Shown one piece after another: positions 1 through 64,000 of a stretch of DNA of 64,000 bases (positions are counted from its first letter, which is position 1; each line of letters begins with the position of its first letter). The position numbers were made by a program, and so were the translations under genes. The notes beneath the pieces are model-generated. The model did no database searches. It was not told the DNA's origin and saw nothing but the letters and a program-made list of their open reading frames with translations. This DNA comes from Alphaproteobacteria bacterium (GTDB taxonomy: Bacteria > Pseudomonadota > Alphaproteobacteria > UBA828). The stretch is from contig CAXXVO010000015.1 in the NCBI GenBank assembly GCA_963422645.2, forward strand, positions 163,363 to 227,362, written 5' to 3'.

Positions 1-527
1 ACGCCCTGTAGCCGGCGGTGTGCGGCTTCTATGAGACGGCGCATGCGCGCGGAGCGGAAGCGTGCCCTGTGGTGGGGCGTGACCATGCCGGTCTGTCCGG
101 GGGTGGCATCGGTTGCGGGTTTTCCGCCGAAGGCGTTGGTCTGGAGATATGCGAACCTGGCGGCCCTCTGTATGTCGGTGAGGGTCTCGGGGTCGACGGC
201 GCAGAGACGGTGGAACTCGGCTCTTGAGGACGAGGCCCAGTCGAACTGCCGGGCCAACTCCTGCGGATGTTCCCTCACCATCCTGAACAGGTTGACGATG
301 TCTCCGTTGATGTCGTTGACGATCTCGCTTTTCGGCCTCTTGCGCCGCCTGAGGAACACGCCGCCCATGCCGAGGAAGGGTTCGGCGTAGCAGGCATGCG
401 GGACGGCCTCGATGCGCTCGATGATGCGGGCGGCGAGGTATTTCTTGCCGCCGAACCAGGGCGCGAGCGGCGTTGCGGGTTCGACGGCCTCGAGGGCTTC
501 CGGCGCGCGGCCCGAACGACTCGACAC
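1..527 (-). CDS. DNA adenine methyltransferase (Dam/D12-class), prophage-encoded; runs off window edge
   Basis: Hand translation of minus strand: GTG start at 527 after GGAGG; PLAPWFGGKKYLA...YAEPFLGMGGVF...EIVNDINGDIVNLF, the typical N-terminal motifs. Absent from ORF track because it is open at the edge. Confidence 0.88.
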   Translation of the reverse strand, partial: MSSRSGRAPEALEAVEPATPLAPWFGGKKYLAARIIERIEAVPHACYAEPFLGMGGVFLRRRKRPKSEIVNDINGDIVNLFRMVREHPQELARQFDWASSSRAEFHRLCAVDPETLTDIQRAARFAYLQTNAFGGKPATDATPGQTGMVTPHHRARFRSARMRRLIEAAHRRLQG

Positions 528-831
528 GGGGGTCGCCTCCCACGATCATGCTCCCGCCCCGTGCGGGGTGGCGGGACGGCCACAGCTGGGCCGGTTGCGG
601 TCGTGGGAGGCGTTATCTCCCGGTTCGGGATGTTTGCGCATCCCGACCCCCGCCCCGGCCCCCCGGATACCCGGAACAAGTCCGGGCATGTCCGGGGGCA
701 GGCTCTTCCGGACGGCCTTCGGGCCGTCCGGGGCGTGGGTTCGAGACGGATTCCAGCACATTTTGCGTCTTTCGTTCAGGGGACCATGGTCCCCTGACGC
801 GGTTTCCGATTGTGTGCCTATATTCGGCCCC

Positions 832-2061
832 ATGAGCGCACTGGACGGCTGGATCGACGTTTGCCGGACGGGGACCTGGACCGACCTGTCGGGGCAGGAG
901 GTCCTGCTTGGCGAGGACGATCTCGAGCGTGTCGCTGCGGCCTACGGGTCTGCGGACCCTGCGCCTGTTGTTGTGGGCCATCCGGAGACGGACGCGCCGG
1001 CCTGGGGCTGGGTTGACGGCCTGCGGCAGGTGGGCGACCGGCTTCAGGCGAAGCTGCGCGATATCGCGCCCGAGTTCCGGGAGGCTGTCGAGGAGGGGCG
1101 CTACGCCATGCGCTCGGTGGCGCTGCACGGCGACACGCTGGTTCACCTCGGCTTTCTGGGCGGTCGGGCGCCTGCGGTCGACGGCCTTGCGCCGACGCGG
1201 TTCTCGGGTTCTGCGGACCGGACGATCCTTCTGGCGGCGTCGGACCTGGCGGACTCGGAGCGCTGGGCGTGGGGGGCGGTACGGCGGACGCTCAGGCGCC
1301 TGCGCGACTGGGTAATCGAGCGCGACGGCGTGGAGAAGGCCGATGCGCTGATCCCGGAATGGGATATCGAGGCGATCGGCGAGCACATGGATGCGTCCGA
1401 TACGCCGGCGACGCTCGCCGGCAATGCGGGCGCGGCGGCGGCCCGCGAGGCCGTCAGGCGGATGTCCGATACCGTCAACCGGATGTTGGATACCTACGGC
1501 GACACCGGCGGCGGCGCGGACTCTCACGACACCGGCACCATCGACGACGACACGGAGGAGGGCGCGATGCCCGACGAGGACAAGGAGGCCAGGCTGGCCG
1601 CGGAGCGTGAAGAGCTGGCTGCCGCCCGCGCGGCGCTTGCGGCGGAGAGGGCGGCGCACGAGTCGGCGGTCGCTGCGGCGGAGCGCCTTGCGGCGGCGGA
1701 TGAGGAGATCGAGGGCCATGTGAAGGCGGGGCGTGTGCTTCCGGCGGAGGGGCCGCGGCTGTCGGCCCTTCTGGCGTCGCTGCCGGACGACGACGCCGGC
1801 GAGACGCGGCTGGCGTTCGCGGCGCCCGGCGCGGGCGAGGTCCGGGAGACCCCGCGAGCGGCGCTGGCCGGGTTCCTGGGCGGTCTGCCGAAGCGTGTGG
1901 ACTACACCGAGCGTGCGCCGGACGGGGACGCTGCGGCGGAGGAGGCGCGCGATCCGCACGCGCTTGCGTCCCGGGCTCGGGCGCTGATGGCGGCGGATGC
2001 GACGGGGAGCATGACCATCGCCCAGGCGGTGCGCCGGGCGGCGGCGGAGAACGCGGGATGA
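832..2061 (+). CDS. Mu-like prohead protease/scaffold (gpI-like)
   Basis: MSALDGWIDVCRTGTWTD...APVVVGHP...PAWGWV...LVHLGFLGGRAPAVDGL; coiled-coil scaffold-like C-terminus; ATG at 832 is in frame with track ORF 412..2061. Confidence 0.85.
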   Translation: MSALDGWIDVCRTGTWTDLSGQEVLLGEDDLERVAAAYGSADPAPVVVGHPETDAPAWGWVDGLRQVGDRLQAKLRDIAPEFREAVEEGRYAMRSVALHGDTLVHLGFLGGRAPAVDGLAPTRFSGSADRTILLAASDLADSERWAWGAVRRTLRRLRDWVIERDGVEKADALIPEWDIEAIGEHMDASDTPATLAGNAGAAAAREAVRRMSDTVNRMLDTYGDTGGGADSHDTGTIDDDTEEGAMPDEDKEARLAAEREELAAARAALAAERAAHESAVAAAERLAAADEEIEGHVKAGRVLPAEGPRLSALLASLPDDDAGETRLAFAAPGAGEVRETPRAALAGFLGGLPKRVDYTERAPDGDAAAEEARDPHALASRARALMAADATGSMTIAQAVRRAAAENAG

Positions 2062-2636
2062 ACGAATATCTTCTGACGAAGAACTTCGCTGCGGCTGGCG
2101 CGATCGGCGCCCACCGTATCGTCGCCGTCGGCGCGGCGGCCGGGACGGCCGCCCAGGCGGGGGCGAAGAACGCTCCGCTGCTCGGGATCGCCGACGAGCT
2201 CGGTGCGAAGGGCGGCGCCCGGGTGGACGTGCATCTGGCCGGCATCGCGCCGGTCGAGGCGTCCGGGGCCTTCGACAGCGGCGCGTTGCTCGCTGCCGAT
2301 GCCGACGGCAAGGCGGTCGCGGCCGCGCCCGCGAGCTACAGCGCCGTCGTCGACGGCGCCGCCGCCAACGGCGACATTGCAGTGGCGGGCCTGCTCAAGG
2401 CGACCGACAGGCTGACGGCGGTCATCGAGCTGGCCTCGGACGGGGCGGCGGTGGTGCCGCGCACCGCCGCCAGCAGCGTCCACGGCGACGGCGTGATCCG
2501 CTGCACTCAAGGCACCGCCAACAAGAAGCTGCTGGTGCTGTGGGATCGCCGGATACAGGCGGTCGGGCGCGCGCTCGGGGCCGCTGCGGCCGACGGCGAC
2601 ATCGTCCCGGTGCTGATCGCGCCGGCGACGCTCTAG
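2058..2636 (+). CDS. Capsid decoration/cement protein (DUF2190-like)
   Basis: Ala/Gly-rich; GIADELGA...VDV...GIAPVEASGA...ADADGKAV...VGRALGAAAADGDIVPVLI; lies between protease and capsid genes. Confidence 0.65.
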   Translation: MNEYLLTKNFAAAGAIGAHRIVAVGAAAGTAAQAGAKNAPLLGIADELGAKGGARVDVHLAGIAPVEASGAFDSGALLAADADGKAVAAAPASYSAVVDGAAANGDIAVAGLLKATDRLTAVIELASDGAAVVPRTAASSVHGDGVIRCTQGTANKKLLVLWDRRIQAVGRALGAAAADGDIVPVLIAPATL

Positions 2637-2651
2637 GGGAGGGATCGAGCC

Positions 2652-3596
2652 ATGCCTGACAACATTCTCTCGACCTACCCGGTCGATTACGAGCGGACGG
2701 CGATCGCCGTCGGCTATTCCAACCCGGCCTATATCGCCGACGAGGTTCTGCCGCGTGTGACGGTGGGCCGCAAGGAGTACCGCTACACCGAGTATCCGCT
2801 GGGCGAGAGCTTCACGGTTCCGGACACGCGGATCGGGCGGCGGAGCGCGCCGACCATGGTTCACTTCACGGCGAGCGAGAAGCCGGGCGCCTGCGAGGAC
2901 TACGGCCTCGAGGACGCGATCCCGGACGACGACGTGAGGAACGCGCCGCCGACGGCGGCGAGCCCGGTCGACCGCTCGACCATGCGGCTCACGGACCTCT
3001 TGATGATCGCCCGGGAGAAGCGTGCGGCGGACCTTGTGTTCGACAAGGCCCGGTATCCGGACACCAACAAGGTGACGCTGGCGGGCAACAGCCAGTGGAG
3101 CGCGGGCCACGCGGATTCGGACCCGATCGACGACATCGTGGGCGCGATGGAGGGGATGGTGGTCCCGCCGACGCATCTTCTGCTGGGCAGCGCGGTGTGG
3201 CAGAAGCTGCGGACCCACAAGGTCGTCTTGAAGGCGCTGAACCGGAGCGAGGGGGACCGGGGGATTGCGAGCCGCCAGGCTGTGGCGGACCTGTTCGACC
3301 TCCGGTCCGTCATCGTGGGCCAGACCTGGATCAACTCGAAGGCGCGCGGGCAGGACGCGGTGCTGGAGCGGGTCTGGGGCAAGTCTGCGCTTCTGTTCCG
3401 GCGCGACCCGAACGCGGACGCGAGCGGCCCGCCCACTCTGGGGATCACGGCGTCCTGGCGGGGCCGCGAGGTCCGCTCGGGCTTCGACGCGGCGATCGGC
3501 GCGCGGGGCGCGCACCGCATCCGCGTGGTGGACAGCGTGGAGGAGCGGATGGTCGCGCCCATGGCGGGCTATCTGTTCGACGCGGCGGTTGCATGA
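2652..3596 (+). CDS. Major capsid protein
   Basis: 314 aa; TAIAVGYSNPAYIADEVLPRV...DYGLED...WGK...GYLFDAAVA; strong RBS (GGAGG). Confidence 0.85.
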   Translation: MPDNILSTYPVDYERTAIAVGYSNPAYIADEVLPRVTVGRKEYRYTEYPLGESFTVPDTRIGRRSAPTMVHFTASEKPGACEDYGLEDAIPDDDVRNAPPTAASPVDRSTMRLTDLLMIAREKRAADLVFDKARYPDTNKVTLAGNSQWSAGHADSDPIDDIVGAMEGMVVPPTHLLLGSAVWQKLRTHKVVLKALNRSEGDRGIASRQAVADLFDLRSVIVGQTWINSKARGQDAVLERVWGKSALLFRRDPNADASGPPTLGITASWRGREVRSGFDAAIGARGAHRIRVVDSVEERMVAPMAGYLFDAAVA

Positions 3597-3997
3597 CGGG
3601 GGAGGCCGCCATGATGTACCGGGTTCTGTCGCCGCTCCGGGTCGGGCGCGTGCGGCACGAGCCGGGGGCGGAGATCGCGTTGCCGCTGGAGCCCGAAGAC
3701 ATCCGCCCGCTGATCGAGCGCGGCATCGTCGCGCCGGCCGCAGATGCCGGCGGCGACGCCGGAACCGGGACCGCCACCGGAACGCCTCGCCCGGCCGGCG
3801 GCGCGGGGGAGGGCCGGGAGGCTGCGATCCTCGCCGCCATCGCCGGCCTGGAAGAGGGCAACCCGGACCACTGGACGCAGGACGGGCGTCCCGAGGTTCG
3901 GGCGCTCAGGGCGGCGAGCGGGCTTGGCGACATCGCGGCGGCCGATCGCGACGCGGCGTGGGCGGCATATCGGGAAGCACGGGAGGAAGCGGAATGA
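3593..3997 (+). CDS. Phage hypothetical protein following capsid gene
   Basis: ATGA overlap with capsid stop; C-terminal WTQDGRPEVRAL...ADRDAAW motif seen in Mu-like head regions. Confidence 0.6.
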   Translation: MTGEAAMMYRVLSPLRVGRVRHEPGAEIALPLEPEDIRPLIERGIVAPAADAGGDAGTGTATGTPRPAGGAGEGREAAILAAIAGLEEGNPDHWTQDGRPEVRALRAASGLGDIAAADRDAAWAAYREAREEAE

Positions 3998-4077
3998 GCA
4001 AGGGCGAGCTGCGCGTCGGGATCGGGTTCAACCCGTCCGGCGACGGGACGGTTGCGGCGATCAAGCGGGCGGGGTGA
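3994..4077 (+). pseudogene. 27-aa truncated remnant of a small phage protein (RVGIxFNPS family, possibly Acb2/Tad1-like)
   Basis: MSKGELRVGIGFNPSGDGTVAAIKRAG*, with RBS and coupled start; stops where such proteins normally continue. Confidence 0.4.
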
Positions 4078-4079
4078 TC

Positions 4080-4505
4080 GTGTCCTACGCCACGCCCGAG
4101 GATCTGCGGACGCGCTACGGGTCCGGGGAGCTGGACCGGCTGCTCGACGAGGGCTGCGACGGCGAGCCCGACAAGGGCCGTGTCGAGATGGCGCTTTCGG
4201 ACGCCTCGGCCGAGATCGACAGCACGCTGGCGCGGGCCTTCGGCCTGCCGCTGCCGGCGGGCGGCTATCCGGCGCTCACGGCGATCTGTTGCGACCTGGC
4301 GCGCCAGCGGCTCTACGACGACGCGCCGACGGACGCGGTGAGCAACAAGGCCCGGCGTGCGCGGGCTCTGCTGAAGGCCATTGCCGAGGGCGAGGCGGCG
4401 CTGATCGACGCGCAGGGCGGGACCGTCTCCCGCCGCGGCCCGGCGGCTCCGGCCCATTCCGGGCCTGCGCCGGTCATGACGCCCGAGACCCTGGCGGGGA
4501 TGTGA
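4080..4505 (+). CDS. Mu gp36-like head-tail adaptor (DUF1320)
   Basis: GTG-SYATPEDLRTRYG...ALSDASAEIDS...ICCDLARQRLY. Confidence 0.85.
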   Translation: MSYATPEDLRTRYGSGELDRLLDEGCDGEPDKGRVEMALSDASAEIDSTLARAFGLPLPAGGYPALTAICCDLARQRLYDDAPTDAVSNKARRARALLKAIAEGEAALIDAQGGTVSRRGPAAPAHSGPAPVMTPETLAGM

Positions 4506-4542
4506 TGTCTGCCCTCGGGCAGCGCCGCGGCAGGGCGCGATA

Positions 4543-5064
4543 ATGTCCGGCGCGGGGGTGCGTGTCGACGTGGAGTACGACGACCGCGAGGTGCGCGCGG
4601 CGCTGGTGCGCCTGATCGCGCGCATGGACGACCCGCGCCCGGTCATGGACGGGATCGGGCAGAAGCTCGTGACCTCGGTCATCGACAGGTTCGAGCGCGA
4701 GCAGGAGCCAAACGGGGTGCCGTGGAAGCCCTCGCAGCGAGCGCTCGAGGAGAGCGGCCGGACGCTGACGGACACCGGGCGGCTCCGGGCCTCGATCACC
4801 CATCGCGCCTCGCGCGACGGGGTCGTGGTCGGCACCAATGTCGTCTATGCCGCGATCCACCAGTTCGGCGGACGCACGCCGGCGCGCACGATCCGGCCGC
4901 TGGGGAAGAAGGCGCTGTTCTGGCCGGGGGCTGCGCATCCGGTGAAGAAGGTCGAGCACCCGGGGTCGACGGTCACGGCGCGGCCCTTCCTGGGCGTGAA
5001 CGGGGGCGACCGCGACGCGATCCTGCGGCTGCTCGGGCGCCACCTGGCGGGGGCGGTGTCGTGA
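4543..5064 (+). CDS. Phage virion morphogenesis protein (Mu gpG-like)
   Basis: PNGVPWKPS...LTDTGRLRASI...VGTNVVYAAIHQFGG...ARPFLG. Confidence 0.9.
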   Translation: MSGAGVRVDVEYDDREVRAALVRLIARMDDPRPVMDGIGQKLVTSVIDRFEREQEPNGVPWKPSQRALEESGRTLTDTGRLRASITHRASRDGVVVGTNVVYAAIHQFGGRTPARTIRPLGKKALFWPGAAHPVKKVEHPGSTVTARPFLGVNGGDRDAILRLLGRHLAGAVS

Positions 5065-5645
5065 GCGCTGCGGTGCTCGATATGGATTTCCCGGCCGCCG
5101 ACGCGGCCGTGGCGCGGTTGCGCGCGCTGTTCACGCGGAAGGGGCGCGAGGGCCGCGACCTGCCGGAGTGGGCCGACGAATACGTGGCCGCGACCGGCGG
5201 CCTGCGCGACGTGCTGGGCCTGCTGGACTGGCCCGGCGCGGCGAAGGTCCACCCGCCGCTGGCGGGTGTGGCGCCGGTCGAGACGGTCGCAGGCGAGAAC
5301 CGGGGCGGCGATGCCGGCGCGGTGCAGCTGATGACGGCGACGATCGCGGTCGCGGTCGTGATCGCAGCGCCCGACGACCCCGGCGGGGCGTCGGCGCGAA
5401 ACCGGCGCGAGCTGGGCGAGCACCTGGCGGCGACGCGCGCGGCGCTGATCGGCTGGTGTCCGCCGGAGGCGGGCGAAGACGAGGACGCGGGGCGGCGCTG
5501 CGAGCCCCTGAGCTTCCGCTCGGGCCGGCTGCTCGGCATCGAGGACGGGCGCATCGCCTGGGAGGACCGCTACGAGACGCGGTACTGGATCGCCGGCGGC
5601 GCCGGCCTGACGAGGGAGGGGTGCTGCGATGGCACAGACGGCTGA
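5061..5645 (+). CDS. Putative tail terminator/neck protein (gp37-like)
   Basis: GTGA overlap; RAALIGWCP...PLSFRSGRLL...WEDRY; position before tail tube. Confidence 0.6.
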   Translation: MSAAVLDMDFPAADAAVARLRALFTRKGREGRDLPEWADEYVAATGGLRDVLGLLDWPGAAKVHPPLAGVAPVETVAGENRGGDAGAVQLMTATIAVAVVIAAPDDPGGASARNRRELGEHLAATRAALIGWCPPEAGEDEDAGRRCEPLSFRSGRLLGIEDGRIAWEDRYETRYWIAGGAGLTREGCCDGTDG

Positions 5646-6456
5646 CGCGGGAGGGAACACGCTGATCCTGGGAGGCGGCAGGCTCTACGTCGCCGAACTC
5701 CGGGACGGCGGCCAGGGCGAGCTGCGTTATCTGGGGGCTTCGCCCGGGGCCAGCCTGAGCATCGAGCAGCAGCGGCTGACGGTGATGGACCCTGACGGGC
5801 CCGACCCGGCCGCGAAGCTCGCGGACATCGTGACCGACACGACGCGCACGCTCTCGATGACGCTGAACGACATCAGCGCCGGGAACATCGCGCTCTTCCT
5901 GTCGGGCGCGACCGACGAGGCGGGAGCGAACGAGGTTACCGAGCTGATCTCGCCGGCGGTCAGGGACGCCTGGTATCAGCTCGGCACGGGGCGCAAGGCC
6001 GACGGCACGGCCCTCGACATCGCCGGGCCGATCCTCAGGGTCGGGTCCGTCAAGGAGGCGCTCAAGGGCGCGACGGCGGTCGACAAGGTCGCGTACGGGT
6101 CGGACGGCCGCAAGGAGAAGTACGTCGTCGACGAGGCCCACGGGCGCGTGAAGGTGGTCGGCGACACCGGCGCCGGCGCCCTGATCCACGGCGACCCGGC
6201 CGCGTTCCGGCTTGTCTACACACCGGTCGCCGGCCACGCCGTGGCCGCGGCGTCGCGCGAGATCAAGGTTGCGCTGCGCTACCAGGAGAGCCGGCCGATG
6301 CGCGGCGGTATCGGCAAGGCGCGGCACCTCTACAGCGACTGCGTCTCGATCCGCCCGGGCGGCGAGTGGGCGCTCAAGAGCGAGGGCCAGGTCCAGCAGC
6401 TCCCGCTCGTCGCCGAGGTCCTCGGCGGCCTGTGGGTCTATGCGGAGGGCGAGTGA
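5629..6456 (+). CDS. Major tail tube protein (siphovirus-type, B3-like)
   Basis: ILGGGRLY...RYLGASPGASLSI...LNDISAGNIALFLSG...IRPGGEWALK. Confidence 0.75.
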   Translation: MAQTADAGGNTLILGGGRLYVAELRDGGQGELRYLGASPGASLSIEQQRLTVMDPDGPDPAAKLADIVTDTTRTLSMTLNDISAGNIALFLSGATDEAGANEVTELISPAVRDAWYQLGTGRKADGTALDIAGPILRVGSVKEALKGATAVDKVAYGSDGRKEKYVVDEAHGRVKVVGDTGAGALIHGDPAAFRLVYTPVAGHAVAAASREIKVALRYQESRPMRGGIGKARHLYSDCVSIRPGGEWALKSEGQVQQLPLVAEVLGGLWVYAEGE

Positions 6457-7115
6457 TGGCGCGCAAGGCCGGGGCAACTCCCAAGCCCGGGGCGGACGGC
6501 GAGGCGGCAGCGGAAGCCGGGGCCGGCACGGCGGACGACGAGCTGAAGGTGCTGTTCCCCGACGTCGAGATCGAGGTCCGGGACCCTGACACGGGCGAGC
6601 CCGTCGTTCTCACGGTGCGCGAGTTCCGCTTCCGCGAGGGGCTGGAGGCGGCGGCGCTGGCGCGGCCGCTGATCGCGGCGCTGGAGGCGCTGGTGCCGGA
6701 GGACGCGGAGACGGCGCTGCCCGACCCCGCGGCGCTCGACGCCGCCCTGGGCGCGCATGCCGATCTCTGGCTTGAACTGGTGGCCCGCGCGTGCGGGCGC
6801 GATGCGGCCTGGCTCGCGCGGCTCGGCGACGGCGACGCTCACGCTGTTACCCTGGCGATGTGGGGGGCGAACGGGGGTTTTTTTTGTGCGCCGCGTCGTG
6901 GGCGCCGTCGCGGCGCGGGCGGAGACGGCGCGCCTGTTCCGCTCTCCCGCGTCCTTGGCGACCTCGCCGCCGCCGGCCACGGGCGCGGGCACGCCGGGCT
7001 CTGCGAGACACTGACATGGCGGCAGATGGAGCTGTTCTGGCGGCGCGCCGGGGAACGGCGCGCGGAGGAGCTGGAGGCGCTCGCCGCCGGCCTCGGGGTC
7101 AGGCTGTCAGGATGA
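6456..7115 (+). CDS. Tail assembly chaperone (gpG/gpGT-like) containing slippery G5T8 tract
   Basis: DDELKVLFPD...LTVREFRFREGL...WGANGGFF; GGGGGTTTTTTTT at 6873-6885; directly upstream of tape measure. Confidence 0.7.
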   Translation: MARKAGATPKPGADGEAAAEAGAGTADDELKVLFPDVEIEVRDPDTGEPVVLTVREFRFREGLEAAALARPLIAALEALVPEDAETALPDPAALDAALGAHADLWLELVARACGRDAAWLARLGDGDAHAVTLAMWGANGGFFCAPRRGRRRGAGGDGAPVPLSRVLGDLAAAGHGRGHAGLCETLTWRQMELFWRRAGERRAEELEALAAGLGVRLSG

Positions 7116-7279
7116 GCACTGCGAACAGAACGGCGAGCCGGCAGGCCGCCGCGGCGCAGTCCCCTGCGACGCGCCCGATCAGGGCGTCGATCCCGTCTGC
7201 CCGGTGCATGGCCGCGAGTATGCGGCGCGGGGCGGCCGGTCGCAACGCCGCGGCGGATATCATGGCGGGAGCGCGCTAG

Positions 7280-7713
7280 ATGGCGCGCGATCTCGAGCTT
7301 GCGCTGCGCGTCCGCGCCGACCTGGAGCAGGCGGTGCGCGGCATGAAGCGGCTGGAGGGCCGTCTCGGCGGGACTGCCCGCCAGGGCGGCCGCGCGGCTG
7401 CGAGCATGCGTGCGATGGGCGCCGCCGCCGAGCGCGCGCGGCGGGGCGTCTTCTCGCTGCGCGGCGTTCTGGTCGGGCTCGGCCTGGCGGGCGCCATGCG
7501 CGGTATCGCGCGGGCGACGATCCGCCAGGAGCAGGCGATCGCGCAGGTGGAGCGCGGCATCCGCAACCTCGGCGAGGCCACGGAGCTCACGACCGGGGAC
7601 CTGCGCCGGATGGCGGCGGAGCTTCAGCAGGTCACGACCTTCGGCGACGAGGCGATCCTGGAGATGCAGTCGCTGCTGCTGACCTTCCGCGAGCTCGGCG
7701 CCGCCGGGCCTGT
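7280..7713 (+). pseudogene. Tape measure protein, N-terminal fragment truncated by IS21
   Basis: MARDLELALRVRAD...LQQVTTFGDEAILEMQSLLLTF; reading frame runs into the IS21 left end. Confidence 0.85.
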
Positions 7714-7829
7714 TGTTAAGCGTGGAAAAGTGACCCCCTATTGGGGGTGATCGGCGTCCAAAATTGACCCCCTTGGATTTGTGTCCATGAACACACCTCG
7801 TCGTTTGGACGGACGGGGTGGTGGGGGAG

Positions 7830-9344
7830 ATGCTGGTTGTGGAAACGATCGCGAAGATCCGTCGGGATCATCTGGTGAAGGGCGTTCCGATCAAGAAGCT
7901 CGCCCGGGATTTGAGGGTTTCCAAGAACACGATACGCAAGGTGGTGCGGGGCGATGCGACCTCGCACAGCTACGAGCGCAAGATCCAGCCGATGCCGAAG
8001 CTTGGGCTGTGGGTGGAGGAGCTTGAGCGCCAGCTGAAGGCCAACGAGAAGAAGGCACGCAAGGATCGGCTGTCTCTTCTGCGGATTCATGAAGACCTTG
8101 TGTCGCTGGGCTACAAGGGCGGCTATGACGCGGTTCGCCGCTATGCCAGGGCCTGGCGGCGCCGGTGGCGGCTGTTGTCGCCGGCGCAGGCCTATGTGCC
8201 GCTGATCTTCGATCCCGGCGAGGCCTACCAGTTCGACTGGAGCCACGAGTACGCGCGTCTGTCGGGCGCGACGACCAGGGTGAAGGCGGCGCACATGCGG
8301 CTGTGCCACAGCCGGATGTATCTGGTCCAGATCTTTCCCCGCGAGAGCCAGGAGATGGTCTTCGAGGCGCACGAGCGTGCCTTCCGCTTCTTCGGCGGGG
8401 TCTGCCGGCGGGGCATCTACGACAACATGAAGACGGCGGTGAGCACGATCTTCGTGGGCAAGAAGCGGGACTACAACCGCCGCTTCCAGGAGCTGTGCTC
8501 GCACCATCTGGTGGAGCCTGTGGCGTGCACGCCAGGGGCTGGCTGGGAGAAGGGGCAGGTCGAGAAGCAGGTGGGTGACCTTCGCGGCCGCCTGTTCGTG
8601 CCCATCCCGCGGGGCCGCTCCTACGCCGAGATCAACGAGTGGCTGATGGATCGGTGCATCGAGGACGCCAAGAAGCATCCGCATCCGACAATCCCGGGCA
8701 AGACGGTGTGGCAGGTGTTCGAGGAGGAGCAGCCCTTCCTGATGGCGTATCGCGGCCCCTTCGACGGCTTCCATGCCAGCGAGGTGTCGGTCTCGAAGAC
8801 CTGTCTGGTGCGCTTCGACAACAACCAGTACAGCGTCGCGGCCCGCGCCGTCGGCCGGCCGGTGGACGTGCGGGCCTATGCCGATCGGATCGTCATCCGC
8901 CAGGACGGCGAGACCGTTGCCGAGCACCCCCGCAGCTTCGGGCGCGGCCGGTTCGTCTACGATCCGTGGCATTACGTGCCGATCCTGACGCGGAAGCCCG
9001 GCGCGCTACGCAATGGCGCGCCCTTCAAGGACTGGCAGTTGCCCAACGCGCTCGGCCGCCTGCGAACCCGGCTCGCGGGCCACGACGACGGCGACCGGCA
9101 GTTCGTCAAGGTGCTCGCGGCGGTGCTGGAGGACGGACTGGAGGCGGTTGAGGCGGCCTGTGCCGAGACGCTCGACTGCGGTGCCTGCAGCGCCGACGTG
9201 GTGCTCAACATCCTCGCCCGGCAGCGCCAGCCGGCACCGCCGGCAATCATCCCGACGCCCGAGGGCCTGCAGCTTCGCCACAAGCCGGTAGCCGACTGTC
9301 AGCGCTACGACAGCCTGAGGGAGGCCGGTCATGGAGCGTCATGA
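7830..9344 (+). CDS. istA: IS21 transposase
   Basis: HTH N-terminus; [23 protein letters not shown] motifs. Confidence 0.95.
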
Positions 9345-10059
9345 TGTGCTGGAGATGATGACCCAGCTGAAGCTCGCAGGTATGCGCGCCGCTTACGACG
9401 ACATCCTTGCCGACGGGCTCAAGCGCCGCCATCCGGTGCAACAGATCATCGGTACGCTGCTGCAGGTCGAGATCGCCGACAAGAGGGCCCGCTCGATCAA
9501 GTACCAGATGGCCTCCGCCAAGCTGCCGACGGTCAAGGAGCTGGCCGACTTCGACTTCGCCGCCTCGCCGGTCAACGAGCCCCTGATCCAGGAGCTCGCC
9601 GGCGGCGGCTTCCTCGAGGGCAAACGCAACATCGTGCTGGTCGGCGGCACCGGTACCGGCAAGACCCATCTCGCCGTCGCCATCGCGCGGTCCTGCATCC
9701 GCAAGGGCGCGCGCGGCCGGTGCTACAACGTCGTCGACCTGGTCAACCTCCTCGAGGCCGAGCTTCGCGCCGGACGCCAGGGCCGCACTGCAGACCAGCT
9801 CGTCCGCCGCGACTTCGTCATCCTCGACGAGCTCGGCTACCTGCCCTTCGCCCAGGCCGGTGGGCAGCTGCTCTTCCATCTGATGAGCCGGCTCTACGAG
9901 CGCACCTCGATCGTCATCACCACAAACCTCGCCTTCGGCGAATGGCCATCCGTCTTCGGCGACCCCAAGATGACCACAGCGCTGCTCGATCGCCTCACCC
10001 ATCATTGCGAGATCATCGAGACCGGCAACGAGAGCTGGCGCTTCAAGAACCGCTCCTGA
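9331..10059 (+). CDS. istB: IS21 helper ATPase
   Basis: Walker A GGTGTGKT, Walker B LDELGY, LDRLTHH. Confidence 0.95.
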
Positions 10060-10261
10060 CCCGCCGCCGGCCTCCCTTGCGGCCCGGTTGCCCCGGTGGG
10101 CCAACAGGGACCCCCCACGCGGCTTCGCTCCGCGTAGCGCAGGGCGCCACACGAAGCCGCGCGGGTCCCCCCTATTGGCTACCGGGACAACCTCCGCCGT
10201 GCCACTCAGGGGGGTCAATTTTGCACGCCGATCGGGGGTCAGTATTGAAAGCCGATTGACA

Positions 10262-10992
10262 TTCCTGCTCGCCGCCTTCTCGGTGGTCGCCGTCCCCGCC
10301 TGGCGCGTATGGGAGCGCACCACCGGCTACGAGTGGTACGCCGCCGCCATGGTCACCGTCGCTGAGGCCAAGCTCGGGCTCGGCTACCAGCGCACCTCGC
10401 GCCAGGAGGTGCGCCAGCCCGACGGCAGCACCGTCGTCTCCTTACTCCCCGACATCGCCTCTTCCCCCCGGGCGCTCGCCATGCGCGAGAAGGTCCGCGA
10501 CGAGGTGTTCGCGGGCGCGCTCCTCGGGGCCAAGGCGTCGCTCGCCGCGATGGCGCTCTTCCTCGCGCTGTTCTGGATCCGTGGGCGGCAGTTGCAAGCC
10601 CGGCGCCGCATCCGGGGCGCGGAGCTCGCCACCGTCGGTCAGCTCCGCCGGCGCATCCGACCGCTTCACCGGCGCGCGCTCGGGGTCGTGTTCTCGAACC
10701 TGAAACACCCGCCCTACCGGATCGCCGGCGTGCCCTGGCCCGAGCGCGCCGAGACCCAGCACACCATCGTCTCCGGCACCACCGGCTCGGGCAAGACCGT
10801 GCTCATCTCCGACCTCGTCGACCAGATCCGAAAGCGTGGCGAGCGCTGCGTCGTCTACGACAAGATGGGGAGCTACACCCGCGCGTTCTACGACCCCGCG
10901 CGGGACGTGCTGCTCAACCCGCTCGACGCCCGGAGCCCGCGCTGGTCGCCCTTCTTCGAGGCGCGCAGCCCCCGCGACTTCGACACCATGGC
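10262..10992 (+). pseudogene. traD: Type IV coupling protein (TraD/TrwB-like), 5' part; N-terminus removed by IS21 and gene split by integrative element
   Basis: TM segments, RIRGAEL, ETQHTIVSGTTGSGKT (Walker A), YDKMG, LNPLDARSPRWSPF, ending RDFDTMA at the direct repeat. Confidence 0.88.
10983..10992 (+). repeat. attL core, ACACCATGGC
   Basis: Identical 10-mer at 56179-56188; removing the intervening DNA restores traD in frame. Confidence 0.88.
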
Positions 10993-11114
10993 GCGCACCT
11001 GCGGTGCTAACGTACTGACATAGCATTGCTTGTTTCCTCCTGTTCTGGCCGGAATACACGGAATTCCTCCGTGATTTTGCCCCGGCTGCAACGCAAGGTG
11101 CAGGAGGAATATCA

Positions 11115-12239
11115 ATGGCGACGCTTCGCCTCAATCAACGCCGCGTCGACGCACTCAAGCCCCGCAAGTCCGCCTACGACGTGCGCGACCTCGATCTCAA
11201 GGGCTTCGGCGTAAGGGTTCTGCCCTCGGGCGCCAAGCGCTACTTCGTCCATACCCAGCACCAGGGCCGGCGGGTCTGGAAGATCGTCGGCCAGGCCGGA
11301 GTCATCAGCGCCGACGAGGCCCGCGACCGGGCCAGGACTCTGGTGGCCTCGGTCCGCAAGGGCAACGGCGGCGAAGCCGCGGCGGCGCCGGACATCCCGT
11401 TCGAGACGGTCGCCGATGAAGTCTTCCGCGGCTACGCCCGAAACTGGAAGCCGTCGACGCTCAAGGTCAACCGGTACTACTACCGCAACCAGATCCTGCC
11501 CTGCTTCGAAGGGCGCCCCATCGCCGACATCACCGCCACCGACATCCGGCGCTGGTTCGCGCGCCTTCACGAGACCCCGGTGGCGGCCGACCGCTCGGCT
11601 CCCATCCTCTCGGTGATCATGCGCCAGGCCGAGGTCTACGGCTACCGGCCGGAGGGAACCAATCCGTGCGCGGGCATCAGGCGATACCGTCGCCAGGGGC
11701 GGGAGCGCTTCCTGTCAGCGGCGGAGATACGCCGGCTGGGCGAAGTGTTGGCACGCCACGAGGCCGACCACCCGCAGTCCGTGACGATCATACGGTTGCT
11801 GCTGCTCACTGGATGCCGAAAAGGGGAAATCGTCTCCCTGAAATGGCGCTACTACCGCGAGGGCAAGCTGTTCCTGCCCGACAGCAAGGTCGGGCCGCGC
11901 ACGGTCTGGCTCTCGTCCGCCGCACGCGCCATCCTCGACGACCTGCCCCGTGAGAAGCCCTGGATCTTTCCCTCGCCGCGAACAGACGGTTTCCTGCATG
12001 CCGAGACGGTTAGCAAGGTCTGGCAACGCATGCGGGCGGAAGCGGACCTGTGTGATGTCCGCCTTCACGATTGCCGACATACCTACGCCAGCATGGCCCT
12101 GGCGCAAGGCGAGACGGTGCTGACTATCGGCCGCCTGCTCGGGCACCGCGATCCGGCAACCACGCTGAAATACACGCATCTATCCGACGTCCTGGTGCGC
12201 GAAGCTGTCGACACAGTCGGCGCTGCGCTGGAGGGTTGA
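11115..12239 (+). CDS. Tyrosine integrase A (arm-binding N-domain)
   Basis: GFGVRVLPSGAK arm domain; catalytic TGCRKGE, SKVG, HDCRH, LGH, LKY. Confidence 0.93.
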   Translation: MATLRLNQRRVDALKPRKSAYDVRDLDLKGFGVRVLPSGAKRYFVHTQHQGRRVWKIVGQAGVISADEARDRARTLVASVRKGNGGEAAAAPDIPFETVADEVFRGYARNWKPSTLKVNRYYYRNQILPCFEGRPIADITATDIRRWFARLHETPVAADRSAPILSVIMRQAEVYGYRPEGTNPCAGIRRYRRQGRERFLSAAEIRRLGEVLARHEADHPQSVTIIRLLLLTGCRKGEIVSLKWRYYREGKLFLPDSKVGPRTVWLSSAARAILDDLPREKPWIFPSPRTDGFLHAETVSKVWQRMRAEADLCDVRLHDCRHTYASMALAQGETVLTIGRLLGHRDPATTLKYTHLSDVLVREAVDTVGAALEG

Positions 12240-12745
12240 CCCATGGCCGCGAAGAGGCGGCGTCTGACGGACGCCAACGTGGCGAAGCTGGCGCCGGCGG
12301 CCCACGAGTACACGGTCTGGGACACCCGCTTTGCGGGTCTCGGTGTGCGCGTGCGGCCTTCGGGTCACAAGAGCTTCGTGTATTACCGGAAGGGCGAAGA
12401 CGGCGTGCGCCGAATCACGCTCGGGCCTGTGGCGCTGACGAGCGTCGAGGAGGCGCGTGCCGAGTGTCTCGAAATCGAAACCGCGCCGCCCGCCGGCAGG
12501 CCGGAACGGGACGCGGTCCCGACCTTTGCGGAATTCGTCGCGGGTCCGGCGAACGCGTGTTTTGCCCGCTGCAAGCCGTCGACGAAAGAGACCGTGCGCC
12601 TGGCCTTGAGCGCACACCTGCTTCCGGCCTTCGGTTCCTCGCCGCTGGACCGGATCACCCGTGCCTGTGTCAACCGCTGGTTCGACGAGTACAGCAGGAT
12701 CGCGCCCGGCGGCGCCAATCGCAAGCTGGACTTGCTCTGTCGCAT

Positions 12746-14070
12746 CACTAGTGTCCCAAGAAAATTGGAGAGACCCTTGTTAAGTTATTGACAAAGCGCG
12801 ATTAAGCGCCATTTCGCGCTGTTACCGACTTGAAGTGGCCGGCGCGAGTGCCGAGGCTGGGTTCTCCGATCCAGAGGGAGCCCGGTCATGTCCACGGGAC
12901 AACTTGTCTTCTCGCAGGTGATGGACCATCTGCCCCTGCATTCGTTCCGCAAATGCGTCGAACAATACGATGGTAATCGGTACGTCAAATCGTTCTCATG
13001 CCTGAGCCAGTTTTTCTGCATGGCCTTCGCACAATTGTCCTATCGAGAAAGCCTGCGCGACATCGAGATTTGTCTGCGTGCCCAGAATAACAAGCTTTAT
13101 CACATGGGAATTCGGGGACCGGTCTCGCGCAACACTTTAGCGAACGCCAACGCGCAACGCGACTGGCGCATCTATGCCGAGTTCGCCCAGGAACTGATCG
13201 ACATCGCACGCCCACTCTATGCCGGCGAGGACCTCGGTCTTCAACTCGACAATACCGTGTACGCTCTCGACGCGTCGACCATCGATCTGTGCCTGTCGGT
13301 CTTCCCCTGGGCTCTGTTCCGCTCAACCAAGTCGGCCGTCAAGCTTCACACTCTCCTTGACTTGCAGGGCAGTATCCCGGCCTTCATTCACATCTCCGAC
13401 GGCAAGCTCGGCGATGTGAATGTCCTGGACATCATCATTCCGGAGCCCGGCGCCTTCTACATCATGGATCGCGCCTACCTCGACTTCAAGCGCCTCAACG
13501 CCCTGGATATGGCGGGAAGCTTCTTCGTCATCCGCGCAAAGGCCAACACGAAATACCGGCGCCAATACTCCCGTACCGTCGACAAAGACGCCGGACTGCG
13601 TTGCGATCAAACCATCGTCCTGACCGGAAAGGCGAGCAAAAGCCGCTACCCAAAGCCGCTCCGCAGGGTCGGCTACAAGGATACTGAAACCAACAAGACC
13701 TTCAACTTCCTGACCAACAACTTCGCTGTTCCGCCCCTCACCGTCGCAGAGCTCTACCGCTATCGCTGGCAGGTCGAACTCTTCTTCAAATGGATCAAGC
13801 AAAACCTCCGCATCAAGGCCTTCTTCGGCACCTCCGAAAATGCCGTAAAGACCCAAATCTGGATCGCAGTCTCCGTCTACGTCCTGATTGCCATCATCAA
13901 GAAGAGGTTGAGACTCGATGCCAGCCTCTACACAATTCTACAGACCCTGAGCCTCACCCTGTTCGAAAAAATCCCGCTCAATGCGCTACTTACGCATAAG
14001 GCACTCCCGGTGGGCCAGAGCCGCGAAGATAAGCAACTGATTCTATTGTAGTTTTAATGGGACACTAGTG
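12746..14070 (+). mobile_element. IS4-family element
   Basis: 13-bp IR CACTAGTGTCCCA/TGGGACACTAGTG; 9-bp TSD CTGTCGCAT (12737-12745, 14071-14079). Confidence 0.95.
12888..14051 (+). CDS. IS4-family DDE transposase
   Basis: LDASTI, MDRAY, YRYRWQVELFFKWIKQ (YREK). Confidence 0.95.
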   Translation: MSTGQLVFSQVMDHLPLHSFRKCVEQYDGNRYVKSFSCLSQFFCMAFAQLSYRESLRDIEICLRAQNNKLYHMGIRGPVSRNTLANANAQRDWRIYAEFAQELIDIARPLYAGEDLGLQLDNTVYALDASTIDLCLSVFPWALFRSTKSAVKLHTLLDLQGSIPAFIHISDGKLGDVNVLDIIIPEPGAFYIMDRAYLDFKRLNALDMAGSFFVIRAKANTKYRRQYSRTVDKDAGLRCDQTIVLTGKASKSRYPKPLRRVGYKDTETNKTFNFLTNNFAVPPLTVAELYRYRWQVELFFKWIKQNLRIKAFFGTSENAVKTQIWIAVSVYVLIAIIKKRLRLDASLYTILQTLSLTLFEKIPLNALLTHKALPVGQSREDKQLILL

Positions 14071-14961
14071 CTGTCGCATATTGAACCACGCGGTTGCGAG
14101 CGGCCATCTCCAGATGAACCCGGCGCGGGGCATCAAGCGGAACCCCCGCCCGAAACTCACACGCTTCCTCTCGCGCGAGGAAGTCCGCCGCCTTCATCGC
14201 GAGCTGGACCGTCATGCAGGAGACCGGCCGTCGCGCGCCCGGCAGGCGGACATCATTCGCCTTCTGTTGCTGACCGGCTGCCGGAAGAGTGAGATCCGTA
14301 CACTGCGCTGGCGGGATGTGGACGGGCAAGTACTCAATTTGAGGGACGCCAAGACCGGACCGAGACAGGTCATTCTAAGCGCGCCGGCCCGCGCCATCGT
14401 GCAACGGCAGCCGCGATCGGAAAGTGCCTACGTTTTCCCCTCACCGTCGAATCCGGACCGGCCGCTCTCTCGCAACCTGTCGCTCTGGCTTTCGGTGCGC
14501 AAGGAGGCCGGGATCGAGGATGTGCGCCTTCATGACCTTCGCCACACGTTTGCGAGCCACGCCGTGCTGCAGGGAGTCCCGTTGCCGGTGGTCTCCCGCC
14601 TGCTCGGCCACAGGCATCCGAGCATGACGCTGCGCTACGCTCATGTCGGCGACCGGGAGACCGAGGCGGCGGCGGAACGCATCGGCGCTTCCATCGCGCG
14701 GGAATTGGATGGTAGTATGGCCAGCACAACAGGCGACTGACTCAAAGCACTCGTGTCCGCGCCGTCAACGCATTTCAAAGAGGCTAGGGTCGAGAGAACC
14801 CGGATAACCTCGTGTAGTGGCGATGCAGATAGCACTGAAGAAGGTCGGCGATAATGGTTGGTGGGCCACCCGCCGTCGCCGGGTTTCCTCAGGCAGGAAC
14901 AGGGCGCATACAGTGCAGCGCATACTATTGATTCCCACGATGTGCTTGACCGATACGCCAG

Positions 14962-16089
14962 ATGAAAAGCATTGAGGCCCATTTCAAGGTCGCGACGCCA
15001 TGCTTCGTCGGATCAAGCAATAACAACGCCGAAGTTCGGGTTTCCTCGATCAAGGGTGCGCTGCGATTCTGGTGGCGCGCGCTCGCATGGGCGCAGTGTG
15101 CCGGCGAGGGTGGAGCCAGAGACACGGTCCGGCGCATAAGAGAACGAGAGCACGCATTGTTCGGCTCCAGCGACGCCGGGCAGAGCAAAGTCGCGATGCG
15201 GCTCGACATGAAGGCTATGCCCGAGATCGTGGAAAAGGGCAAGGTGCTGCCCGTCGGCCCCGGCGCACGCTACCTCGGCTACGGGGTAGCCTTCGGAAGC
15301 AAGAAAACAGGCACGAAACCGGGGCAGTTGATCCGCCCCTGTCTCGCGGCCCCGTTCCCGTTCTCCTTGCGAATTGCCGCACGGGACGCGCGGGCATTGT
15401 CTGACATCGCACCTGCACTGCGGCTTCTCGGTTTGGTCGGCGGTGTGGGGGCTAGGGCCCGCAAGGGCTACGGCAGCCTCGTTCTGACTTCTCTCGAAGG
15501 CGACGGTATCACCGGATGGCGGCCGCCCCGAGATATCGAGACATACTGCGGCCATCTGAGTTCGCTGTTGAAGGGCGTGGAGGCCATTGGCCGCGAGCCG
15601 GAGATCAGCGTGTTCTCGGCATGCGCGCGCGTCGATCTGATGTCCGAGAATGCCCGTACGCCCGCGGAAGTTCTCGACGAATACGGCAAGGCGATGGTGC
15701 GCTACCGAAGCTGGGGCCGAAACGGCAGGATTCTCGACGGCGAGCCTTCCAAATGTCGTTTCCGCGAAGACCATGCCTGGATGAAAAGCGAACAAGCAGC
15801 CGACGATTTTCACCCGCGCCGCGCGGTGTTCGGGCTGCCGCACAACTACGGGAAAAACATAGACGTTAAGCCGGATCAGCACGACCGGCGCGCGAGCCCC
15901 CTCTTCTTTCATGTCCACGAAATCGGCGCTCGGTATGCGGGTATCGCGTTGTTGTTGCGATCACGCTTTCTGCCCGAAGGCGAGAAGATCAGGGCGCGCG
16001 GAAAGGCTGTTCCTGCCAAACCCGACTGGGGCGTGTTGACGACGTTTCTGGATGAAAACCGGACACGCGGACTCTGGCCTGATGGCTGA
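14962..16089 (+). CDS. cmr1: Type III-B RAMP Cmr1
   Basis: SIKGALRFWWRA, GGVGARARKGYGS, RAVFGLP, RRASPL. Confidence 0.92.
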   Translation: MKSIEAHFKVATPCFVGSSNNNAEVRVSSIKGALRFWWRALAWAQCAGEGGARDTVRRIREREHALFGSSDAGQSKVAMRLDMKAMPEIVEKGKVLPVGPGARYLGYGVAFGSKKTGTKPGQLIRPCLAAPFPFSLRIAARDARALSDIAPALRLLGLVGGVGARARKGYGSLVLTSLEGDGITGWRPPRDIETYCGHLSSLLKGVEAIGREPEISVFSACARVDLMSENARTPAEVLDEYGKAMVRYRSWGRNGRILDGEPSKCRFREDHAWMKSEQAADDFHPRRAVFGLPHNYGKNIDVKPDQHDRRASPLFFHVHEIGARYAGIALLLRSRFLPEGEKIRARGKAVPAKPDWGVLTTFLDENRTRGLWPDG

Positions 16090-18004
16090 CCGAATCCTGC
16101 ACGTTTCGATCGGACCGGTGCAAGGCTTCGTCGCCCAGGCGCGGCGCACTCGGGACTTGTGGGCTGGGTCATTCCTGCTGTCGTGGTTGGCGGGACAGCT
16201 CATGGCAGCGGCGCTGCGCCGGGGCGGTCGGATTCTCTTACCCGTGGTCGGCACGGAGCGAGAACCGAGGGATTCGATGCTGGCCGCCGTTCTCGGGCAG
16301 CCGCTGTCCGGCGAACTGCCGCGTATCGGCAGCCTGCCTAACCGCTTCAAGGCGGCGGTCTCTGACGTCTTCGATCCCGAGGCGGTGGCGGACGAGGCAC
16401 GGCGGAAGTGGCGCGATCTGGCCGAATGCGTATGGCGGCGCTTCGTCGCTGGCGAAGTTGGCCTCGGCCACGATACCCGCGCCATCTGGGACCGCCAGAT
16501 CGATGGGTTTTGGGACATCCAGTGGGTGGCGGGCGCCGACCCGGGCGACGGGAGCGACGCCGCCTGGCTTGACCGGCGCAAGAACTGGCGTACTCACTGG
16601 TCGCCCGAAGAAGACGGGGACCATTGCACGACGATGGGCGACCGACAGGAACTGTCGGGTTTCGTTCGCAGCCGCGAGCGGTCGGACCAGGACGCTTTCT
16701 GGCGCGCGTTGCGAACGCGGACGGGGCGGCTCGATCTTCGCGACGGCGAGCGTCTCTGCGCGATCGCGCTGGTCAAGCGCTTGTTCCCCCGGCTCGAACC
16801 GACGGAACTCGAGCAGACAATCGGCTGGAGGATCAGCACGACGAACTGGCCCTCGACAGCCTATATGTCGGCGGTGCCTTGGCTCGCCCATGTCGCTGCC
16901 CATACTGAGCACCGTGCTAAATTGCAGGATTACGTCGAAACCGTCCGTAAAGCCGTTGGTCCGTCAACTTTCAGCAAGCTGAGCGGCGAACGCGCCGCGC
17001 GGCTGCCCAGGCTCGCCCCGCTCGGCGCCGCCGCGGACTTGGACGGCAACCTGTTTCTCGAAGCTGCGCTGGCGAACCCTCGCGCGACACCATTGAGCGA
17101 CGACGTACGCCTGCCCGGCGAAGCCGATGGGAAAGACGACCCGGACGCGGCGCCTCGCGTGCGGTTGTCAAGCGCTTTGCACGAACTCAGCGAGACGGTC
17201 GGCGCCGCGCGGCCGTTCTATGCGCTGTTGCTGATGGACGGTGACCGACTCGGCGAGTTGCTGCAAGAAAATGGCGAGGAACGGGTTTCCGAGGCGTTAG
17301 CAGAATTCGTTCGCCGCGTCCCCGACATCGTTCACGATAACGACGGTATGACCGTCTATGCTGGAGGCGACGATGTCTTGGCGATGCTGCCCGTCGATCG
17401 AGCGATCGATTGCGCGACTGCATTGCGCCGTGTCTACGGCAAGGTGTTTGCGAGTCGGGCTTTCGTGGAAGGCGATAAGGAGGGCGTATCCGCTACCGCG
17501 TCGTGCGCCATTGTCTTCGCGCATTATCGCAATCCGCTACGCGAAGTATTGGCGCTGGCTCACAGGGAACTCGACGAGACGGCCAAGGAAAGAAATGGGC
17601 GCGACTCCTTGACGCTCTCCGTCATGCTGCCCAGCGGCGTGAACCACTATTGGGTCGCACGTTTCGGAGGGGCGCCGGAGGCGCTTGAGGCGCTCTGGCG
17701 GAAGCGTCTTCCGGCGAGCTTCTTGTACAATTTGCGTCAACGCTACGATGTCCTGATCGGCGATCTCGACCCGGGCGACCGACGCGCCGTAGTTCTGGCC
17801 GAATACGTCAAGGGCGCACCACCGAATACCGAGGACGGACATGCACGCGCCGAAGCCGCTGTGGACGGGCTGCTTGCCGCCTGCACCACGCTTCGCGGAG
17901 ACGACGCGCCCGACGAGGTAGGGACGTTCCGTCTCGATGGCGCATTCATCGCCCGCTTCCTAGCAGAATCCAGCGACTTCGAGCGCGCGGCGACGCCATC
18001 ATGA
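16082..18004 (+). CDS. cmr2: Type III-B Cas10/Cmr2, no HD domain, intact cyclase motif
   Basis: IGPVQGFVAQARRTRDLWAGSFLLS at N-terminus; MDGDRLG; YAGGDDV. Confidence 0.95.
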   Translation: MADRILHVSIGPVQGFVAQARRTRDLWAGSFLLSWLAGQLMAAALRRGGRILLPVVGTEREPRDSMLAAVLGQPLSGELPRIGSLPNRFKAAVSDVFDPEAVADEARRKWRDLAECVWRRFVAGEVGLGHDTRAIWDRQIDGFWDIQWVAGADPGDGSDAAWLDRRKNWRTHWSPEEDGDHCTTMGDRQELSGFVRSRERSDQDAFWRALRTRTGRLDLRDGERLCAIALVKRLFPRLEPTELEQTIGWRISTTNWPSTAYMSAVPWLAHVAAHTEHRAKLQDYVETVRKAVGPSTFSKLSGERAARLPRLAPLGAAADLDGNLFLEAALANPRATPLSDDVRLPGEADGKDDPDAAPRVRLSSALHELSETVGAARPFYALLLMDGDRLGELLQENGEERVSEALAEFVRRVPDIVHDNDGMTVYAGGDDVLAMLPVDRAIDCATALRRVYGKVFASRAFVEGDKEGVSATASCAIVFAHYRNPLREVLALAHRELDETAKERNGRDSLTLSVMLPSGVNHYWVARFGGAPEALEALWRKRLPASFLYNLRQRYDVLIGDLDPGDRRAVVLAEYVKGAPPNTEDGHARAEAAVDGLLAACTTLRGDDAPDEVGTFRLDGAFIARFLAESSDFERAATPS

Positions 18005-19107
18005 CCCTTGTTTGTTTCGAGCCCGTGGATACGCTTTTCTTCCGTGACGGGCGGCCGTACGAACAGGGAGAGGCGAGCCAGGCGGGAGTCGTGAGCGGAT
18101 TTCCACCGTCGCCACCAACCCTCGTCGGAGCAGTCCGCGCCGCCCTGGCCCGATCCATGGGTTGGGCGCGCGGCAGCTGGAGCGCCGACATATGCGCGCG
18201 TCTGGGGGATGGCGGCGACCTCGGCCCGCTGCGGTTCCGGGGGCCGGTCGTGTCGCGAGACGGCGAAAGCCTGTTCCCCGCCCCGGCACACCTGATGGGC
18301 GGACCACGGCGCGAAGAATTCGACCCCGGATCGCTGACCTTGCTGTCGCCCGGCGGCGGCTTGACCTGCGATCTCGGTCCGGATCTGGCGTTGCCGTCCG
18401 CCGCCGGCGCCGTGAAGTGCGTCAAGCCGCTACTCGATCAAGGCTGGTGGATTACCGCGTCGGGACTCGCAGCGGTTCTGCAAGGTGACGTTCCCGCCTC
18501 CGGAGACTTGGTTCACCGCCGCGATTTGTGGAGGGAGGAGTCGAGGGTCGGCATCTTCCGTTCGGAAGGTACGCGCGTCACAGCCAAAGGTGCGCTGTAT
18601 TCTCCGAGCCATATCCGCCTCGGGCGCCGGGTTGCGTTAGCGGTCGAAGCCTGCGGGCTGCCGCCGGATCACGCCGACGTCCTGGCCGGACGACCGCACC
18701 CCGTGGGGGGCGAAGCGCGCGCCTGCTGGATGCGCTGCGTTGAGGGGCGGCTGCCTCTTCCAGCGCCGCCCGATTTGCGAGCCGCGCCGGGGCCGCTTCT
18801 CTATACTGTGACCGTTCTGACGCCCGCCAATACGGAGGCGCCGCCGCACCCCGGAGAGCGCGAATATGCGGGGCTGCCCGGCCACATCGTAAGCGCCTGT
18901 TTACCCCGCCCGACCCTCGTTGGCGGTTGGGATTCGCAAGCGGGAAGACCGCTGGCGTTGCGCTCCCATCTGGCGTCTGGCAGCGTCCTTTTCCTGAAGA
19001 CTCGACGAGACGACGTATCCCGGGTCGCGGCGCTGCACGGTGCCGCCGTCGGCGCGCGCGCCGCTTGGGGCTTTGGGCTGGTTGCCATCGGTAAATGGAA
19101 GCGCTGA
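18001..19107 (+). CDS. cmr3: Type III-B Cmr3
   Basis: EPVDTLFFRDGRPY, FPPSPPTLVGAVR, GGWD, WGFG. Confidence 0.93.
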   Translation: MTLVCFEPVDTLFFRDGRPYEQGEASQAGVVSGFPPSPPTLVGAVRAALARSMGWARGSWSADICARLGDGGDLGPLRFRGPVVSRDGESLFPAPAHLMGGPRREEFDPGSLTLLSPGGGLTCDLGPDLALPSAAGAVKCVKPLLDQGWWITASGLAAVLQGDVPASGDLVHRRDLWREESRVGIFRSEGTRVTAKGALYSPSHIRLGRRVALAVEACGLPPDHADVLAGRPHPVGGEARACWMRCVEGRLPLPAPPDLRAAPGPLLYTVTVLTPANTEAPPHPGEREYAGLPGHIVSACLPRPTLVGGWDSQAGRPLALRSHLASGSVLFLKTRRDDVSRVAALHGAAVGARAAWGFGLVAIGKWKR

Positions 19108-19133
19108 AACGACCGAACTCGGGAGCTGCCGCA

Positions 19134-19967
19134 ATGAACCATGCGTTTCTCGGCCTTCTGGCCGAAACCTTTGTCCACCCCGGCACCGGCCAAAGCGGCG
19201 GCGCCATCGACCTGCCGGTCGCGCGCGAGGCGGCGACGGACTATCCGTTCATTCCCGGTTCCGGCTTGAAAGGTGCCTTGCGCGATGCTGTGGGGCAGGG
19301 CCTGGAACCGGAAGAACGGGACCGGATGTTCGGCAAACCCGACCAGGCCGGCGCCTTGCTGGTCTCCGACGCGCGGTTGCTCCTGCTTCCGATCCGTAGT
19401 CTGACCGGTGCATACCGCTGGGCGACATGCCGCCATCTGCTGGAGCGGCTGGCGCGCGATCGACGACGCGTCGACCCCGCGAACGCTGCGGAAAGTTTGC
19501 CCGATGTCGAGCCATACAGCTACGTTGCCGTGTCGTCAGCGGAAGGCGGCGACAAGCTCTATCTTGAGGAACGCAGTTTCCGTGCCATGCCGTCGGCTGG
19601 CGCCGGTCTGGGCGGTTGGATCAATGTCATTGCCGACCTGATCGCCGACCCGATGGCGCGCGAGCGGCTAGCCAGTCAACTGGTGTTGTTGTGTGACGAT
19701 GATTTCTGCTGGTTCGCCCGAAACGGCCTCGCCGTCCAGGCGCGCAACGTGCTCGACGAGCGCAAAAGGAGCGAGAATCTCTGGTACGAGGAAACCTTGC
19801 CGCCGGATACGTTGATGTACGCGCTCCTCGCGGAACGGGTGTCCGAGGCCGGCGGCATCAAGGCGGTCGGCGCGGCGTTCGAGCGCCGGCCCTACATCCA
19901 GGTCGGCGGCAACGAGACCGTCGGCCAAGGCTGGTTGCGTACGGCATGGCGGGAGATGAGCGGATGA
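19134..19967 (+). CDS. cmr4: Type III-B Cmr4
   Basis: HPGTG...IDLPVARE...IPGSGLKGALR; LWYEETLP; QVGGNETVGQG. Confidence 0.95.
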   Translation: MNHAFLGLLAETFVHPGTGQSGGAIDLPVAREAATDYPFIPGSGLKGALRDAVGQGLEPEERDRMFGKPDQAGALLVSDARLLLLPIRSLTGAYRWATCRHLLERLARDRRRVDPANAAESLPDVEPYSYVAVSSAEGGDKLYLEERSFRAMPSAGAGLGGWINVIADLIADPMARERLASQLVLLCDDDFCWFARNGLAVQARNVLDERKRSENLWYEETLPPDTLMYALLAERVSEAGGIKAVGAAFERRPYIQVGGNETVGQGWLRTAWREMSG

Positions 19968-20386
19968 CCGCCCGCAGCCTTGACCAGCGCCGCGCCGAGC
20001 ACGCGCTGGGTCGAATCAGGAAACGGCAGGCGCACCCGAAGAAGTCCAACTACTTGGCCTATGCCAAGGCATTGCCGGCATCGATCCTGCAAAACGGGTT
20101 CGGGCAGGCAATGGCGACTCTGCGCGCGGCGGCGAAGTCAGGGGACGGCAACGACCCGCACCTTCTTCTGTATGAAGATGTCCGTGACTGGCTGTGCGGC
20201 GACGACGAGGATGCACCCTATCGAAACGAGCTGGATCTGCTCGAAGCAATTGTTTGCAGCGACCAACGGACCTATCTGCTTGCGCATGCTGAAGCGCAGA
20301 GTTATCTTGGCTGGCTGAAGAAGTTTGCCGCCGCTTGGCTTAGGCCGTCTCTGAAGCCGTCGTCGGAAGAAGACGACAATGGGTGA
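19964..20386 (+). CDS. cmr5: Type III-B small subunit Cmr5
   Basis: RSLDQRRAEHA, LPASILQNGFGQA, WLKKFA. Confidence 0.93.
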   Translation: MTARSLDQRRAEHALGRIRKRQAHPKKSNYLAYAKALPASILQNGFGQAMATLRAAAKSGDGNDPHLLLYEDVRDWLCGDDEDAPYRNELDLLEAIVCSDQRTYLLAHAEAQSYLGWLKKFAAAWLRPSLKPSSEEDDNG

Positions 20387-21383
20387 ACGGCCGCTGTACC
20401 GGGGCGCCGATATCCGGTCTTTGCCGAAGGGCGGCAATGCCGGGCTATGGTACGACAAGTTCTGCCATTCTTGGACGAGACTATCTGCGCGAGACGCGGA
20501 CTTCGACAAGGCAAAGTGGGTCAGCGACGCCGCTGGGCGGTGCGGAAACGCGGACGAACTGCGGCACCGGGCGGAACGGCAACGGGAGCTGATCGAACGC
20601 CTGAACGGCCGCTGCCTCGATCTGCAAACGGCCGGCCCGTTCGTTGCGGGCCTTGGCCGCGCGCATCCGGTGGAGAACGGGTTTCTGTGGCATCACCGTC
20701 TCGGGGTTCCCTATCTGCCCGGCTCGTCGGTGAAGGGCGCGGTCAGCACCTGGGCCAAGCGGTGGAAAGCGGAGTGCGATGCCGATTGCTACCGTATTCT
20801 CGGGTCGGAAGAGCGGGTTGGCGACGTGATCTTCTTCGATGCCTTGCCGACGAAGCCCGTGCAAACGAGAGTCGACGTGATGACTCCGCATTACGGCGAA
20901 TATGACCGGGACGGCAAGCCGCCGGGAGATTGGATTTCGCCGGTCCCGATACCATTCCTCTCGGTCGCGGAGGGAGCCATGTTCCGTTTCGCCGTCGCGC
21001 CACGGCGGCAATCCTCGGAAGCATCGCGCGACACAGCGTGCCGATGGCTCGAAGACGCGTTGGAATGGCTGGGAGCAGGTGCCCGGACCGCCGTTGGCTA
21101 CGGACGCTTCGGCAAGGCTCGCCCGACCCCACCGCGTGAAGTCAAGAAAGGAGACGAGGTCGAGGCGGTCTTGTTCAGGGATAAGAAAGATCGCTGGTGC
21201 GGGCGTACCGGAGACGGGCAGGAAGGCACAGTGTTCTCCAGCAGCTTGGCGCCGGACGACGCCACCGTCAACGAGATCAGAACCCTTTATGTACGCGTCG
21301 TGCGACCTCTTCAATTCCAGTGGAGTAAATCCGTGCCGAAATCGCCGCCCCGGCGGTCACCGGAAAAATTCCGTCGCCGTTGA
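20379..21383 (+). CDS. cmr6: Type III-B Cmr6 with C-terminal extension
   Basis: GLGRAHPVENG, GVPYLPGSSVKG, DVMTPHY, GAGARTAVGYG. Confidence 0.93.
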   Translation: MGERPLYRGADIRSLPKGGNAGLWYDKFCHSWTRLSARDADFDKAKWVSDAAGRCGNADELRHRAERQRELIERLNGRCLDLQTAGPFVAGLGRAHPVENGFLWHHRLGVPYLPGSSVKGAVSTWAKRWKAECDADCYRILGSEERVGDVIFFDALPTKPVQTRVDVMTPHYGEYDRDGKPPGDWISPVPIPFLSVAEGAMFRFAVAPRRQSSEASRDTACRWLEDALEWLGAGARTAVGYGRFGKARPTPPREVKKGDEVEAVLFRDKKDRWCGRTGDGQEGTVFSSSLAPDDATVNEIRTLYVRVVRPLQFQWSKSVPKSPPRRSPEKFRRR

Positions 21384-21735
21384 TTTGTGACGGCGCGCCA
21401 TGCCGCAACCGCAGCCCACACATAACCTGTTGATCGCGACTGTCGGCGGCAAACCGGAACCCTTGGTCGCCTCGATCGCGCACTGGCGGCCCGACCGGGT
21501 TCTGTTTGTGCCTTCGAGCGATACTGCCGACCAGATCGCCAGTATCCGGCACCTGCTAAACAAGCAGGGGCGCAATCTGTCCGAAGGTGCATACGACACG
21601 GTTCCGCTATCGGACCCTCAAGACTTCTTGCAATGCGTGCAGGAAATGCGCTCCGAATTGGAGTCGTGTGTCCTCCAATGGCGCGGGCGCGGCGAGGGAT
21701 ATGATTGCATAGTGGATTTCACCGGCGGCACAAAA

Positions 21736-23503
21736 CAGTCATGGTCCCCGCGGTTCTGAGCCACCCCGTGGCATGAAACAGGAGCGGTTCGGCTGACGTT
21801 TTCCTTGCGCTTGCACCCATTTGCCGTGTCAGGATGGGTATTGGCGGAGGTGGGGACGTGTGAGCGTCGTTATATCGGTGACGTAGTTCCCGATGACAAA
21901 ACTGCTTCCGGCGGCCGGCTCCGCACCCCGTATTGTACCCGGCCCGTGGCCGTGGACGCGCGGCAAATTGCACCGCACCCGCTCGTCGGATGCGTGTTCT
22001 TCCGACCGCTGTCCCCGCCTCCACCGTGGCGATGCCACGGCGTGATCGTACGCCGCCGTGGCGAGAGCGCAAATGAGGAGGAAGGCGATGAAGACGGAAG
22101 GCTTGCACGTCGTCCGGCCGCGCGCGGCGGGTCTGGACGTGCACAAGATGGAGATCACCGCGACGGTTCGCCTCTGTGAGGGCGAGGGTGAGCCGGTGGT
22201 GGAGACGCGCTGCTTCGGCACGCTGCCGAGCGGTCTGGAGGAGATGGTCGCGTGGCTGACCGGTCACGGCGTCGAGGCTGCGGTGATGGAAGGGACCGGG
22301 GTCTACTGGCAGGCGCCCTTCGCGGCCCTGGAGGCGGCCGGGCTCGAGGCGATCCTGGTGCATGCGCGTCAGGTGAAGCAGTTGAAGGGGCGCAAGACCG
22401 ACGTGGCGGACAGCGTGTGGCTGGCCTGCGTGTGCCAGTTCGGGCTCTGCACGCCTTCCCACGTTCCGCCTGAGCCGTTCCGGGAGCTGCGCGCACTGAG
22501 CCGCCAGCGCCGCGTCCTGGTCAGGCAGCGCTCCGCCGTGCGCAACCGCGTGCAGAAGATCATCGACCGCGCCGGTGCGCGCATCGGCGGCATCCTCTCC
22601 GACGTCTTCGGCGTCAACGGCCGGAAGATCCTCGACGGCCTGGCGCAGGGGACGGCGCGCGAGGTCATCCTCGCCTCGCTCACCAGCCACGTTGCGAACA
22701 AGCTGGAGGGGCTCGGCGAGGCGCTCACCCTGAGCCTGGGCGACAACGACCGCTTCATGCTCAACGACCTGCTGGAGGAGCATGACGCGCTTGAGGCGCG
22801 CATCGCGTCCTACACCAGGAAGATCGACGGGCAGATGACACCGTGGGAGGAGCAGCTCCGTCTGCTGACCACCATCCCCGGCATCGACCGCACCGCCGCC
22901 TCGACCATCCTCATCGAGATCGGCCCCGACATCGGCGTGTTCGCCTCCAAGGAGCACTTCGCCGCCTGGGCCGGGCTCTGCCCCGGCAACAACGAGAGCG
23001 GGGGCAAGCGCCGCAACGCACGCACCCGCATGGGCTCCAAGACCCTGCGCGCCTGCCTCGTCGAGTGTGCCCACGGCGCGGCCCGAACCAAGGGGTGCCA
23101 GTTCGAGGCTCATCACCGCGCCCTCGCCGCCCGGCGCGGCTACAAGCGCGCCATCGTCGCCGGCGCTCACAAGATGCTGCGCATCATCTATGTGGTGCTC
23201 AAGACCGGCAGGCCCTACTACGACCGCACGGCCGACTACGACGCTCTGATGGTCAAGCGCAACGCTCCTCGGTGGATCCGCATGCTCCGCCGCTACGGCT
23301 ACATCGAGCCCGTAGGCGCGGAACTCAAGGCCGCCTGAGCGGCCCGCATCTCGTCAGCCGGCTACGCGGGACCGCTTCGGACCACATCGGGGAAGTCCAC
23401 CGCTCGTCTCCGCCGCGCCGACCCTGGCGGTCTCAGCCAACGCCGTGACCTCGGGGTTGGAGCGTCACCGCGCGTCCCTCGCCAGAATCTGTTTCACGGC
23501 AAA
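21736..23503 (+). mobile_element. IS110-family element (copy A)
   Basis: AAA repeated at both junctions; short subterminal IR TGAAACAG (21774)/CTGTTTCA (23489); ~350-bp non-coding left end. Confidence 0.88.
22088..23338 (+). CDS. IS110 DEDD recombinase
   Basis: GLDVHK, MEGTG, KTDVAD, TIPGI, NESGG. Confidence 0.95.
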   Translation: MKTEGLHVVRPRAAGLDVHKMEITATVRLCEGEGEPVVETRCFGTLPSGLEEMVAWLTGHGVEAAVMEGTGVYWQAPFAALEAAGLEAILVHARQVKQLKGRKTDVADSVWLACVCQFGLCTPSHVPPEPFRELRALSRQRRVLVRQRSAVRNRVQKIIDRAGARIGGILSDVFGVNGRKILDGLAQGTAREVILASLTSHVANKLEGLGEALTLSLGDNDRFMLNDLLEEHDALEARIASYTRKIDGQMTPWEEQLRLLTTIPGIDRTAASTILIEIGPDIGVFASKEHFAAWAGLCPGNNESGGKRRNARTRMGSKTLRACLVECAHGAARTKGCQFEAHHRALAARRGYKRAIVAGAHKMLRIIYVVLKTGRPYYDRTADYDALMVKRNAPRWIRMLRRYGYIEPVGAELKAA

Positions 23504-24738
23504 TGCATGAGTGCCGCGCTCGCCTTGGTCGCCCGACCGTGGCTGAACTCCCGGTTCTCGTATGTCGGTGGTGCCGAACGCGACCGGAACAATGTCGGCA
23601 TCGTGGTCTCCGGCAGCGAGCGGGTCGTACACGCAGCCAATCCGTGGGACGCGCTCGGTTATCAGGCGGTCGAGGATGCCGTGGCGGCATTTGACAGATA
23701 CGCTTTCGGCGAAGGCGCTCAACTGCTTCGGGACGCCTTGAAGAGGATTTCGGATGACGGATCCCGCAAGAGCGAACTTAACGCTCTTGCCACGTTCATG
23801 GATGCTTACGATCTCTGGAGTCGGTCGGAGTACGGGAAGGCTTTTGAGAAATTTGAGCAGTGCGAAAAGCGCCTGAATGATCTGGCGGCCGCCCTCCACC
23901 CGAACCCCAGGAATCGACTGAAAGATCACATCAATGAGGCAAGAACCCGCTTGGAAGGCCTGAAGCGAGGTTTCGACCATCCGACGCGGGCATTGCTTGA
24001 AGACCTGATCTCCGATGCCAAACGGCGTCAGCAGGAAGGCCGTCACGTAGATGCCTTGGCCCGGCTCTACCGCGCGGTCGAGGCGACGGCCCAACTGCGC
24101 TTGTGGGAAAAGTACGAGATCCGCACTTCCAGCGTACCATTGGAAAAGCTGCCGCAACCCATGCGCGAACGCTTGAAAGCTCAAGCTGAAGACGGGACAG
24201 TGAAGCTTGCACTGCAGGCTTCCTTCGAGTTGTTACGATGTTGGCAGGATCCTTTGGGTGAACGCTTCGCAGAACTGGGCTGGCATGGTCGTGGTTCGCC
24301 GCTGATCCGGCGCAACGAGTCGATCGCGGGGCACGGTTTTGCACCCGTATCGCCGGAAACATCCGTCCAGCTGTGGGAAGGAGCGCTGTCGCTGGCGGAA
24401 TTGGCCGATAAAGACGTCTTCCGGTTTCCACAGCTTGGTCGATGAGCGCGCTTCGCAATCGGCCTTACCAAGGGGCGCCTGCTCGCCGTCGCCGAGACCA
24501 TGCGCAATCTGGCCAGGAAACCGGGGCGGGTTCTCGGCTTCCCGAAAATTACCGACGATGTTGCCCCGCGGCCAGCACCCGGCTGACTGCCCCCTCCGAG
24601 CCGCGTCCATCGCCAACCCTCGGCACGCAGGGAGCGAGCCCTTATGCTCAGATGAGGCCGTGCTCGGCACTCGCGTCCAAGGGGGACCCTCTGGGGCGGC
24701 ACGATGCCGGCTAAATCCAGCGCACAGCCGCTGCAAGG

Positions 24739-25140
24739 ATGCCTACCGACGATGAGTGGGCGTTGATCGAACCCCACATGCCCGAGGTGCAATCTCTGGG
24801 CCGGCCGCGGACGACGGACTTGCGGGAGGTGGTGAACGCCATCCTGTATGTCCTGCGCTCGGGCTGCCCCTGGCGGTTGATGCCCAAGGATTTTCCGCCG
24901 CGTTCGACGGCGCTATTTCGCCGCGTGGCGGGACGAGGGGCTGTGGGCTGGGATCAACCACGCCTTGCTGACAGCGGCGAGGGAGGCGGAGGGTCGTGAG
25001 GCCGCTCCGTCCGCCGGCGTCATCGACAGCCAGTCGGTGAAGAGCACGGAAAGCGGTGGTCCACGGGGCTTTGACGCTGGCAAGAAGGTGAAGGGCCGCA
25101 AGCGCCATATCGTACCGACACCGGCGGCCTGCTGCTCGCC
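24739..25140 (+). pseudogene. IS5-family (IS1031-like) transposase, 5' part, frameshifted and split by IS21 copy B
   Basis: [10 protein letters not shown]...GRPR...[13 protein letters not shown]; IDSQSVK...GFDAGKKVKGRKRHI. Confidence 0.85.
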
Positions 25141-26137
25141 TGCAAGATCTGGCCGCATTTGACCGCAGTTCTGATTTTATCTGACCGCCATTCTGATTTT
25201 ATTTGACCGAAGTTCTGGCGACATCTGACCGCGATTCCGGCGGCACTTGACCGTCGGAGGTCGGGTCCGAGGCCCGGCCTGATCACCCTGCGGGCGCCAC
25301 CCACATCCATGTTCCCGGGCGCGCCGATCCTCTCCCGGCTCAGCCTCATCGATTCATCGATCGACTCGAGGAGGCAGGGCCCCAATGAAGAGGATCGACA
25401 CCATGAGCATCAGGGACATCCTTCGGCACCATCACGACCTGGGCTTGCCCCGGGCGGAGATCGCGGTGGCCGTGAGCGTGAGCGCGGGGACGGTATCGAA
25501 CGTTCTGGAGCGCGCACAGGCGGCGGGTCTGTCATGGCCATTGCCGTCCGATCTCGACGATGACGGGCTGCGCGCGCGCCTGTATCCGCCGGCGCCGCGA
25601 GAGAGCGGGTATGCGCAGCCGGACTGGGATGGTGTGCTCCGTGAGCTTCGAGCCAGGCGGAAGCGGCGCCGGGTGCACGCGACGCGCCGCACGCTTTGGG
25701 AGGCGTACCGCGACGAGACCAGGGCCCGGGGTGGGAAGGCGTACAGCTATAGCCAGTTCTGCGCGCGCCTGAAGGCGCACCAGGGCAGCTGCGGCGGCTC
25801 GGCGCAGATGCACTTCGACTGCGAGCCCGGGCTGTACGGGATGGCGGACTTCTCCGGCAAGACGCTGGCCCTTCGCACCGGGCGCGGCGAGACCGACGTG
25901 GAGATCTTCGTCGCGGTCCTTGCGCATTTGAACCTTCCGTAATGGGGCAGTTGATGTCAAACACAGATATTCACGATCTTCCGGCTTGGCACGGTCTCTT
26001 GAACATGAAGAACCATCGCCTGCGGCCGATCGTCGTCCCAGGCATGGTCAACATAGGTGGTTACCTTGGCAAAAGCTGCTAACTGACTCGCCCGGCGCGG
26101 CACAGAGAAGGAACTACGATCCCGGATGTGTCCGCCG

Positions 26138-26287
26138 CCAGGCTCTCGCTTCCGTCCGTGGTCGGCGCAGCGGCCGCCAACGTCATGCCTGGTCCAAGAC
26201 GATTCCCGAGTGCCGATCTGATCTACGTGCTCGACCGCAACAGGGCGGTTCGGCGAACAGGGTTCAAAACGCGCATCTTCGGGAACC
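26138..26287 (-). ncRNA. Predicted bridge/seek RNA core of the IS1111-type element (limits approximate)
   Basis: Stem (TTCCCGA 26203/TCGGGAA 26279) enclosing GATCTGATCTACG and GGTTCAAA, which match the two flanks of the insertion site on opposite strands. Confidence 0.7.
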
Positions 26288-26379
26288 GCGTCCCGGCGAG
26301 GGGACACCGGTGGATCGCCACCTTCAGGCGCGACTCTTTCCTCCTCTCCTAATTGACTGTCGGTGGGATGCAGCCGCGC

Positions 26380-27423
26380 CTATGCCGTCTGCAGCGCCAT
26401 CGCCTCCTCGCGCGTAAACCGGAACCCGGCGCCGTCCCGCCACATCCGATGGAGCACCACGCCGATGCGCCGGGCCAAGGCAACCGTTGCACGCTTCTTG
26501 CCCCGGAGCTTCGTCAGACGCTGCGCCCAGGCCTTCAACCAGTTCGGGCCGGTGGTGCGGTTCAGCATCACCGTGGCAGCCTGATAGAGCGCCGAGCGCA
26601 GACCTGCGTCGCCACACTTCGTGATGGCGCCGACGATATCTCGCTCGCCGGATTGGGCCCGTCCCGGCGTCAGCCCCACCCAGGGGCCGACATCCTTCGA
26701 TCTTCGGAAGCGCCCGGGATCGTCGATCGCGGACATGAAGGTCAGCGCTATGACGTGGCCGACGCCGGGCATGGTCATGAGCAGCCGGCACACCGGATCT
26801 TCCCTGGCCAGATTACGGACCAGCTTCTCCAGGCCGGCCAGCTCGCGGCGCAGAGCCGCCCGCGCGCGCAAGATCGGTTCGGCCGCGGCTTCCAGCATCG
26901 CGTTGCCGGCGATCAATTCCCGGACGCGGGCCTCGTAGCGGCCCTTGGAGACCTGGCCCAGCTTCAGGCCGAAGTTGCGCAACACGCCGCGCAGTGACAG
27001 CTCCATATTGGTGAGCGCGTTCAGCACCGACTTGCGCGAGGTCAGCAGCGCGCGCATCTCCTGCGATGACACCGACTTGCAGTGCACCGGCCGGAACCAG
27101 CCCATCTGCAGCAGCCGTGCGATGCCCTCCGCATCCCGGCGATCCGTCTTGATCGGCATCGCCTTCAGCGCGGCCTTCACCCGCCGGGTCTCCATCAGCA
27201 CGGCCTCGAAGCCGGCGCCGGTCAGACCCTTGTGCAACCAGTGGGACAAGGGACCGGCCTCAAGACCGATCGCGGCGATCTCGTGCTCCAGCTTGCCCAT
27301 GAACGCAACGAGTGCTTCAGGCGTGCTGGCTACCTGCGCCTCGGTAACGATCTTCCCCTTCTCGCCGATGACGCAGATTGACGTGCTTGCCAGCGATACA
27401 TCCAGCCCGATATAGACGTTCAT
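26380..27423 (-). CDS. IS110 DEDD recombinase
   Basis: MNVYIGLDVS, LEAG, KTDRRDA, MPGVG, QSGE. Confidence 0.95.
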   Translation of the reverse strand: MNVYIGLDVSLASTSICVIGEKGKIVTEAQVASTPEALVAFMGKLEHEIAAIGLEAGPLSHWLHKGLTGAGFEAVLMETRRVKAALKAMPIKTDRRDAEGIARLLQMGWFRPVHCKSVSSQEMRALLTSRKSVLNALTNMELSLRGVLRNFGLKLGQVSKGRYEARVRELIAGNAMLEAAAEPILRARAALRRELAGLEKLVRNLAREDPVCRLLMTMPGVGHVIALTFMSAIDDPGRFRRSKDVGPWVGLTPGRAQSGERDIVGAITKCGDAGLRSALYQAATVMLNRTTGPNWLKAWAQRLTKLRGKKRATVALARRIGVVLHRMWRDGAGFRFTREEAMALQTA

Positions 27424-28624
27424 GTCGTTGCCCTTTCCTTCGAGGAATTGGGGCGCGCCTTGCGGCAAGACCCCGTGAACACGCTGAGCGTGTAAGGGCA
27501 ACGACACCCGATTCGCTACCATCGCGACAGGCTTCAACGGTGCCGATTGGTGCCGAGCCCCATTACGGCATCTGATCTGATCTGATCTACGCCGAGGCGG
27601 TCCCCGACCAGACGGTGCGCCACTGGACGATGGCCCACCGGCGCGCGCTCGGGTACTTCGGCGGCACCCCCCGCCGGTGGATCATCGACAACCTCAGGTC
27701 AGGCGTGGACGATCCCGACCGCGACGATATCCGGCTCAATCCGAGCTTCCGGGAGTTCGCGCTCCATTACGGGATCGCAGTGCTGCCTGCGCGCAAGTAC
27801 CGGGCCACCGACAAGGGGCTGGTCGAGAGCTGCGTCAAGGCCGTCCAGACGCGCCTCCTGCTGGCGCTGCGCCACCAGACCTTCTTCTCCCTCGACACCA
27901 TGAACGCGGCCATCCGCCGCGAGCTCGATCGCCTCAACGATGCCCCCATGGCCAAGTGCGGCGAGAGCCGCCGCGCGCTCTTCGAGGCGAACGAGCGGAC
28001 GGCCCTGGCCGCGCTGCCGGCTCACGCCCGGGAGTGGGGAGAGTGGGTCGAGCGCAAGGTCGGGCCGAACTGTCACGTCCGCTTCGAGCGAAACCACTAC
28101 TCCGCGCCGGAGCGCTACATCGGCCGCCAGGTCGACGTCCGCGCCGGCGAACGCATGGTCGAGGTGTTCCTCGAACGCGGCGGCGAGCGCATCGCCGTTC
28201 ACCGCCGCAAGGCCGGGCGCAACCAGTACGCCACCACCCCCGAGCACATGCCGGAGAACCACCGGGCGGTCTGCGATATCCGCCGCCCCGATTACGGCGA
28301 CATCCTGCTCGGCCAGGCGCGCCGTATCGGAGCCAATGCCCTGGCCTGGGCCGAGCGGTGCTACGCCTCGCGCGACTTCCCCGAGCAGGCCTTCGCCACC
28401 GTGCAGGGCATGATCCGCCTCGCCGACGATCATGGCGGCGATCGCCTCGACGCGCTCTGCGCCGAGGCCCTCGACCTCAACCGCCTCGCGTCTGGCTTCC
28501 TCAGGGAGAGGATCAAGAACGGCGGCGAGCCCGGTCGGCCGCGCCCCGAGCACGACGAGACCATCCCCAGCCACGGCAACATCCGCGGTGGCGACTACTA
28601 CGGCAACAACGGAGGAGCGACACC

Positions 28625-29398
28625 ATGACCCTGCGACAATCCAACATCGACCGCCTGCTGCAGCTCGGCCTCAGCGGCATGGCCGAGGCCCTGGAGGAGC
28701 AGCGCGACATCGCCGACGTCGACCAGCTCGGCTTCGACGACCGCCTCGCCTTGATGATCGAGCGCGAGGCCGGGCACCGCGATCACAAGAGCTATCCCGG
28801 CCATCTGCGCCAGGCCCGGTTGCGCATCCGCGCCGACGTCCAGGACGTCGACTGCCGCGCAGGGCGTGGCATCGCCCGGACAACGCTCACCCAGCTCGCC
28901 GCCGGCGACTGGATCCGCCAGGGCCACAATCTGATGCTGGGCGGGCCAACGGGATCCGGAAAGACGTTCGTCGCTTGCGCGCTCGCCCGTCAGGCCTGCC
29001 GCCAGCACCAGTCCGTCCTCTATCGCCGCGTCCCCGAGTTGGTCGCTGCCCTCACCCGCGCCCGCGACAAAGGCACGCTCGAGCGCCTGATGGGCCGCCT
29101 GGGCAGGGTCTCTCTGCTGGTCCTCGACGACTGGGGGCTGCAGGGCTTCTCCGCCGAGGGCCGGCGCGACCTGCCGGAGATCGTGGAGGCGCGCCACGGA
29201 CGCAAGTCCATCCTCGTCGCCAGTCAGATCCCCGTGGAGCGCTGGCCAGAGGTGATCGGGGAGCCGACGGTCGCGGATGCGGTCCTCGACCGCATCGTCC
29301 ACAACGCCTGTCGCATCGAGCTCAAGGGAGAGTCCCGGCGCAAGCGCAACAAGCCGCCGCCACTCGACGGCGGCGACGGCAACAGAGCCCCGGCCTGA
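28625..29398 (+). CDS. istB: IS21 helper ATPase
   Basis: GPTGSGKT, LDDWG, ADAVLDRIVHNA. Confidence 0.92.
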   Translation: MTLRQSNIDRLLQLGLSGMAEALEEQRDIADVDQLGFDDRLALMIEREAGHRDHKSYPGHLRQARLRIRADVQDVDCRAGRGIARTTLTQLAAGDWIRQGHNLMLGGPTGSGKTFVACALARQACRQHQSVLYRRVPELVAALTRARDKGTLERLMGRLGRVSLLVLDDWGLQGFSAEGRRDLPEIVEARHGRKSILVASQIPVERWPEVIGEPTVADAVLDRIVHNACRIELKGESRRKRNKPPPLDGGDGNRAPA

Positions 29399-29701
29399 AG
29401 GCCGGGGTCCATGGGCGCCTGCGGCGCCTTCCAGGTTGCAAGGGCGGAGGTGCGCGGCGGCATGCTGTGTGTGAGAGCTTGCCGCCGCGCCCCGCCGGCC
29501 CTTTGCATGCCCAAGAGGCCTCGCATACGCTCGGCTTGGGCTGGCCAAAGGCCAGCCCCCCGACATCGCCAAGGGGAGGGTCCCACCGCCAAATCCGGGA
29601 GAGACAGCGCGCAGGCGCGCGCCCGCAGCACGGTCAAGTGTTGCCAGAACCCCGGTCAGATAAAATCAGAACCGGCGGTCAAATGAACCGGAATCCGCAA
29701 A

Positions 29702-30090
29702 CGCCGCCCGGGTCCACGCCGCCGACATTCAGGACCGTGACGGCGCGCCCGGCGTGTTCGCCGCCATCCACCATGCTTTTCCATCTCTGCGCCATGTCTT
29801 CGCCGACGGCGCTTATGCCGGCCCCAAGCTGGAGGCGGAACTGAAGCGGATCGGTCGCTGGACGCTGGAAATCGTCAAACGCTCCGACGGCGCACAAGGG
29901 TTCGAGCTTCTGCCCCGCCGCTGGGTTGTCGAGCGCACGTTGGCCTGGCTGAACCGCAATCGAAGGCTGGCCAAAGACTTCGAGGCAACAATCGCCACCG
30001 CCCAGGCTTGGCTCTTCATTGCCAGCGTTCAACTCCTCGCCCGGCGACTCGCAAGAGATTGAAAAACAACGATTCATTTTGGGCCAGACT
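29702..30090 (+). pseudogene. IS5-family transposase, 3' part and right end
   Basis: ARVHAADIQDRDGA...FADGAYAG...RRWVVERTLAWLNRNRRLAKDFE. Confidence 0.85.
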
Positions 30091-30603
30091 CTGAGCGGCG
30101 CACCCATGACTACAAGCGCAACGGCACGACCTCGCTCTTCGCCGCCCTCGACGTTGCCACCGGCTCGGTCATCGGCAAGTGCTGTCGCCGCCACCGGGCC
30201 AGAGAGTTCCCCGACTTCCTGAAGGTGATCGACCGCAATGTCCCGGACGGGCTGGACATCCACATCGTCATGGACAACTACGCCACCCACAAGACGGCGG
30301 GGGTCAAGGCTTGGCTGGCGCGGCGGCCGCACTGGCACGTCCACTTCACACCGACATCGGCCTCGTGGCTCAATCAGGTCGAGCGCTGGTTCGCCGAGCT
30401 CACGCGCAAGCAGCTGCAACGCGGGGTGCACCGCTCTACCCTCCAGCTCGAGGCCGACATCCGCGCCTTCATCGAAACCCACAACGAAGACCCCAAGCCC
30501 TTCAAGTGGACCAGGTCCGCCGACGAAATCCTCGCCGCCGTCAAGCGCTTCTGCCTGCGGGTCGAACAAAACTTATGCCACGAACTTTAGATTCAGGTGA
30601 CTA
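30091..30603 (+). pseudogene. IS630-family transposase, C-terminal fragment and right end
   Basis: [19 protein letters not shown]...MDNYATHK...[16 protein letters not shown]; ends at a TA. Confidence 0.88.
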
Positions 30604-31640
30604 GAAACTCCTGATGGCGATGACGCCGGGAGCACCTCCGGCGGGCTTCAATGAGGCCGGGGCGACAAAGCCCCGGAATTTCAGACTTCCTGACCTCTTA
30701 GCGTTTGCAGTTTCGGTTGGCGTGGCACGAACCCCTTGAATTCCGCCAGGTTTCGGCTTTCTCGGGCCGTTTCTCAGTGGCCGTCGCGCCCCAGGTCTGG
30801 TATTATAATATGACACTTCATACGCGGTCTCAGCCATGCCCGTCACCCTCCCAATCTGCCCTCCAGAGGCGGTTCCGATCGGCAACAGTTGCTTCGCCGT
30901 CCTGATCTCGGACGACACCCTCACCTACTTCTCCAATCTCGTTCCCTTTGACAGCCACGCCGCCGATGACCGCGCCGCCATGCTCTTGCGGATCGGCCGC
31001 CTCGCGGTAGTCAGCGCGATCTCGCCGCAGGATCTGGCCGACGCTTTCGGTGTCTCGCGGGCGACCGTGCAGCGCGCACGGCGGCGCTACCTGGCCGAGG
31101 GTGAAGCGGCATTTTTGAAACCGCGTCGCGGCCGCGGGCCTTCGGTGTTCACGCCGGAGTTGGCCGAGAAGGCGACAGCGTTGCTGGAAACGGGCACGAG
31201 CGGCTCTGCGGTTGCCCGGGTTCTCGGCGTGTCGGTGGGGTCGGTCAACAAGTGGCGCCGGCAGGGGCTGATCGGCGGGCCGACGAGCGCGCGGGAGCCT
31301 GGCGGCTCGGCGGCGGGTGCGCCATGCGAGGCGCGTGGCGATGAAATGGCTGGCGATGCAGCCGGGCCTGAGACGACCGAAGCGTGGCGCTCTGCGGGAG
31401 CGCCGCAGGCCTGCGGGCCAGGTCCGTTCGAGGCCGGGACGCAGACGGACCGCAGCGCGCGCGACCGTCGGGACCGGCGAGCGCCGATGGGGCGAGCGAC
31501 CTGCGATGTCCCGGCTCGCGTGCTGGCCAGTTGCGGACAGGCGGGGCCGGTCGAGCCGCAGTTCACCGACGCTGCCCGGGGCGTGCGTGCGGGCGGCGCT
31601 CTCGCCGCCCTGCCGGCCCTGCTCAAGGAAGGGCTGCTAG

Positions 31641-33254
31641 CCCGGATTATTCGCATCGGGTCTGATTTTGGGGTGGCGGACGTAGCGTAAGCCGTTGCCA
31701 TCGGGTAGGAATTCGTTGTCGAGGCGTCTTCCTCTCCGAACAACGAAAGCGCCACGCCCACCATGACCGACGATAGCTCTCTCCCCTTCGATCTGCCAAG
31801 CGTTCAACGCAAGAAGGTGAGCGCCGCCTTCGATGGCGGTCTGATCTCGTCCGACGGCGGCCTCGTCCTGTTGCGCGAGGCGGAGCGCTGCTTAGGCTTG
31901 GCCGAGACCCTGGCAGGCTGCATCCGGGATCGGCGCAATCAGGCGCAGGTGGTTCACTCGCTCCCGGCCATGCTCCGCTTCCGCATGCTGGCGATCGCCT
32001 GCGGTTACGAAGATGCCGACGACTGCGACGCGCTGCGCGCGGACCCGCTGTTCAAGCTGGCGTCAGGAAAGGCGCCGGAGAGCGGGGGCGCGCTCTGCTC
32101 GCAGCCCACCATGAGCCGCCTGGAGAACGCGCCGTCCCGCATCGAGGTGGCGCGGATGACGGCGGCGCTGGTCGATCTCTTCTGTCGCTCCTTTCCCGCC
32201 CCTCCCGCTGCCATCACCCTCGATATCGACGACACCTGCGATGCCGTGCACGGCCACCAGCAGCTCTCGCTCTTCCACGCCCATTACGACACGCGCTGCT
32301 TCCTGCCCGTTCACGTCTATCATGTGGAAAGTGGCAAGCCGGTGGCGGTCCTCCTGCGCCCGGGAAAGACGCCGTCGGGGTCCGAGGTCCGCACCCTCGT
32401 CAAGCATCTGGTCCGCCGCATCCGCCGGCACTGGCCGCGCACCCGGATCGTCTTCCGGGGAGACGGCCACTACGGCCGCACGCAAGCCATGGCCTGGTGC
32501 GAAGAGAACGGCGTCGACTACATCTTCGGCCTCGCGGGCAATCGCGCGCTGCACGCTCTCGCATACGAGGCGGCCGACGATCTCAAGGTCCGCCGCGCAG
32601 AGGCCGGCGCAGACAGGATGCGGGCCTTCGCCACCTTCGCCTACGCCGCCCGCTCCTGGGACCGCGAACGCCGGGTCGTCGCCCGGCTCGAGGCGAGCAC
32701 GCGCGGCTTCGATGCCCGCTATATCGTCACCTCGCTCAGCGGTGATCCCCGCCGTCTCTACGAAGACGTCTACTGCGCCCGCGGCCAGGCCGAAAACCTG
32801 ATCAAGATGCACAAGGGCCAACTCGCCTCGGACCGCACCTCCTGCCAGAGCCCAACCGCCAACCAGCTCAGGCATGGTCCTGCACACCGCAGCCTACTGG
32901 CTCATGCTCACCCTGCGCGACACCATCCCCCGTGCCGCGCCCCTCGCCCGTGCACAGTTCGCAACCCTGAGGCTGCGCCTCCTCAAGATCGGCGCCCGCG
33001 TCATCGAAAAGGCCACCCGCGTCCGTATCCACTTCACATCGGCCTGCCCGGATGCTGCTCTCTTCCGCCTTCTGGCAGGCCGTCTCGCCGCAGCAGGTCC
33101 CTGAGCACCGGGGCGCTGTTCCCCGATCACCCAAGCTCGTTCAACCCTCAACCCAATAACGACCACCCTCAGATCCCGGCGCCAAACGGCGTCAGGCCCC
33201 GACGCGACCCATCAACCGAGCCTCAAGTGCAAGGCAGTCCATGAATAGGGCGGG
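31641..33254 (+). mobile_element. IS1380-family element
   Basis: IR CCCGGATTATTC/GAATAGGGCGGG; CTAG duplicated (31637, 33255). Confidence 0.92.
31763..33104 (+). pseudogene. IS1380 transposase with a frameshift near 32873
   Basis: FDGGLISSDGG, LDID, RGDG, YCARGQAENLIK; C-terminus VLHTAAYWLM is in another frame (mutation or sequencing error). Confidence 0.85.
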
Positions 33255-35348
33255 CTAGCCTCGAGCGACGTCCTTCCATTGCTGCCGAAGGGCTACTACG
33301 GCCTGCCCACGATCCTGCTCTTCCTGGCCTTCATGACCCTGGCGCGGGTGCGCAACCCCGAGAGCCTGCGCTACCAGCCGCCGGGCGAATGGGGCGCCAT
33401 CCTCGGCCTCGACCGCTGCCCCGAGGTCAAGACGCTGCGGCGCAAGATCGCTCTCATCGCCAACGACGAGGTGAGCGTTCGGGCCTGGCAGCTCGCCCTT
33501 GCCAGGCGCTGGCAGGCCGACGAGCCGGAGCTCTGGGCGACGCTGGCCATCGACGGGCACGTCAAGGTCTACTCCGGCCGCAAGGGGCGCTTGCCCAAGC
33601 ACTTTGTCTCGCGCGAGAAGCTGTGCCTGCCGGCGAGCGCCAGCTACTGGATCAATGCCCTGGGCGGCAAGCCCCTGCTCTGTCTGCACAAGCCGCTGGA
33701 CCCGAAGATGGTCGCGGCCATCGAAGCCGACGTGGTGCCGGCGCTGCAGGAGCTTGGGATCGTTGGCGCCGGGGCGCCGGACCTGACCGCCGAGCATCCC
33801 GGCCAGCCGGCGCTCACCCTGGTCTTCGACCGCGAGGGCTGGAGCCCGGATCTGTTCCGCCGGCTGGCGAGGCGCGGCGTCGCCTGCCTGACCTGGCACA
33901 AGAACTTCAGGGGCGAGGACTGGCCGGCCGAGGACTTCGGCGCGATGACCGTTCCCATTCACGGACCGGCGGCGGACGGCAGCGCCACCATGCGGCTGGC
34001 TGAGAAGCCGGTGACGTTGCCGAACGGCTTCAGGGTGCGCCAGATCCGCCGCCTGCTCGACAACGGCCGTCAGGTGCCGCTGATCACCACCGATCCGCAC
34101 AAGCCGATGGCTGAGGTTGCGGGCGCCATGTTCTCGCGCTGGTCGCAGGAGAACTTCTTCAAGTACATGCGTGACGAGTTCAATCTCGACGCCCTGCCGA
34201 CCCACGAGCTCGAGCCTCTCGATCCCGCCGCCATGGTCGTCAACCCGCTGCGGCGGGCCTATGACAAGGCAATCCATCGCCTCGACCGCCAGCTTGGCCG
34301 CCTGCGCAACCGCATCGCCGACACGGCCCGGAAGAAGCAGCCGACGGCGGAACTCAGGAGGGAAGTCAGGGACCTCCAGGATGTCCGCGACATCGTCAGG
34401 GCCAGCCGCAGGGAGACGCCCAAGCACTGCCGGGCCGGCGACCTCGACGAAGCCGAGCAGCTCGATGCCTTGCCCGCGCGCGAGCGCCTCCTCCTCGACG
34501 TCATCCGGATGATCGCCTACCGCGCCGAAACCCGCATGATGCTTCCCGTCATGCAGGCGCAGGGCCACAAGCCCCATCCCCGGAAACTGCTTCAAGCGCT
34601 GCTCACCGCCGATGCCGACATCCTGCCGGATCCTGGCAATGGCCTCCTGCGGGTCCACATTCTTGGCCTCGCAAACGACGCCTGCGACCGTTGGATCGAT
34701 GCGGTTCTGAGCGACCTGAACGCCACCGAAACGGTCTTCCCCGGCACCCGTCTGCGCATAGTCTACGACATCGACGGGGCCTCGGAATCCGCGCGGCTCG
34801 TGTCACCCAAAATCAGCAGAGGTCAGGAAGTCTGAATTTCTGCCAGCTTCGCGCGTCTGATATGTGCCTCGTCCCAGGCTTCAATGAGGCCGGGGCGACA
34901 AAGCCCCGGAATTATCATCCGCCGCGCGGCGAATGACATGGCAGCCAACCTGCTTCAATGAGGCCGGGGCGACAAAGCCCCGGAATTCGCGCAAAGTGCG
35001 GCGGCCGTGCTACGCAACGCGCCCGCTTCAATGAGGCCGGGGCGACAAAGCCCCGGAATTTACTCGATCCGTCTTGTCGGCAGTGTGCATTCTGTCGCTT
35101 CAATGAGGCCGGGGCGACAAAGCCCCGGAATTCACAAAGTTGAGCGGCATCGAGGCCGATGCGTTGACGCTTCAATGAGGCCGGGGCGACAAAGCCCCGG
35201 AATTTACGCGAGAAGCGGCGCAGAGTACCACGGCCATTGCGCTTCAATGAGGCCGGGGCGACAAAGCCCCGGAATTCATGTGAAGGAGAAGGACGATGGA
35301 AGAAGTTGAAGCGCTTCAATGAGGCCGGGGCGACAAAGCCCCGGAATT

Positions 35349-35593
35349 GCCCTACGTTGCAACCTGCTGAGGCTGGGACTGAAATTCGCACGATTTCGAG
35401 CGGCTCGCCGCCAGCCGCCTCAAGACTACGGTCAGGTCTCGACTCGATACCTTCACGATGTCAAAGAGCTCAACGAAATCAGGACTCAGCGCCGAATCGA
35501 GCGCTCCCCGGCACACCCTTGCTGCCACACCGCTCGAAATCGCGCGGCGACAGGTATAGCCCATCCTCGGCACTCCACAGCCGGTGGGCAACA
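35349..35593 (-). promoter_or_regulatory. CRISPR leader
   Basis: Non-coding gap between cas2 stop and first repeat. Confidence 0.7.
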
Positions 35594-35887
35594 TCATATC
35601 ACGACCGCCTCCCTCTCGATGACGCTGAAGGTTTTGCCGATGCTCTCGACCACGAGCGCGCTCCGGTCCGCTGGTCCGACATCAATCAGCAAGACGTGAT
35701 CTTCCCCCGCCTTGACGAGTTCGCGAAGCTGCGTTTCAAGCTCGGCCCGCCGGCGCCGCGACAGGCGGCACTGGAAGACGGAGAGCTGAAGCCATTCGCC
35801 AAAGCCGTTCATGGTTTTGAAGACGCGGCGCCAGCGCCGGGCATCGGCGATGTCGTAGGTGACAATGTAGGTCCTTTCGTCGCTCAC
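35594..35887 (-). CDS. cas2: Cas2
   Basis: GTG start; YIVTYDIAD...GEWLQLSVFQC. Confidence 0.95.
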   Translation of the reverse strand: MSDERTYIVTYDIADARRWRRVFKTMNGFGEWLQLSVFQCRLSRRRRAELETQLRELVKAGEDHVLLIDVGPADRSALVVESIGKTFSVIEREAVVI

Positions 35888-35895
35888 GGCGGGCC

Positions 35896-37626
35896 TCACC
35901 TGGGCAGATAGTGGGGGCATGACGGCAACTCCCCTAGCAGGTGCCGGCCGAGCAGCCTTGCCTGCAACACCAGCAAGCGGCGCATGCTGAGACGGTAACC
36001 GAACAGCGGGTGTGTCGTCTCCTGCGAGAGTCGCCGCTCGAAGGCGGCGACGAAGCGACGGCGGCCGGCCGCGCTGAGAGCGGTGCCGGTGGTGCCGGAA
36101 ACGAAATCGGTCGCCGAGACCTCGCCGGTATTGACCGCCGTGAGCACCACCGAATCGGCGATTACCGGCCGGAAGGGCTCCATCAGATCGAGAGCCAGCG
36201 CCGGCCTGCCGTGGCGCAGGGCGTGGAACAGGCCGCGGTAAGGATCGAGGCCGACCGAGGCGAGTGCGACGGTCACGTGCCGTGTCAGCATCGCATAGGC
36301 CAGCGACAGCATTGCGTTTACCGGGTCGGTGGGCGGGCGGCGGTTGCGTGCTTCGAAGTGGAACGGTGCCAGATCCTCGACCCTGTTCTTCTCCGCTGCC
36401 GGCGGTGCCAGTAGCCCGGCGAAGGCACGGAAGTAGGTCGCCGCGGCATCGCCTTCATAGCCTAGCAGCGCCGCAAGTGAAGACGCGCGCATCGTCCCGC
36501 GGCGCACCGCGTCGAGCCGGTCCAGCACCGGCTTTCGCTCTTCCTTCGTCCCCCGCCAGTTGCGGCGCAGGATTGTCCGCTGGTTCACGATCTTGGCGGC
36601 GACGAGGTCGCGCGCGAAGCGCAGGCAGGCGGCTTCGTCGAAGCTCGCCCGGTACTGCGCGGTGCGCACCTCTACGTTGCGACTGCCGAGGCCCTGGGTC
36701 ACGCCGCGAAACCAGCCGCCGTGACTGTGGAAGGTGACCGGAATGTCACGCTCCATCAGTGCTGCGAGCGCGGGCGTGGTAATGGCGACGTTGCCGAAGA
36801 GCGCCACGTCGGAGACCTCGATCAGGCGCACCGTGGTGTCCCCCTGCTCCTCGTCGGCGATCTTGAGGGTATCGCCCGTCTTGGTGATGCGCGCCCGCTG
36901 CGATTGCACGACCAGCGGCAGCGCCTCGTCGGCCGGCACGGCGATGGGGCGGGGCGCGAGGTCCGAGCCGCCGAGCGCGTTCATCTCGTCCGGCAGGCAG
37001 ACCGAGACCAGGGCGCAGCGCGGGCACTTCGGGCTGTCCCGGAGAGGCGGCGGGATGCGGCCGTGGGCGACCGTGAGGCGCAGCCGGCTCACCGCGTCGC
37101 GCGTCGCGTTCCGTAATTCCTCGTCGAGAGCGACGCGCACCCGCTCGCGGCTCTCGGCGTACCAGATCGCGCCTTCCTCCACGCGGTAGCCGTGCTCCTC
37201 CAGCAGCAGCGCCTGGAGGCAGACCTGGACGCGCTCCGGCTCGTAGACCCCGCGCGCGACGTGGGGGCGCTTGCCGCGCTTGTAGTCGACCGGCGTCACC
37301 ACGCCGTCTTCGGCCTCAGCGATGTCGATCTTCGCGATCACGCCGAGCCGCTCCGAGGAGAGGGTGAGCGCGCGGCTTGCAGTCTTGTCCGGCGTGTCCT
37401 CCAGCGCCCCGGGCGCCGGCAGGGGCGCGCTCGCGCGATCCACGCGGGCGTGGACGCGGCGCCCCTCCACCGTGTCACCGGTCTCCGCCCACTCCGCCTG
37501 TGCCCACATGAGATAGGAGAGGCGCGGACAGTAGACAAACTCGTTCACCATCCGCGCCGGCACCAGCGGCACGTCGCCAGTGGCCGGCGGCGCAGGGAGC
37601 GAGAGCTCGAGCTGGGTGTGAGTCAG
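35896..37626 (-). CDS. cas1: Cas4-Cas1 fusion (start uncertain: CTG 37626 or GTG 37572)
   Basis: Cas4: YCPR, KID, DYKRG, CPRCALVSVC; Cas1: EGDAA, RNRRPPTDPVNAMLS, LDLMEPFRP. Confidence 0.93.
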   Translation of the reverse strand: MTHTQLELSLPAPPATGDVPLVPARMVNEFVYCPRLSYLMWAQAEWAETGDTVEGRRVHARVDRASAPLPAPGALEDTPDKTASRALTLSSERLGVIAKIDIAEAEDGVVTPVDYKRGKRPHVARGVYEPERVQVCLQALLLEEHGYRVEEGAIWYAESRERVRVALDEELRNATRDAVSRLRLTVAHGRIPPPLRDSPKCPRCALVSVCLPDEMNALGGSDLAPRPIAVPADEALPLVVQSQRARITKTGDTLKIADEEQGDTTVRLIEVSDVALFGNVAITTPALAALMERDIPVTFHSHGGWFRGVTQGLGSRNVEVRTAQYRASFDEAACLRFARDLVAAKIVNQRTILRRNWRGTKEERKPVLDRLDAVRRGTMRASSLAALLGYEGDAAATYFRAFAGLLAPPAAEKNRVEDLAPFHFEARNRRPPTDPVNAMLSLAYAMLTRHVTVALASVGLDPYRGLFHALRHGRPALALDLMEPFRPVIADSVVLTAVNTGEVSATDFVSGTTGTALSAAGRRRFVAAFERRLSQETTHPLFGYRLSMRRLLVLQARLLGRHLLGELPSCPHYLPR

Positions 37627-37631
37627 CGCAC

Positions 37632-38621
37632 CTAGCCTTCTTCGGTCACCGTCTCGGCTCTCGTAAAATTCATGTACTTGCCGACGTGAATTCTTCGTGC
37701 GCAGCGGCGTTCAGCGATGCCGAGCGCCGCGCGCGTATCTCTGCGGTCGAGGTGCGGATGGCCGATCAACGCCCGTATGCCTGCAAAACTGATTGGTTCG
37801 CGCCAAATTGGCCAACCAAGCGTGATGAGACGATCAATATCACGCCCCCCACCAAGGATCGAAAGTTCCGTTTCACCGAATTGTTTCCGTGGGACGACAG
37901 TCAGAACAGAAAGGCCAATAGCAGCCAGCCTGTTGGCCCCATGTTGCGTGGGTTCCTTATCGTCAGTTGGAGCGCTCCAGCGTAGCGCGTGACGAGCGTC
38001 TTCAATTGGATCCCATCTGAAGGCACTCGTCTTGTCCTGTCCATCCGTCCTGTCTGATCTCTCCCAAGTCTTGAACAGTGCTTCATACAAACAATCATAC
38101 TCGGAAATCTCGACCTTCTTTCCAGTGGATTTGCGCTTGGGCGGCGTTCGGCGATTCGCGACTGACTGGAAGGTCTTGAGGAAATTTGTTTGGCCAGTAC
38201 CGAGAAGACACAAAGGTGTAGCCCTCGTTTTCCCCTCCTTGTCAATGACAACATCGCTGAGAAGCGCTGCCCATAAATCAGCGCTGTAGCGATCACGAAC
38301 CGAGTTTTCAGCGGCGTCTTGAAGCCTCTCCTTGGCACGTTCTGAGGGAATCTTAAGATCCTTAAGATCATCGAAATCATGGTGTTGCGCAAGCGCATTA
38401 AGTCCTTTGGCAACCGCCTCGATCACAGCGTCCCGACCCGCCGCATCCGGGACCCGAAGCGCCGGGCGAAGCGGCGGCTCATTTACCGTCCAGGACACGC
38501 GCGGGTGCCAATCGGGGCGGGCCTCTTCGACGGTGCGCATCAGACCCAGCAACGCCATGAAGGCGAGCAGGTTGTCGGGCTCCAACCCGTCGAGACGATG
38601 ATCCACTTGGCTGGCTGTCAT
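37632..38621 (-). CDS. csb3: Type I-G large subunit (short Cas8g/Csb3-like)
   Basis: LDGLEPDNLLAFMALLG N-terminus, FRWDP, GANRLAAIGL; between cas3 and cas4/1. Confidence 0.78.
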   Translation of the reverse strand: MTASQVDHRLDGLEPDNLLAFMALLGLMRTVEEARPDWHPRVSWTVNEPPLRPALRVPDAAGRDAVIEAVAKGLNALAQHHDFDDLKDLKIPSERAKERLQDAAENSVRDRYSADLWAALLSDVVIDKEGKTRATPLCLLGTGQTNFLKTFQSVANRRTPPKRKSTGKKVEISEYDCLYEALFKTWERSDRTDGQDKTSAFRWDPIEDARHALRWSAPTDDKEPTQHGANRLAAIGLSVLTVVPRKQFGETELSILGGGRDIDRLITLGWPIWREPISFAGIRALIGHPHLDRRDTRAALGIAERRCARRIHVGKYMNFTRAETVTEEG

Positions 38622-41581
38622 GACGCGCCCTCCTCGTCCTCTGACGCTCGGTGGTCAGCGAGGCGCAGGATCGTCTCTAGATGGGCCAATCCCCAAGCCC
38701 CGTGACGGCGCTTGAGTCCCTCGAACAGAGACGGCCAATCCGCACCGCTAAAGTCGAACGCCAACGAATGCGGTCCCGGCTCAGCCATCGCAAGTCGCCA
38801 CTCGTCGACACCGAGGCACGGAAGAGGCTTCTGCTCGGACGCCGGATCGAGGAAGTTGAAGAACGGTCGCCCAAATCCGTGATGGCTGCCGATCAGCCAG
38901 AGCACGAGGGCGGGATCGTGCGCGTCCGCAAAGCGGGGGTGCGCCCGCGCCATCCGCACCGAGAGCGCTTCGTGTCGCCAGCCCTTGGGCAGCCCGGTGC
39001 GCTCCCCCGCGCTCGGCAACCAAGGCCGCCCGCTCTTGGCCAGCGGCGGTCCATCGGGTCGGTTCCAAGGATCGCCGCCCGATAGCATGGTCTGGAACCG
39101 CGGGTCCGCCTTGCCGGCGTCGTGGAGGAATGCCGCAAGCCAAAGGTCGTCGGCGACATCTTCGAGGCCGAGCGTCTCGGCAAATCGTTCGGCGAAGTCG
39201 GCGACCCGGCAACCGTGATCGTCGAGGGACACTGGTTCGGCGGCGGTGTTTGAAATGTTGTCGTCTTCGGTCGCAGGCGCACCCAACTCCGGCGAGCGCC
39301 CGCATCGGACTCCGTGCACCGCGACAAGTACGGCGCCACTCCCTCGCCCCCCGCCATACGGAAAATGAACGTCGATCCGTTTTCTAGCGCGTCGCAGCAC
39401 TTCCAGGGTTTCCAGCGTTTCCCTCACGTCGAAGGTTGGTGGGCCGTCATCGCCCGCTCCCTCGCCGTCCTTCATCGTTCCGGCAGGGGGCAGTGCGTCG
39501 AGCAGATTTTCCACCAGATCGAGGCCAGCGACGCCATCGTCCGCGAGCATCGTCGAGAGCCGGTCCCATTGGGCATCGGTTCTTACGATGTCGGGCGCGA
39601 TCCGAACCGCGCATCGCCGTCCCCACCAGGGTTTCGCAGCAGCATCGGCAACATCCTTGACACGACGGATGGACTCGGGCGCCCAGCCGAACGCGTCGCA
39701 ACCACCGTACTCGGCCGGGACGATCACCATGTCGCCCGGTCGCAGCGCCTTCGGCTCCACTACACCCGTACGCGGATCGTCGGCGCCGGCCCAGCAGAAG
39801 GCGGGTCGCCCCTCCCGTCGATTCCAGATCGCGCCCGACTCGTCGGGCGCGCGTTCCGGCGCATCTGACAGGTGGGTCGGCTCATCCCGCACTTGGTGCA
39901 GCCATGTCCGGGCGGCCCAAGGCGGCACCTCGACCGCCTCGGCGGCGCGTGGCGGGAAGAGACGGACCAACTCGTGCAAATCGCTTGATGAGTCACCCTT
40001 TAGGTCGTCCTCGGAGATATCGCCGCGCCAGATGATGGAGATGCTGGCGGCCGTCCGCTCCGGGCCATGCAGGAAGAGCGAGACCTCGGGCTCTGCTGCC
40101 GGTCGCGGGCATGTCTGCGACCACAGATCGAGGTAGGCCGGCATGACAACCGGGGCGTCCGGCCGTTGCGCCACGAGGCTGTCCTGATCGATGCCAGCCT
40201 CCTCGAGCCGCTTGGGCAGCGCCTCGACACCGAAGTCCACATTGCCGTCTGTAGCGATCCCTTGAAGCGCCTCCCACGTCAGGCGGATGCGGTCGCCATA
40301 GACCGGATCGTCGGCCTTCTTGGTGATATCCTCGGAACGGCCCAGGATCGCGCCCTCGGCAGGAACCGGCCGTCCGGCACGGTTCAGTCGACCAAAGCGC
40401 TGGCGCAGCGAGTCGAGGGATGCGGCCTGGGTCACCAGCCCGTCCAGGTCGAGATCGACACCGACTTCCAGACACTGGGTGGCGACGACGAACAAAGGGC
40501 TGGCTTCTGAGCGGATCTTGGCGTCCGTTTTTAAGGGGGCAAGTTTCTCCGTGATCCCGAATCGGTCCACGTCGCGGGAGCGGCCGATCAGCAGGATCGC
40601 ATCGTCGACGCCATCGTTCGGGTCATCGCCATCTTCGCGCTTTGGATCGATCTCCTCATAGATCATTCGCGCCAGAGCGACACGATTGACGACGATACCG
40701 ACGGCGGGCGGCGAAACCCCTCGCTCCTTCAGCCGCCCCATCATCGCGCGGGCGGTCTCGGCGAAGGCCCGGGCGACGACCGCGTCCTTGCCGCTCTCGA
40801 CCGTCAATGCTGCGGGCTTGGGTGCCTGGAGCCGCTTCGTCAGTACGGGATGAGCGCGATCCGCCGGCGATAGCGGCGGGAAAGGCCGCTTCGCCGTTGC
40901 TCCCGGCGTGGCGGACAGGAGGGCCAACTTGATCTTGGCGCCGCCCACGCACCGAACGGCAGCAAGCGTCTGTCGGAACGGTTCGGATAAGTGCGCTTCG
41001 TCTAGAAGGATGAGGCTGTTCATGCCGAGCAGGCCGGCGTGGACAGGCTTCATACGGTCCGATACGCCATAGCCACGGAACAGCAGCCGCGAGCCGACCT
41101 GATCGACGGTGGAGCAGAGGATCGTCGGTTGCGTCGGCGTGCGGGCCCAATCGTGCTCCAGCGGTGCGCCGCCGCGAAGCCGCTGGGCGATCAGCGGCTT
41201 CGCGTCTTCGCCCGCAAGTCGGCGCAGCCGGCAGGCGACCTCCTTGAGGATGTCATCGACGTCGGCATCGGAAAGTAGGGCGCCATGCAGCGAATTGACG
41301 ATCCTTTCTGCGTGCGCGAACGCATCGTCCACCACTAGGCGCCGATCCACGACGAGCGCAATCCGCAAGGCAGCTTTTCCCGGCTCATCGGCGCGCAATG
41401 CCAGATGGAACACGGCCGCATCCAAGGCCGCAGTCTTCCCCGCACCCGTTGGCAAGTCCAGCACGTCCGGCCATTCGTCACTTTCGGCGAGCTGTTCGAC
41501 CAGGGCCTGTTGCCAGGGGAACGGGTCGTGGTCGTGGATCGCCCGAAAGAACCCGGAGAAGTCGGAAGGACCGAGTACCAT
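38618..41581 (-). CDS. cas3: Type I-G Cas3 (helicase with C-terminal HD nuclease)
   Basis: PFPWQ, LPTGAGKT, DEAH, SAT, QRFGRLNRAG; C-terminal LHDAGK, WRHE, SHHG, LAD. Confidence 0.95.
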   Translation of the reverse strand: MVLGPSDFSGFFRAIHDHDPFPWQQALVEQLAESDEWPDVLDLPTGAGKTAALDAAVFHLALRADEPGKAALRIALVVDRRLVVDDAFAHAERIVNSLHGALLSDADVDDILKEVACRLRRLAGEDAKPLIAQRLRGGAPLEHDWARTPTQPTILCSTVDQVGSRLLFRGYGVSDRMKPVHAGLLGMNSLILLDEAHLSEPFRQTLAAVRCVGGAKIKLALLSATPGATAKRPFPPLSPADRAHPVLTKRLQAPKPAALTVESGKDAVVARAFAETARAMMGRLKERGVSPPAVGIVVNRVALARMIYEEIDPKREDGDDPNDGVDDAILLIGRSRDVDRFGITEKLAPLKTDAKIRSEASPLFVVATQCLEVGVDLDLDGLVTQAASLDSLRQRFGRLNRAGRPVPAEGAILGRSEDITKKADDPVYGDRIRLTWEALQGIATDGNVDFGVEALPKRLEEAGIDQDSLVAQRPDAPVVMPAYLDLWSQTCPRPAAEPEVSLFLHGPERTAASISIIWRGDISEDDLKGDSSSDLHELVRLFPPRAAEAVEVPPWAARTWLHQVRDEPTHLSDAPERAPDESGAIWNRREGRPAFCWAGADDPRTGVVEPKALRPGDMVIVPAEYGGCDAFGWAPESIRRVKDVADAAAKPWWGRRCAVRIAPDIVRTDAQWDRLSTMLADDGVAGLDLVENLLDALPPAGTMKDGEGAGDDGPPTFDVRETLETLEVLRRARKRIDVHFPYGGGRGSGAVLVAVHGVRCGRSPELGAPATEDDNISNTAAEPVSLDDHGCRVADFAERFAETLGLEDVADDLWLAAFLHDAGKADPRFQTMLSGGDPWNRPDGPPLAKSGRPWLPSAGERTGLPKGWRHEALSVRMARAHPRFADAHDPALVLWLIGSHHGFGRPFFNFLDPASEQKPLPCLGVDEWRLAMAEPGPHSLAFDFSGADWPSLFEGLKRRHGAWGLAHLETILRLADHRASEDEEGAS

Positions 41582-41583
41582 GC

Positions 41584-52000: not shown

Positions 52001-53830
52001 CACGTCCAGATCGCGCGCGATGCGCAGCAGCGCGTCGGCGCGCACGGTGTCGATCATCGACGCTTCGTCCACCGCCAGCACCGCGCCCCCGTACTCCTCC
52101 CGGCCCCGCGCCAGCCGCGCCGGGTCGGAAAGATCGTTGAAGCGGGTCAGGAAGTGCTGAAGCGTCCGCGAGGGTATGCCGGCCTCCCTGGAGAGAACCC
52201 GGGCGGCGGCGGCCGAGGGCGCAAGGCCCTGTATCGTCCGCTCTGCGGCACGAGTGTCCCCGAGAAGCGCCTTCACCTCCCTCAGCATGGTCGTCTTGCC
52301 GCTGCCGGCATGGCCCTGCACGCCGACCGTGAGATCGTTCGACAGCAGCACCGTGCGGACCGCCTCCCTCTGGCCCTGCGTGAGGCGCGACGCCCCGAGC
52401 CGCGCCTCGACGGCATCCGCTCCGGCCAGCGCCGCTCCCTTGCCCCGCCCCGCCCGCATCGACGCCAGCACCTGGCGTTCGGCCTTCACCGCGCGGTCGG
52501 TGACAAAGGCCCGGTCCATGCCCCTACGTTTCGCCTCGATCAGCTCGCCGCCCTGTACGAGCCGTGCGATCGCCCCGTCGACCTCGGCCAGCGTGTAGCG
52601 CCCCGGCGCATGGCCCAGCGCCACCGCCCGGATCTCGGCCTCCGGGATCGCGGTGCGCCTCTCCGCAACGTGCGCCACAGCCCGCGCCACCGCCTCCAGG
52701 ACCCCCTGCTCAGGCTCCTGCGACAGCTCCGTCGGCGCCGGAGAGCGAGGAGACGTGGGATGCACCCCCGCCAACACGGCAACGCCGTCGCGGGGCTGCC
52801 TCGGCAGCGCCGGCAGCGCCGGCGCGCGCTTCAGGCTGCGGATCTCGTTGGCCGGCAGGTCCGGCGGGGGCACGCGCGGCAATCCGACCCGTTCGCCGGT
52901 CACCGGGTCGAGCGGCCGGGACGGCGTGAGAGCCGTCTTCTCCCGGACCAGACCCAGTGCCCGCGCCCGCGCGCGCCATTCCGGCACCAGGTCCGCGAGA
53001 CCCTTGTCTTCCTTGCGCCGGCGCGTGTGAAGCGCCGCCATCTGCGTGTGCTTCGCCGTGTACGACAGGTCCCGGCGTTCCAGGTACGCAAGAATCTCGC
53101 GGCGCCTGCCCGAGAACGCGTCCAGGAAGGAACGGTCGTAGCCCGCAAGCTCGAACCCCGGCACCCGTCCCACCAGGGTCGGCGAGACGGCCATGCCGAG
53201 CGCCTGAAGACGCAGCGCGAGCTCGTTCCGGTAGTACGCCCCGATCAGCTTCTCGCTGCGCCGGATCCTCGTCGGCTCCACGCTCCGCCATTCCCCGGAC
53301 GCATTGCGCGTCATGTTGGCCAGCACGCAGTGGGTGTGCAGCTGCGGGTCCCGGTCGCGGCTCGCGAGATGCCGGAACCCCGCCACCACCATGCCCTCCG
53401 CCTGCACCCGGGGACGGCGCCGCGTCGCGGGGTCCCAGCCCCGGGTCTGCAGAAGCTCCGCCTCCACGAAGCCCAGCGTCGCGCGCACCGCCTCGTCGTG
53501 AGCCCGGATCACCCGGCGGTCGCCCATCACCAGCGCCTCCAGCGATACCGACTTCGGCGCGGACAGGGTGATGTCCCAGCCCGGCCGGTGATCGTGCTCC
53601 CCCTCGCGCATCCGGCCGAGACGCAGGTCCGTCCCCGGCACGTATCCCGACAGCACCAATTCGAAGCGCGAGGGACGCACATGGGCCTTGAGCCCCAGCG
53701 CCCTCGCCGCATCCCCGTACCAAAAACTCGCCTGGCGGTGCTCGGGGTCGTTCTTTGCGTAGTAGCCGTCGCGCTCGTAATAGGTCACCGCCATGGCGGA
53801 CGAGCGAAGCTCTACGACCGTGGCTACCAT
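49025..53830 (-). CDS. MobF (TrwC-like) relaxase-helicase of the integrative element, with long repetitive C-terminal tail
   Basis: YYERDGYY, DITLSAPKSVS, HLASRDRDPQLHTH, GHAGSGKT, DEASM, HAYCSTVHAAQG. Confidence 0.93.
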   Translation of the reverse strand: MVATVVELRSSAMAVTYYERDGYYAKNDPEHRQASFWYGDAARALGLKAHVRPSRFELVLSGYVPGTDLRLGRMREGEHDHRPGWDITLSAPKSVSLEALVMGDRRVIRAHDEAVRATLGFVEAELLQTRGWDPATRRRPRVQAEGMVVAGFRHLASRDRDPQLHTHCVLANMTRNASGEWRSVEPTRIRRSEKLIGAYYRNELALRLQALGMAVSPTLVGRVPGFELAGYDRSFLDAFSGRRREILAYLERRDLSYTAKHTQMAALHTRRRKEDKGLADLVPEWRARARALGLVREKTALTPSRPLDPVTGERVGLPRVPPPDLPANEIRSLKRAPALPALPRQPRDGVAVLAGVHPTSPRSPAPTELSQEPEQGVLEAVARAVAHVAERRTAIPEAEIRAVALGHAPGRYTLAEVDGAIARLVQGGELIEAKRRGMDRAFVTDRAVKAERQVLASMRAGRGKGAALAGADAVEARLGASRLTQGQREAVRTVLLSNDLTVGVQGHAGSGKTTMLREVKALLGDTRAAERTIQGLAPSAAAARVLSREAGIPSRTLQHFLTRFNDLSDPARLARGREEYGGAVLAVDEASMIDTVRADALLRIARDLDVARVALVGDTAQLRAVDAGQPFRLLQKAGMATATMDEVLRQRDPALRATVGRAREGEPGAAIAALGNRVREAPREELGLEAARRWLALAPEQRADTLLLAPTHAIRRQANEAVREGLVEEGVLRGRTLAVDRLVNRRLTRALASDIQSYEPGDTVVFHRDVFGCRANDVRTVTGHDDGRVVLAHADGERRFRPSGNASRYLGLYDTERIELRAGDLIRWTRNRKAPLGRGRHPRAPDLVNGGEAEILEIGYRRVRFREGGREFSLALADPQLRHLDHAYCSTVHAAQGRTARAAIAVLDAGGGADRELFHVELSRVSEEFLLLTDDRDALIESMAYDRGEDGALESLGIDLAEPPVVDPEEFAALAADWRALLREGEAANTLPFFLPGYRDTMAQAAALAQIEDLPEDMRRLTATMLAKHGEHLAHDREVRGLVEGIRDHWRRWPELGWAASSQGVPVETLAEHAAWREEGTALLQAGRSLVEADGETARRVVAHHLHAMLGGRAGLEDAVGMLERTRLLDDAGRFERAWRALRERAAETGVPEIYSQGYRQVAELGKSLVAVDQGLDARTQRAVAEWREVDTTQAALAEEVRALPGRIAAWRAVDLPQEEPGGLDPAHPARQSWREEGAALQAMAGDMLRPEDVHAPHLYAVPGRREAVRQAAEEVGDALRKDGYRAFGWLTKEVNRQARETGTEAFHVPRYGELAAQAGALSALPARTQEVVASWLDYHARSEPVCRQIREWPARADALTADCPERPATLDALAGWRQRAEPLLAEARAMLANDAPQARHLAAMPDERKALAGGTGRLDRALIAVEAQETDVLSSVVQEWAEETGGIGFDASGYAALTERARSLDARPHLPERLRERVDGLLARDERWAHNRDRVEAFLVRAAEAVRARQVMTQQRVTTSSFEERLQARQDCRQKEQEVLDEAAALRKDVPQHELTAHLGAAGAGPDAVREREEEIRNRIAHEQEKQAALRMRRDRGMSM

Positions 53831-53905
53831 CGGCTCAGACCCCGATTACGGCCGCGCCGGTGCGCCGCATTGACAGGGAGGCAGAGCACCGCCGGCTCGA
53901 CGGGC

Positions 53906-54559
53906 TCACTGCCATCGGTAGAGCAGATGTATGTGGCTCTCGAGCAGCATGCCCAGGACGAAGACGAACAGGCCCACAAGAACTGTCTTCAGGCCGAACC
54001 TCGGCCCGGCCGTCTGCGTGCGGATGTCATCGAGAGTCTCATGGACCAGACGGGAATGCTGGGTGACCTGGTTGCGCGTCGCCGCAAGTCCCGTCTCGAT
54101 CCTGGTCACGGCCTCCTCGATCCCGGCCGCGACCCGGTCCCCGGTGGTTTCCATGCCCTGATCGATGCGCTCCGCTGCCGCTGCCGCCTTCGCCGCCGCT
54201 TCCTCGATCCTGCCGGCATGGTCTGCGACGGCCGCCGCCGCGTCGTCCCCCGGCGCGTCCCCGATTCGCGCAGCCTCGGCGACGCGGGCCACGAGCTTGT
54301 CGCCCCAGGACTCGAGCGCCTCCAGCGTCAGTGCCTCAGACACTGCCGCAGGCTCTGGCGCAGACCGTTCCGTCGACACCGCTTCCTTCAGTCCGGCCAC
54401 CTGCTCCCGCAGGTTCCGCACTTCGGTGAGCAGTTGCTCGATCGCAGCCGGATCGATACCGGGATCCGGCCGCGAGGCAGGCGGGTCCTCCGCCGGCAGG
54501 CTCGCAAGGAGGTCCGGCCGGCCTGTCCGCGTGCTCTTGCCGTCGCGCTCCGCAGTCAC
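53906..54559 (-). CDS. Hypothetical coiled-coil protein with C-terminal TM helix
   Basis: Co-oriented in the relaxase operon; hydrophobic VLVGLFVFVLGMLL. Confidence 0.6.
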   Translation of the reverse strand: MTAERDGKSTRTGRPDLLASLPAEDPPASRPDPGIDPAAIEQLLTEVRNLREQVAGLKEAVSTERSAPEPAAVSEALTLEALESWGDKLVARVAEAARIGDAPGDDAAAAVADHAGRIEEAAAKAAAAAERIDQGMETTGDRVAAGIEEAVTRIETGLAATRNQVTQHSRLVHETLDDIRTQTAGPRFGLKTVLVGLFVFVLGMLLESHIHLLYRWQ

Positions 54560-54628
54560 GCTATCCCTCTCCTCGTTCGGTCGACCTCGCGCACATCATT
54601 CATGCCGGCGACGCAGACGGTGAGCGCC

Positions 54629-55153
54629 TCACAAGAGCCGGTTCCGGCCGGGGTCCGTCTCCCCCTCGCGGGCCTGTGGCGCGACCGATTGCTTCGCTGC
54701 CGACGGCTCGGTCGAGACCGCGACCGATGCCGCAGCGATGCGTGCCCGCTCCTCGCCCAGCACCGACGCGAGCGCCAGCCGCAGCTCTTCCGAGCGGCCC
54801 GACCTGGCCATCGCAGACGCCCACGCGGCGAACGTCACCGCGATCCTCTCCTGCATGTCGCGCACAAGGGGACCCGAATCCTCCCCCTCCAGCATCAGCG
54901 CGCGAACCTCCCGTACCGCCTCCAGCTGCTCCCGCTGCTCTTCCTTCGCAAGCGCCAGCGCGGGATACCTGTGCTGAAGCCCCGCGTCCTCTTCCGAGGC
55001 GTCCCGCTCCACCAGTTCCAGCAGGTAGCGCGCGATCGACAGGCCGCGCCGGTCGGCGTTCTGGCGAACTACCTCCCAATCCGCGTCCGTCGCCGAGATC
55101 GAGATGTGCCTGCTCGGCCTGCGCGCCTTCCGCCGCCGCCGCACCCGCCTCAC
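54629..55153 (-). CDS. RHH/MobC-like accessory protein
   Basis: HISISATDADWEVVRQNADRRGLSIARYL. Confidence 0.6.
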   Translation of the reverse strand: MRRVRRRRKARRPSRHISISATDADWEVVRQNADRRGLSIARYLLELVERDASEEDAGLQHRYPALALAKEEQREQLEAVREVRALMLEGEDSGPLVRDMQERIAVTFAAWASAMARSGRSEELRLALASVLGEERARIAAASVAVSTEPSAAKQSVAPQAREGETDPGRNRLL

Positions 55154-55461
55154 GGCGCACGCTCCCGTGCAAGGACGGACACCGCGCTCAGAAGGCTAAG
55201 CCCGCTGCCCCCCGGAAGCTCGCGCCGCAGAGCCCGCACGAATGCCTGCAGCTCCCGCACCCCGTCCCGCTGCTCCACCTGTTCCGCTTCCGTCAGCACC
55301 AGGGGATGGCGGTCCGAATCGTCGGCGAGCCCGAGTTCCAGCACATAGCGCGACACGGTCTTCTCCGCGGCCGCCGCGCGCTCCCGGATCATCGCCTGTT
55401 CAGCCGGCTTGCAGTGCAGGCTCCGCTGACGCCTGACGGGCCGCGCCGCCTCCTCCGTCAC
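55150..55461 (-). CDS. RHH/MobC-like accessory protein
   Basis: RSLHCKPAEQAMIRERAAAAEKTVSRYV. Confidence 0.6.
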   Translation of the reverse strand: MTEEAARPVRRQRSLHCKPAEQAMIRERAAAAEKTVSRYVLELGLADDSDRHPLVLTEAEQVEQRDGVRELQAFVRALRRELPGGSGLSLLSAVSVLARERAP

Positions 55462-55820
55462 GATCCATCCTCCTCAACCCGCCCCGCCGCCTTCCAGCGG
55501 TTCGCAGCGCCGGGATCGGTGAGCCGGTCGAGCATGCCCTCCCGCTCGATCCATTCGTCCGCCGCGTCGCAGGCGTCCTCCCAGGCCTCGCCGGCGCCCG
55601 CCCCGCGCAGCCGCCTCTCCTCCAGCCTGGACAGCACCAGCATCTCGCGCACCGCTCGGCGCAGGACCTCCGGCGGCAGAGGGTCCCGGTCCAGCACGCG
55701 ATGGATCACGAAGCGCGACAGGTCCATGCCGCTCGCCGCAGCCGCCCGGCCGATCCGTTCCCACTCCGCATCGGTGGCCATGACCGCGCGCTGGCGCCGT
55801 CCGCCGGCATCCTCCCTCAT
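55458..55820 (-). CDS. RHH/MobC-like accessory protein
   Basis: RAVMATDAEWERIGRAAAASGMDLSRFV. Confidence 0.6.
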   Translation of the reverse strand: MREDAGGRRQRAVMATDAEWERIGRAAAASGMDLSRFVIHRVLDRDPLPPEVLRRAVREMLVLSRLEERRLRGAGAGEAWEDACDAADEWIEREGMLDRLTDPGAANRWKAAGRVEEDGS

Positions 55821-56178
55821 CGTGGCCGCCCGCCCGCAGGGACCTGCTGCAACCGGGACACGCGGCCACCTCTAAATGCAGGATAGAGCACGCAACTCCT
55901 ATGACATTCCTCGCTCCGAGCAATACATGCCATTCGTGTGTCCTGACCGACTGATCCGTTTTCGCCATGGAGACCATACCACTGCTCCACGGCAAATTCC
56001 ACATCCCGACTTCCCCGAATGCAACTCCCGAGAGACACAAGGGCAGCCAATGTGTCCTCCACCCCGCCCCACTCACCCTTGACTTCGTCCATAACCCATT
56101 GTAGCATCGCTCTAATTTAGGAGGTAACTGCAACCCTACGTCCGTCCCTGTGCACTGTGAAATCGCGTGAGGTAGTGC

Positions 56179-56188
56179 ACACCATGGC
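56179..56188 (+). repeat. attR core, ACACCATGGC
   Basis: Direct repeat of 10983-10992. Confidence 0.88.
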
Positions 56189-57542
56189 CGCCGCCCTCAT
56201 CCCCCAGCAGAAGGACGCCGTCGATCCCTTCTGGGTCACCGCCGCGCGCCAGCTCTTCTCGAACGGCGCAGGCGTGCTCCGGGAGAAGGGCGTGAAGGAG
56301 AACAAGGTCCTGGTCGAGCATCTCTTGAAGACCGACCTCACGGCCCTCGCCCAGGCGATGGAGGGCACGGTCGCGCAGTCCATCGTCGATCCCGAGAACC
56401 CGAAGACCGCGCTGAGCGTGCGCGCCATGCTCACCGCCAACATCGGCGCCCTCGAAACCCTCCCCGATACCGGCGCGCCGTTCTCGATCCGCGACTGGGT
56501 GTCCGACGAGGACCGCGGCGGGTTCCTGTTTCTCACCTCGCGCGGCGACCAGCACGCGAGCCTGCGCGGCCTCATCTCCACCTGGCTCGAGATCGCGGTC
56601 AACGCCATGCTGTCGCTCGAACAGGACGACAGCCGCCGCATCTGGGTCGTGCTCGACGAGCTCCCGACGCTGCACCAGGTGCCCTCGCTGCAGCCGGGGC
56701 TCGCGGAATCGCGCCAGTTCGGCGGCTGCTTCGTGCTCGGCATCCAGGTGATCTCCGCGCTCCGCGACCTCTACGGGCGCAACGGCGCGGAGACCATCTC
56801 GGGGCTCTGCGGCACCCGCGTGGTGCTCGCCGCCCCCGACCGCGACACCGCGCAATGGTCGGCCGACAGCCTCGGCCGCAGCGAGGTCGAGGAGGTGACG
56901 GAGGGGTTCTCCTACGGCGCCAACACCATCCGCGACGGCGTCTCGCTCACGCCCAAGCGCGAGCTCCGCGCGCTCGCGCTCGCCTCCGAGATCATGCAGC
57001 TCGAGAGCCTCCACGGCTGGCTGCGCTTCCCCGGCCCGCTCCCGGTCGCCCCGATCCGGCTCGACTACGTGAAGCGCCCGAAGGCCGCCGAGCGGTTCGT
57101 GCCGCGGCGAGATGCCGGCCGGGACGAGACGGCGGCGGCAGCCAGGCCTCCCGGATCGACGGAGACCGAAGCGGATGCCGCACCGGAAGCGGCGGACCCT
57201 CGGGGCGAGCTCCCGAGCCTCCCGCCGCCCGACCCGGAACGGAAGCCGGCTCGCACCGGATCGGCCGGCGCGGAGGCCAAGCCAAGGGATGCACCGACGA
57301 CGGTCGGCGAGCTGGACCGGGCCACAGAAGCCCCCGCCGGCGCCGCGCGGCCAGCGGACGGTTCCGGCGAGGTGGCGGGGACGGGCGGTGCAAGCGGCGG
57401 TGACGCGCCGGGCGAGTCTTCGGCCCGCGACCGCGCCGCCGCGCCCGGTGGGCGGGACAGCACGGCTTCGGGTCCGTATACCGGGGATGACGATGACGCG
57501 GCCGGCGGCGCTGACGGCCGTCCGGCCTGCGAGTGGCTCTGA
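56179..57542 (+). pseudogene. traD: Type IV coupling protein, 3' part
   Basis: TMAAALIPQQKDAVDPFW...FSIRDWV...LDELPTL (Walker B)...ESRQFGGC; low-complexity tail. Confidence 0.9.
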
Positions 57543-60502
57543 TGGTCGTCTCCATCGGCGCCGTCGCCTCGCCCGCGCAAGGTACGTCCTACTACGAGCG
57601 CGACGGCTACTACGCGAAGGACGACCCTGCCCACAGGGCCGCCAGCGCCTGGGCCGGAAAGGGCGCCGAGGGGCTGGGCCTCGAAGGCCCGGTCGACCCG
57701 GAGACGTTCCGCGCGGTACTCGAAGGCGAGGTGCCGGACGGATCGGGAAAGCGCCTGGGACGCCTCGACAGGGACGGCAGCCGCATCTATCGCCCCGGCC
57801 GCGACCTGACGTTCAGCGCGCCGAAGTCCGTGTCTCTCGCCGCGCTGGTCGGCGGCGACGGCCGCGTGGTCGAGGCCCATGACCGGGCCGTCGCCCGCAC
57901 CCTCGCCTGGGTCGAGGGCAACGCAGCCGAGACCCGCATGCGGGATCCGGAGACGGGAAAGATGGTCCGGGCCGGCAACCAAAGAGTCGTGGCGGCAACG
58001 TTCCGCCACGATACGTCCCGCAACCTCGATCCCCAGCTCCACACCCACGCCGTGCTCGCCAACATGGTGCAGGGCGGAGACGGGAAGTGGCGGACCATGG
58101 CGAACGAGTCGCTCTACCGCCAGCAGAAGCTGATCGGCATGGTCTACCGCAGCGAACTCGCCCGAGGCCTTGCCGGGCTCGGCTACGGCATCGAGAAGAG
58201 CCATGCCGACGGGCGCTTCGAGATCGCGGGCGTGTCCCGCGAGGTGATCGAGGCCTTCTCCACCCGGCGCGCCGAGATCGAGGCCGCGGTCGCCGAGCGC
58301 GGCGCCGCGGGGACCGCCGCCGATGCGCGCCTCGCCGAGCGCGCGGCGCTGATGACGCGGGCCCACAAGCGCGATGTCGACAAGGCGGCGCTGCGCGAGA
58401 GCTGGCAGCGGCAGGCCGCCGGACTCGAGTTCGATGCGCGGGCCATCGTCGCCGAGGCCTTGCCGCGGGACGCCGGAAGGGAGCCGATCGTGGCGCGAGC
58501 GACGGACACCGCGCCGCGCGAGGCGGCGGCCCTTGCGGGCGCTGCCGGGAGGAAGGAGCCTGTGGGGCCGGACGGTGTTCCGAAGACCCCGGCGGCGGAG
58601 GCCATGGAATGGGCGGTCTCCCACTTGGCCGAGCGGGAGGCGGTGTTCTCCCGCGCCGACCTGCTGGCCGCCGCCCTCGCCTGGCGGCCCGGAGCGGTCT
58701 CCGTCGGAGAGGCGGAGATGACGGTGGGCACTCTCCGGAAGGCCGGCACGCTCCACGCCGCGCCCGCGCACGAAGCCGGCGACGGGATGACGACGGACAA
58801 GGCGCTCGCCGACGAGCGCGAGACGATCGGGCTGATGCGCGACGGTCAGGCCCGCGGGCGGCCGGTGATGCGAAGCTGGATGGTGAGCGCGCGCCTGCAC
58901 AGGGGACCGCTGACCCACGGGCAGCGGGAGGCGGTCAAGCTCATCCTCGGCGCGAAGGACCGGGTGGTGGGCGTCCAGGGCTATGCCGGCACCGGCAAGA
59001 CCGCCATGCTGAGGCGCGTCCAGGCGCTGGCGGCGAAGAGCGGCTACCGCATGATGGGGCTCGCCCCCTCGGCCTCGGCGGCGAGGACGCTAAGCGCCGA
59101 GGCCGGCATCGACGGCGAGACGCTGCAGCTCTTCCTCGCGCGCAACGCCGGCGTTGCCGAGGGCCGCCTCTCGAAGAAGGGCGAGCGCGATATGCGCAGC
59201 CGCTTCGCCAGAACCGTGCTGGTGGTGGACGAAGGCTCGCTCGCCTCCACCGTCCAGGCCCGCGACCTGCTGCGGATCGCGACCGTGCTGCGCATCCCAC
59301 GAGTGGTGCTGGTCGGCGACTCGAAGCAGCTCGACGCGGTCGATGCCGGCAAGCCGTTCGCGCAGTTGCAGCAGGCGAGCATGAAGACCGCCATCATGGA
59401 CGAGATCATGCGCCAGCGCGACCCCGACCTGAAGGCCGCGGTCGAGGCGAGCCTCGCGGGCGAAACGGCCAAGGCGTTCGGGAAGCTCGGCGCCAACGTC
59501 GCCGAGGTGAAGGCCGACAACATCGCGGGCGCGGTCGCCGCGCGCTGGCTCGCGCTCTCCCCGGCCGAGCGCGACCGCACCGGGGTGATGGCCCCGAGCC
59601 ACGCGCTCCGCCAAGCCATCAACGGCCATATCCGCGAGCGTCTCGCCCGTGAGGGCCGCATCCACGGCCCCGCACTCCAGAGCGAGCGGCTGATCTCGAA
59701 GGGCTACACCAACGCGGAGAAGGCGCTCGCCGGGAACTATGCAGTGGGCGATGTCGTGGTCTTCCACCGACCGTACAAACGGATCGGCGTCGAGAGGGGC
59801 GACGAGCGCCGCGTGGCCGGCGTCGATCACGAGCGAAGGGAGGTCCTGCTCGGCGGGGGAGAGCACGGAACGGTGGGCTGGAAACCCGGCGAAATTGCCG
59901 GGAGCCGGGGCGGCAGCGAGGTCTACCAGGCCGAGGCGATCGAGCTCCGCGCCGGCGACCGCGTCCGCTGGACCCGCAACGACAAGACCCTCGGGCTCGT
60001 CAACAGCCACACCGCCGAGGTGGCGGCGGTGACCGGCGCCAAGGTGTCCTTCCGGCTCGAGGACGGGCGCGTGCTGAGCCTGAACGAAGGCGATCCGCAG
60101 CTGCGCCATCTCGACCATGCCTGGGCCTCGACCGTGCACGCGTTCCAGGGCCGTACCGTCGACAACGTGATCGCCGCCATGGAGGCAAACCATCCGCACC
60201 TGACCACGCAGAAGAGTTTCTATGTCGAGATCAGCCGGGCACGAGACCGGGCCGAGCTGGTCACCGACGACGCCAAGGCGCTCCGAGAACAGCTCGAAGC
60301 CGCCACCGGCGAGCGCATTTCTGCGCTGGAGGGAATCGGAGAGGCGATTAAGGAAGCCCCGGCTAAGGCGGCGGAGGCAGAAGCGGAGAAGGTCCAGACG
60401 CCTGCAAAGGCCCCGGAGAGAGCGCCCGAAAAAGCGCCGGAACCAAAACGGATCGAACCGCTTATGCACATGGCTCCGGTTCGATCAACATGCTGTAGGT
60501 AA
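57542..60502 (+). CDS. MobF (TrwC/TraI-like) relaxase-helicase of the backbone; last codons displaced by IS1595
   Basis: YYERDGYY, DLTFSAPKSVS, HDTSRNLDPQLHTH, GYAGTGKT; native end DYDLGL* found at 61514-61534. Confidence 0.92.
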   Translation: MVVSIGAVASPAQGTSYYERDGYYAKDDPAHRAASAWAGKGAEGLGLEGPVDPETFRAVLEGEVPDGSGKRLGRLDRDGSRIYRPGRDLTFSAPKSVSLAALVGGDGRVVEAHDRAVARTLAWVEGNAAETRMRDPETGKMVRAGNQRVVAATFRHDTSRNLDPQLHTHAVLANMVQGGDGKWRTMANESLYRQQKLIGMVYRSELARGLAGLGYGIEKSHADGRFEIAGVSREVIEAFSTRRAEIEAAVAERGAAGTAADARLAERAALMTRAHKRDVDKAALRESWQRQAAGLEFDARAIVAEALPRDAGREPIVARATDTAPREAAALAGAAGRKEPVGPDGVPKTPAAEAMEWAVSHLAEREAVFSRADLLAAALAWRPGAVSVGEAEMTVGTLRKAGTLHAAPAHEAGDGMTTDKALADERETIGLMRDGQARGRPVMRSWMVSARLHRGPLTHGQREAVKLILGAKDRVVGVQGYAGTGKTAMLRRVQALAAKSGYRMMGLAPSASAARTLSAEAGIDGETLQLFLARNAGVAEGRLSKKGERDMRSRFARTVLVVDEGSLASTVQARDLLRIATVLRIPRVVLVGDSKQLDAVDAGKPFAQLQQASMKTAIMDEIMRQRDPDLKAAVEASLAGETAKAFGKLGANVAEVKADNIAGAVAARWLALSPAERDRTGVMAPSHALRQAINGHIRERLAREGRIHGPALQSERLISKGYTNAEKALAGNYAVGDVVVFHRPYKRIGVERGDERRVAGVDHERREVLLGGGEHGTVGWKPGEIAGSRGGSEVYQAEAIELRAGDRVRWTRNDKTLGLVNSHTAEVAAVTGAKVSFRLEDGRVLSLNEGDPQLRHLDHAWASTVHAFQGRTVDNVIAAMEANHPHLTTQKSFYVEISRARDRAELVTDDAKALREQLEAATGERISALEGIGEAIKEAPAKAAEAEAEKVQTPAKAPERAPEKAPEPKRIEPLMHMAPVRSTCCR

Positions 60503-61507
60503 GGGGTTTTGCATTGGTGGCGATGCGGAAGAGCGAGCGGAAAGCAGCGTGGCGGGTTTTGCGGCGGTTGAAGCGAAAGGCGAACTCATCGAGATAGGCC
60601 TGCAGATGCTTGCGGCGCAGCCCGTGGTAGACGCCTCGCGCCCATCCTTTGAGGTTGGAGAAGACTTGGTGGATCCACGGCAGGACGAGGTGAGCGGCGG
60701 TCTTCCCGACGACATGGACATTGTGGCGATCGGCGGGGACCGCAGCGTAGCCGGACCAGCCGTCGGTTTTCGCGATGGCGTCGGGATCGGCGGCGGTTTC
60801 GACGAAGTGTCCGAGGTCGGCGGCGCCGTAGGAGGAGATTTCGGCCAGCCGCAGGCGGCCCGGGATGGTTCCATCCCCCAGTTCGATGGCGCCGACGATG
60901 AGCATCTTGCCGTCGTGGCTGCGTCCTTGCCCTCCGGTGGGAGGATCGTCTTTGGTCCGGAATGGAAGGCTGGCCTCGTCGATTTCCACCAGGCCCGACA
61001 ACGGGTTGCGCTCGGGGTCGACCATGCTGGCGCGCAGCTTGTGGGCGAGCAGCCAAGCGCTGCGGTAAGAGCCGATACCGAGCTGTTTCTGGAGCTGCAG
61101 GGCAGAGATGCCGTTGGAGTGGGTCGCCATCAGGTAGGCGGCCCAGAACCAGACGGTGAGCGGCAGCTTGCTGGCGTGCAGGATCGTCCCGGCCGTCACC
61201 GAGGTCTGCCGGCGGCAGCCGGCGCACTCGAAGGTGTGTGCTTTTCTGCGCAGCGCCCATCCCTTTTCATGGCCGCACGCGGGACAGACGAAGCCGTCCG
61301 GCCAGCGCATTTCGATCAGCCAGGCGGCGCAGGCGTCATCGTCCGGGAACATGTGCTGGAAGGCGAGGAGGCTGTCGGCGACCTGTTTCATGTGGTGGCT
61401 CCGTCGGCAGGAACGTATAGGCAACATTCTACCCGTTCTCCCGCCCTAACCTCAACCTCAACATCTGGTGGCAAACTCTCGCGACCGGAGCCATGTGCAT
61501 AAGCGGT
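60457..61507 (-). mobile_element. IS1595-family element
   Basis: 24-bp IR ACCGCTTATGCACATGGCTCCGGT; 8-bp TSD CGGATCGA (60449, 61508). Confidence 0.95.
60462..61391 (-). CDS. IS1595 transposase
   Basis: RWPDGFVCPACG zinc ribbon, VEIDE, TDGW, YLDEFAFRFNRR. Confidence 0.95.
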   Translation of the reverse strand: MKQVADSLLAFQHMFPDDDACAAWLIEMRWPDGFVCPACGHEKGWALRRKAHTFECAGCRRQTSVTAGTILHASKLPLTVWFWAAYLMATHSNGISALQLQKQLGIGSYRSAWLLAHKLRASMVDPERNPLSGLVEIDEASLPFRTKDDPPTGGQGRSHDGKMLIVGAIELGDGTIPGRLRLAEISSYGAADLGHFVETAADPDAIAKTDGWSGYAAVPADRHNVHVVGKTAAHLVLPWIHQVFSNLKGWARGVYHGLRRKHLQAYLDEFAFRFNRRKTRHAAFRSLFRIATNAKPLTYSMLIEPEPCA

Positions 61508-61565
61508 CGGATCGATTACGACTTGGGACTGTAACGGAGGACCGAATTACTGCACTCTGGATTAC

Positions 61566-63314
61566 TCAAGGTGGGAAAATCTCATCCCAAGTGGTGTTCC
61601 TCGGATCCGCCAGAATGCAAGCAAAGTGACGTGCCCGCGTTAGCGAGACTTGAAGTAGTCGCCGTGTTTCCATAAATGGCGGGTCGTTCTCTTTCCCACG
61701 AAAGGTCCGATGCCGGTCTTCGACCAGCAGGACTGCATCATATTCTCGCCCCTTGAGCTGGTGCATCGTCATGACGCTGATGCTGAAGGTCTCCCGGTGA
61801 TTGTCCATAAGCTGATCTTGAACGATCGCGTCATCCAGCGCGGCTTCGGCACCCTCATAGTCACCCTGTGCCTTCCAAAGTTCGCCGAGCCGCTCTTCGA
61901 TAGCCGAGCCACGGCGCAACAGACGCAGGTATCGGGCATGATTGCCCGCACGCTTGATCTCGTCGGCGTCGGTGGCTTCAAGAGCTCGGCGAACGGTAAG
62001 CCAATCTTCTGTGGGAGAACCCACAAAACCGGCTGCATTCGCCTCCCCGATCGCGGAGGTCAGGGCCCTCACACACTTTGTGTCTGGCACCTTGCCATCG
62101 CGACATTTTTCGGCCCAGCGCAATAGCCGGTCAGACGTTCGGAGCCCGGTCTCCGTTCCTCCTGAACGGTACACCGCACCGACTCTTTTCAAGGCGCCGG
62201 CAAGCCTTTCCTGGTGTGGGTCAGCTTGCGATGCCATGACAAATGCAATGACCCTTGCCGCGAGGGTGATCTGCATCTGGTCAAACATGACATCGTGCGG
62301 AATCGGCGTGTGTTCTCGTCCGTTCACAGTCAACCTTTGCGCCAATGCATCTGAAATCAGACGAACCATCGTGCGGCTGCGAGCGGCCACGACCACCGAC
62401 AAGTTTCGGCGGCCCGTCCGTTTGACTGTTTCCTGCCAGGTCCTAATCAGCGCGAAACGTATTCCAACTGCGAACATCCCCGGGTGAAAGTGCCGGAGTT
62501 CGATGTCAGCTGGAAGGTCCAGCTTCACTTCCGGCGATAGGAGACCGCGTGCGTAACCTGCAATTCCGGTGGCCGGACTTCGATTGTTCTCGTTCTGGAA
62601 ATCGAAAACCGTCGCGTCCAGGGTCTCAGCGAAGTCCGGAAGCCGCGTTGCGCTCACGCCCCTGCGCCACGCATAGATTCGCTGCTCCGTATCACCGAGA
62701 GCGATAACCTCCGACTCCTGCGAAAGCGTCCTGATCAGGCGCCACTGATCCTCGTCCGTGTCCTGGAACTCGTCCACGAGGATCAGGGGGTGCGCGTGGC
62801 CGAACCGTTCACGAATGACAGCGGAACGCTCGAGAAGATCGGCCGCGCGGGGTGAAAACTGATCGTACGTCAGGCGGCCATCTGCAACGAATAGGCGCAC
62901 CTCCTCCGCGTCCCACTCTTCGTCCCCCAAACCAGCTCGAATGACCGCGGCGTCTTGCGCCGCGACGATCGTCAGTTGCCGTTGCGACGACAGCAAGTAG
63001 CCATGAGACCTAAGTATGTCCCAGGCGAAGGAATGGTAGGTCTTGATTTCGATGCTGCGCCCGATCTCCGTGGTCAGGACACTTCCCGCACTCTCCAGGA
63101 TCCGCCTGATCGCGGAATTGGAGAAGCTGAGAAAGAGCGCCGATTGTTCAGGCTGAAGGCTCTCGAGAACGGCTCGGCGGGCCTTCAGGAGCGCGATGGT
63201 GGTCTTCCCTGACCCGGGACCACCAAGGACCAGCATGTGACCGGTGCCTTCGAGAATGGCGCGCCGTTGATCGCAGATTTCGAACTGGTCCTCCGGATTG
63301 GCCACAATCAGCAC
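61566..63314 (-). CDS. UvrD/Rep-family helicase (GajB-like)
   Basis: GGPGSGKTT, TYHSF, VDEFQD, GDTEQRIY, TMHQLKGREY, LTRAR. Confidence 0.85.
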   Translation of the reverse strand: MLIVANPEDQFEICDQRRAILEGTGHMLVLGGPGSGKTTIALLKARRAVLESLQPEQSALFLSFSNSAIRRILESAGSVLTTEIGRSIEIKTYHSFAWDILRSHGYLLSSQRQLTIVAAQDAAVIRAGLGDEEWDAEEVRLFVADGRLTYDQFSPRAADLLERSAVIRERFGHAHPLILVDEFQDTDEDQWRLIRTLSQESEVIALGDTEQRIYAWRRGVSATRLPDFAETLDATVFDFQNENNRSPATGIAGYARGLLSPEVKLDLPADIELRHFHPGMFAVGIRFALIRTWQETVKRTGRRNLSVVVAARSRTMVRLISDALAQRLTVNGREHTPIPHDVMFDQMQITLAARVIAFVMASQADPHQERLAGALKRVGAVYRSGGTETGLRTSDRLLRWAEKCRDGKVPDTKCVRALTSAIGEANAAGFVGSPTEDWLTVRRALEATDADEIKRAGNHARYLRLLRRGSAIEERLGELWKAQGDYEGAEAALDDAIVQDQLMDNHRETFSISVMTMHQLKGREYDAVLLVEDRHRTFRGKENDPPFMETRRLLQVSLTRARHFACILADPRNTTWDEIFPP

Positions 63315-64000
63315 TCACGAGCAGCTGCTTCGGCTTCGGCGTCATCGCCGTCGTCTTCATCCTCGGTCCTCAGATCGTTCGGCAAGTCCTCGCTGACATG
63401 TTCCAACGCCTCTACAATGATGTCAGGCAAATCGTTATCTGAACAAAGCTCTGCCAATCTTTGGGCATAGCCTGCACCCTTCCGGCTTTTCAGCACTTTC
63501 TTGCAAACTTCACGAACGTCGTCATCTGCGGCATCCGGATCGAATGTGAACAGGCTCGGATTCTTCGCATTGCGCGGATAGTCATCCCACTCCGAGGCGT
63601 TCGCCAGAAATTCGCGGATTACATTGATCGAAATTTCATCCGCTAGCAGGTATTCCATTCCGGTCTGTTCGATTTCCCACGCTGCATCGAAGGTGTATTC
63701 GATCTCATTCCTGATATCTTTATTCTTCTGCCGATCATAGAAGGCGTAGGTCTTCAAACCGATTCCAGAAAAGAATTGGCCGTAGCGCAGCAAGCTGCCG
63801 TCGCCCTCACACTGCACCACCGTGACGCCCGATAGGTCGAGGGGTGTGTACGCACCTTCCCGACTGTTTTTCTCAAGAACGGCCGATGCGGTGTAGATCA
63901 CTTCTCCGTCCGAGACCCCTTCGACGCAGAGCACGCCGTTACCGAGCATGGCTTCGGCGAGCACTCGACGAAGATTGCCCCTGTAGGCCTTGGCCTTGAT
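63308..64000 (-). CDS. OLD-family ATP-dependent nuclease, C-terminal TOPRIM part (GajA-like); 5' end outside window
   Basis: LAEAMLGNGVLCVEGVSD TOPRIM motif, AFYD; overlaps helicase start. Confidence 0.72.
   Translation of the reverse strand: MKAKAYRGNLRRVLAEAMLGNGVLCVEGVSDGEVIYTASAVLEKNSREGAYTPLDLSGVTVVQCEGDGSLLRYGQFFSGIGLKTYAFYDRQKNKDIRNEIEYTFDAAWEIEQTGMEYLLADEISINVIREFLANASEWDDYPRNAKNPSLFTFDPDAADDDVREVCKKVLKSRKGAGYAQRLAELCSDNDLPDIIVEALEHVSEDLPNDLRTEDEDDGDDAEAEAAAREC

Follow-up and report, generated by a model that had tools for sequence, protein, structure and literature searches.

An integrative mobilizable element carrying type III-B and type I-G CRISPR-Cas genes interrupts traD in an alphaproteobacterial genome and belongs to a multi-copy family

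In this study, we analysed a 64-kb stretch of an alphaproteobacterial genome (the window, to which all coordinates refer) and identified a 45.2-kb insert at 10983-56188 that interrupts the F-type coupling-protein gene traD, with ACACCATGGC flanking it on both sides. With good confidence, we interpret this insert (the index copy) as one copy of a multi-copy family of integrative mobilizable elements (IMEs) abundant in its genus, and its position in traD as a by-product of loose targeting and not a dedicated strategy. The interrupted gene and the repeat cores are as follows.

10262..10992, + strand: traD 5' part; PF10412 (TrwB_AAD_bind) positions 2-95 of 387, frame ending at 11023
10983..10992, no strand: attL core; ACACC (the family-wide target motif) and the 5-nt spacer ATGGC
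56179..56188, no strand: attR core; ACACC and ATGGC
56179..57542, + strand: traD 3' part; PF10412 positions 86-387 and PF12696 (TraG-D_C), frame from 56157

Two copies of the repeat ACACCATGGC, and no more, are present in the window (10983-10992 and 56179-56188), against 0.11 expected by chance, and one of 100 shuffles gave two copies. The 5' part of traD covers the transmembrane region to slightly beyond Walker A and carries the left repeat copy at its end, and the 3' part holds the remaining nucleotide-binding domain and the C-terminal tail. All 29 T4CP homologues examined from the same genus are uninterrupted across the insertion point, with N-half residue 302 directly next to C-half residue 9-10. 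Identity to these proteins is 50-69% for the N-half overall, 80-89% near the junction and 68-90% for the C-half, and the two halves share their best homologues, so that the divergent ancestry which would have spoken against a single split gene was not observed. The repeat, the Pfam halves and the contiguous homologues thus bear out the proposal of the first-pass annotation that traD is split at ACACCATGGC by an in-frame insertion. The rejoined frame that it predicted was recovered in the homologue L076, which reads RDFDTMAAALIPQQKDTVDPFW, but with one residue differing from the prediction. At both ends, similarity to paralogous and orthologous elements begins right at the core. The predicted empty traD junction was also present in contigs of three public runs, which join 10992 to the sequence following 56188 with 30/30, 20/20 and 27/30 letters identical; with 8-10 letter differences to the window over 266-716 bases, these contigs represent a different allele or copy and do not prove excision. 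No attP junction or circular form was seen in the public sequencing runs searched.

The end of the insert adjoining the traD 5' part carries the integration module.

10993..11114, + strand: conserved left end, beginning GCGCACCTGCGGTGCTAAC..., with a GCACC/GGTGC inverted repeat
11115..12239, + strand: IntA tyrosine integrase; Pfam PF13356, PF14659, PF22022 and PF00589
12243..14740, + strand: IntB, a second tyrosine integrase; Pfam matches on both pieces, 12243-12791 and 14081-14740

The left end is kept in 30 related loci and in two paralogous copies in the same genome, with similarity starting from 10980-10983, and is presumed from its sequence to comprise an integrase-binding region and the integrase promoter. 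IntA has arm-binding, SAM-like and catalytic domains, is 79% identical to the IntA of a 27-kb relative in another genome (G001) and appears intact. IntB begins 3 nt past the IntA stop codon, the two genes being apparently translationally coupled, and IntA and IntB are diverged paralogues (31-47% identity). While the two adjacent integrases of the first-pass annotation are well supported by Pfam, its description has to be corrected in that IntB is not one gene here: a 1.3-kb IS4-family copy (12744-14070; DDE_Tnp_1/DUF4372 transposase), of which six further 100% copies exist in the genome, interrupts it. IntB is unbroken in the G001 element and in a second relative from the same genus (G040 contig C3).

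Between the two ends of the element lies CRISPR-Cas cargo.

14962..21383, + strand: type III-B effector operon cmr1, cas10/cmr2, cmr3, cmr4, cmr5, cmr6; Pfam and NCBIfam
21400..24445, + strand: CARF-HEPN (Csx1/Csm6-type) ancillary gene; CARF piece 21400-21759, rest 23507-24445
34878..35348, − strand: CRISPR array with seven 36-nt repeats and six 36-38-nt spacers; Rfam CRISPR-DR16
35594..44290, − strand: type I-G cas operon; Pfam, NCBIfam TIGR02570, TIGR02165, TIGR02621 and NF049934

All six Cmr proteins of type III-B are encoded (TIGR01894, TIGR02577, TIGR01888, TIGR02580, TIGR01881 and TIGR01898), five of them above the curated NCBIfam cut-off and cmr3 below it with a Pfam Cas_Cmr3 match of 1.4e-71. 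Type I-G is represented by its genes, namely csb1/cas7g, csb2/cas5-6, cas3g, a Cas3-extension protein, a cas4-cas1 fusion and cas2 (the TIGR02621 match reaches 770 bits), together with the array. The Pfam, NCBIfam and Rfam matches thus agree with the III-B plus I-G content reported earlier, and on this gene content the systems are two complete types that share one array and are presumably active in CRISPR immunity. The CARF-HEPN gene is divided by an IS110 element at 21726-23503 (Pfam match; many genome copies); positions 3-96 and 97-378 of the PADLOC model PDLC01802 map to the two pieces, which are adjacent in G040 contig C3. Eight CRISPR-DR16 repeats occur inside the insert, one of them a single stray repeat at 30645-30681 within IS debris, which indicates that IS elements inserted into the array.

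The opposite end of the insert carries the mobilization module.

49025..53830, − strand: MOBF relaxase-helicase, 1601 aa; Pfam TrwC PF08751 6.3e-75, AAA_30 PF13604 2.5e-45
53906..55820, − strand: four small conserved genes upstream of the relaxase; three weak NikA-like (ribbon-helix-helix) matches
55821..56178, no strand: conserved non-coding right end, terminating ...GGTAGTGC before the core; homologous in the G001 element and other copies

The relaxase has the MOBF architecture, an N-terminal TrwC domain fused to an AAA_30 helicase, and is 88-89% identical over almost its full length in two relatives. The four small genes, 73-97% identical in relatives, are presumed to encode relaxosome accessory proteins; their NikA-like matches have E-values of 2.4e-5 to 2.5e-3, every one under the Pfam cut-off. 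The right end contains inverted repeats at 56034-56056 and 56149-56181 and is a candidate for a combined oriT, promoter and integrase-binding end. No T4SS was found inside the insert when all coding-like frames were scanned, and no T4CP either, the only PF10412 matches on the contig being the two traD halves. These frame scans uphold the earlier claim of a private MobF relaxase module lacking a T4SS or coupling protein. Having its own integration module with att repeats and its own relaxase, and no mating-pore machinery, the insert is one IME carrying CRISPR-Cas, as had been proposed.

A syntenic copy of about 36 kb with both CRISPR-Cas systems lies at a non-traD site on G040 contig C3. Its order is IntA-IntB-cmr1-6-CARF/HEPN-array-cas2-cas4/1-cas3ext-cas3g-csb2-csb1-relaxase-accessory genes, and protein identity to the index element is 58-98%, the cmr operon being 79-91% and the I-G operon 91-98% identical, both syntenic. 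This synteny indicates that the cargo travels with the element. The two arrays have no spacers in common (15 spacers were extracted from the 17-repeat array of the relative). The G001 element is CRISPR-less, shares both ends and the backbone with the index copy, carries other cargo and sits in traD of an F-type ICE, with TraU, TrbC, TraH and TraG encoded upstream of traD and TraC at a distance of 14 kb in the same direction. In a search of 49 genomes of the order, 16 of the 20 other genomes from this genus contained an accessory gene, as against none of the 28 from outside it; there were 25 high-identity copies, with a maximum of seven per genome.

Of 30 related left (integrase-side) ends, 28 have ACACC in the same register, and 20 of the 25 other copies have right ends that finish in ...ACACC, followed by diverse flanks. 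The genes next to related integrase-side ends are metabolic, transport or phage genes (9 of 9 Pfam-matching flank frames were unrelated), and the closest IntA relatives (77-82% identity) are located in an oxidoreductase, a permease and an ABC ATPase gene, among others. The survey of related integrase pairs for insertion at the same traD motif, suggested by the first-pass annotation, thus yielded unrelated target sites with only ACACC in common, an outcome that the annotation itself had named as refuting its reading. On the other hand, several other identical sites recur in different genomes, which points to specificity beyond ACACC alone, although repeated use of identical sites could also reflect common descent. 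Two of about 18 distinct right-flank targets are traD, copies of which account for at most about 0.2% of a genome; with the index case excluded, traD is one of about 17 targets (p ~0.03), so traD insertions may be somewhat favoured by targeting or by selection. The spacers at the two ends were unequal in two of three elements compared.

The backbone of the element consists of the IntA/IntB pair at one end and the MOBF relaxase, the four accessory genes and the presumed oriT at the other, with cargo between them that here and in one relative comprises III-B, I-G and one shared array. The integrase pair, putatively acting as a heteromer, would recombine the joined ends (...GTGC-ACACC-N5-GCGCACC...) with chromosomal sites needing little beyond ACACC, and the element would thereby land in many genes. 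The traD gene of F-type ICEs offers two ACACC sites, which lie in the conserved codons for D-T-M-A and, ahead of Walker A, for H-T-I-V; the index copy used the D-T-M-A site. The insertion inactivates traD, which precise excision would restore; the excised element would then be nicked at oriT by its relaxase and exported through the coupling protein and T4SS of a helper. Since relatives occur in many unrelated genes, the traD hit looks incidental, and the evidence points to a by-product of loose targeting and life inside conjugative elements. A more far-reaching version of this mechanism seems unlikely to us, though not implausible: the adjacent integrases would form a heteromeric recombinase needing only ACACC and a 5-6-nt coupling sequence, with no match required in the latter, the elements would be a transposon-like IME class multiplying within genomes, and repeated landing in the conserved ACACC codons of traD would be a selected way to ride and reversibly gate F-type ICEs, carrying CRISPR-Cas between hosts.

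The insert and its surroundings have been heavily affected by IS elements.

7710..10261, + strand: IS21-family element (IstA 7818-9344, IstB 9331-10059); rve/Mu-transpos_C_2, IstB_IS21
24446..34877, no strand: IS debris of about 10.4 kb; Pfam, genome repeat copy numbers
44623..48837, − strand: IS66-family material between the cas genes and the relaxase; Pfam, repeated in the genome
57533..60502, + strand: TrwC-type relaxase of the flanking transfer-gene remnant; Pfam; its end enters an IS1595 copy (60453-61507)

The IS21 element, present genome-wide in about 68 nearly identical copies, lies outside the IME and marks the joint at which a rearrangement connected a phage tape-measure-like frame to a traD without its first 29 codons. 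The first 58 codons of the frame starting at 10088 belong to the IS21 copy, traD homology starts at 10262 (residue 30 of the L076 T4CP), and the missing 29 codons are not present upstream. This 5' truncation had been left out of the earlier description. The left flank consists of phage structural genes and not of transfer genes. Within the insert, the debris comprises an IS5-like fragment, IS110, an IS21/Mu fragment, an IS630 fragment, an HTH protein, an IS1380-like element and Transposase_29, and the IS66 block a fragment (44623-45792), a frame (45774-46694) and a 709-aa IS66-like transposase (46708-48837); both blocks are missing from the G040 contig C3 element. The flanking relaxase, which has a 98% nucleotide copy on contig C13, shares 47-50% identity in the relaxase domain with that of the element. 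No TraH, TraG, TraU, TrbC, TraC or VirB4 was found in the assembly, an absence that rests on one 23-contig assembly with 8.5% estimated contamination that may lack plasmids, and only the truncated traD and the relaxase are left of an F-type conjugative host. The index copy is probably immobile and decaying; IS elements broke IntB and the CARF-HEPN gene and split the array, and the ICE is reduced.

The first-pass annotation had viewed the insert as a defence-island IME specialised for the coupling-protein gene of its helper, which silences the ICE while integrated, restores traD on excision and is then mobilised alone. Such specialisation would fit the in-frame, precisely reversible insertion, a relaxase of the same MOBF type as that of the ICE, the second family member in traD of a complete-looking F-type ICE at the other site (site 1 is occupied here, site 2 in G040 and G044) and the precedent of Firmicutes IMEs at two traG sites (PMC5704250). 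However, traD adjoins two of the 25 other relaxase-module copies, both at the second traD site, and not the remaining 23; the closest IntA relatives sit in the unrelated genes named above, the CRISPR-carrying sister copy lies outside traD, and seven traD copies in the genus with the exact 10-mer and 12 with ACACC at site 2 are unoccupied. Integration specific to traG or another T4CP gene is therefore not a trait of the family. As it stands, the index copy could not work as such a switch, since its traD is missing codons 1-29, IntB is interrupted and the assembly yielded no F-type transfer genes. A dedicated strategy is thus weakly supported, and we consider it quite improbable.

The structure might also have arisen by accretion, in which IS-mediated rearrangement would have joined an integrase module to a CRISPR island and to a relaxase module of separate origin. 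IS material makes up about 18 kb of the 45 kb, IS21-mediated rearrangement occurred directly next door in the same genome, and integrase pairs without this relaxase are present elsewhere in it; yet the same gene order is found free of the IS blocks in another genome between the same kinds of ends, each end has a homologous counterpart in the 27-kb G001 element, and the two traD halves fit exactly, so that this origin appears very unlikely. Likewise, hundreds of IS copies, the estimated contamination and an intact traD allele far deeper than the element in two public runs could raise the suspicion that the junctions are mis-joined repeats of a metagenome-derived or repeat-rich assembly. But the junctions lie in unique sequence and not in IS copies, homologous elements have the same ends, and short-read contigs of an independent run, one letter under the bridging threshold used, begin in traD, 30 letters ahead of the junction, and continue into the element for 650 bases free of differences. 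An assembly artefact is thus hardly credible, and we retain the reading of one IME copy that reached traD by loose targeting.

These data, which include both ends of the element and two independent relatives, document a mobilizable-island family that combines a two-integrase module with a MOBF relaxase, of which no description was found in the literature searched. The ability of the family to move two complete CRISPR-Cas systems jointly bears on the horizontal spread of CRISPR immunity. In the literature searched, such islands within coupling-protein genes were found for Firmicutes only, and the present case illustrates that loose targeting of a 5-bp motif can hit an essential gene of the helper, which calls for caution in deducing a strategy from single insertions. 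In addition, the ACACC-anchored integrase pair may be of interest for programmable or low-specificity integration of large cargo.

The closest known parallel is provided by Firmicutes IMEs in traG (VirD4) of Tn5252-superfamily ICEs, including IME_Sco1050_traG_site1/site2 and Tn6104 (PMC5704250). These IMEs, like the index copy, are without a T4SS of their own, reside inside a coupling-protein gene at two sites per family and raise the same question, namely whether the host ICE stays inactive up to their excision. They have serine recombinases of high site specificity, non-MOBF relaxases and Gram-positive hosts, whereas the index copy has two tyrosine integrases (both matching PF00589), a MOBF relaxase, an F-type traD and an alphaproteobacterial host, and most members of its family lie outside traD. 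As for cargo, 31% of IMEs carry a defence system according to a survey (PMC10201445), and the index copy shares with the ICEs and IMEs surveyed there anti-MGE immunity as main IME cargo, while differing in its two complete CRISPR-Cas types (III-B and I-G) with one array; no IME with this combination was found described in the literature, supplementary tables not being covered.

The integrases themselves share the PF13356 arm-binding, SAM-like and catalytic domains with the P4-type or Int_SXT-like integrases of islands, ICEs and phages, which act singly, their usual target being a single tRNA or gene end, whereas IntA and IntB are two paralogues, always adjacent, with targets sharing ACACC only. 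Elements with several recombinases have been described, including Tn554 (TnpA, TnpB, TnpC), recombinase-in-trio elements, GInts and the strand-biased circularizing elements (SEs) SE-6945/Tn6283 (PMC8138268, PMC9345347), and like the index copy they have two or more tyrosine recombinase genes together at one end, with insertion at multiple sites. SEs take along 6 nt beside the core from the previous site, resembling the unequal spacers at the ends of two of the three elements compared here. Judged by these descriptions, the index copy is set apart by having two adjacent integrase genes only, as in its relatives, in place of the three of recombinase-in-trio elements and GInts, with no third gene such as TnpC or SE CDS2/CDS4 between or beside them, and by the combination of two arm-type integrases with a relaxase of its own.

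We found that the element at 10983-56188 is real and well delimited. The window contains exactly two copies of the 10-mer ACACCATGGC, starting at 10983 and 56179; 0.11 copies are expected by chance, and a count of two was reached in 1 of 100 shuffles. The split of traD, which encodes an F-type coupling protein, had been placed at 10983/56179 in the first-pass annotation, and the complementary domain content of the two frames bears this out:

traD 5' frame, ending at 11023: PF10412 (coupling-protein family), profile positions 2-95
traD 3' frame, starting at 56157: PF10412, profile positions 86-387, plus the TraD/TraG C-terminal domain

The traD gene is abundant in the genus (65 matches, spread over 18 of the 21 genomes), and the residues on either side of the break are adjacent in 29/29 non-window copies with flanks at hand; in one uninterrupted homologue the sequence over the junction is RDFDTMAAALIPQQKDTVDPFW. 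Identity to homologues was 50-69% in the membrane-proximal N part and 68-90% in the C part. A paralogue on contig C3, with 62% identity on the N side versus 90% on the C side, raised separate origins of the two halves, an alternative that was ruled out by the same gradient in all homologues and by the 80-89% identity immediately left of the junction. By comparison with the homologues the two halves are one gene, because they are contiguous there and well conserved up to the junction; different closest homologues for the two halves, named beforehand as evidence against the insertion, were thus not found. When the traD 3' half (from 56179) was searched against PLSDB plasmids by tblastn, it matched distant TraD homologues only (36-43%), with no close relative and no empty site.

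From left to right, the element contains:

Left end: IntA, tyrosine integrase, intact
3 nt past the IntA stop: start of IntB, tyrosine integrase, interrupted by an IS4-family copy
Right of the integrases: cmr1-cmr6
Right of the cmr genes: CARF-HEPN gene, interrupted by IS110
Right of the CARF-HEPN gene: IS debris, about 10 kb, including one stray CRISPR repeat
Right of the IS debris: CRISPR array, seven repeats
Right of the array, in this order: cas2, cas4-cas1, I-G Cas3-extension gene, cas3g, csb2, csb1
Between csb1 and the relaxase: IS66 material
Right of the IS66 material: TrwC-type relaxase-helicase, 1601 aa
Right of the relaxase: four small genes, three with weak NikA-like matches
Right end: conserved non-coding terminus, about 360 bp

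This gene content agrees with the earlier description of two integrases, a MobF relaxase module and III-B plus I-G CRISPR-Cas with no T4SS or coupling protein: no coupling protein or T4SS ATPase was found within the element, and no T4SS ATPase in the whole assembly. Insertion-sequence material with further genomic copies makes up about 18 of the 45 kb, and the IS load of the genome is extreme (IS21 about 68 copies, a Transposase_29 element about 96, an IS66 fragment about 100, IS110 about 32 and IS1595 about 17). The region of a 709-aa IS66-like gene (46708-48837) has relatives of 82-85% nucleotide identity in the same genome (C13:254230-256536 and C6:340540-342607) that directly adjoin other integrase pairs, which suggests that this gene is associated with a different paired-integrase subfamily. 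At least 13 adjacent integrase pairs, belonging to several subfamilies and 36-79% identical to IntA, are present in this genome.

Two paralogous integrase modules in the window's genome are similar to the element at the nucleotide level, and this similarity begins exactly at the core. A same-genus genome (G001, the same genome as G040) carries a related element of 27.2 kb, with IntA at 79% identity, an intact IntB at 70-79%, the relaxase at 89%, the accessory genes beside it at 73-92%, and a homologous right terminus; its cargo comprises IS66, IS91 and a group II intron-type reverse transcriptase, and CRISPR-Cas is absent. It likewise splits traD, at a point about 75 codons upstream of the window's site (...ETQHTIV / SGTTGSGKT), and there the split gene comes after the F-type transfer genes TraU, TrbC, TraH and TraG, with TraC 14 kb upstream. 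On contig C3 of the same genome, a copy of about 36 kb has the full gene order of the window element, both CRISPR-Cas systems included, with proteins 58-98% identical; it is free of IS blocks from the integrases to the cas genes, has a separate insertion of about 6.8 kb in the relaxase, and is inserted at a non-traD site. This shared order indicates that the dual-CRISPR island is a real travelling unit.

The window array and the array of the 36-kb copy have no spacers in common, and the III-B system would putatively draw on the I-G array. In a search of this genome and all fetched loci for protospacers, the 6 window and 15 G040 spacers matched only themselves, and the whole window array matched only other arrays or repeat fragments in 21 genus genomes. 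Another same-genus genome, G030, carries a Cas3g of 82% identity and a large array of the same repeat (C6:988648-997296) and has no IME accessory gene (0 matches), which indicates that the I-G system occurs outside the IME family as well.

The first-pass annotation interpreted the insertion as a parasitic switch, by which the IME gates its helper through traD. To define the targets of the family, we analysed 30 of the 69 IntA loci returned (at least 55% identity and upstream sequence), leaving out L034 and L038, which lack upstream DNA, and 37 matches that were distant or partial. ACACC lies 5-6 nt ahead of the conserved end (G)CGCACCTNCGGTGCTAA in 28/30. Of ten flank frames scanned against Pfam, nine gave matches, to an OYE-type oxidoreductase, a DruA/transposase-associated protein, a branched-chain permease, an enoyl-CoA hydratase, a phage portal, a luciferase-like oxygenase, a metallo-beta-lactamase fold, TauD and a Rieske protein; by eye, one more flank is tRNA-gene-like and a contig C5 paralogue lies in an ABC ATPase-like gene. 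No tRNA gene was found as a target within the window. On the relaxase side, the accessory gene is confined to the genus (16/20 other genus genomes versus 0/28 same-order genomes outside it), and all 25 high-identity copies were examined, 22 with a recognisable terminus and 20 with the ...ACACC end. Only two of the 25 adjoin traD, both at the upstream traD site, where ACACC is unoccupied in 12/30; the exact 10-mer is present yet unoccupied in 7 other traD copies. Related elements thus sit at unrelated sites, an outcome acknowledged in advance as speaking against the switch. By a rough estimate, in which kin are not independent, traD accounts for about 1/17 distinct targets without the index case versus at most 0.2% of sequence, and some excess of traD insertions is possible. 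While the in-frame split of traD is consistent with a switch, dedicated targeting of traD is not supported by these counts, and we regard the switch as possible and do not favour it.

Restoration of the helper's traD by excision, also proposed earlier, did not hold for this copy. Codons 1-58 of the 10088 frame belong to the tail of an IS21 copy, traD homology starts at homologue residue 30, and the codons it lacks occur neither upstream nor anywhere else; a plain insertion of IS21 into traD was ruled out by the lack of these 29 codons upstream. Downstream of traD the host relaxase continues into an IS1595 copy, and no TraH, TraG, TraU or TrbC homologues were found in the assembly. With traD truncated at its 5' side and these F-type genes lacking, the interrupted conjugative element is reduced to a remnant in this genome, and excision of the window copy would not regain a functional traD. 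Two further transfer-module remnants occur in the genome (C3:18818-20255 and C13:249270-252796), one being a frameshifted traD that is cut short after about residue 223 of the 3' half, the other the tail of a traD with a relaxase, at 98% nucleotide identity to 56697-60206. Mu-like phage genes for structural proteins lie upstream of traD, together with a tape-measure-like frame that IS21 interrupts, and a Gabija pair lies at the contig end:

1-7709: Mu-like decoration protein, major capsid E, Gp36, virion morphogenesis, DUF6631 and the tape-measure-like frame, interrupted by IS21; copies on contig C8 (94-96% nucleotide identity) and, as a piece, on C6 (91%)
61566-64000, minus strand: GajB, 582 aa (PADLOC 1.8e-185), and the C-terminal 230 aa of GajA; GC falls to 0.56-0.60

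The Gabija pair may be former ICE cargo, given its position immediately past the host relaxase and the IS1595 copy.

An empty traD does exist in nature. Contigs of three public runs reach 10992 and then carry the letters that in the window follow 56188 (30/30 and 20/20 in two runs, 27/30 in the third), with 8-10 differing positions in 266-716 bases, and thus show an empty site without demonstrating excision of the window's own copy. In two runs their depth far exceeds that of the element, contig depth not being a copy number. Over 10277-10992, runs X15 and X19 contain an unbroken traD allele that diverges from the window's by 1-2.5%, with word depths of 543 and 141 versus 8 and 6 for the element; a much more abundant replicon, strain or transcript carries intact traD in these runs, and a helper may exist outside the assembly. 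Of the two products of excision sought, the empty traD was found as a different allele or copy, and attP-like joined ends were not: a regular-expression search of the assembly returned only five ordinary left ends, all with ACACC, and no loose ends pointing to a circular form were among those listed for the public-run contigs.

The end sequences, target motif, backbone and cargo are the observed parts of the mechanism. We propose that the two integrases would act jointly on a core made up of ACACC and a short overlap, that the conserved terminus would hold oriT, and that transfer would depend on the TraD and T4SS of a helper. The 5-6 nt after ACACC are the same at both ends of the window element (ATGGC), and unequal in the G001 element (L007/L075; ATCGT versus AGCGT) and the G040 contig C3 element (L135-L137; TCCAC versus TTAAC). 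These differences may reflect coupling sequences brought along from an earlier site, or strand exchange that does not require overlap homology.

In the literature listings and abstracts searched, we found no described two-integrase MOBF IME, nor an IME with III-B plus I-G. According to sections of PMC5704250, Firmicutes IMEs in the ICE coupling-protein gene use serine recombinases at two sites in traG, and passages of PMC10201445 describe defence cargo as common on IMEs. In SE elements, as stated in part of PMC9345347, the overlap need not match between ends; since spacers are unequal in two of the three elements with both ends known, our comparison suggests the same for this family, whose overlap, like that of SE elements, is apparently free to mismatch.

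Follow-up and report, generated by a model that had tools for sequence, protein, structure and literature searches.

Targeting guided by an RNA was reported in 2024 for insertion sequences of the IS110 and IS1111 groups, together with natural and engineered reprogramming of the guides (PMC11187229, PMC11208160). According to the description of the IS1111 elements ISEc11, ISPa11 and ISKpn4/ISPst6 by Siddiquee et al. 2024 (PMC11187229), these encode a DEDD transposase of 330-350 aa with the motif GL-P----SG, carry subterminal repeats of 11-13 bp and have a long non-coding region 3' of the transposase gene. Usually 7 bp on the left and 3 bp on the right extend beyond the repeats, a trait given there as typical and not as defining. 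The same report describes short seekRNAs of about 82-96 nt and, for ISEc11, a long form of about 154 nt, in which two segments overlap at the insertion point and the complement of the top strand lies 5' of the complement of the bottom strand; for ISEc11, the 82-nt short form alone is stated to support movement, better than the long form (PMC11187229). In the account of IS621 given by Durrant et al. 2024 (PMC11208160), a target-binding loop is followed by a donor-binding loop, each of which reads both strands, the core dinucleotide is CT and a circular intermediate is used. The bridge RNA and recombinase of IS621 are also treated in solved structures (8wt6 and others) and by Hiraizumi et al. 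2026 (PMC13626964).

The whole stretch of 64,000 nucleotides that we analysed (hereafter, the window) contains an element of this kind, IS-A, inserted in the istA gene of an IS21 element (Table 1). We estimate at roughly 0.9 the probability that IS-A is an RNA-guided IS1111 element, in which a two-loop RNA from the 3' non-coding region directs a DEDD/serine recombinase to the istA target. The observations behind this reading are sequence matches, covariation of the guides with the flanks and with the right end, covarying stems, identical copies and an empty-site allele.

Table 1. Features of IS-A and of its surroundings (window positions unless a genome contig is named), with the guide blocks of the sibling subtypes; a slash separates the core from the right flank.
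Feature	Position	Strand	Remarks
IS1111-type insertion sequence (IS-A)	25936..27571	-	1636 bp; ends from the comparison of three insertion sites in the same genome
Transposase/recombinase gene	26383..27423	-	347 aa from the ATG at 27423; motif GLTPGRAQSG
Right subterminal inverted repeat	25938..25949	.	plus strand CCGTAATGGGGC; perfect 12-bp match to 27557-27568
Left subterminal inverted repeat	27557..27568	.	plus strand GCCCCATTACGG
-35-like hexamer TTGACA	25956..25961	-	17 nt before GAAG at the right end
Two-loop non-coding RNA module (predicted long seekRNA/bridge RNA)	26134..26292	-	159 nt; full-length match to covariance model R1
Target-binding module	26199..26289	-	91 nt; both guides in an internal loop between outer stem and capping hairpin
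Predicted donor-binding module	26138..26192	-	CCAGGC/GCCUGG stem, internal loop, inner hairpin
Target guide 1, UUUUGAACC	26261..26269	-	complement of the top (transposase-sense) strand immediately right of the core (G+GTTCAAA)
Target guide 2, CGUAGAUCAG	26218..26227	-	equals top-strand left flank and core AG; complementary to the bottom strand
Putative donor guide ACGGAAG	26149..26155	-	same as the terminal 7 nt on the right, core AG included
Possible second donor guide GGCAU	26185..26189	-	complement of ATGCC, the 5 nt with which the left end begins; overlaps the stem
5' part of interrupted IS21 istA	25385..25935	+	NCBIfam NF033546, profile positions 1-146
3' part of interrupted IS21 istA	27584..28628	+	NF033546 positions 151-294; remainder of Pfam rve, Mu-transpos_C_2
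istB of the same IS21 element	28640..29398	+	NF038214, IstB helper ATPase, 239.6 bits, cutoff 200
10 additional bp (two surplus GATCT units)	27574..27583	.	between core and istA flank
Subtype A, block 1			reverse complement GGTTCAAAA; core and right flank G/GTTCAAAT
Subtype A, block 2			GTAGATCAG; left flank and core CGTAGATC-AG
Subtype B, block 1			reverse complement AGTGGGCCCA; AG/TGGGCCCC
Subtype B, block 2			GCTGTGGAG; ..ATTGG-AG (own genome), ..GTGTGG-AG (two other genomes)
Subtype B copies, L004-L009	G000 C18:202917, C11:61106, C8:526953, C8:523874, C8:417731, C3:192895
Subtype C (six sites), block 1			reverse complement AGACGCAGCG; AG/ACGCAG..
Subtype C, block 2			GCGACCAAG; ..GACCA-AG
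Subtype E, block 1			reverse complement AGCCGCTCGCA; AG/CCGCTCGC
Subtype F, block 1			reverse complement AGCACCGAAA; AG/CACCGCAC
Subtype F, block 2			GCGGCAAAG; ..TGGCAA-AG

IS-A is a member of the IS1111 group of the IS110 family. Its transposase carries the two domains that mark the family, N-terminal DEDD/RuvC-like (DEDD_Tnp_IS110, PF01548, 5.5e-16 in Pfam) and C-terminal (Transposase_20, PF02371, 4.7e-23), and matches NCBIfam NF033542, "IS110 family RNA-guided transposase", with 248 bits at a cutoff of 140. Both its length and its motif fall within the 330-350 aa and GL-P----S(T)G of the IS1111 group, the subterminal inverted repeats are perfect over 12 bp (about 11-13 bp in the group), and the longer non-coding region lies 3' of the transposase gene, with 447 nt downstream (25936-26382) versus 148 nt upstream (27424-27571). 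In the PDB, the sole solved relatives of the transposase are ISCro4 (9t56) and IS621 (8wt6), matched with E values around 1e-12 over the C-terminal half only; GLTPGRAQSG aligns with the same motif in ISCro4. A search of a plasmid collection returned 12 records, all of 60-80% identity and none covering 80% of IS-A, with no named close relative among them.

Read in the sense of the transposase, IS-A begins with ATGCCGTAATGGGGC and finishes with GCCCCATTACGGAAG. These ends are fixed because the copy in the window could be compared with two identical copies on contig C8 and with a 277-nt fragment on contig C5 of the same genome. One copy of the CT core (AG on the minus strand) stands at either edge of the element, at 25934-25935 and 27572-27573, versus a single AG/CT in the empty target. 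Assigning the right core copy to the element gives terminal extensions of AAG on the right and ATG on the left (3 bp each); assigning the left one instead gives AGATG (5 bp) on the left and 1 bp on the right, and neither count reproduces the usual 7 + 3 bp of IS1111 elements. The TTGACA hexamer near the right end, of which TTGAC is invariant at that spacing in all 20 aligned copies as well as in the further copies L182 and L176, could combine with the left end into a promoter across the junction of a circular form, although the -10 element would be poor. No back-joint of such a circle was found among the contigs of four public runs, and contigs cannot show rare forms.

The two C8 copies (L002 and L003, C8:627084-630308 of genome G000) are 100% identical and stand in tandem, the second one lacking its first 58 nt. 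Their junction reads ..ACGGAAG/CGAATC.. versus ..ATGGTAG/CGAATC.. in the full copy, the break falling at an AG inside the element, in a sequence that agrees with the right end at 5/7 positions. This tandem may be a product of the recombinase or an assembly artefact; its junction was not among the contigs of the public runs compared, which proves nothing. The C5 copy (L010, C5:45714-45990) is a 5' fragment of IS-A with 99% identity and looks as if it were cut off by the end of an IS3-type element; beyond it lies a 301-aa ORF that we take to resemble IS3 OrfB. A lone right end of a related element (L014, C9:177376-177448), 85% identical over 73 nt and ending ..CCCCATTACGGAAG, has no adjoining transposase gene.

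The insertion splits istA in the region of its catalytic core, and the restored target reads TTTGAAC-CT-GATCTACG. The interrupted IS21 is single-copy in its own genome, and we compared it with 14 uninterrupted relatives from eight genomes of the same genus (most of them 92-95% identical, two 78-81%, and one, a partial copy, 99%), which read TTCGAACCTGATCTACG or close variants at the insertion site. None of the 14 is identical to the target in the window: eight differ from it by a single base, C in place of T at position three of the site, where a U-G wobble is possible; the others have two (three relatives), three (one relative) or four (two relatives) differences. The base concerned is window position 25928, at which istA has T (TTG, Leu) and all 14 relatives have C (TCG, TCC or TCA, Ser); the guide matches the T. 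The empty site was also found in contigs of the runs X1, X2 and X4, which join 25933 directly to 27582. The depth of this joint is 3.4 in X1 (about 10 for the flanks) and 27 in X2 (about 58), measured with only 30 nt on each side; X1 and X2 come from the same study, and the joint in X4 belongs to a diverged IS21 copy, a contig of 1,938 nt. One of the runs may be the source of the window itself, and therefore the joints are not independent support.

The restored target in istA that the first-pass annotation had proposed is thus supported by the relatives and by the joints, with one correction, namely the two extra GATCT units that it had overlooked between the core and the istA flank. In the sense of the transposase, the extra units at 27574-27583 bring ATCAG to three in a row; they are missing from all 14 uninterrupted relatives and from the empty-site joints, which have a single unit. 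They may have arisen when the element left more than once at the AG located five bases upstream and inserted again into the same target, or by replication slippage. Beside the left end of a distant copy (L157, genome G047), the left half of the target is duplicated, with GCGGCCTGAG present twice, 4 nt apart. The IS21 element is itself inserted in a transposase gene of the IS4/IS5 family (24739-25160; DUF4096, 5e-23, followed by the start of DDE_Tnp_1 at 20.6 bits, below the cutoff of 23), and with IS-A inside IS21 this makes three nested mobile elements. Further along the window, a 110-bp segment (30091-30200) has seven further occurrences in the genome, 94-98% identical (C18, C8, C6, C3 twice, C15).

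The flanks of IS-A are matched by two blocks of its minus strand, TTTGAACC (26268-26261) and CGTAGATCAG (26227-26218), over 8-9 and 10 nt on opposite strands of istA. Both guides stand in one internal loop, are complementary to opposite strands and meet at the insertion point, as described for seekRNAs. Their order is also that reported for IS1111 elements, with UUUUGAACC, the complement of the transposase-sense strand, 5' of CGUAGAUCAG, taking as "top" the transposase-sense strand after the convention in the text of that paper. The guide of IS-A (subtype A, see below) has no base for the A of the core unless a 1-nt bulge is allowed. The match lengths observed (10 and 8) were reached together in 1 of 2000 shuffles of the non-coding region, a result that is by itself modest and suggestive only, and the right-hand length alone was reached in 125 of 2000. 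We consider the matches to be beyond chance because the guide blocks covary with the flanks in sibling elements.

The guides belong to a 159-nt module within the 447-nt non-coding region. On the minus strand, UUCCCGA (26285-26279) pairs with UCGGGAA (26209-26203) to form the stem of the target loop, and CCAGGC (26192-26187) with GCCUGG (26143-26138) to form that of the donor loop; the MFE structure contains both stems, whether the module alone or the entire non-coding region is folded. The folding energy of the module is ordinary (z -0.16; 74 of 200 shuffles fold as well), that of the whole non-coding region has a z of -1.86, and Rfam gave no family at E values up to 1 over 25000-28500. When 20 homologues were aligned to the covariance model, 93% of the cells were paired and 22 of 40 pairs were altered on both sides; none of 500 shuffles reached these values, and slid controls paired at 27-37%. 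Helices 1-3, those of the target module, had 91-95% of cells paired and two-sided changes in 18 of 26 pairs, and the donor stem (helix 4) 86.5% and 4 of 6, in an alignment that was fitted to the model, and so to this stem, and hence leans toward it. In a model-free alignment of ten close relatives covariation was weak, with four pairs, a number matched by 41 of 500 shuffles. RNAalifold proposes a long-range helix closing both loops and another pairing of the donor arm, which fits the close relatives about as well as the CCAGGC/GCCUGG stem does. We prefer the latter because it shows more two-sided changes than the alternative (2/6 versus 1/7 pairs in the ten close relatives, and 4/6 in the wider set).

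The second loop carries a match to the ends of the element around the same core. On the plus strand, CTTCCGT at 26149-26155 is identical to the CTTCCGT of the junction at 25934-25940. The match follows the right end twice: in the sibling subtype B both donor block and right end read ACAGAAG, and in L182 both read ACCGAAG. It fails once, in L176, where the guide is ACGGAAG and the right end ACCGAAG. The putative second donor guide, GGCAU, offers no covariation, since the left end is identical in all siblings.

As for the first-pass annotation, the strings and the two stems that it had quoted were all found at their positions, one guide being equal to the left flank and the other complementary to the right flank, and CTTCCGT, enclosed by CCAGGC/GCCTGG, is the same 7 nt as the donor junction. 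Folding recovered both stems, and the IS110/IS1111 layout of target and donor loops that it had recognised is borne out, with one guide per DNA strand and a second loop matching the element ends. Covariation, which it had suggested as a check, speaks for the stems on the model-fitted alignment (the 22 of 40 pairs) and weakly on the model-free one.

Relatives of the element were present in 17 of 44 genomes, including 15 of 20 other genomes of the same genus and 1 of 10 of one other genus. The transposases of these siblings are 85-90% identical at the DNA level, and their guide blocks differ. When the final 420 nt of 20 copies from seven subtypes are aligned, the scaffold is nearly invariant except for two hypervariable blocks of about 9 nt, exactly at the two guides, and these short blocks change together with the flanks of each sibling (Table 1). 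This was counted over 17 pairs of guides and sites, after dropping the C8 copy, whose right side is the tandem junction, and two copies without left end. On the left flank, a subtype's own guides match on average 4.24/7 positions, versus 1.51/7 for 102 cross pairs; on the right flank, the mean longest run is 7.1 for own guides versus 2.95 for cross pairs (maximum 6). The agreement is poor in subtype D (right run of 5), in subtype G (3/7, run of 3) and at one site of subtype C (run of 3). The genome of IS-A itself holds six copies of an 85% identical sibling with other guides (subtype B), two of them without a normal right end.

A covariance model built from ten copies was used to search genomes of the order and of the class, and further copies were found in 7 of 49 and in 4 of 151 sampled genomes, respectively. 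The match between guides and flanks is kept in distant copies from two other families, those of G103 (AGAAATT, AGCAAT) and G140 (9/10), and it also holds in G029 (AGGATCTC); it is absent in L181, and in L157 the right side matches at only 5/8 positions. This natural reprogramming is the strongest evidence for the guides, and we regard it as decisive.

The istA site is the only perfect match to the guides; it extends over 17-18 nt and falls on a codon block, ..NLIYAEA, that is conserved across IS21 relatives. In the own genome there is no second exact copy of the 17-mer target, and 10 matches at three mismatches were counted versus 4 for the reversed control. The site on C8 shares the central TCAG/GTTC, with 7/9 and 5/9 guide positions matched, and lies in a non-IS gene. 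At the C5 fragment the left side matches 7/9 guide positions. An IstB gene (277.6 bits) follows this site immediately, which by position puts the site in the 3' part of a different IS21-type istA, at a place that does not correspond to the insertion in the window; the 99-aa fragment itself matched no family. Among loose contig ends, X2 has a further flank that shares GGTTCAA, and a flank in X5 shares only the core and one base. Insertion of other copies at unrelated sequences, which the first-pass annotation had named as an argument against its reading, is not what these sites show, since C8 and C5 are near-cognate; its question whether other copies sit in istA has a divided answer, with C5 in a different IS21-type istA at a non-homologous place and C8 in a gene outside any IS.

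The pattern of the guide pair gave no match in the collection genome_contigs, and no other genome or metagenome contig carries the pair; a single match in metagenome_contigs was discarded as chance, having no similarity to the element. The exact 17-mer target occurs at 64 loci of genome_contigs, with an estimated chance expectation of about 70 in 596 Gb, and none of the 64 adjoins an istA homologue in tblastn searches with the two istA halves.

The targets of two sibling subtypes could also be recognised. That of subtype B (..ATTGG-AG-TGGGCCCCTGGGG..) follows an IS3-like transposase gene (HTH_21/rve), 24 bp downstream of its stop codon, and probably belongs to the terminal repeat of that element. 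Subtype F (L028, G043:C1:4871752-4873197, and L047 in G038) is inserted after ATGGCAAAG, three codons into an IS3-type orfA (HTH_Tnp_1, 3e-7), with the same left flank in the two genomes. Subtypes A, B and F, the three with identifiable targets, are thus all inserted in other insertion sequences. C, D, E and G have flanks of mixed gene content (amidohydrolase, reverse transcriptase, TrwC relaxase, IS66 transposase and a DUF4189 match under the cutoff), and Pfam matched nothing in 15 of the 20 fragments compared; some copies of E and C are located in genes for IS66 transposase, relaxase and reverse transcriptase.

The guide matches might be due to chance or be a relic of flank capture, the protein alone selecting the target. 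The unremarkable folding energy and the right-hand match length, which 125/2000 shuffles reach, agree with this, but the two matches occur jointly in 1/2000 shuffles, the blocks follow the flanks in at least six sibling subtypes and in distant relatives, on transposases 85-90% identical, and the mechanism published for the family is RNA-guided, which together leave this explanation very improbable. A narrower alternative keeps the target loop as the sole guide, with the ends recognised by the protein via the subterminal repeats and the ACGGAAG match being incidental or needed for folding. Here too the donor block argues to the contrary, since it equals the right end in three states, ACGGAAG, ACAGAAG and ACCGAAG, through two independent changes and is otherwise invariant despite its place in a loop, and bridge RNAs with a donor loop are predicted for 93% of IS1111 elements; we judge this alternative unlikely. 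In its favour are the sufficiency of the 82-nt short seekRNA of ISEc11, which outperforms the long form, the left-end match of just 5 nt, which overlaps a stem and faces an invariant left end, the exception of L176, which breaks the link between donor guide and right end, and the G-to-A change of subtype B, which can also be read as compensatory in an alternative helix (columns 102/142). As the short seekRNA alone suffices for ISEc11, the role of the donor loop is therefore the least certain part of the two-loop reading that we prefer.

A different objection accepts the guide RNA as real and holds that "aimed at istA" is an over-reading: guides would drift, those of this lineage would at present match a site in an IS21 copy by coincidence, and insertions in mobile elements would survive because they are costless to the host. 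We consider this quite possible, somewhat short of an even chance. It is consistent with the single perfect-match insertion and the guide pair that recurs in no other genome or metagenome contig searched, with the C for T that deprives 14/14 uninterrupted IS21 relatives of a perfect target, with the positions of the C8 and C5 copies and with the mixed flanks of C, D, E and G, 15 of 20 of whose fragments are without a match. Weighing against it are the perfect match of 17-18 nt to a conserved codon block, the 8 of 14 relatives that have one mismatch, open to wobble, the location of subtypes A, B and F in other insertion sequences, and multi-copy mobile DNA being an established class of targets for the family (IS4321/IS5075). 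Judged by base matching, the guides specify the istA site, and near-perfect sites are common in the IS21 copies of the genus; a selected aim at istA is plausible. The claim of a recombinase naturally aimed at istA hence stands for the perfect match of the guides to the site and is weakened by its being one perfect-match insertion in one genome, with loose specificity. A broader view would be that the lineage diversifies its guides within one genus in order to home into resident mobile elements (istA for A, IS3-like elements for B and F), the GATCT units being scars of recurrent excision at a shifted AG and renewed insertion into the same target; we put this forward tentatively and rather doubt it.

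For an RNA-guided IS1111 element with two loops, as we read IS-A, we take over from the mechanism published for the family how the RNA would be transcribed, processed and bound by the protein, as well as the circular intermediate and the exchange of strands. The RNA would probably be transcribed with the transposase gene, from a promoter made when the ends join, and would bind the recombinase; the public RNA runs X17-X20 contain less than a tenth of the sequence words of the stretch. Its 5' guide, UUUUGAACC, would pair with one DNA strand to the right of the CT/AG core, and its 3' guide, CGUAGAUCAG, with the left flank on the opposite strand, extending over the core. The donor loop, with ACGGAAG and perhaps GGCAU, would likewise read the joined ends of the excised circle. 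The recombinase would then exchange strands at the shared core dinucleotide, giving an insertion in one orientation without target duplication.

If the homing reading were true, the evolution of the guides would follow mobile DNA present in many copies, which offers landing sites that are safe and themselves mobile, and the transposase of a competitor would be knocked out in passing. A preference of such elements for other mobile DNA is hinted at here, and we claim no enrichment. In any case, at least nine guide pairs on an 85-90% identical scaffold, within one genus and each with its own insertion sites, form a natural data set on mismatch tolerance (near-cognate sites, possible U-G wobble) and on guide reprogramming in nature, and the same data bear on whether the donor loop matters in IS1111 elements.

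Among the described systems, IS-A is like ISEc11, ISPa11 and ISKpn4/ISPst6 in the size, type and motif of its transposase, in its subterminal repeats and in the long non-coding region 3' of the gene. It is also like them in the sizes of the RNA (91 and 159 nt here) and in the two segments that overlap at the insertion point. Unlike these elements, it has another target and a scaffold without Rfam match, and it is known here from sequence alone. The siblings have a parallel in ISEc11 and ISXne4, for which natural redirection by replacement of guide bases alone is reported (PMC11187229). With IS621, IS-A shares the order of the loops, the predicted reading of both strands by each of them, the CT core and a recombinase of the same family, the protein match covering the C-terminal half only (E 1.5e-12). 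IS621 belongs to the IS110 group and is described with its RNA in the left end, upstream of the gene, and with subterminal repeats of 2-3 bp; in IS-A the RNA module lies at the right end, an arrangement reported for 93% of IS1111 elements (PMC11208160).

The location of the targets also has a counterpart in the family. IS4321 and IS5075, of the IS1111 family, reportedly target the terminal repeats of Tn21-family elements. Subtype B is like them in being inserted in the terminal region of another mobile element, here IS3-like, whereas the target of subtype A is in a transposase coding sequence, IS21 istA, and not in a terminal repeat. A search of titles and abstracts found no published description of a target inside the transposase gene of another element, which we regard as a modest twist on the known mechanism. 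Since the seekRNA/bridge-RNA system is already in print, IS-A is therefore a clear new example of it and not a new mechanism.
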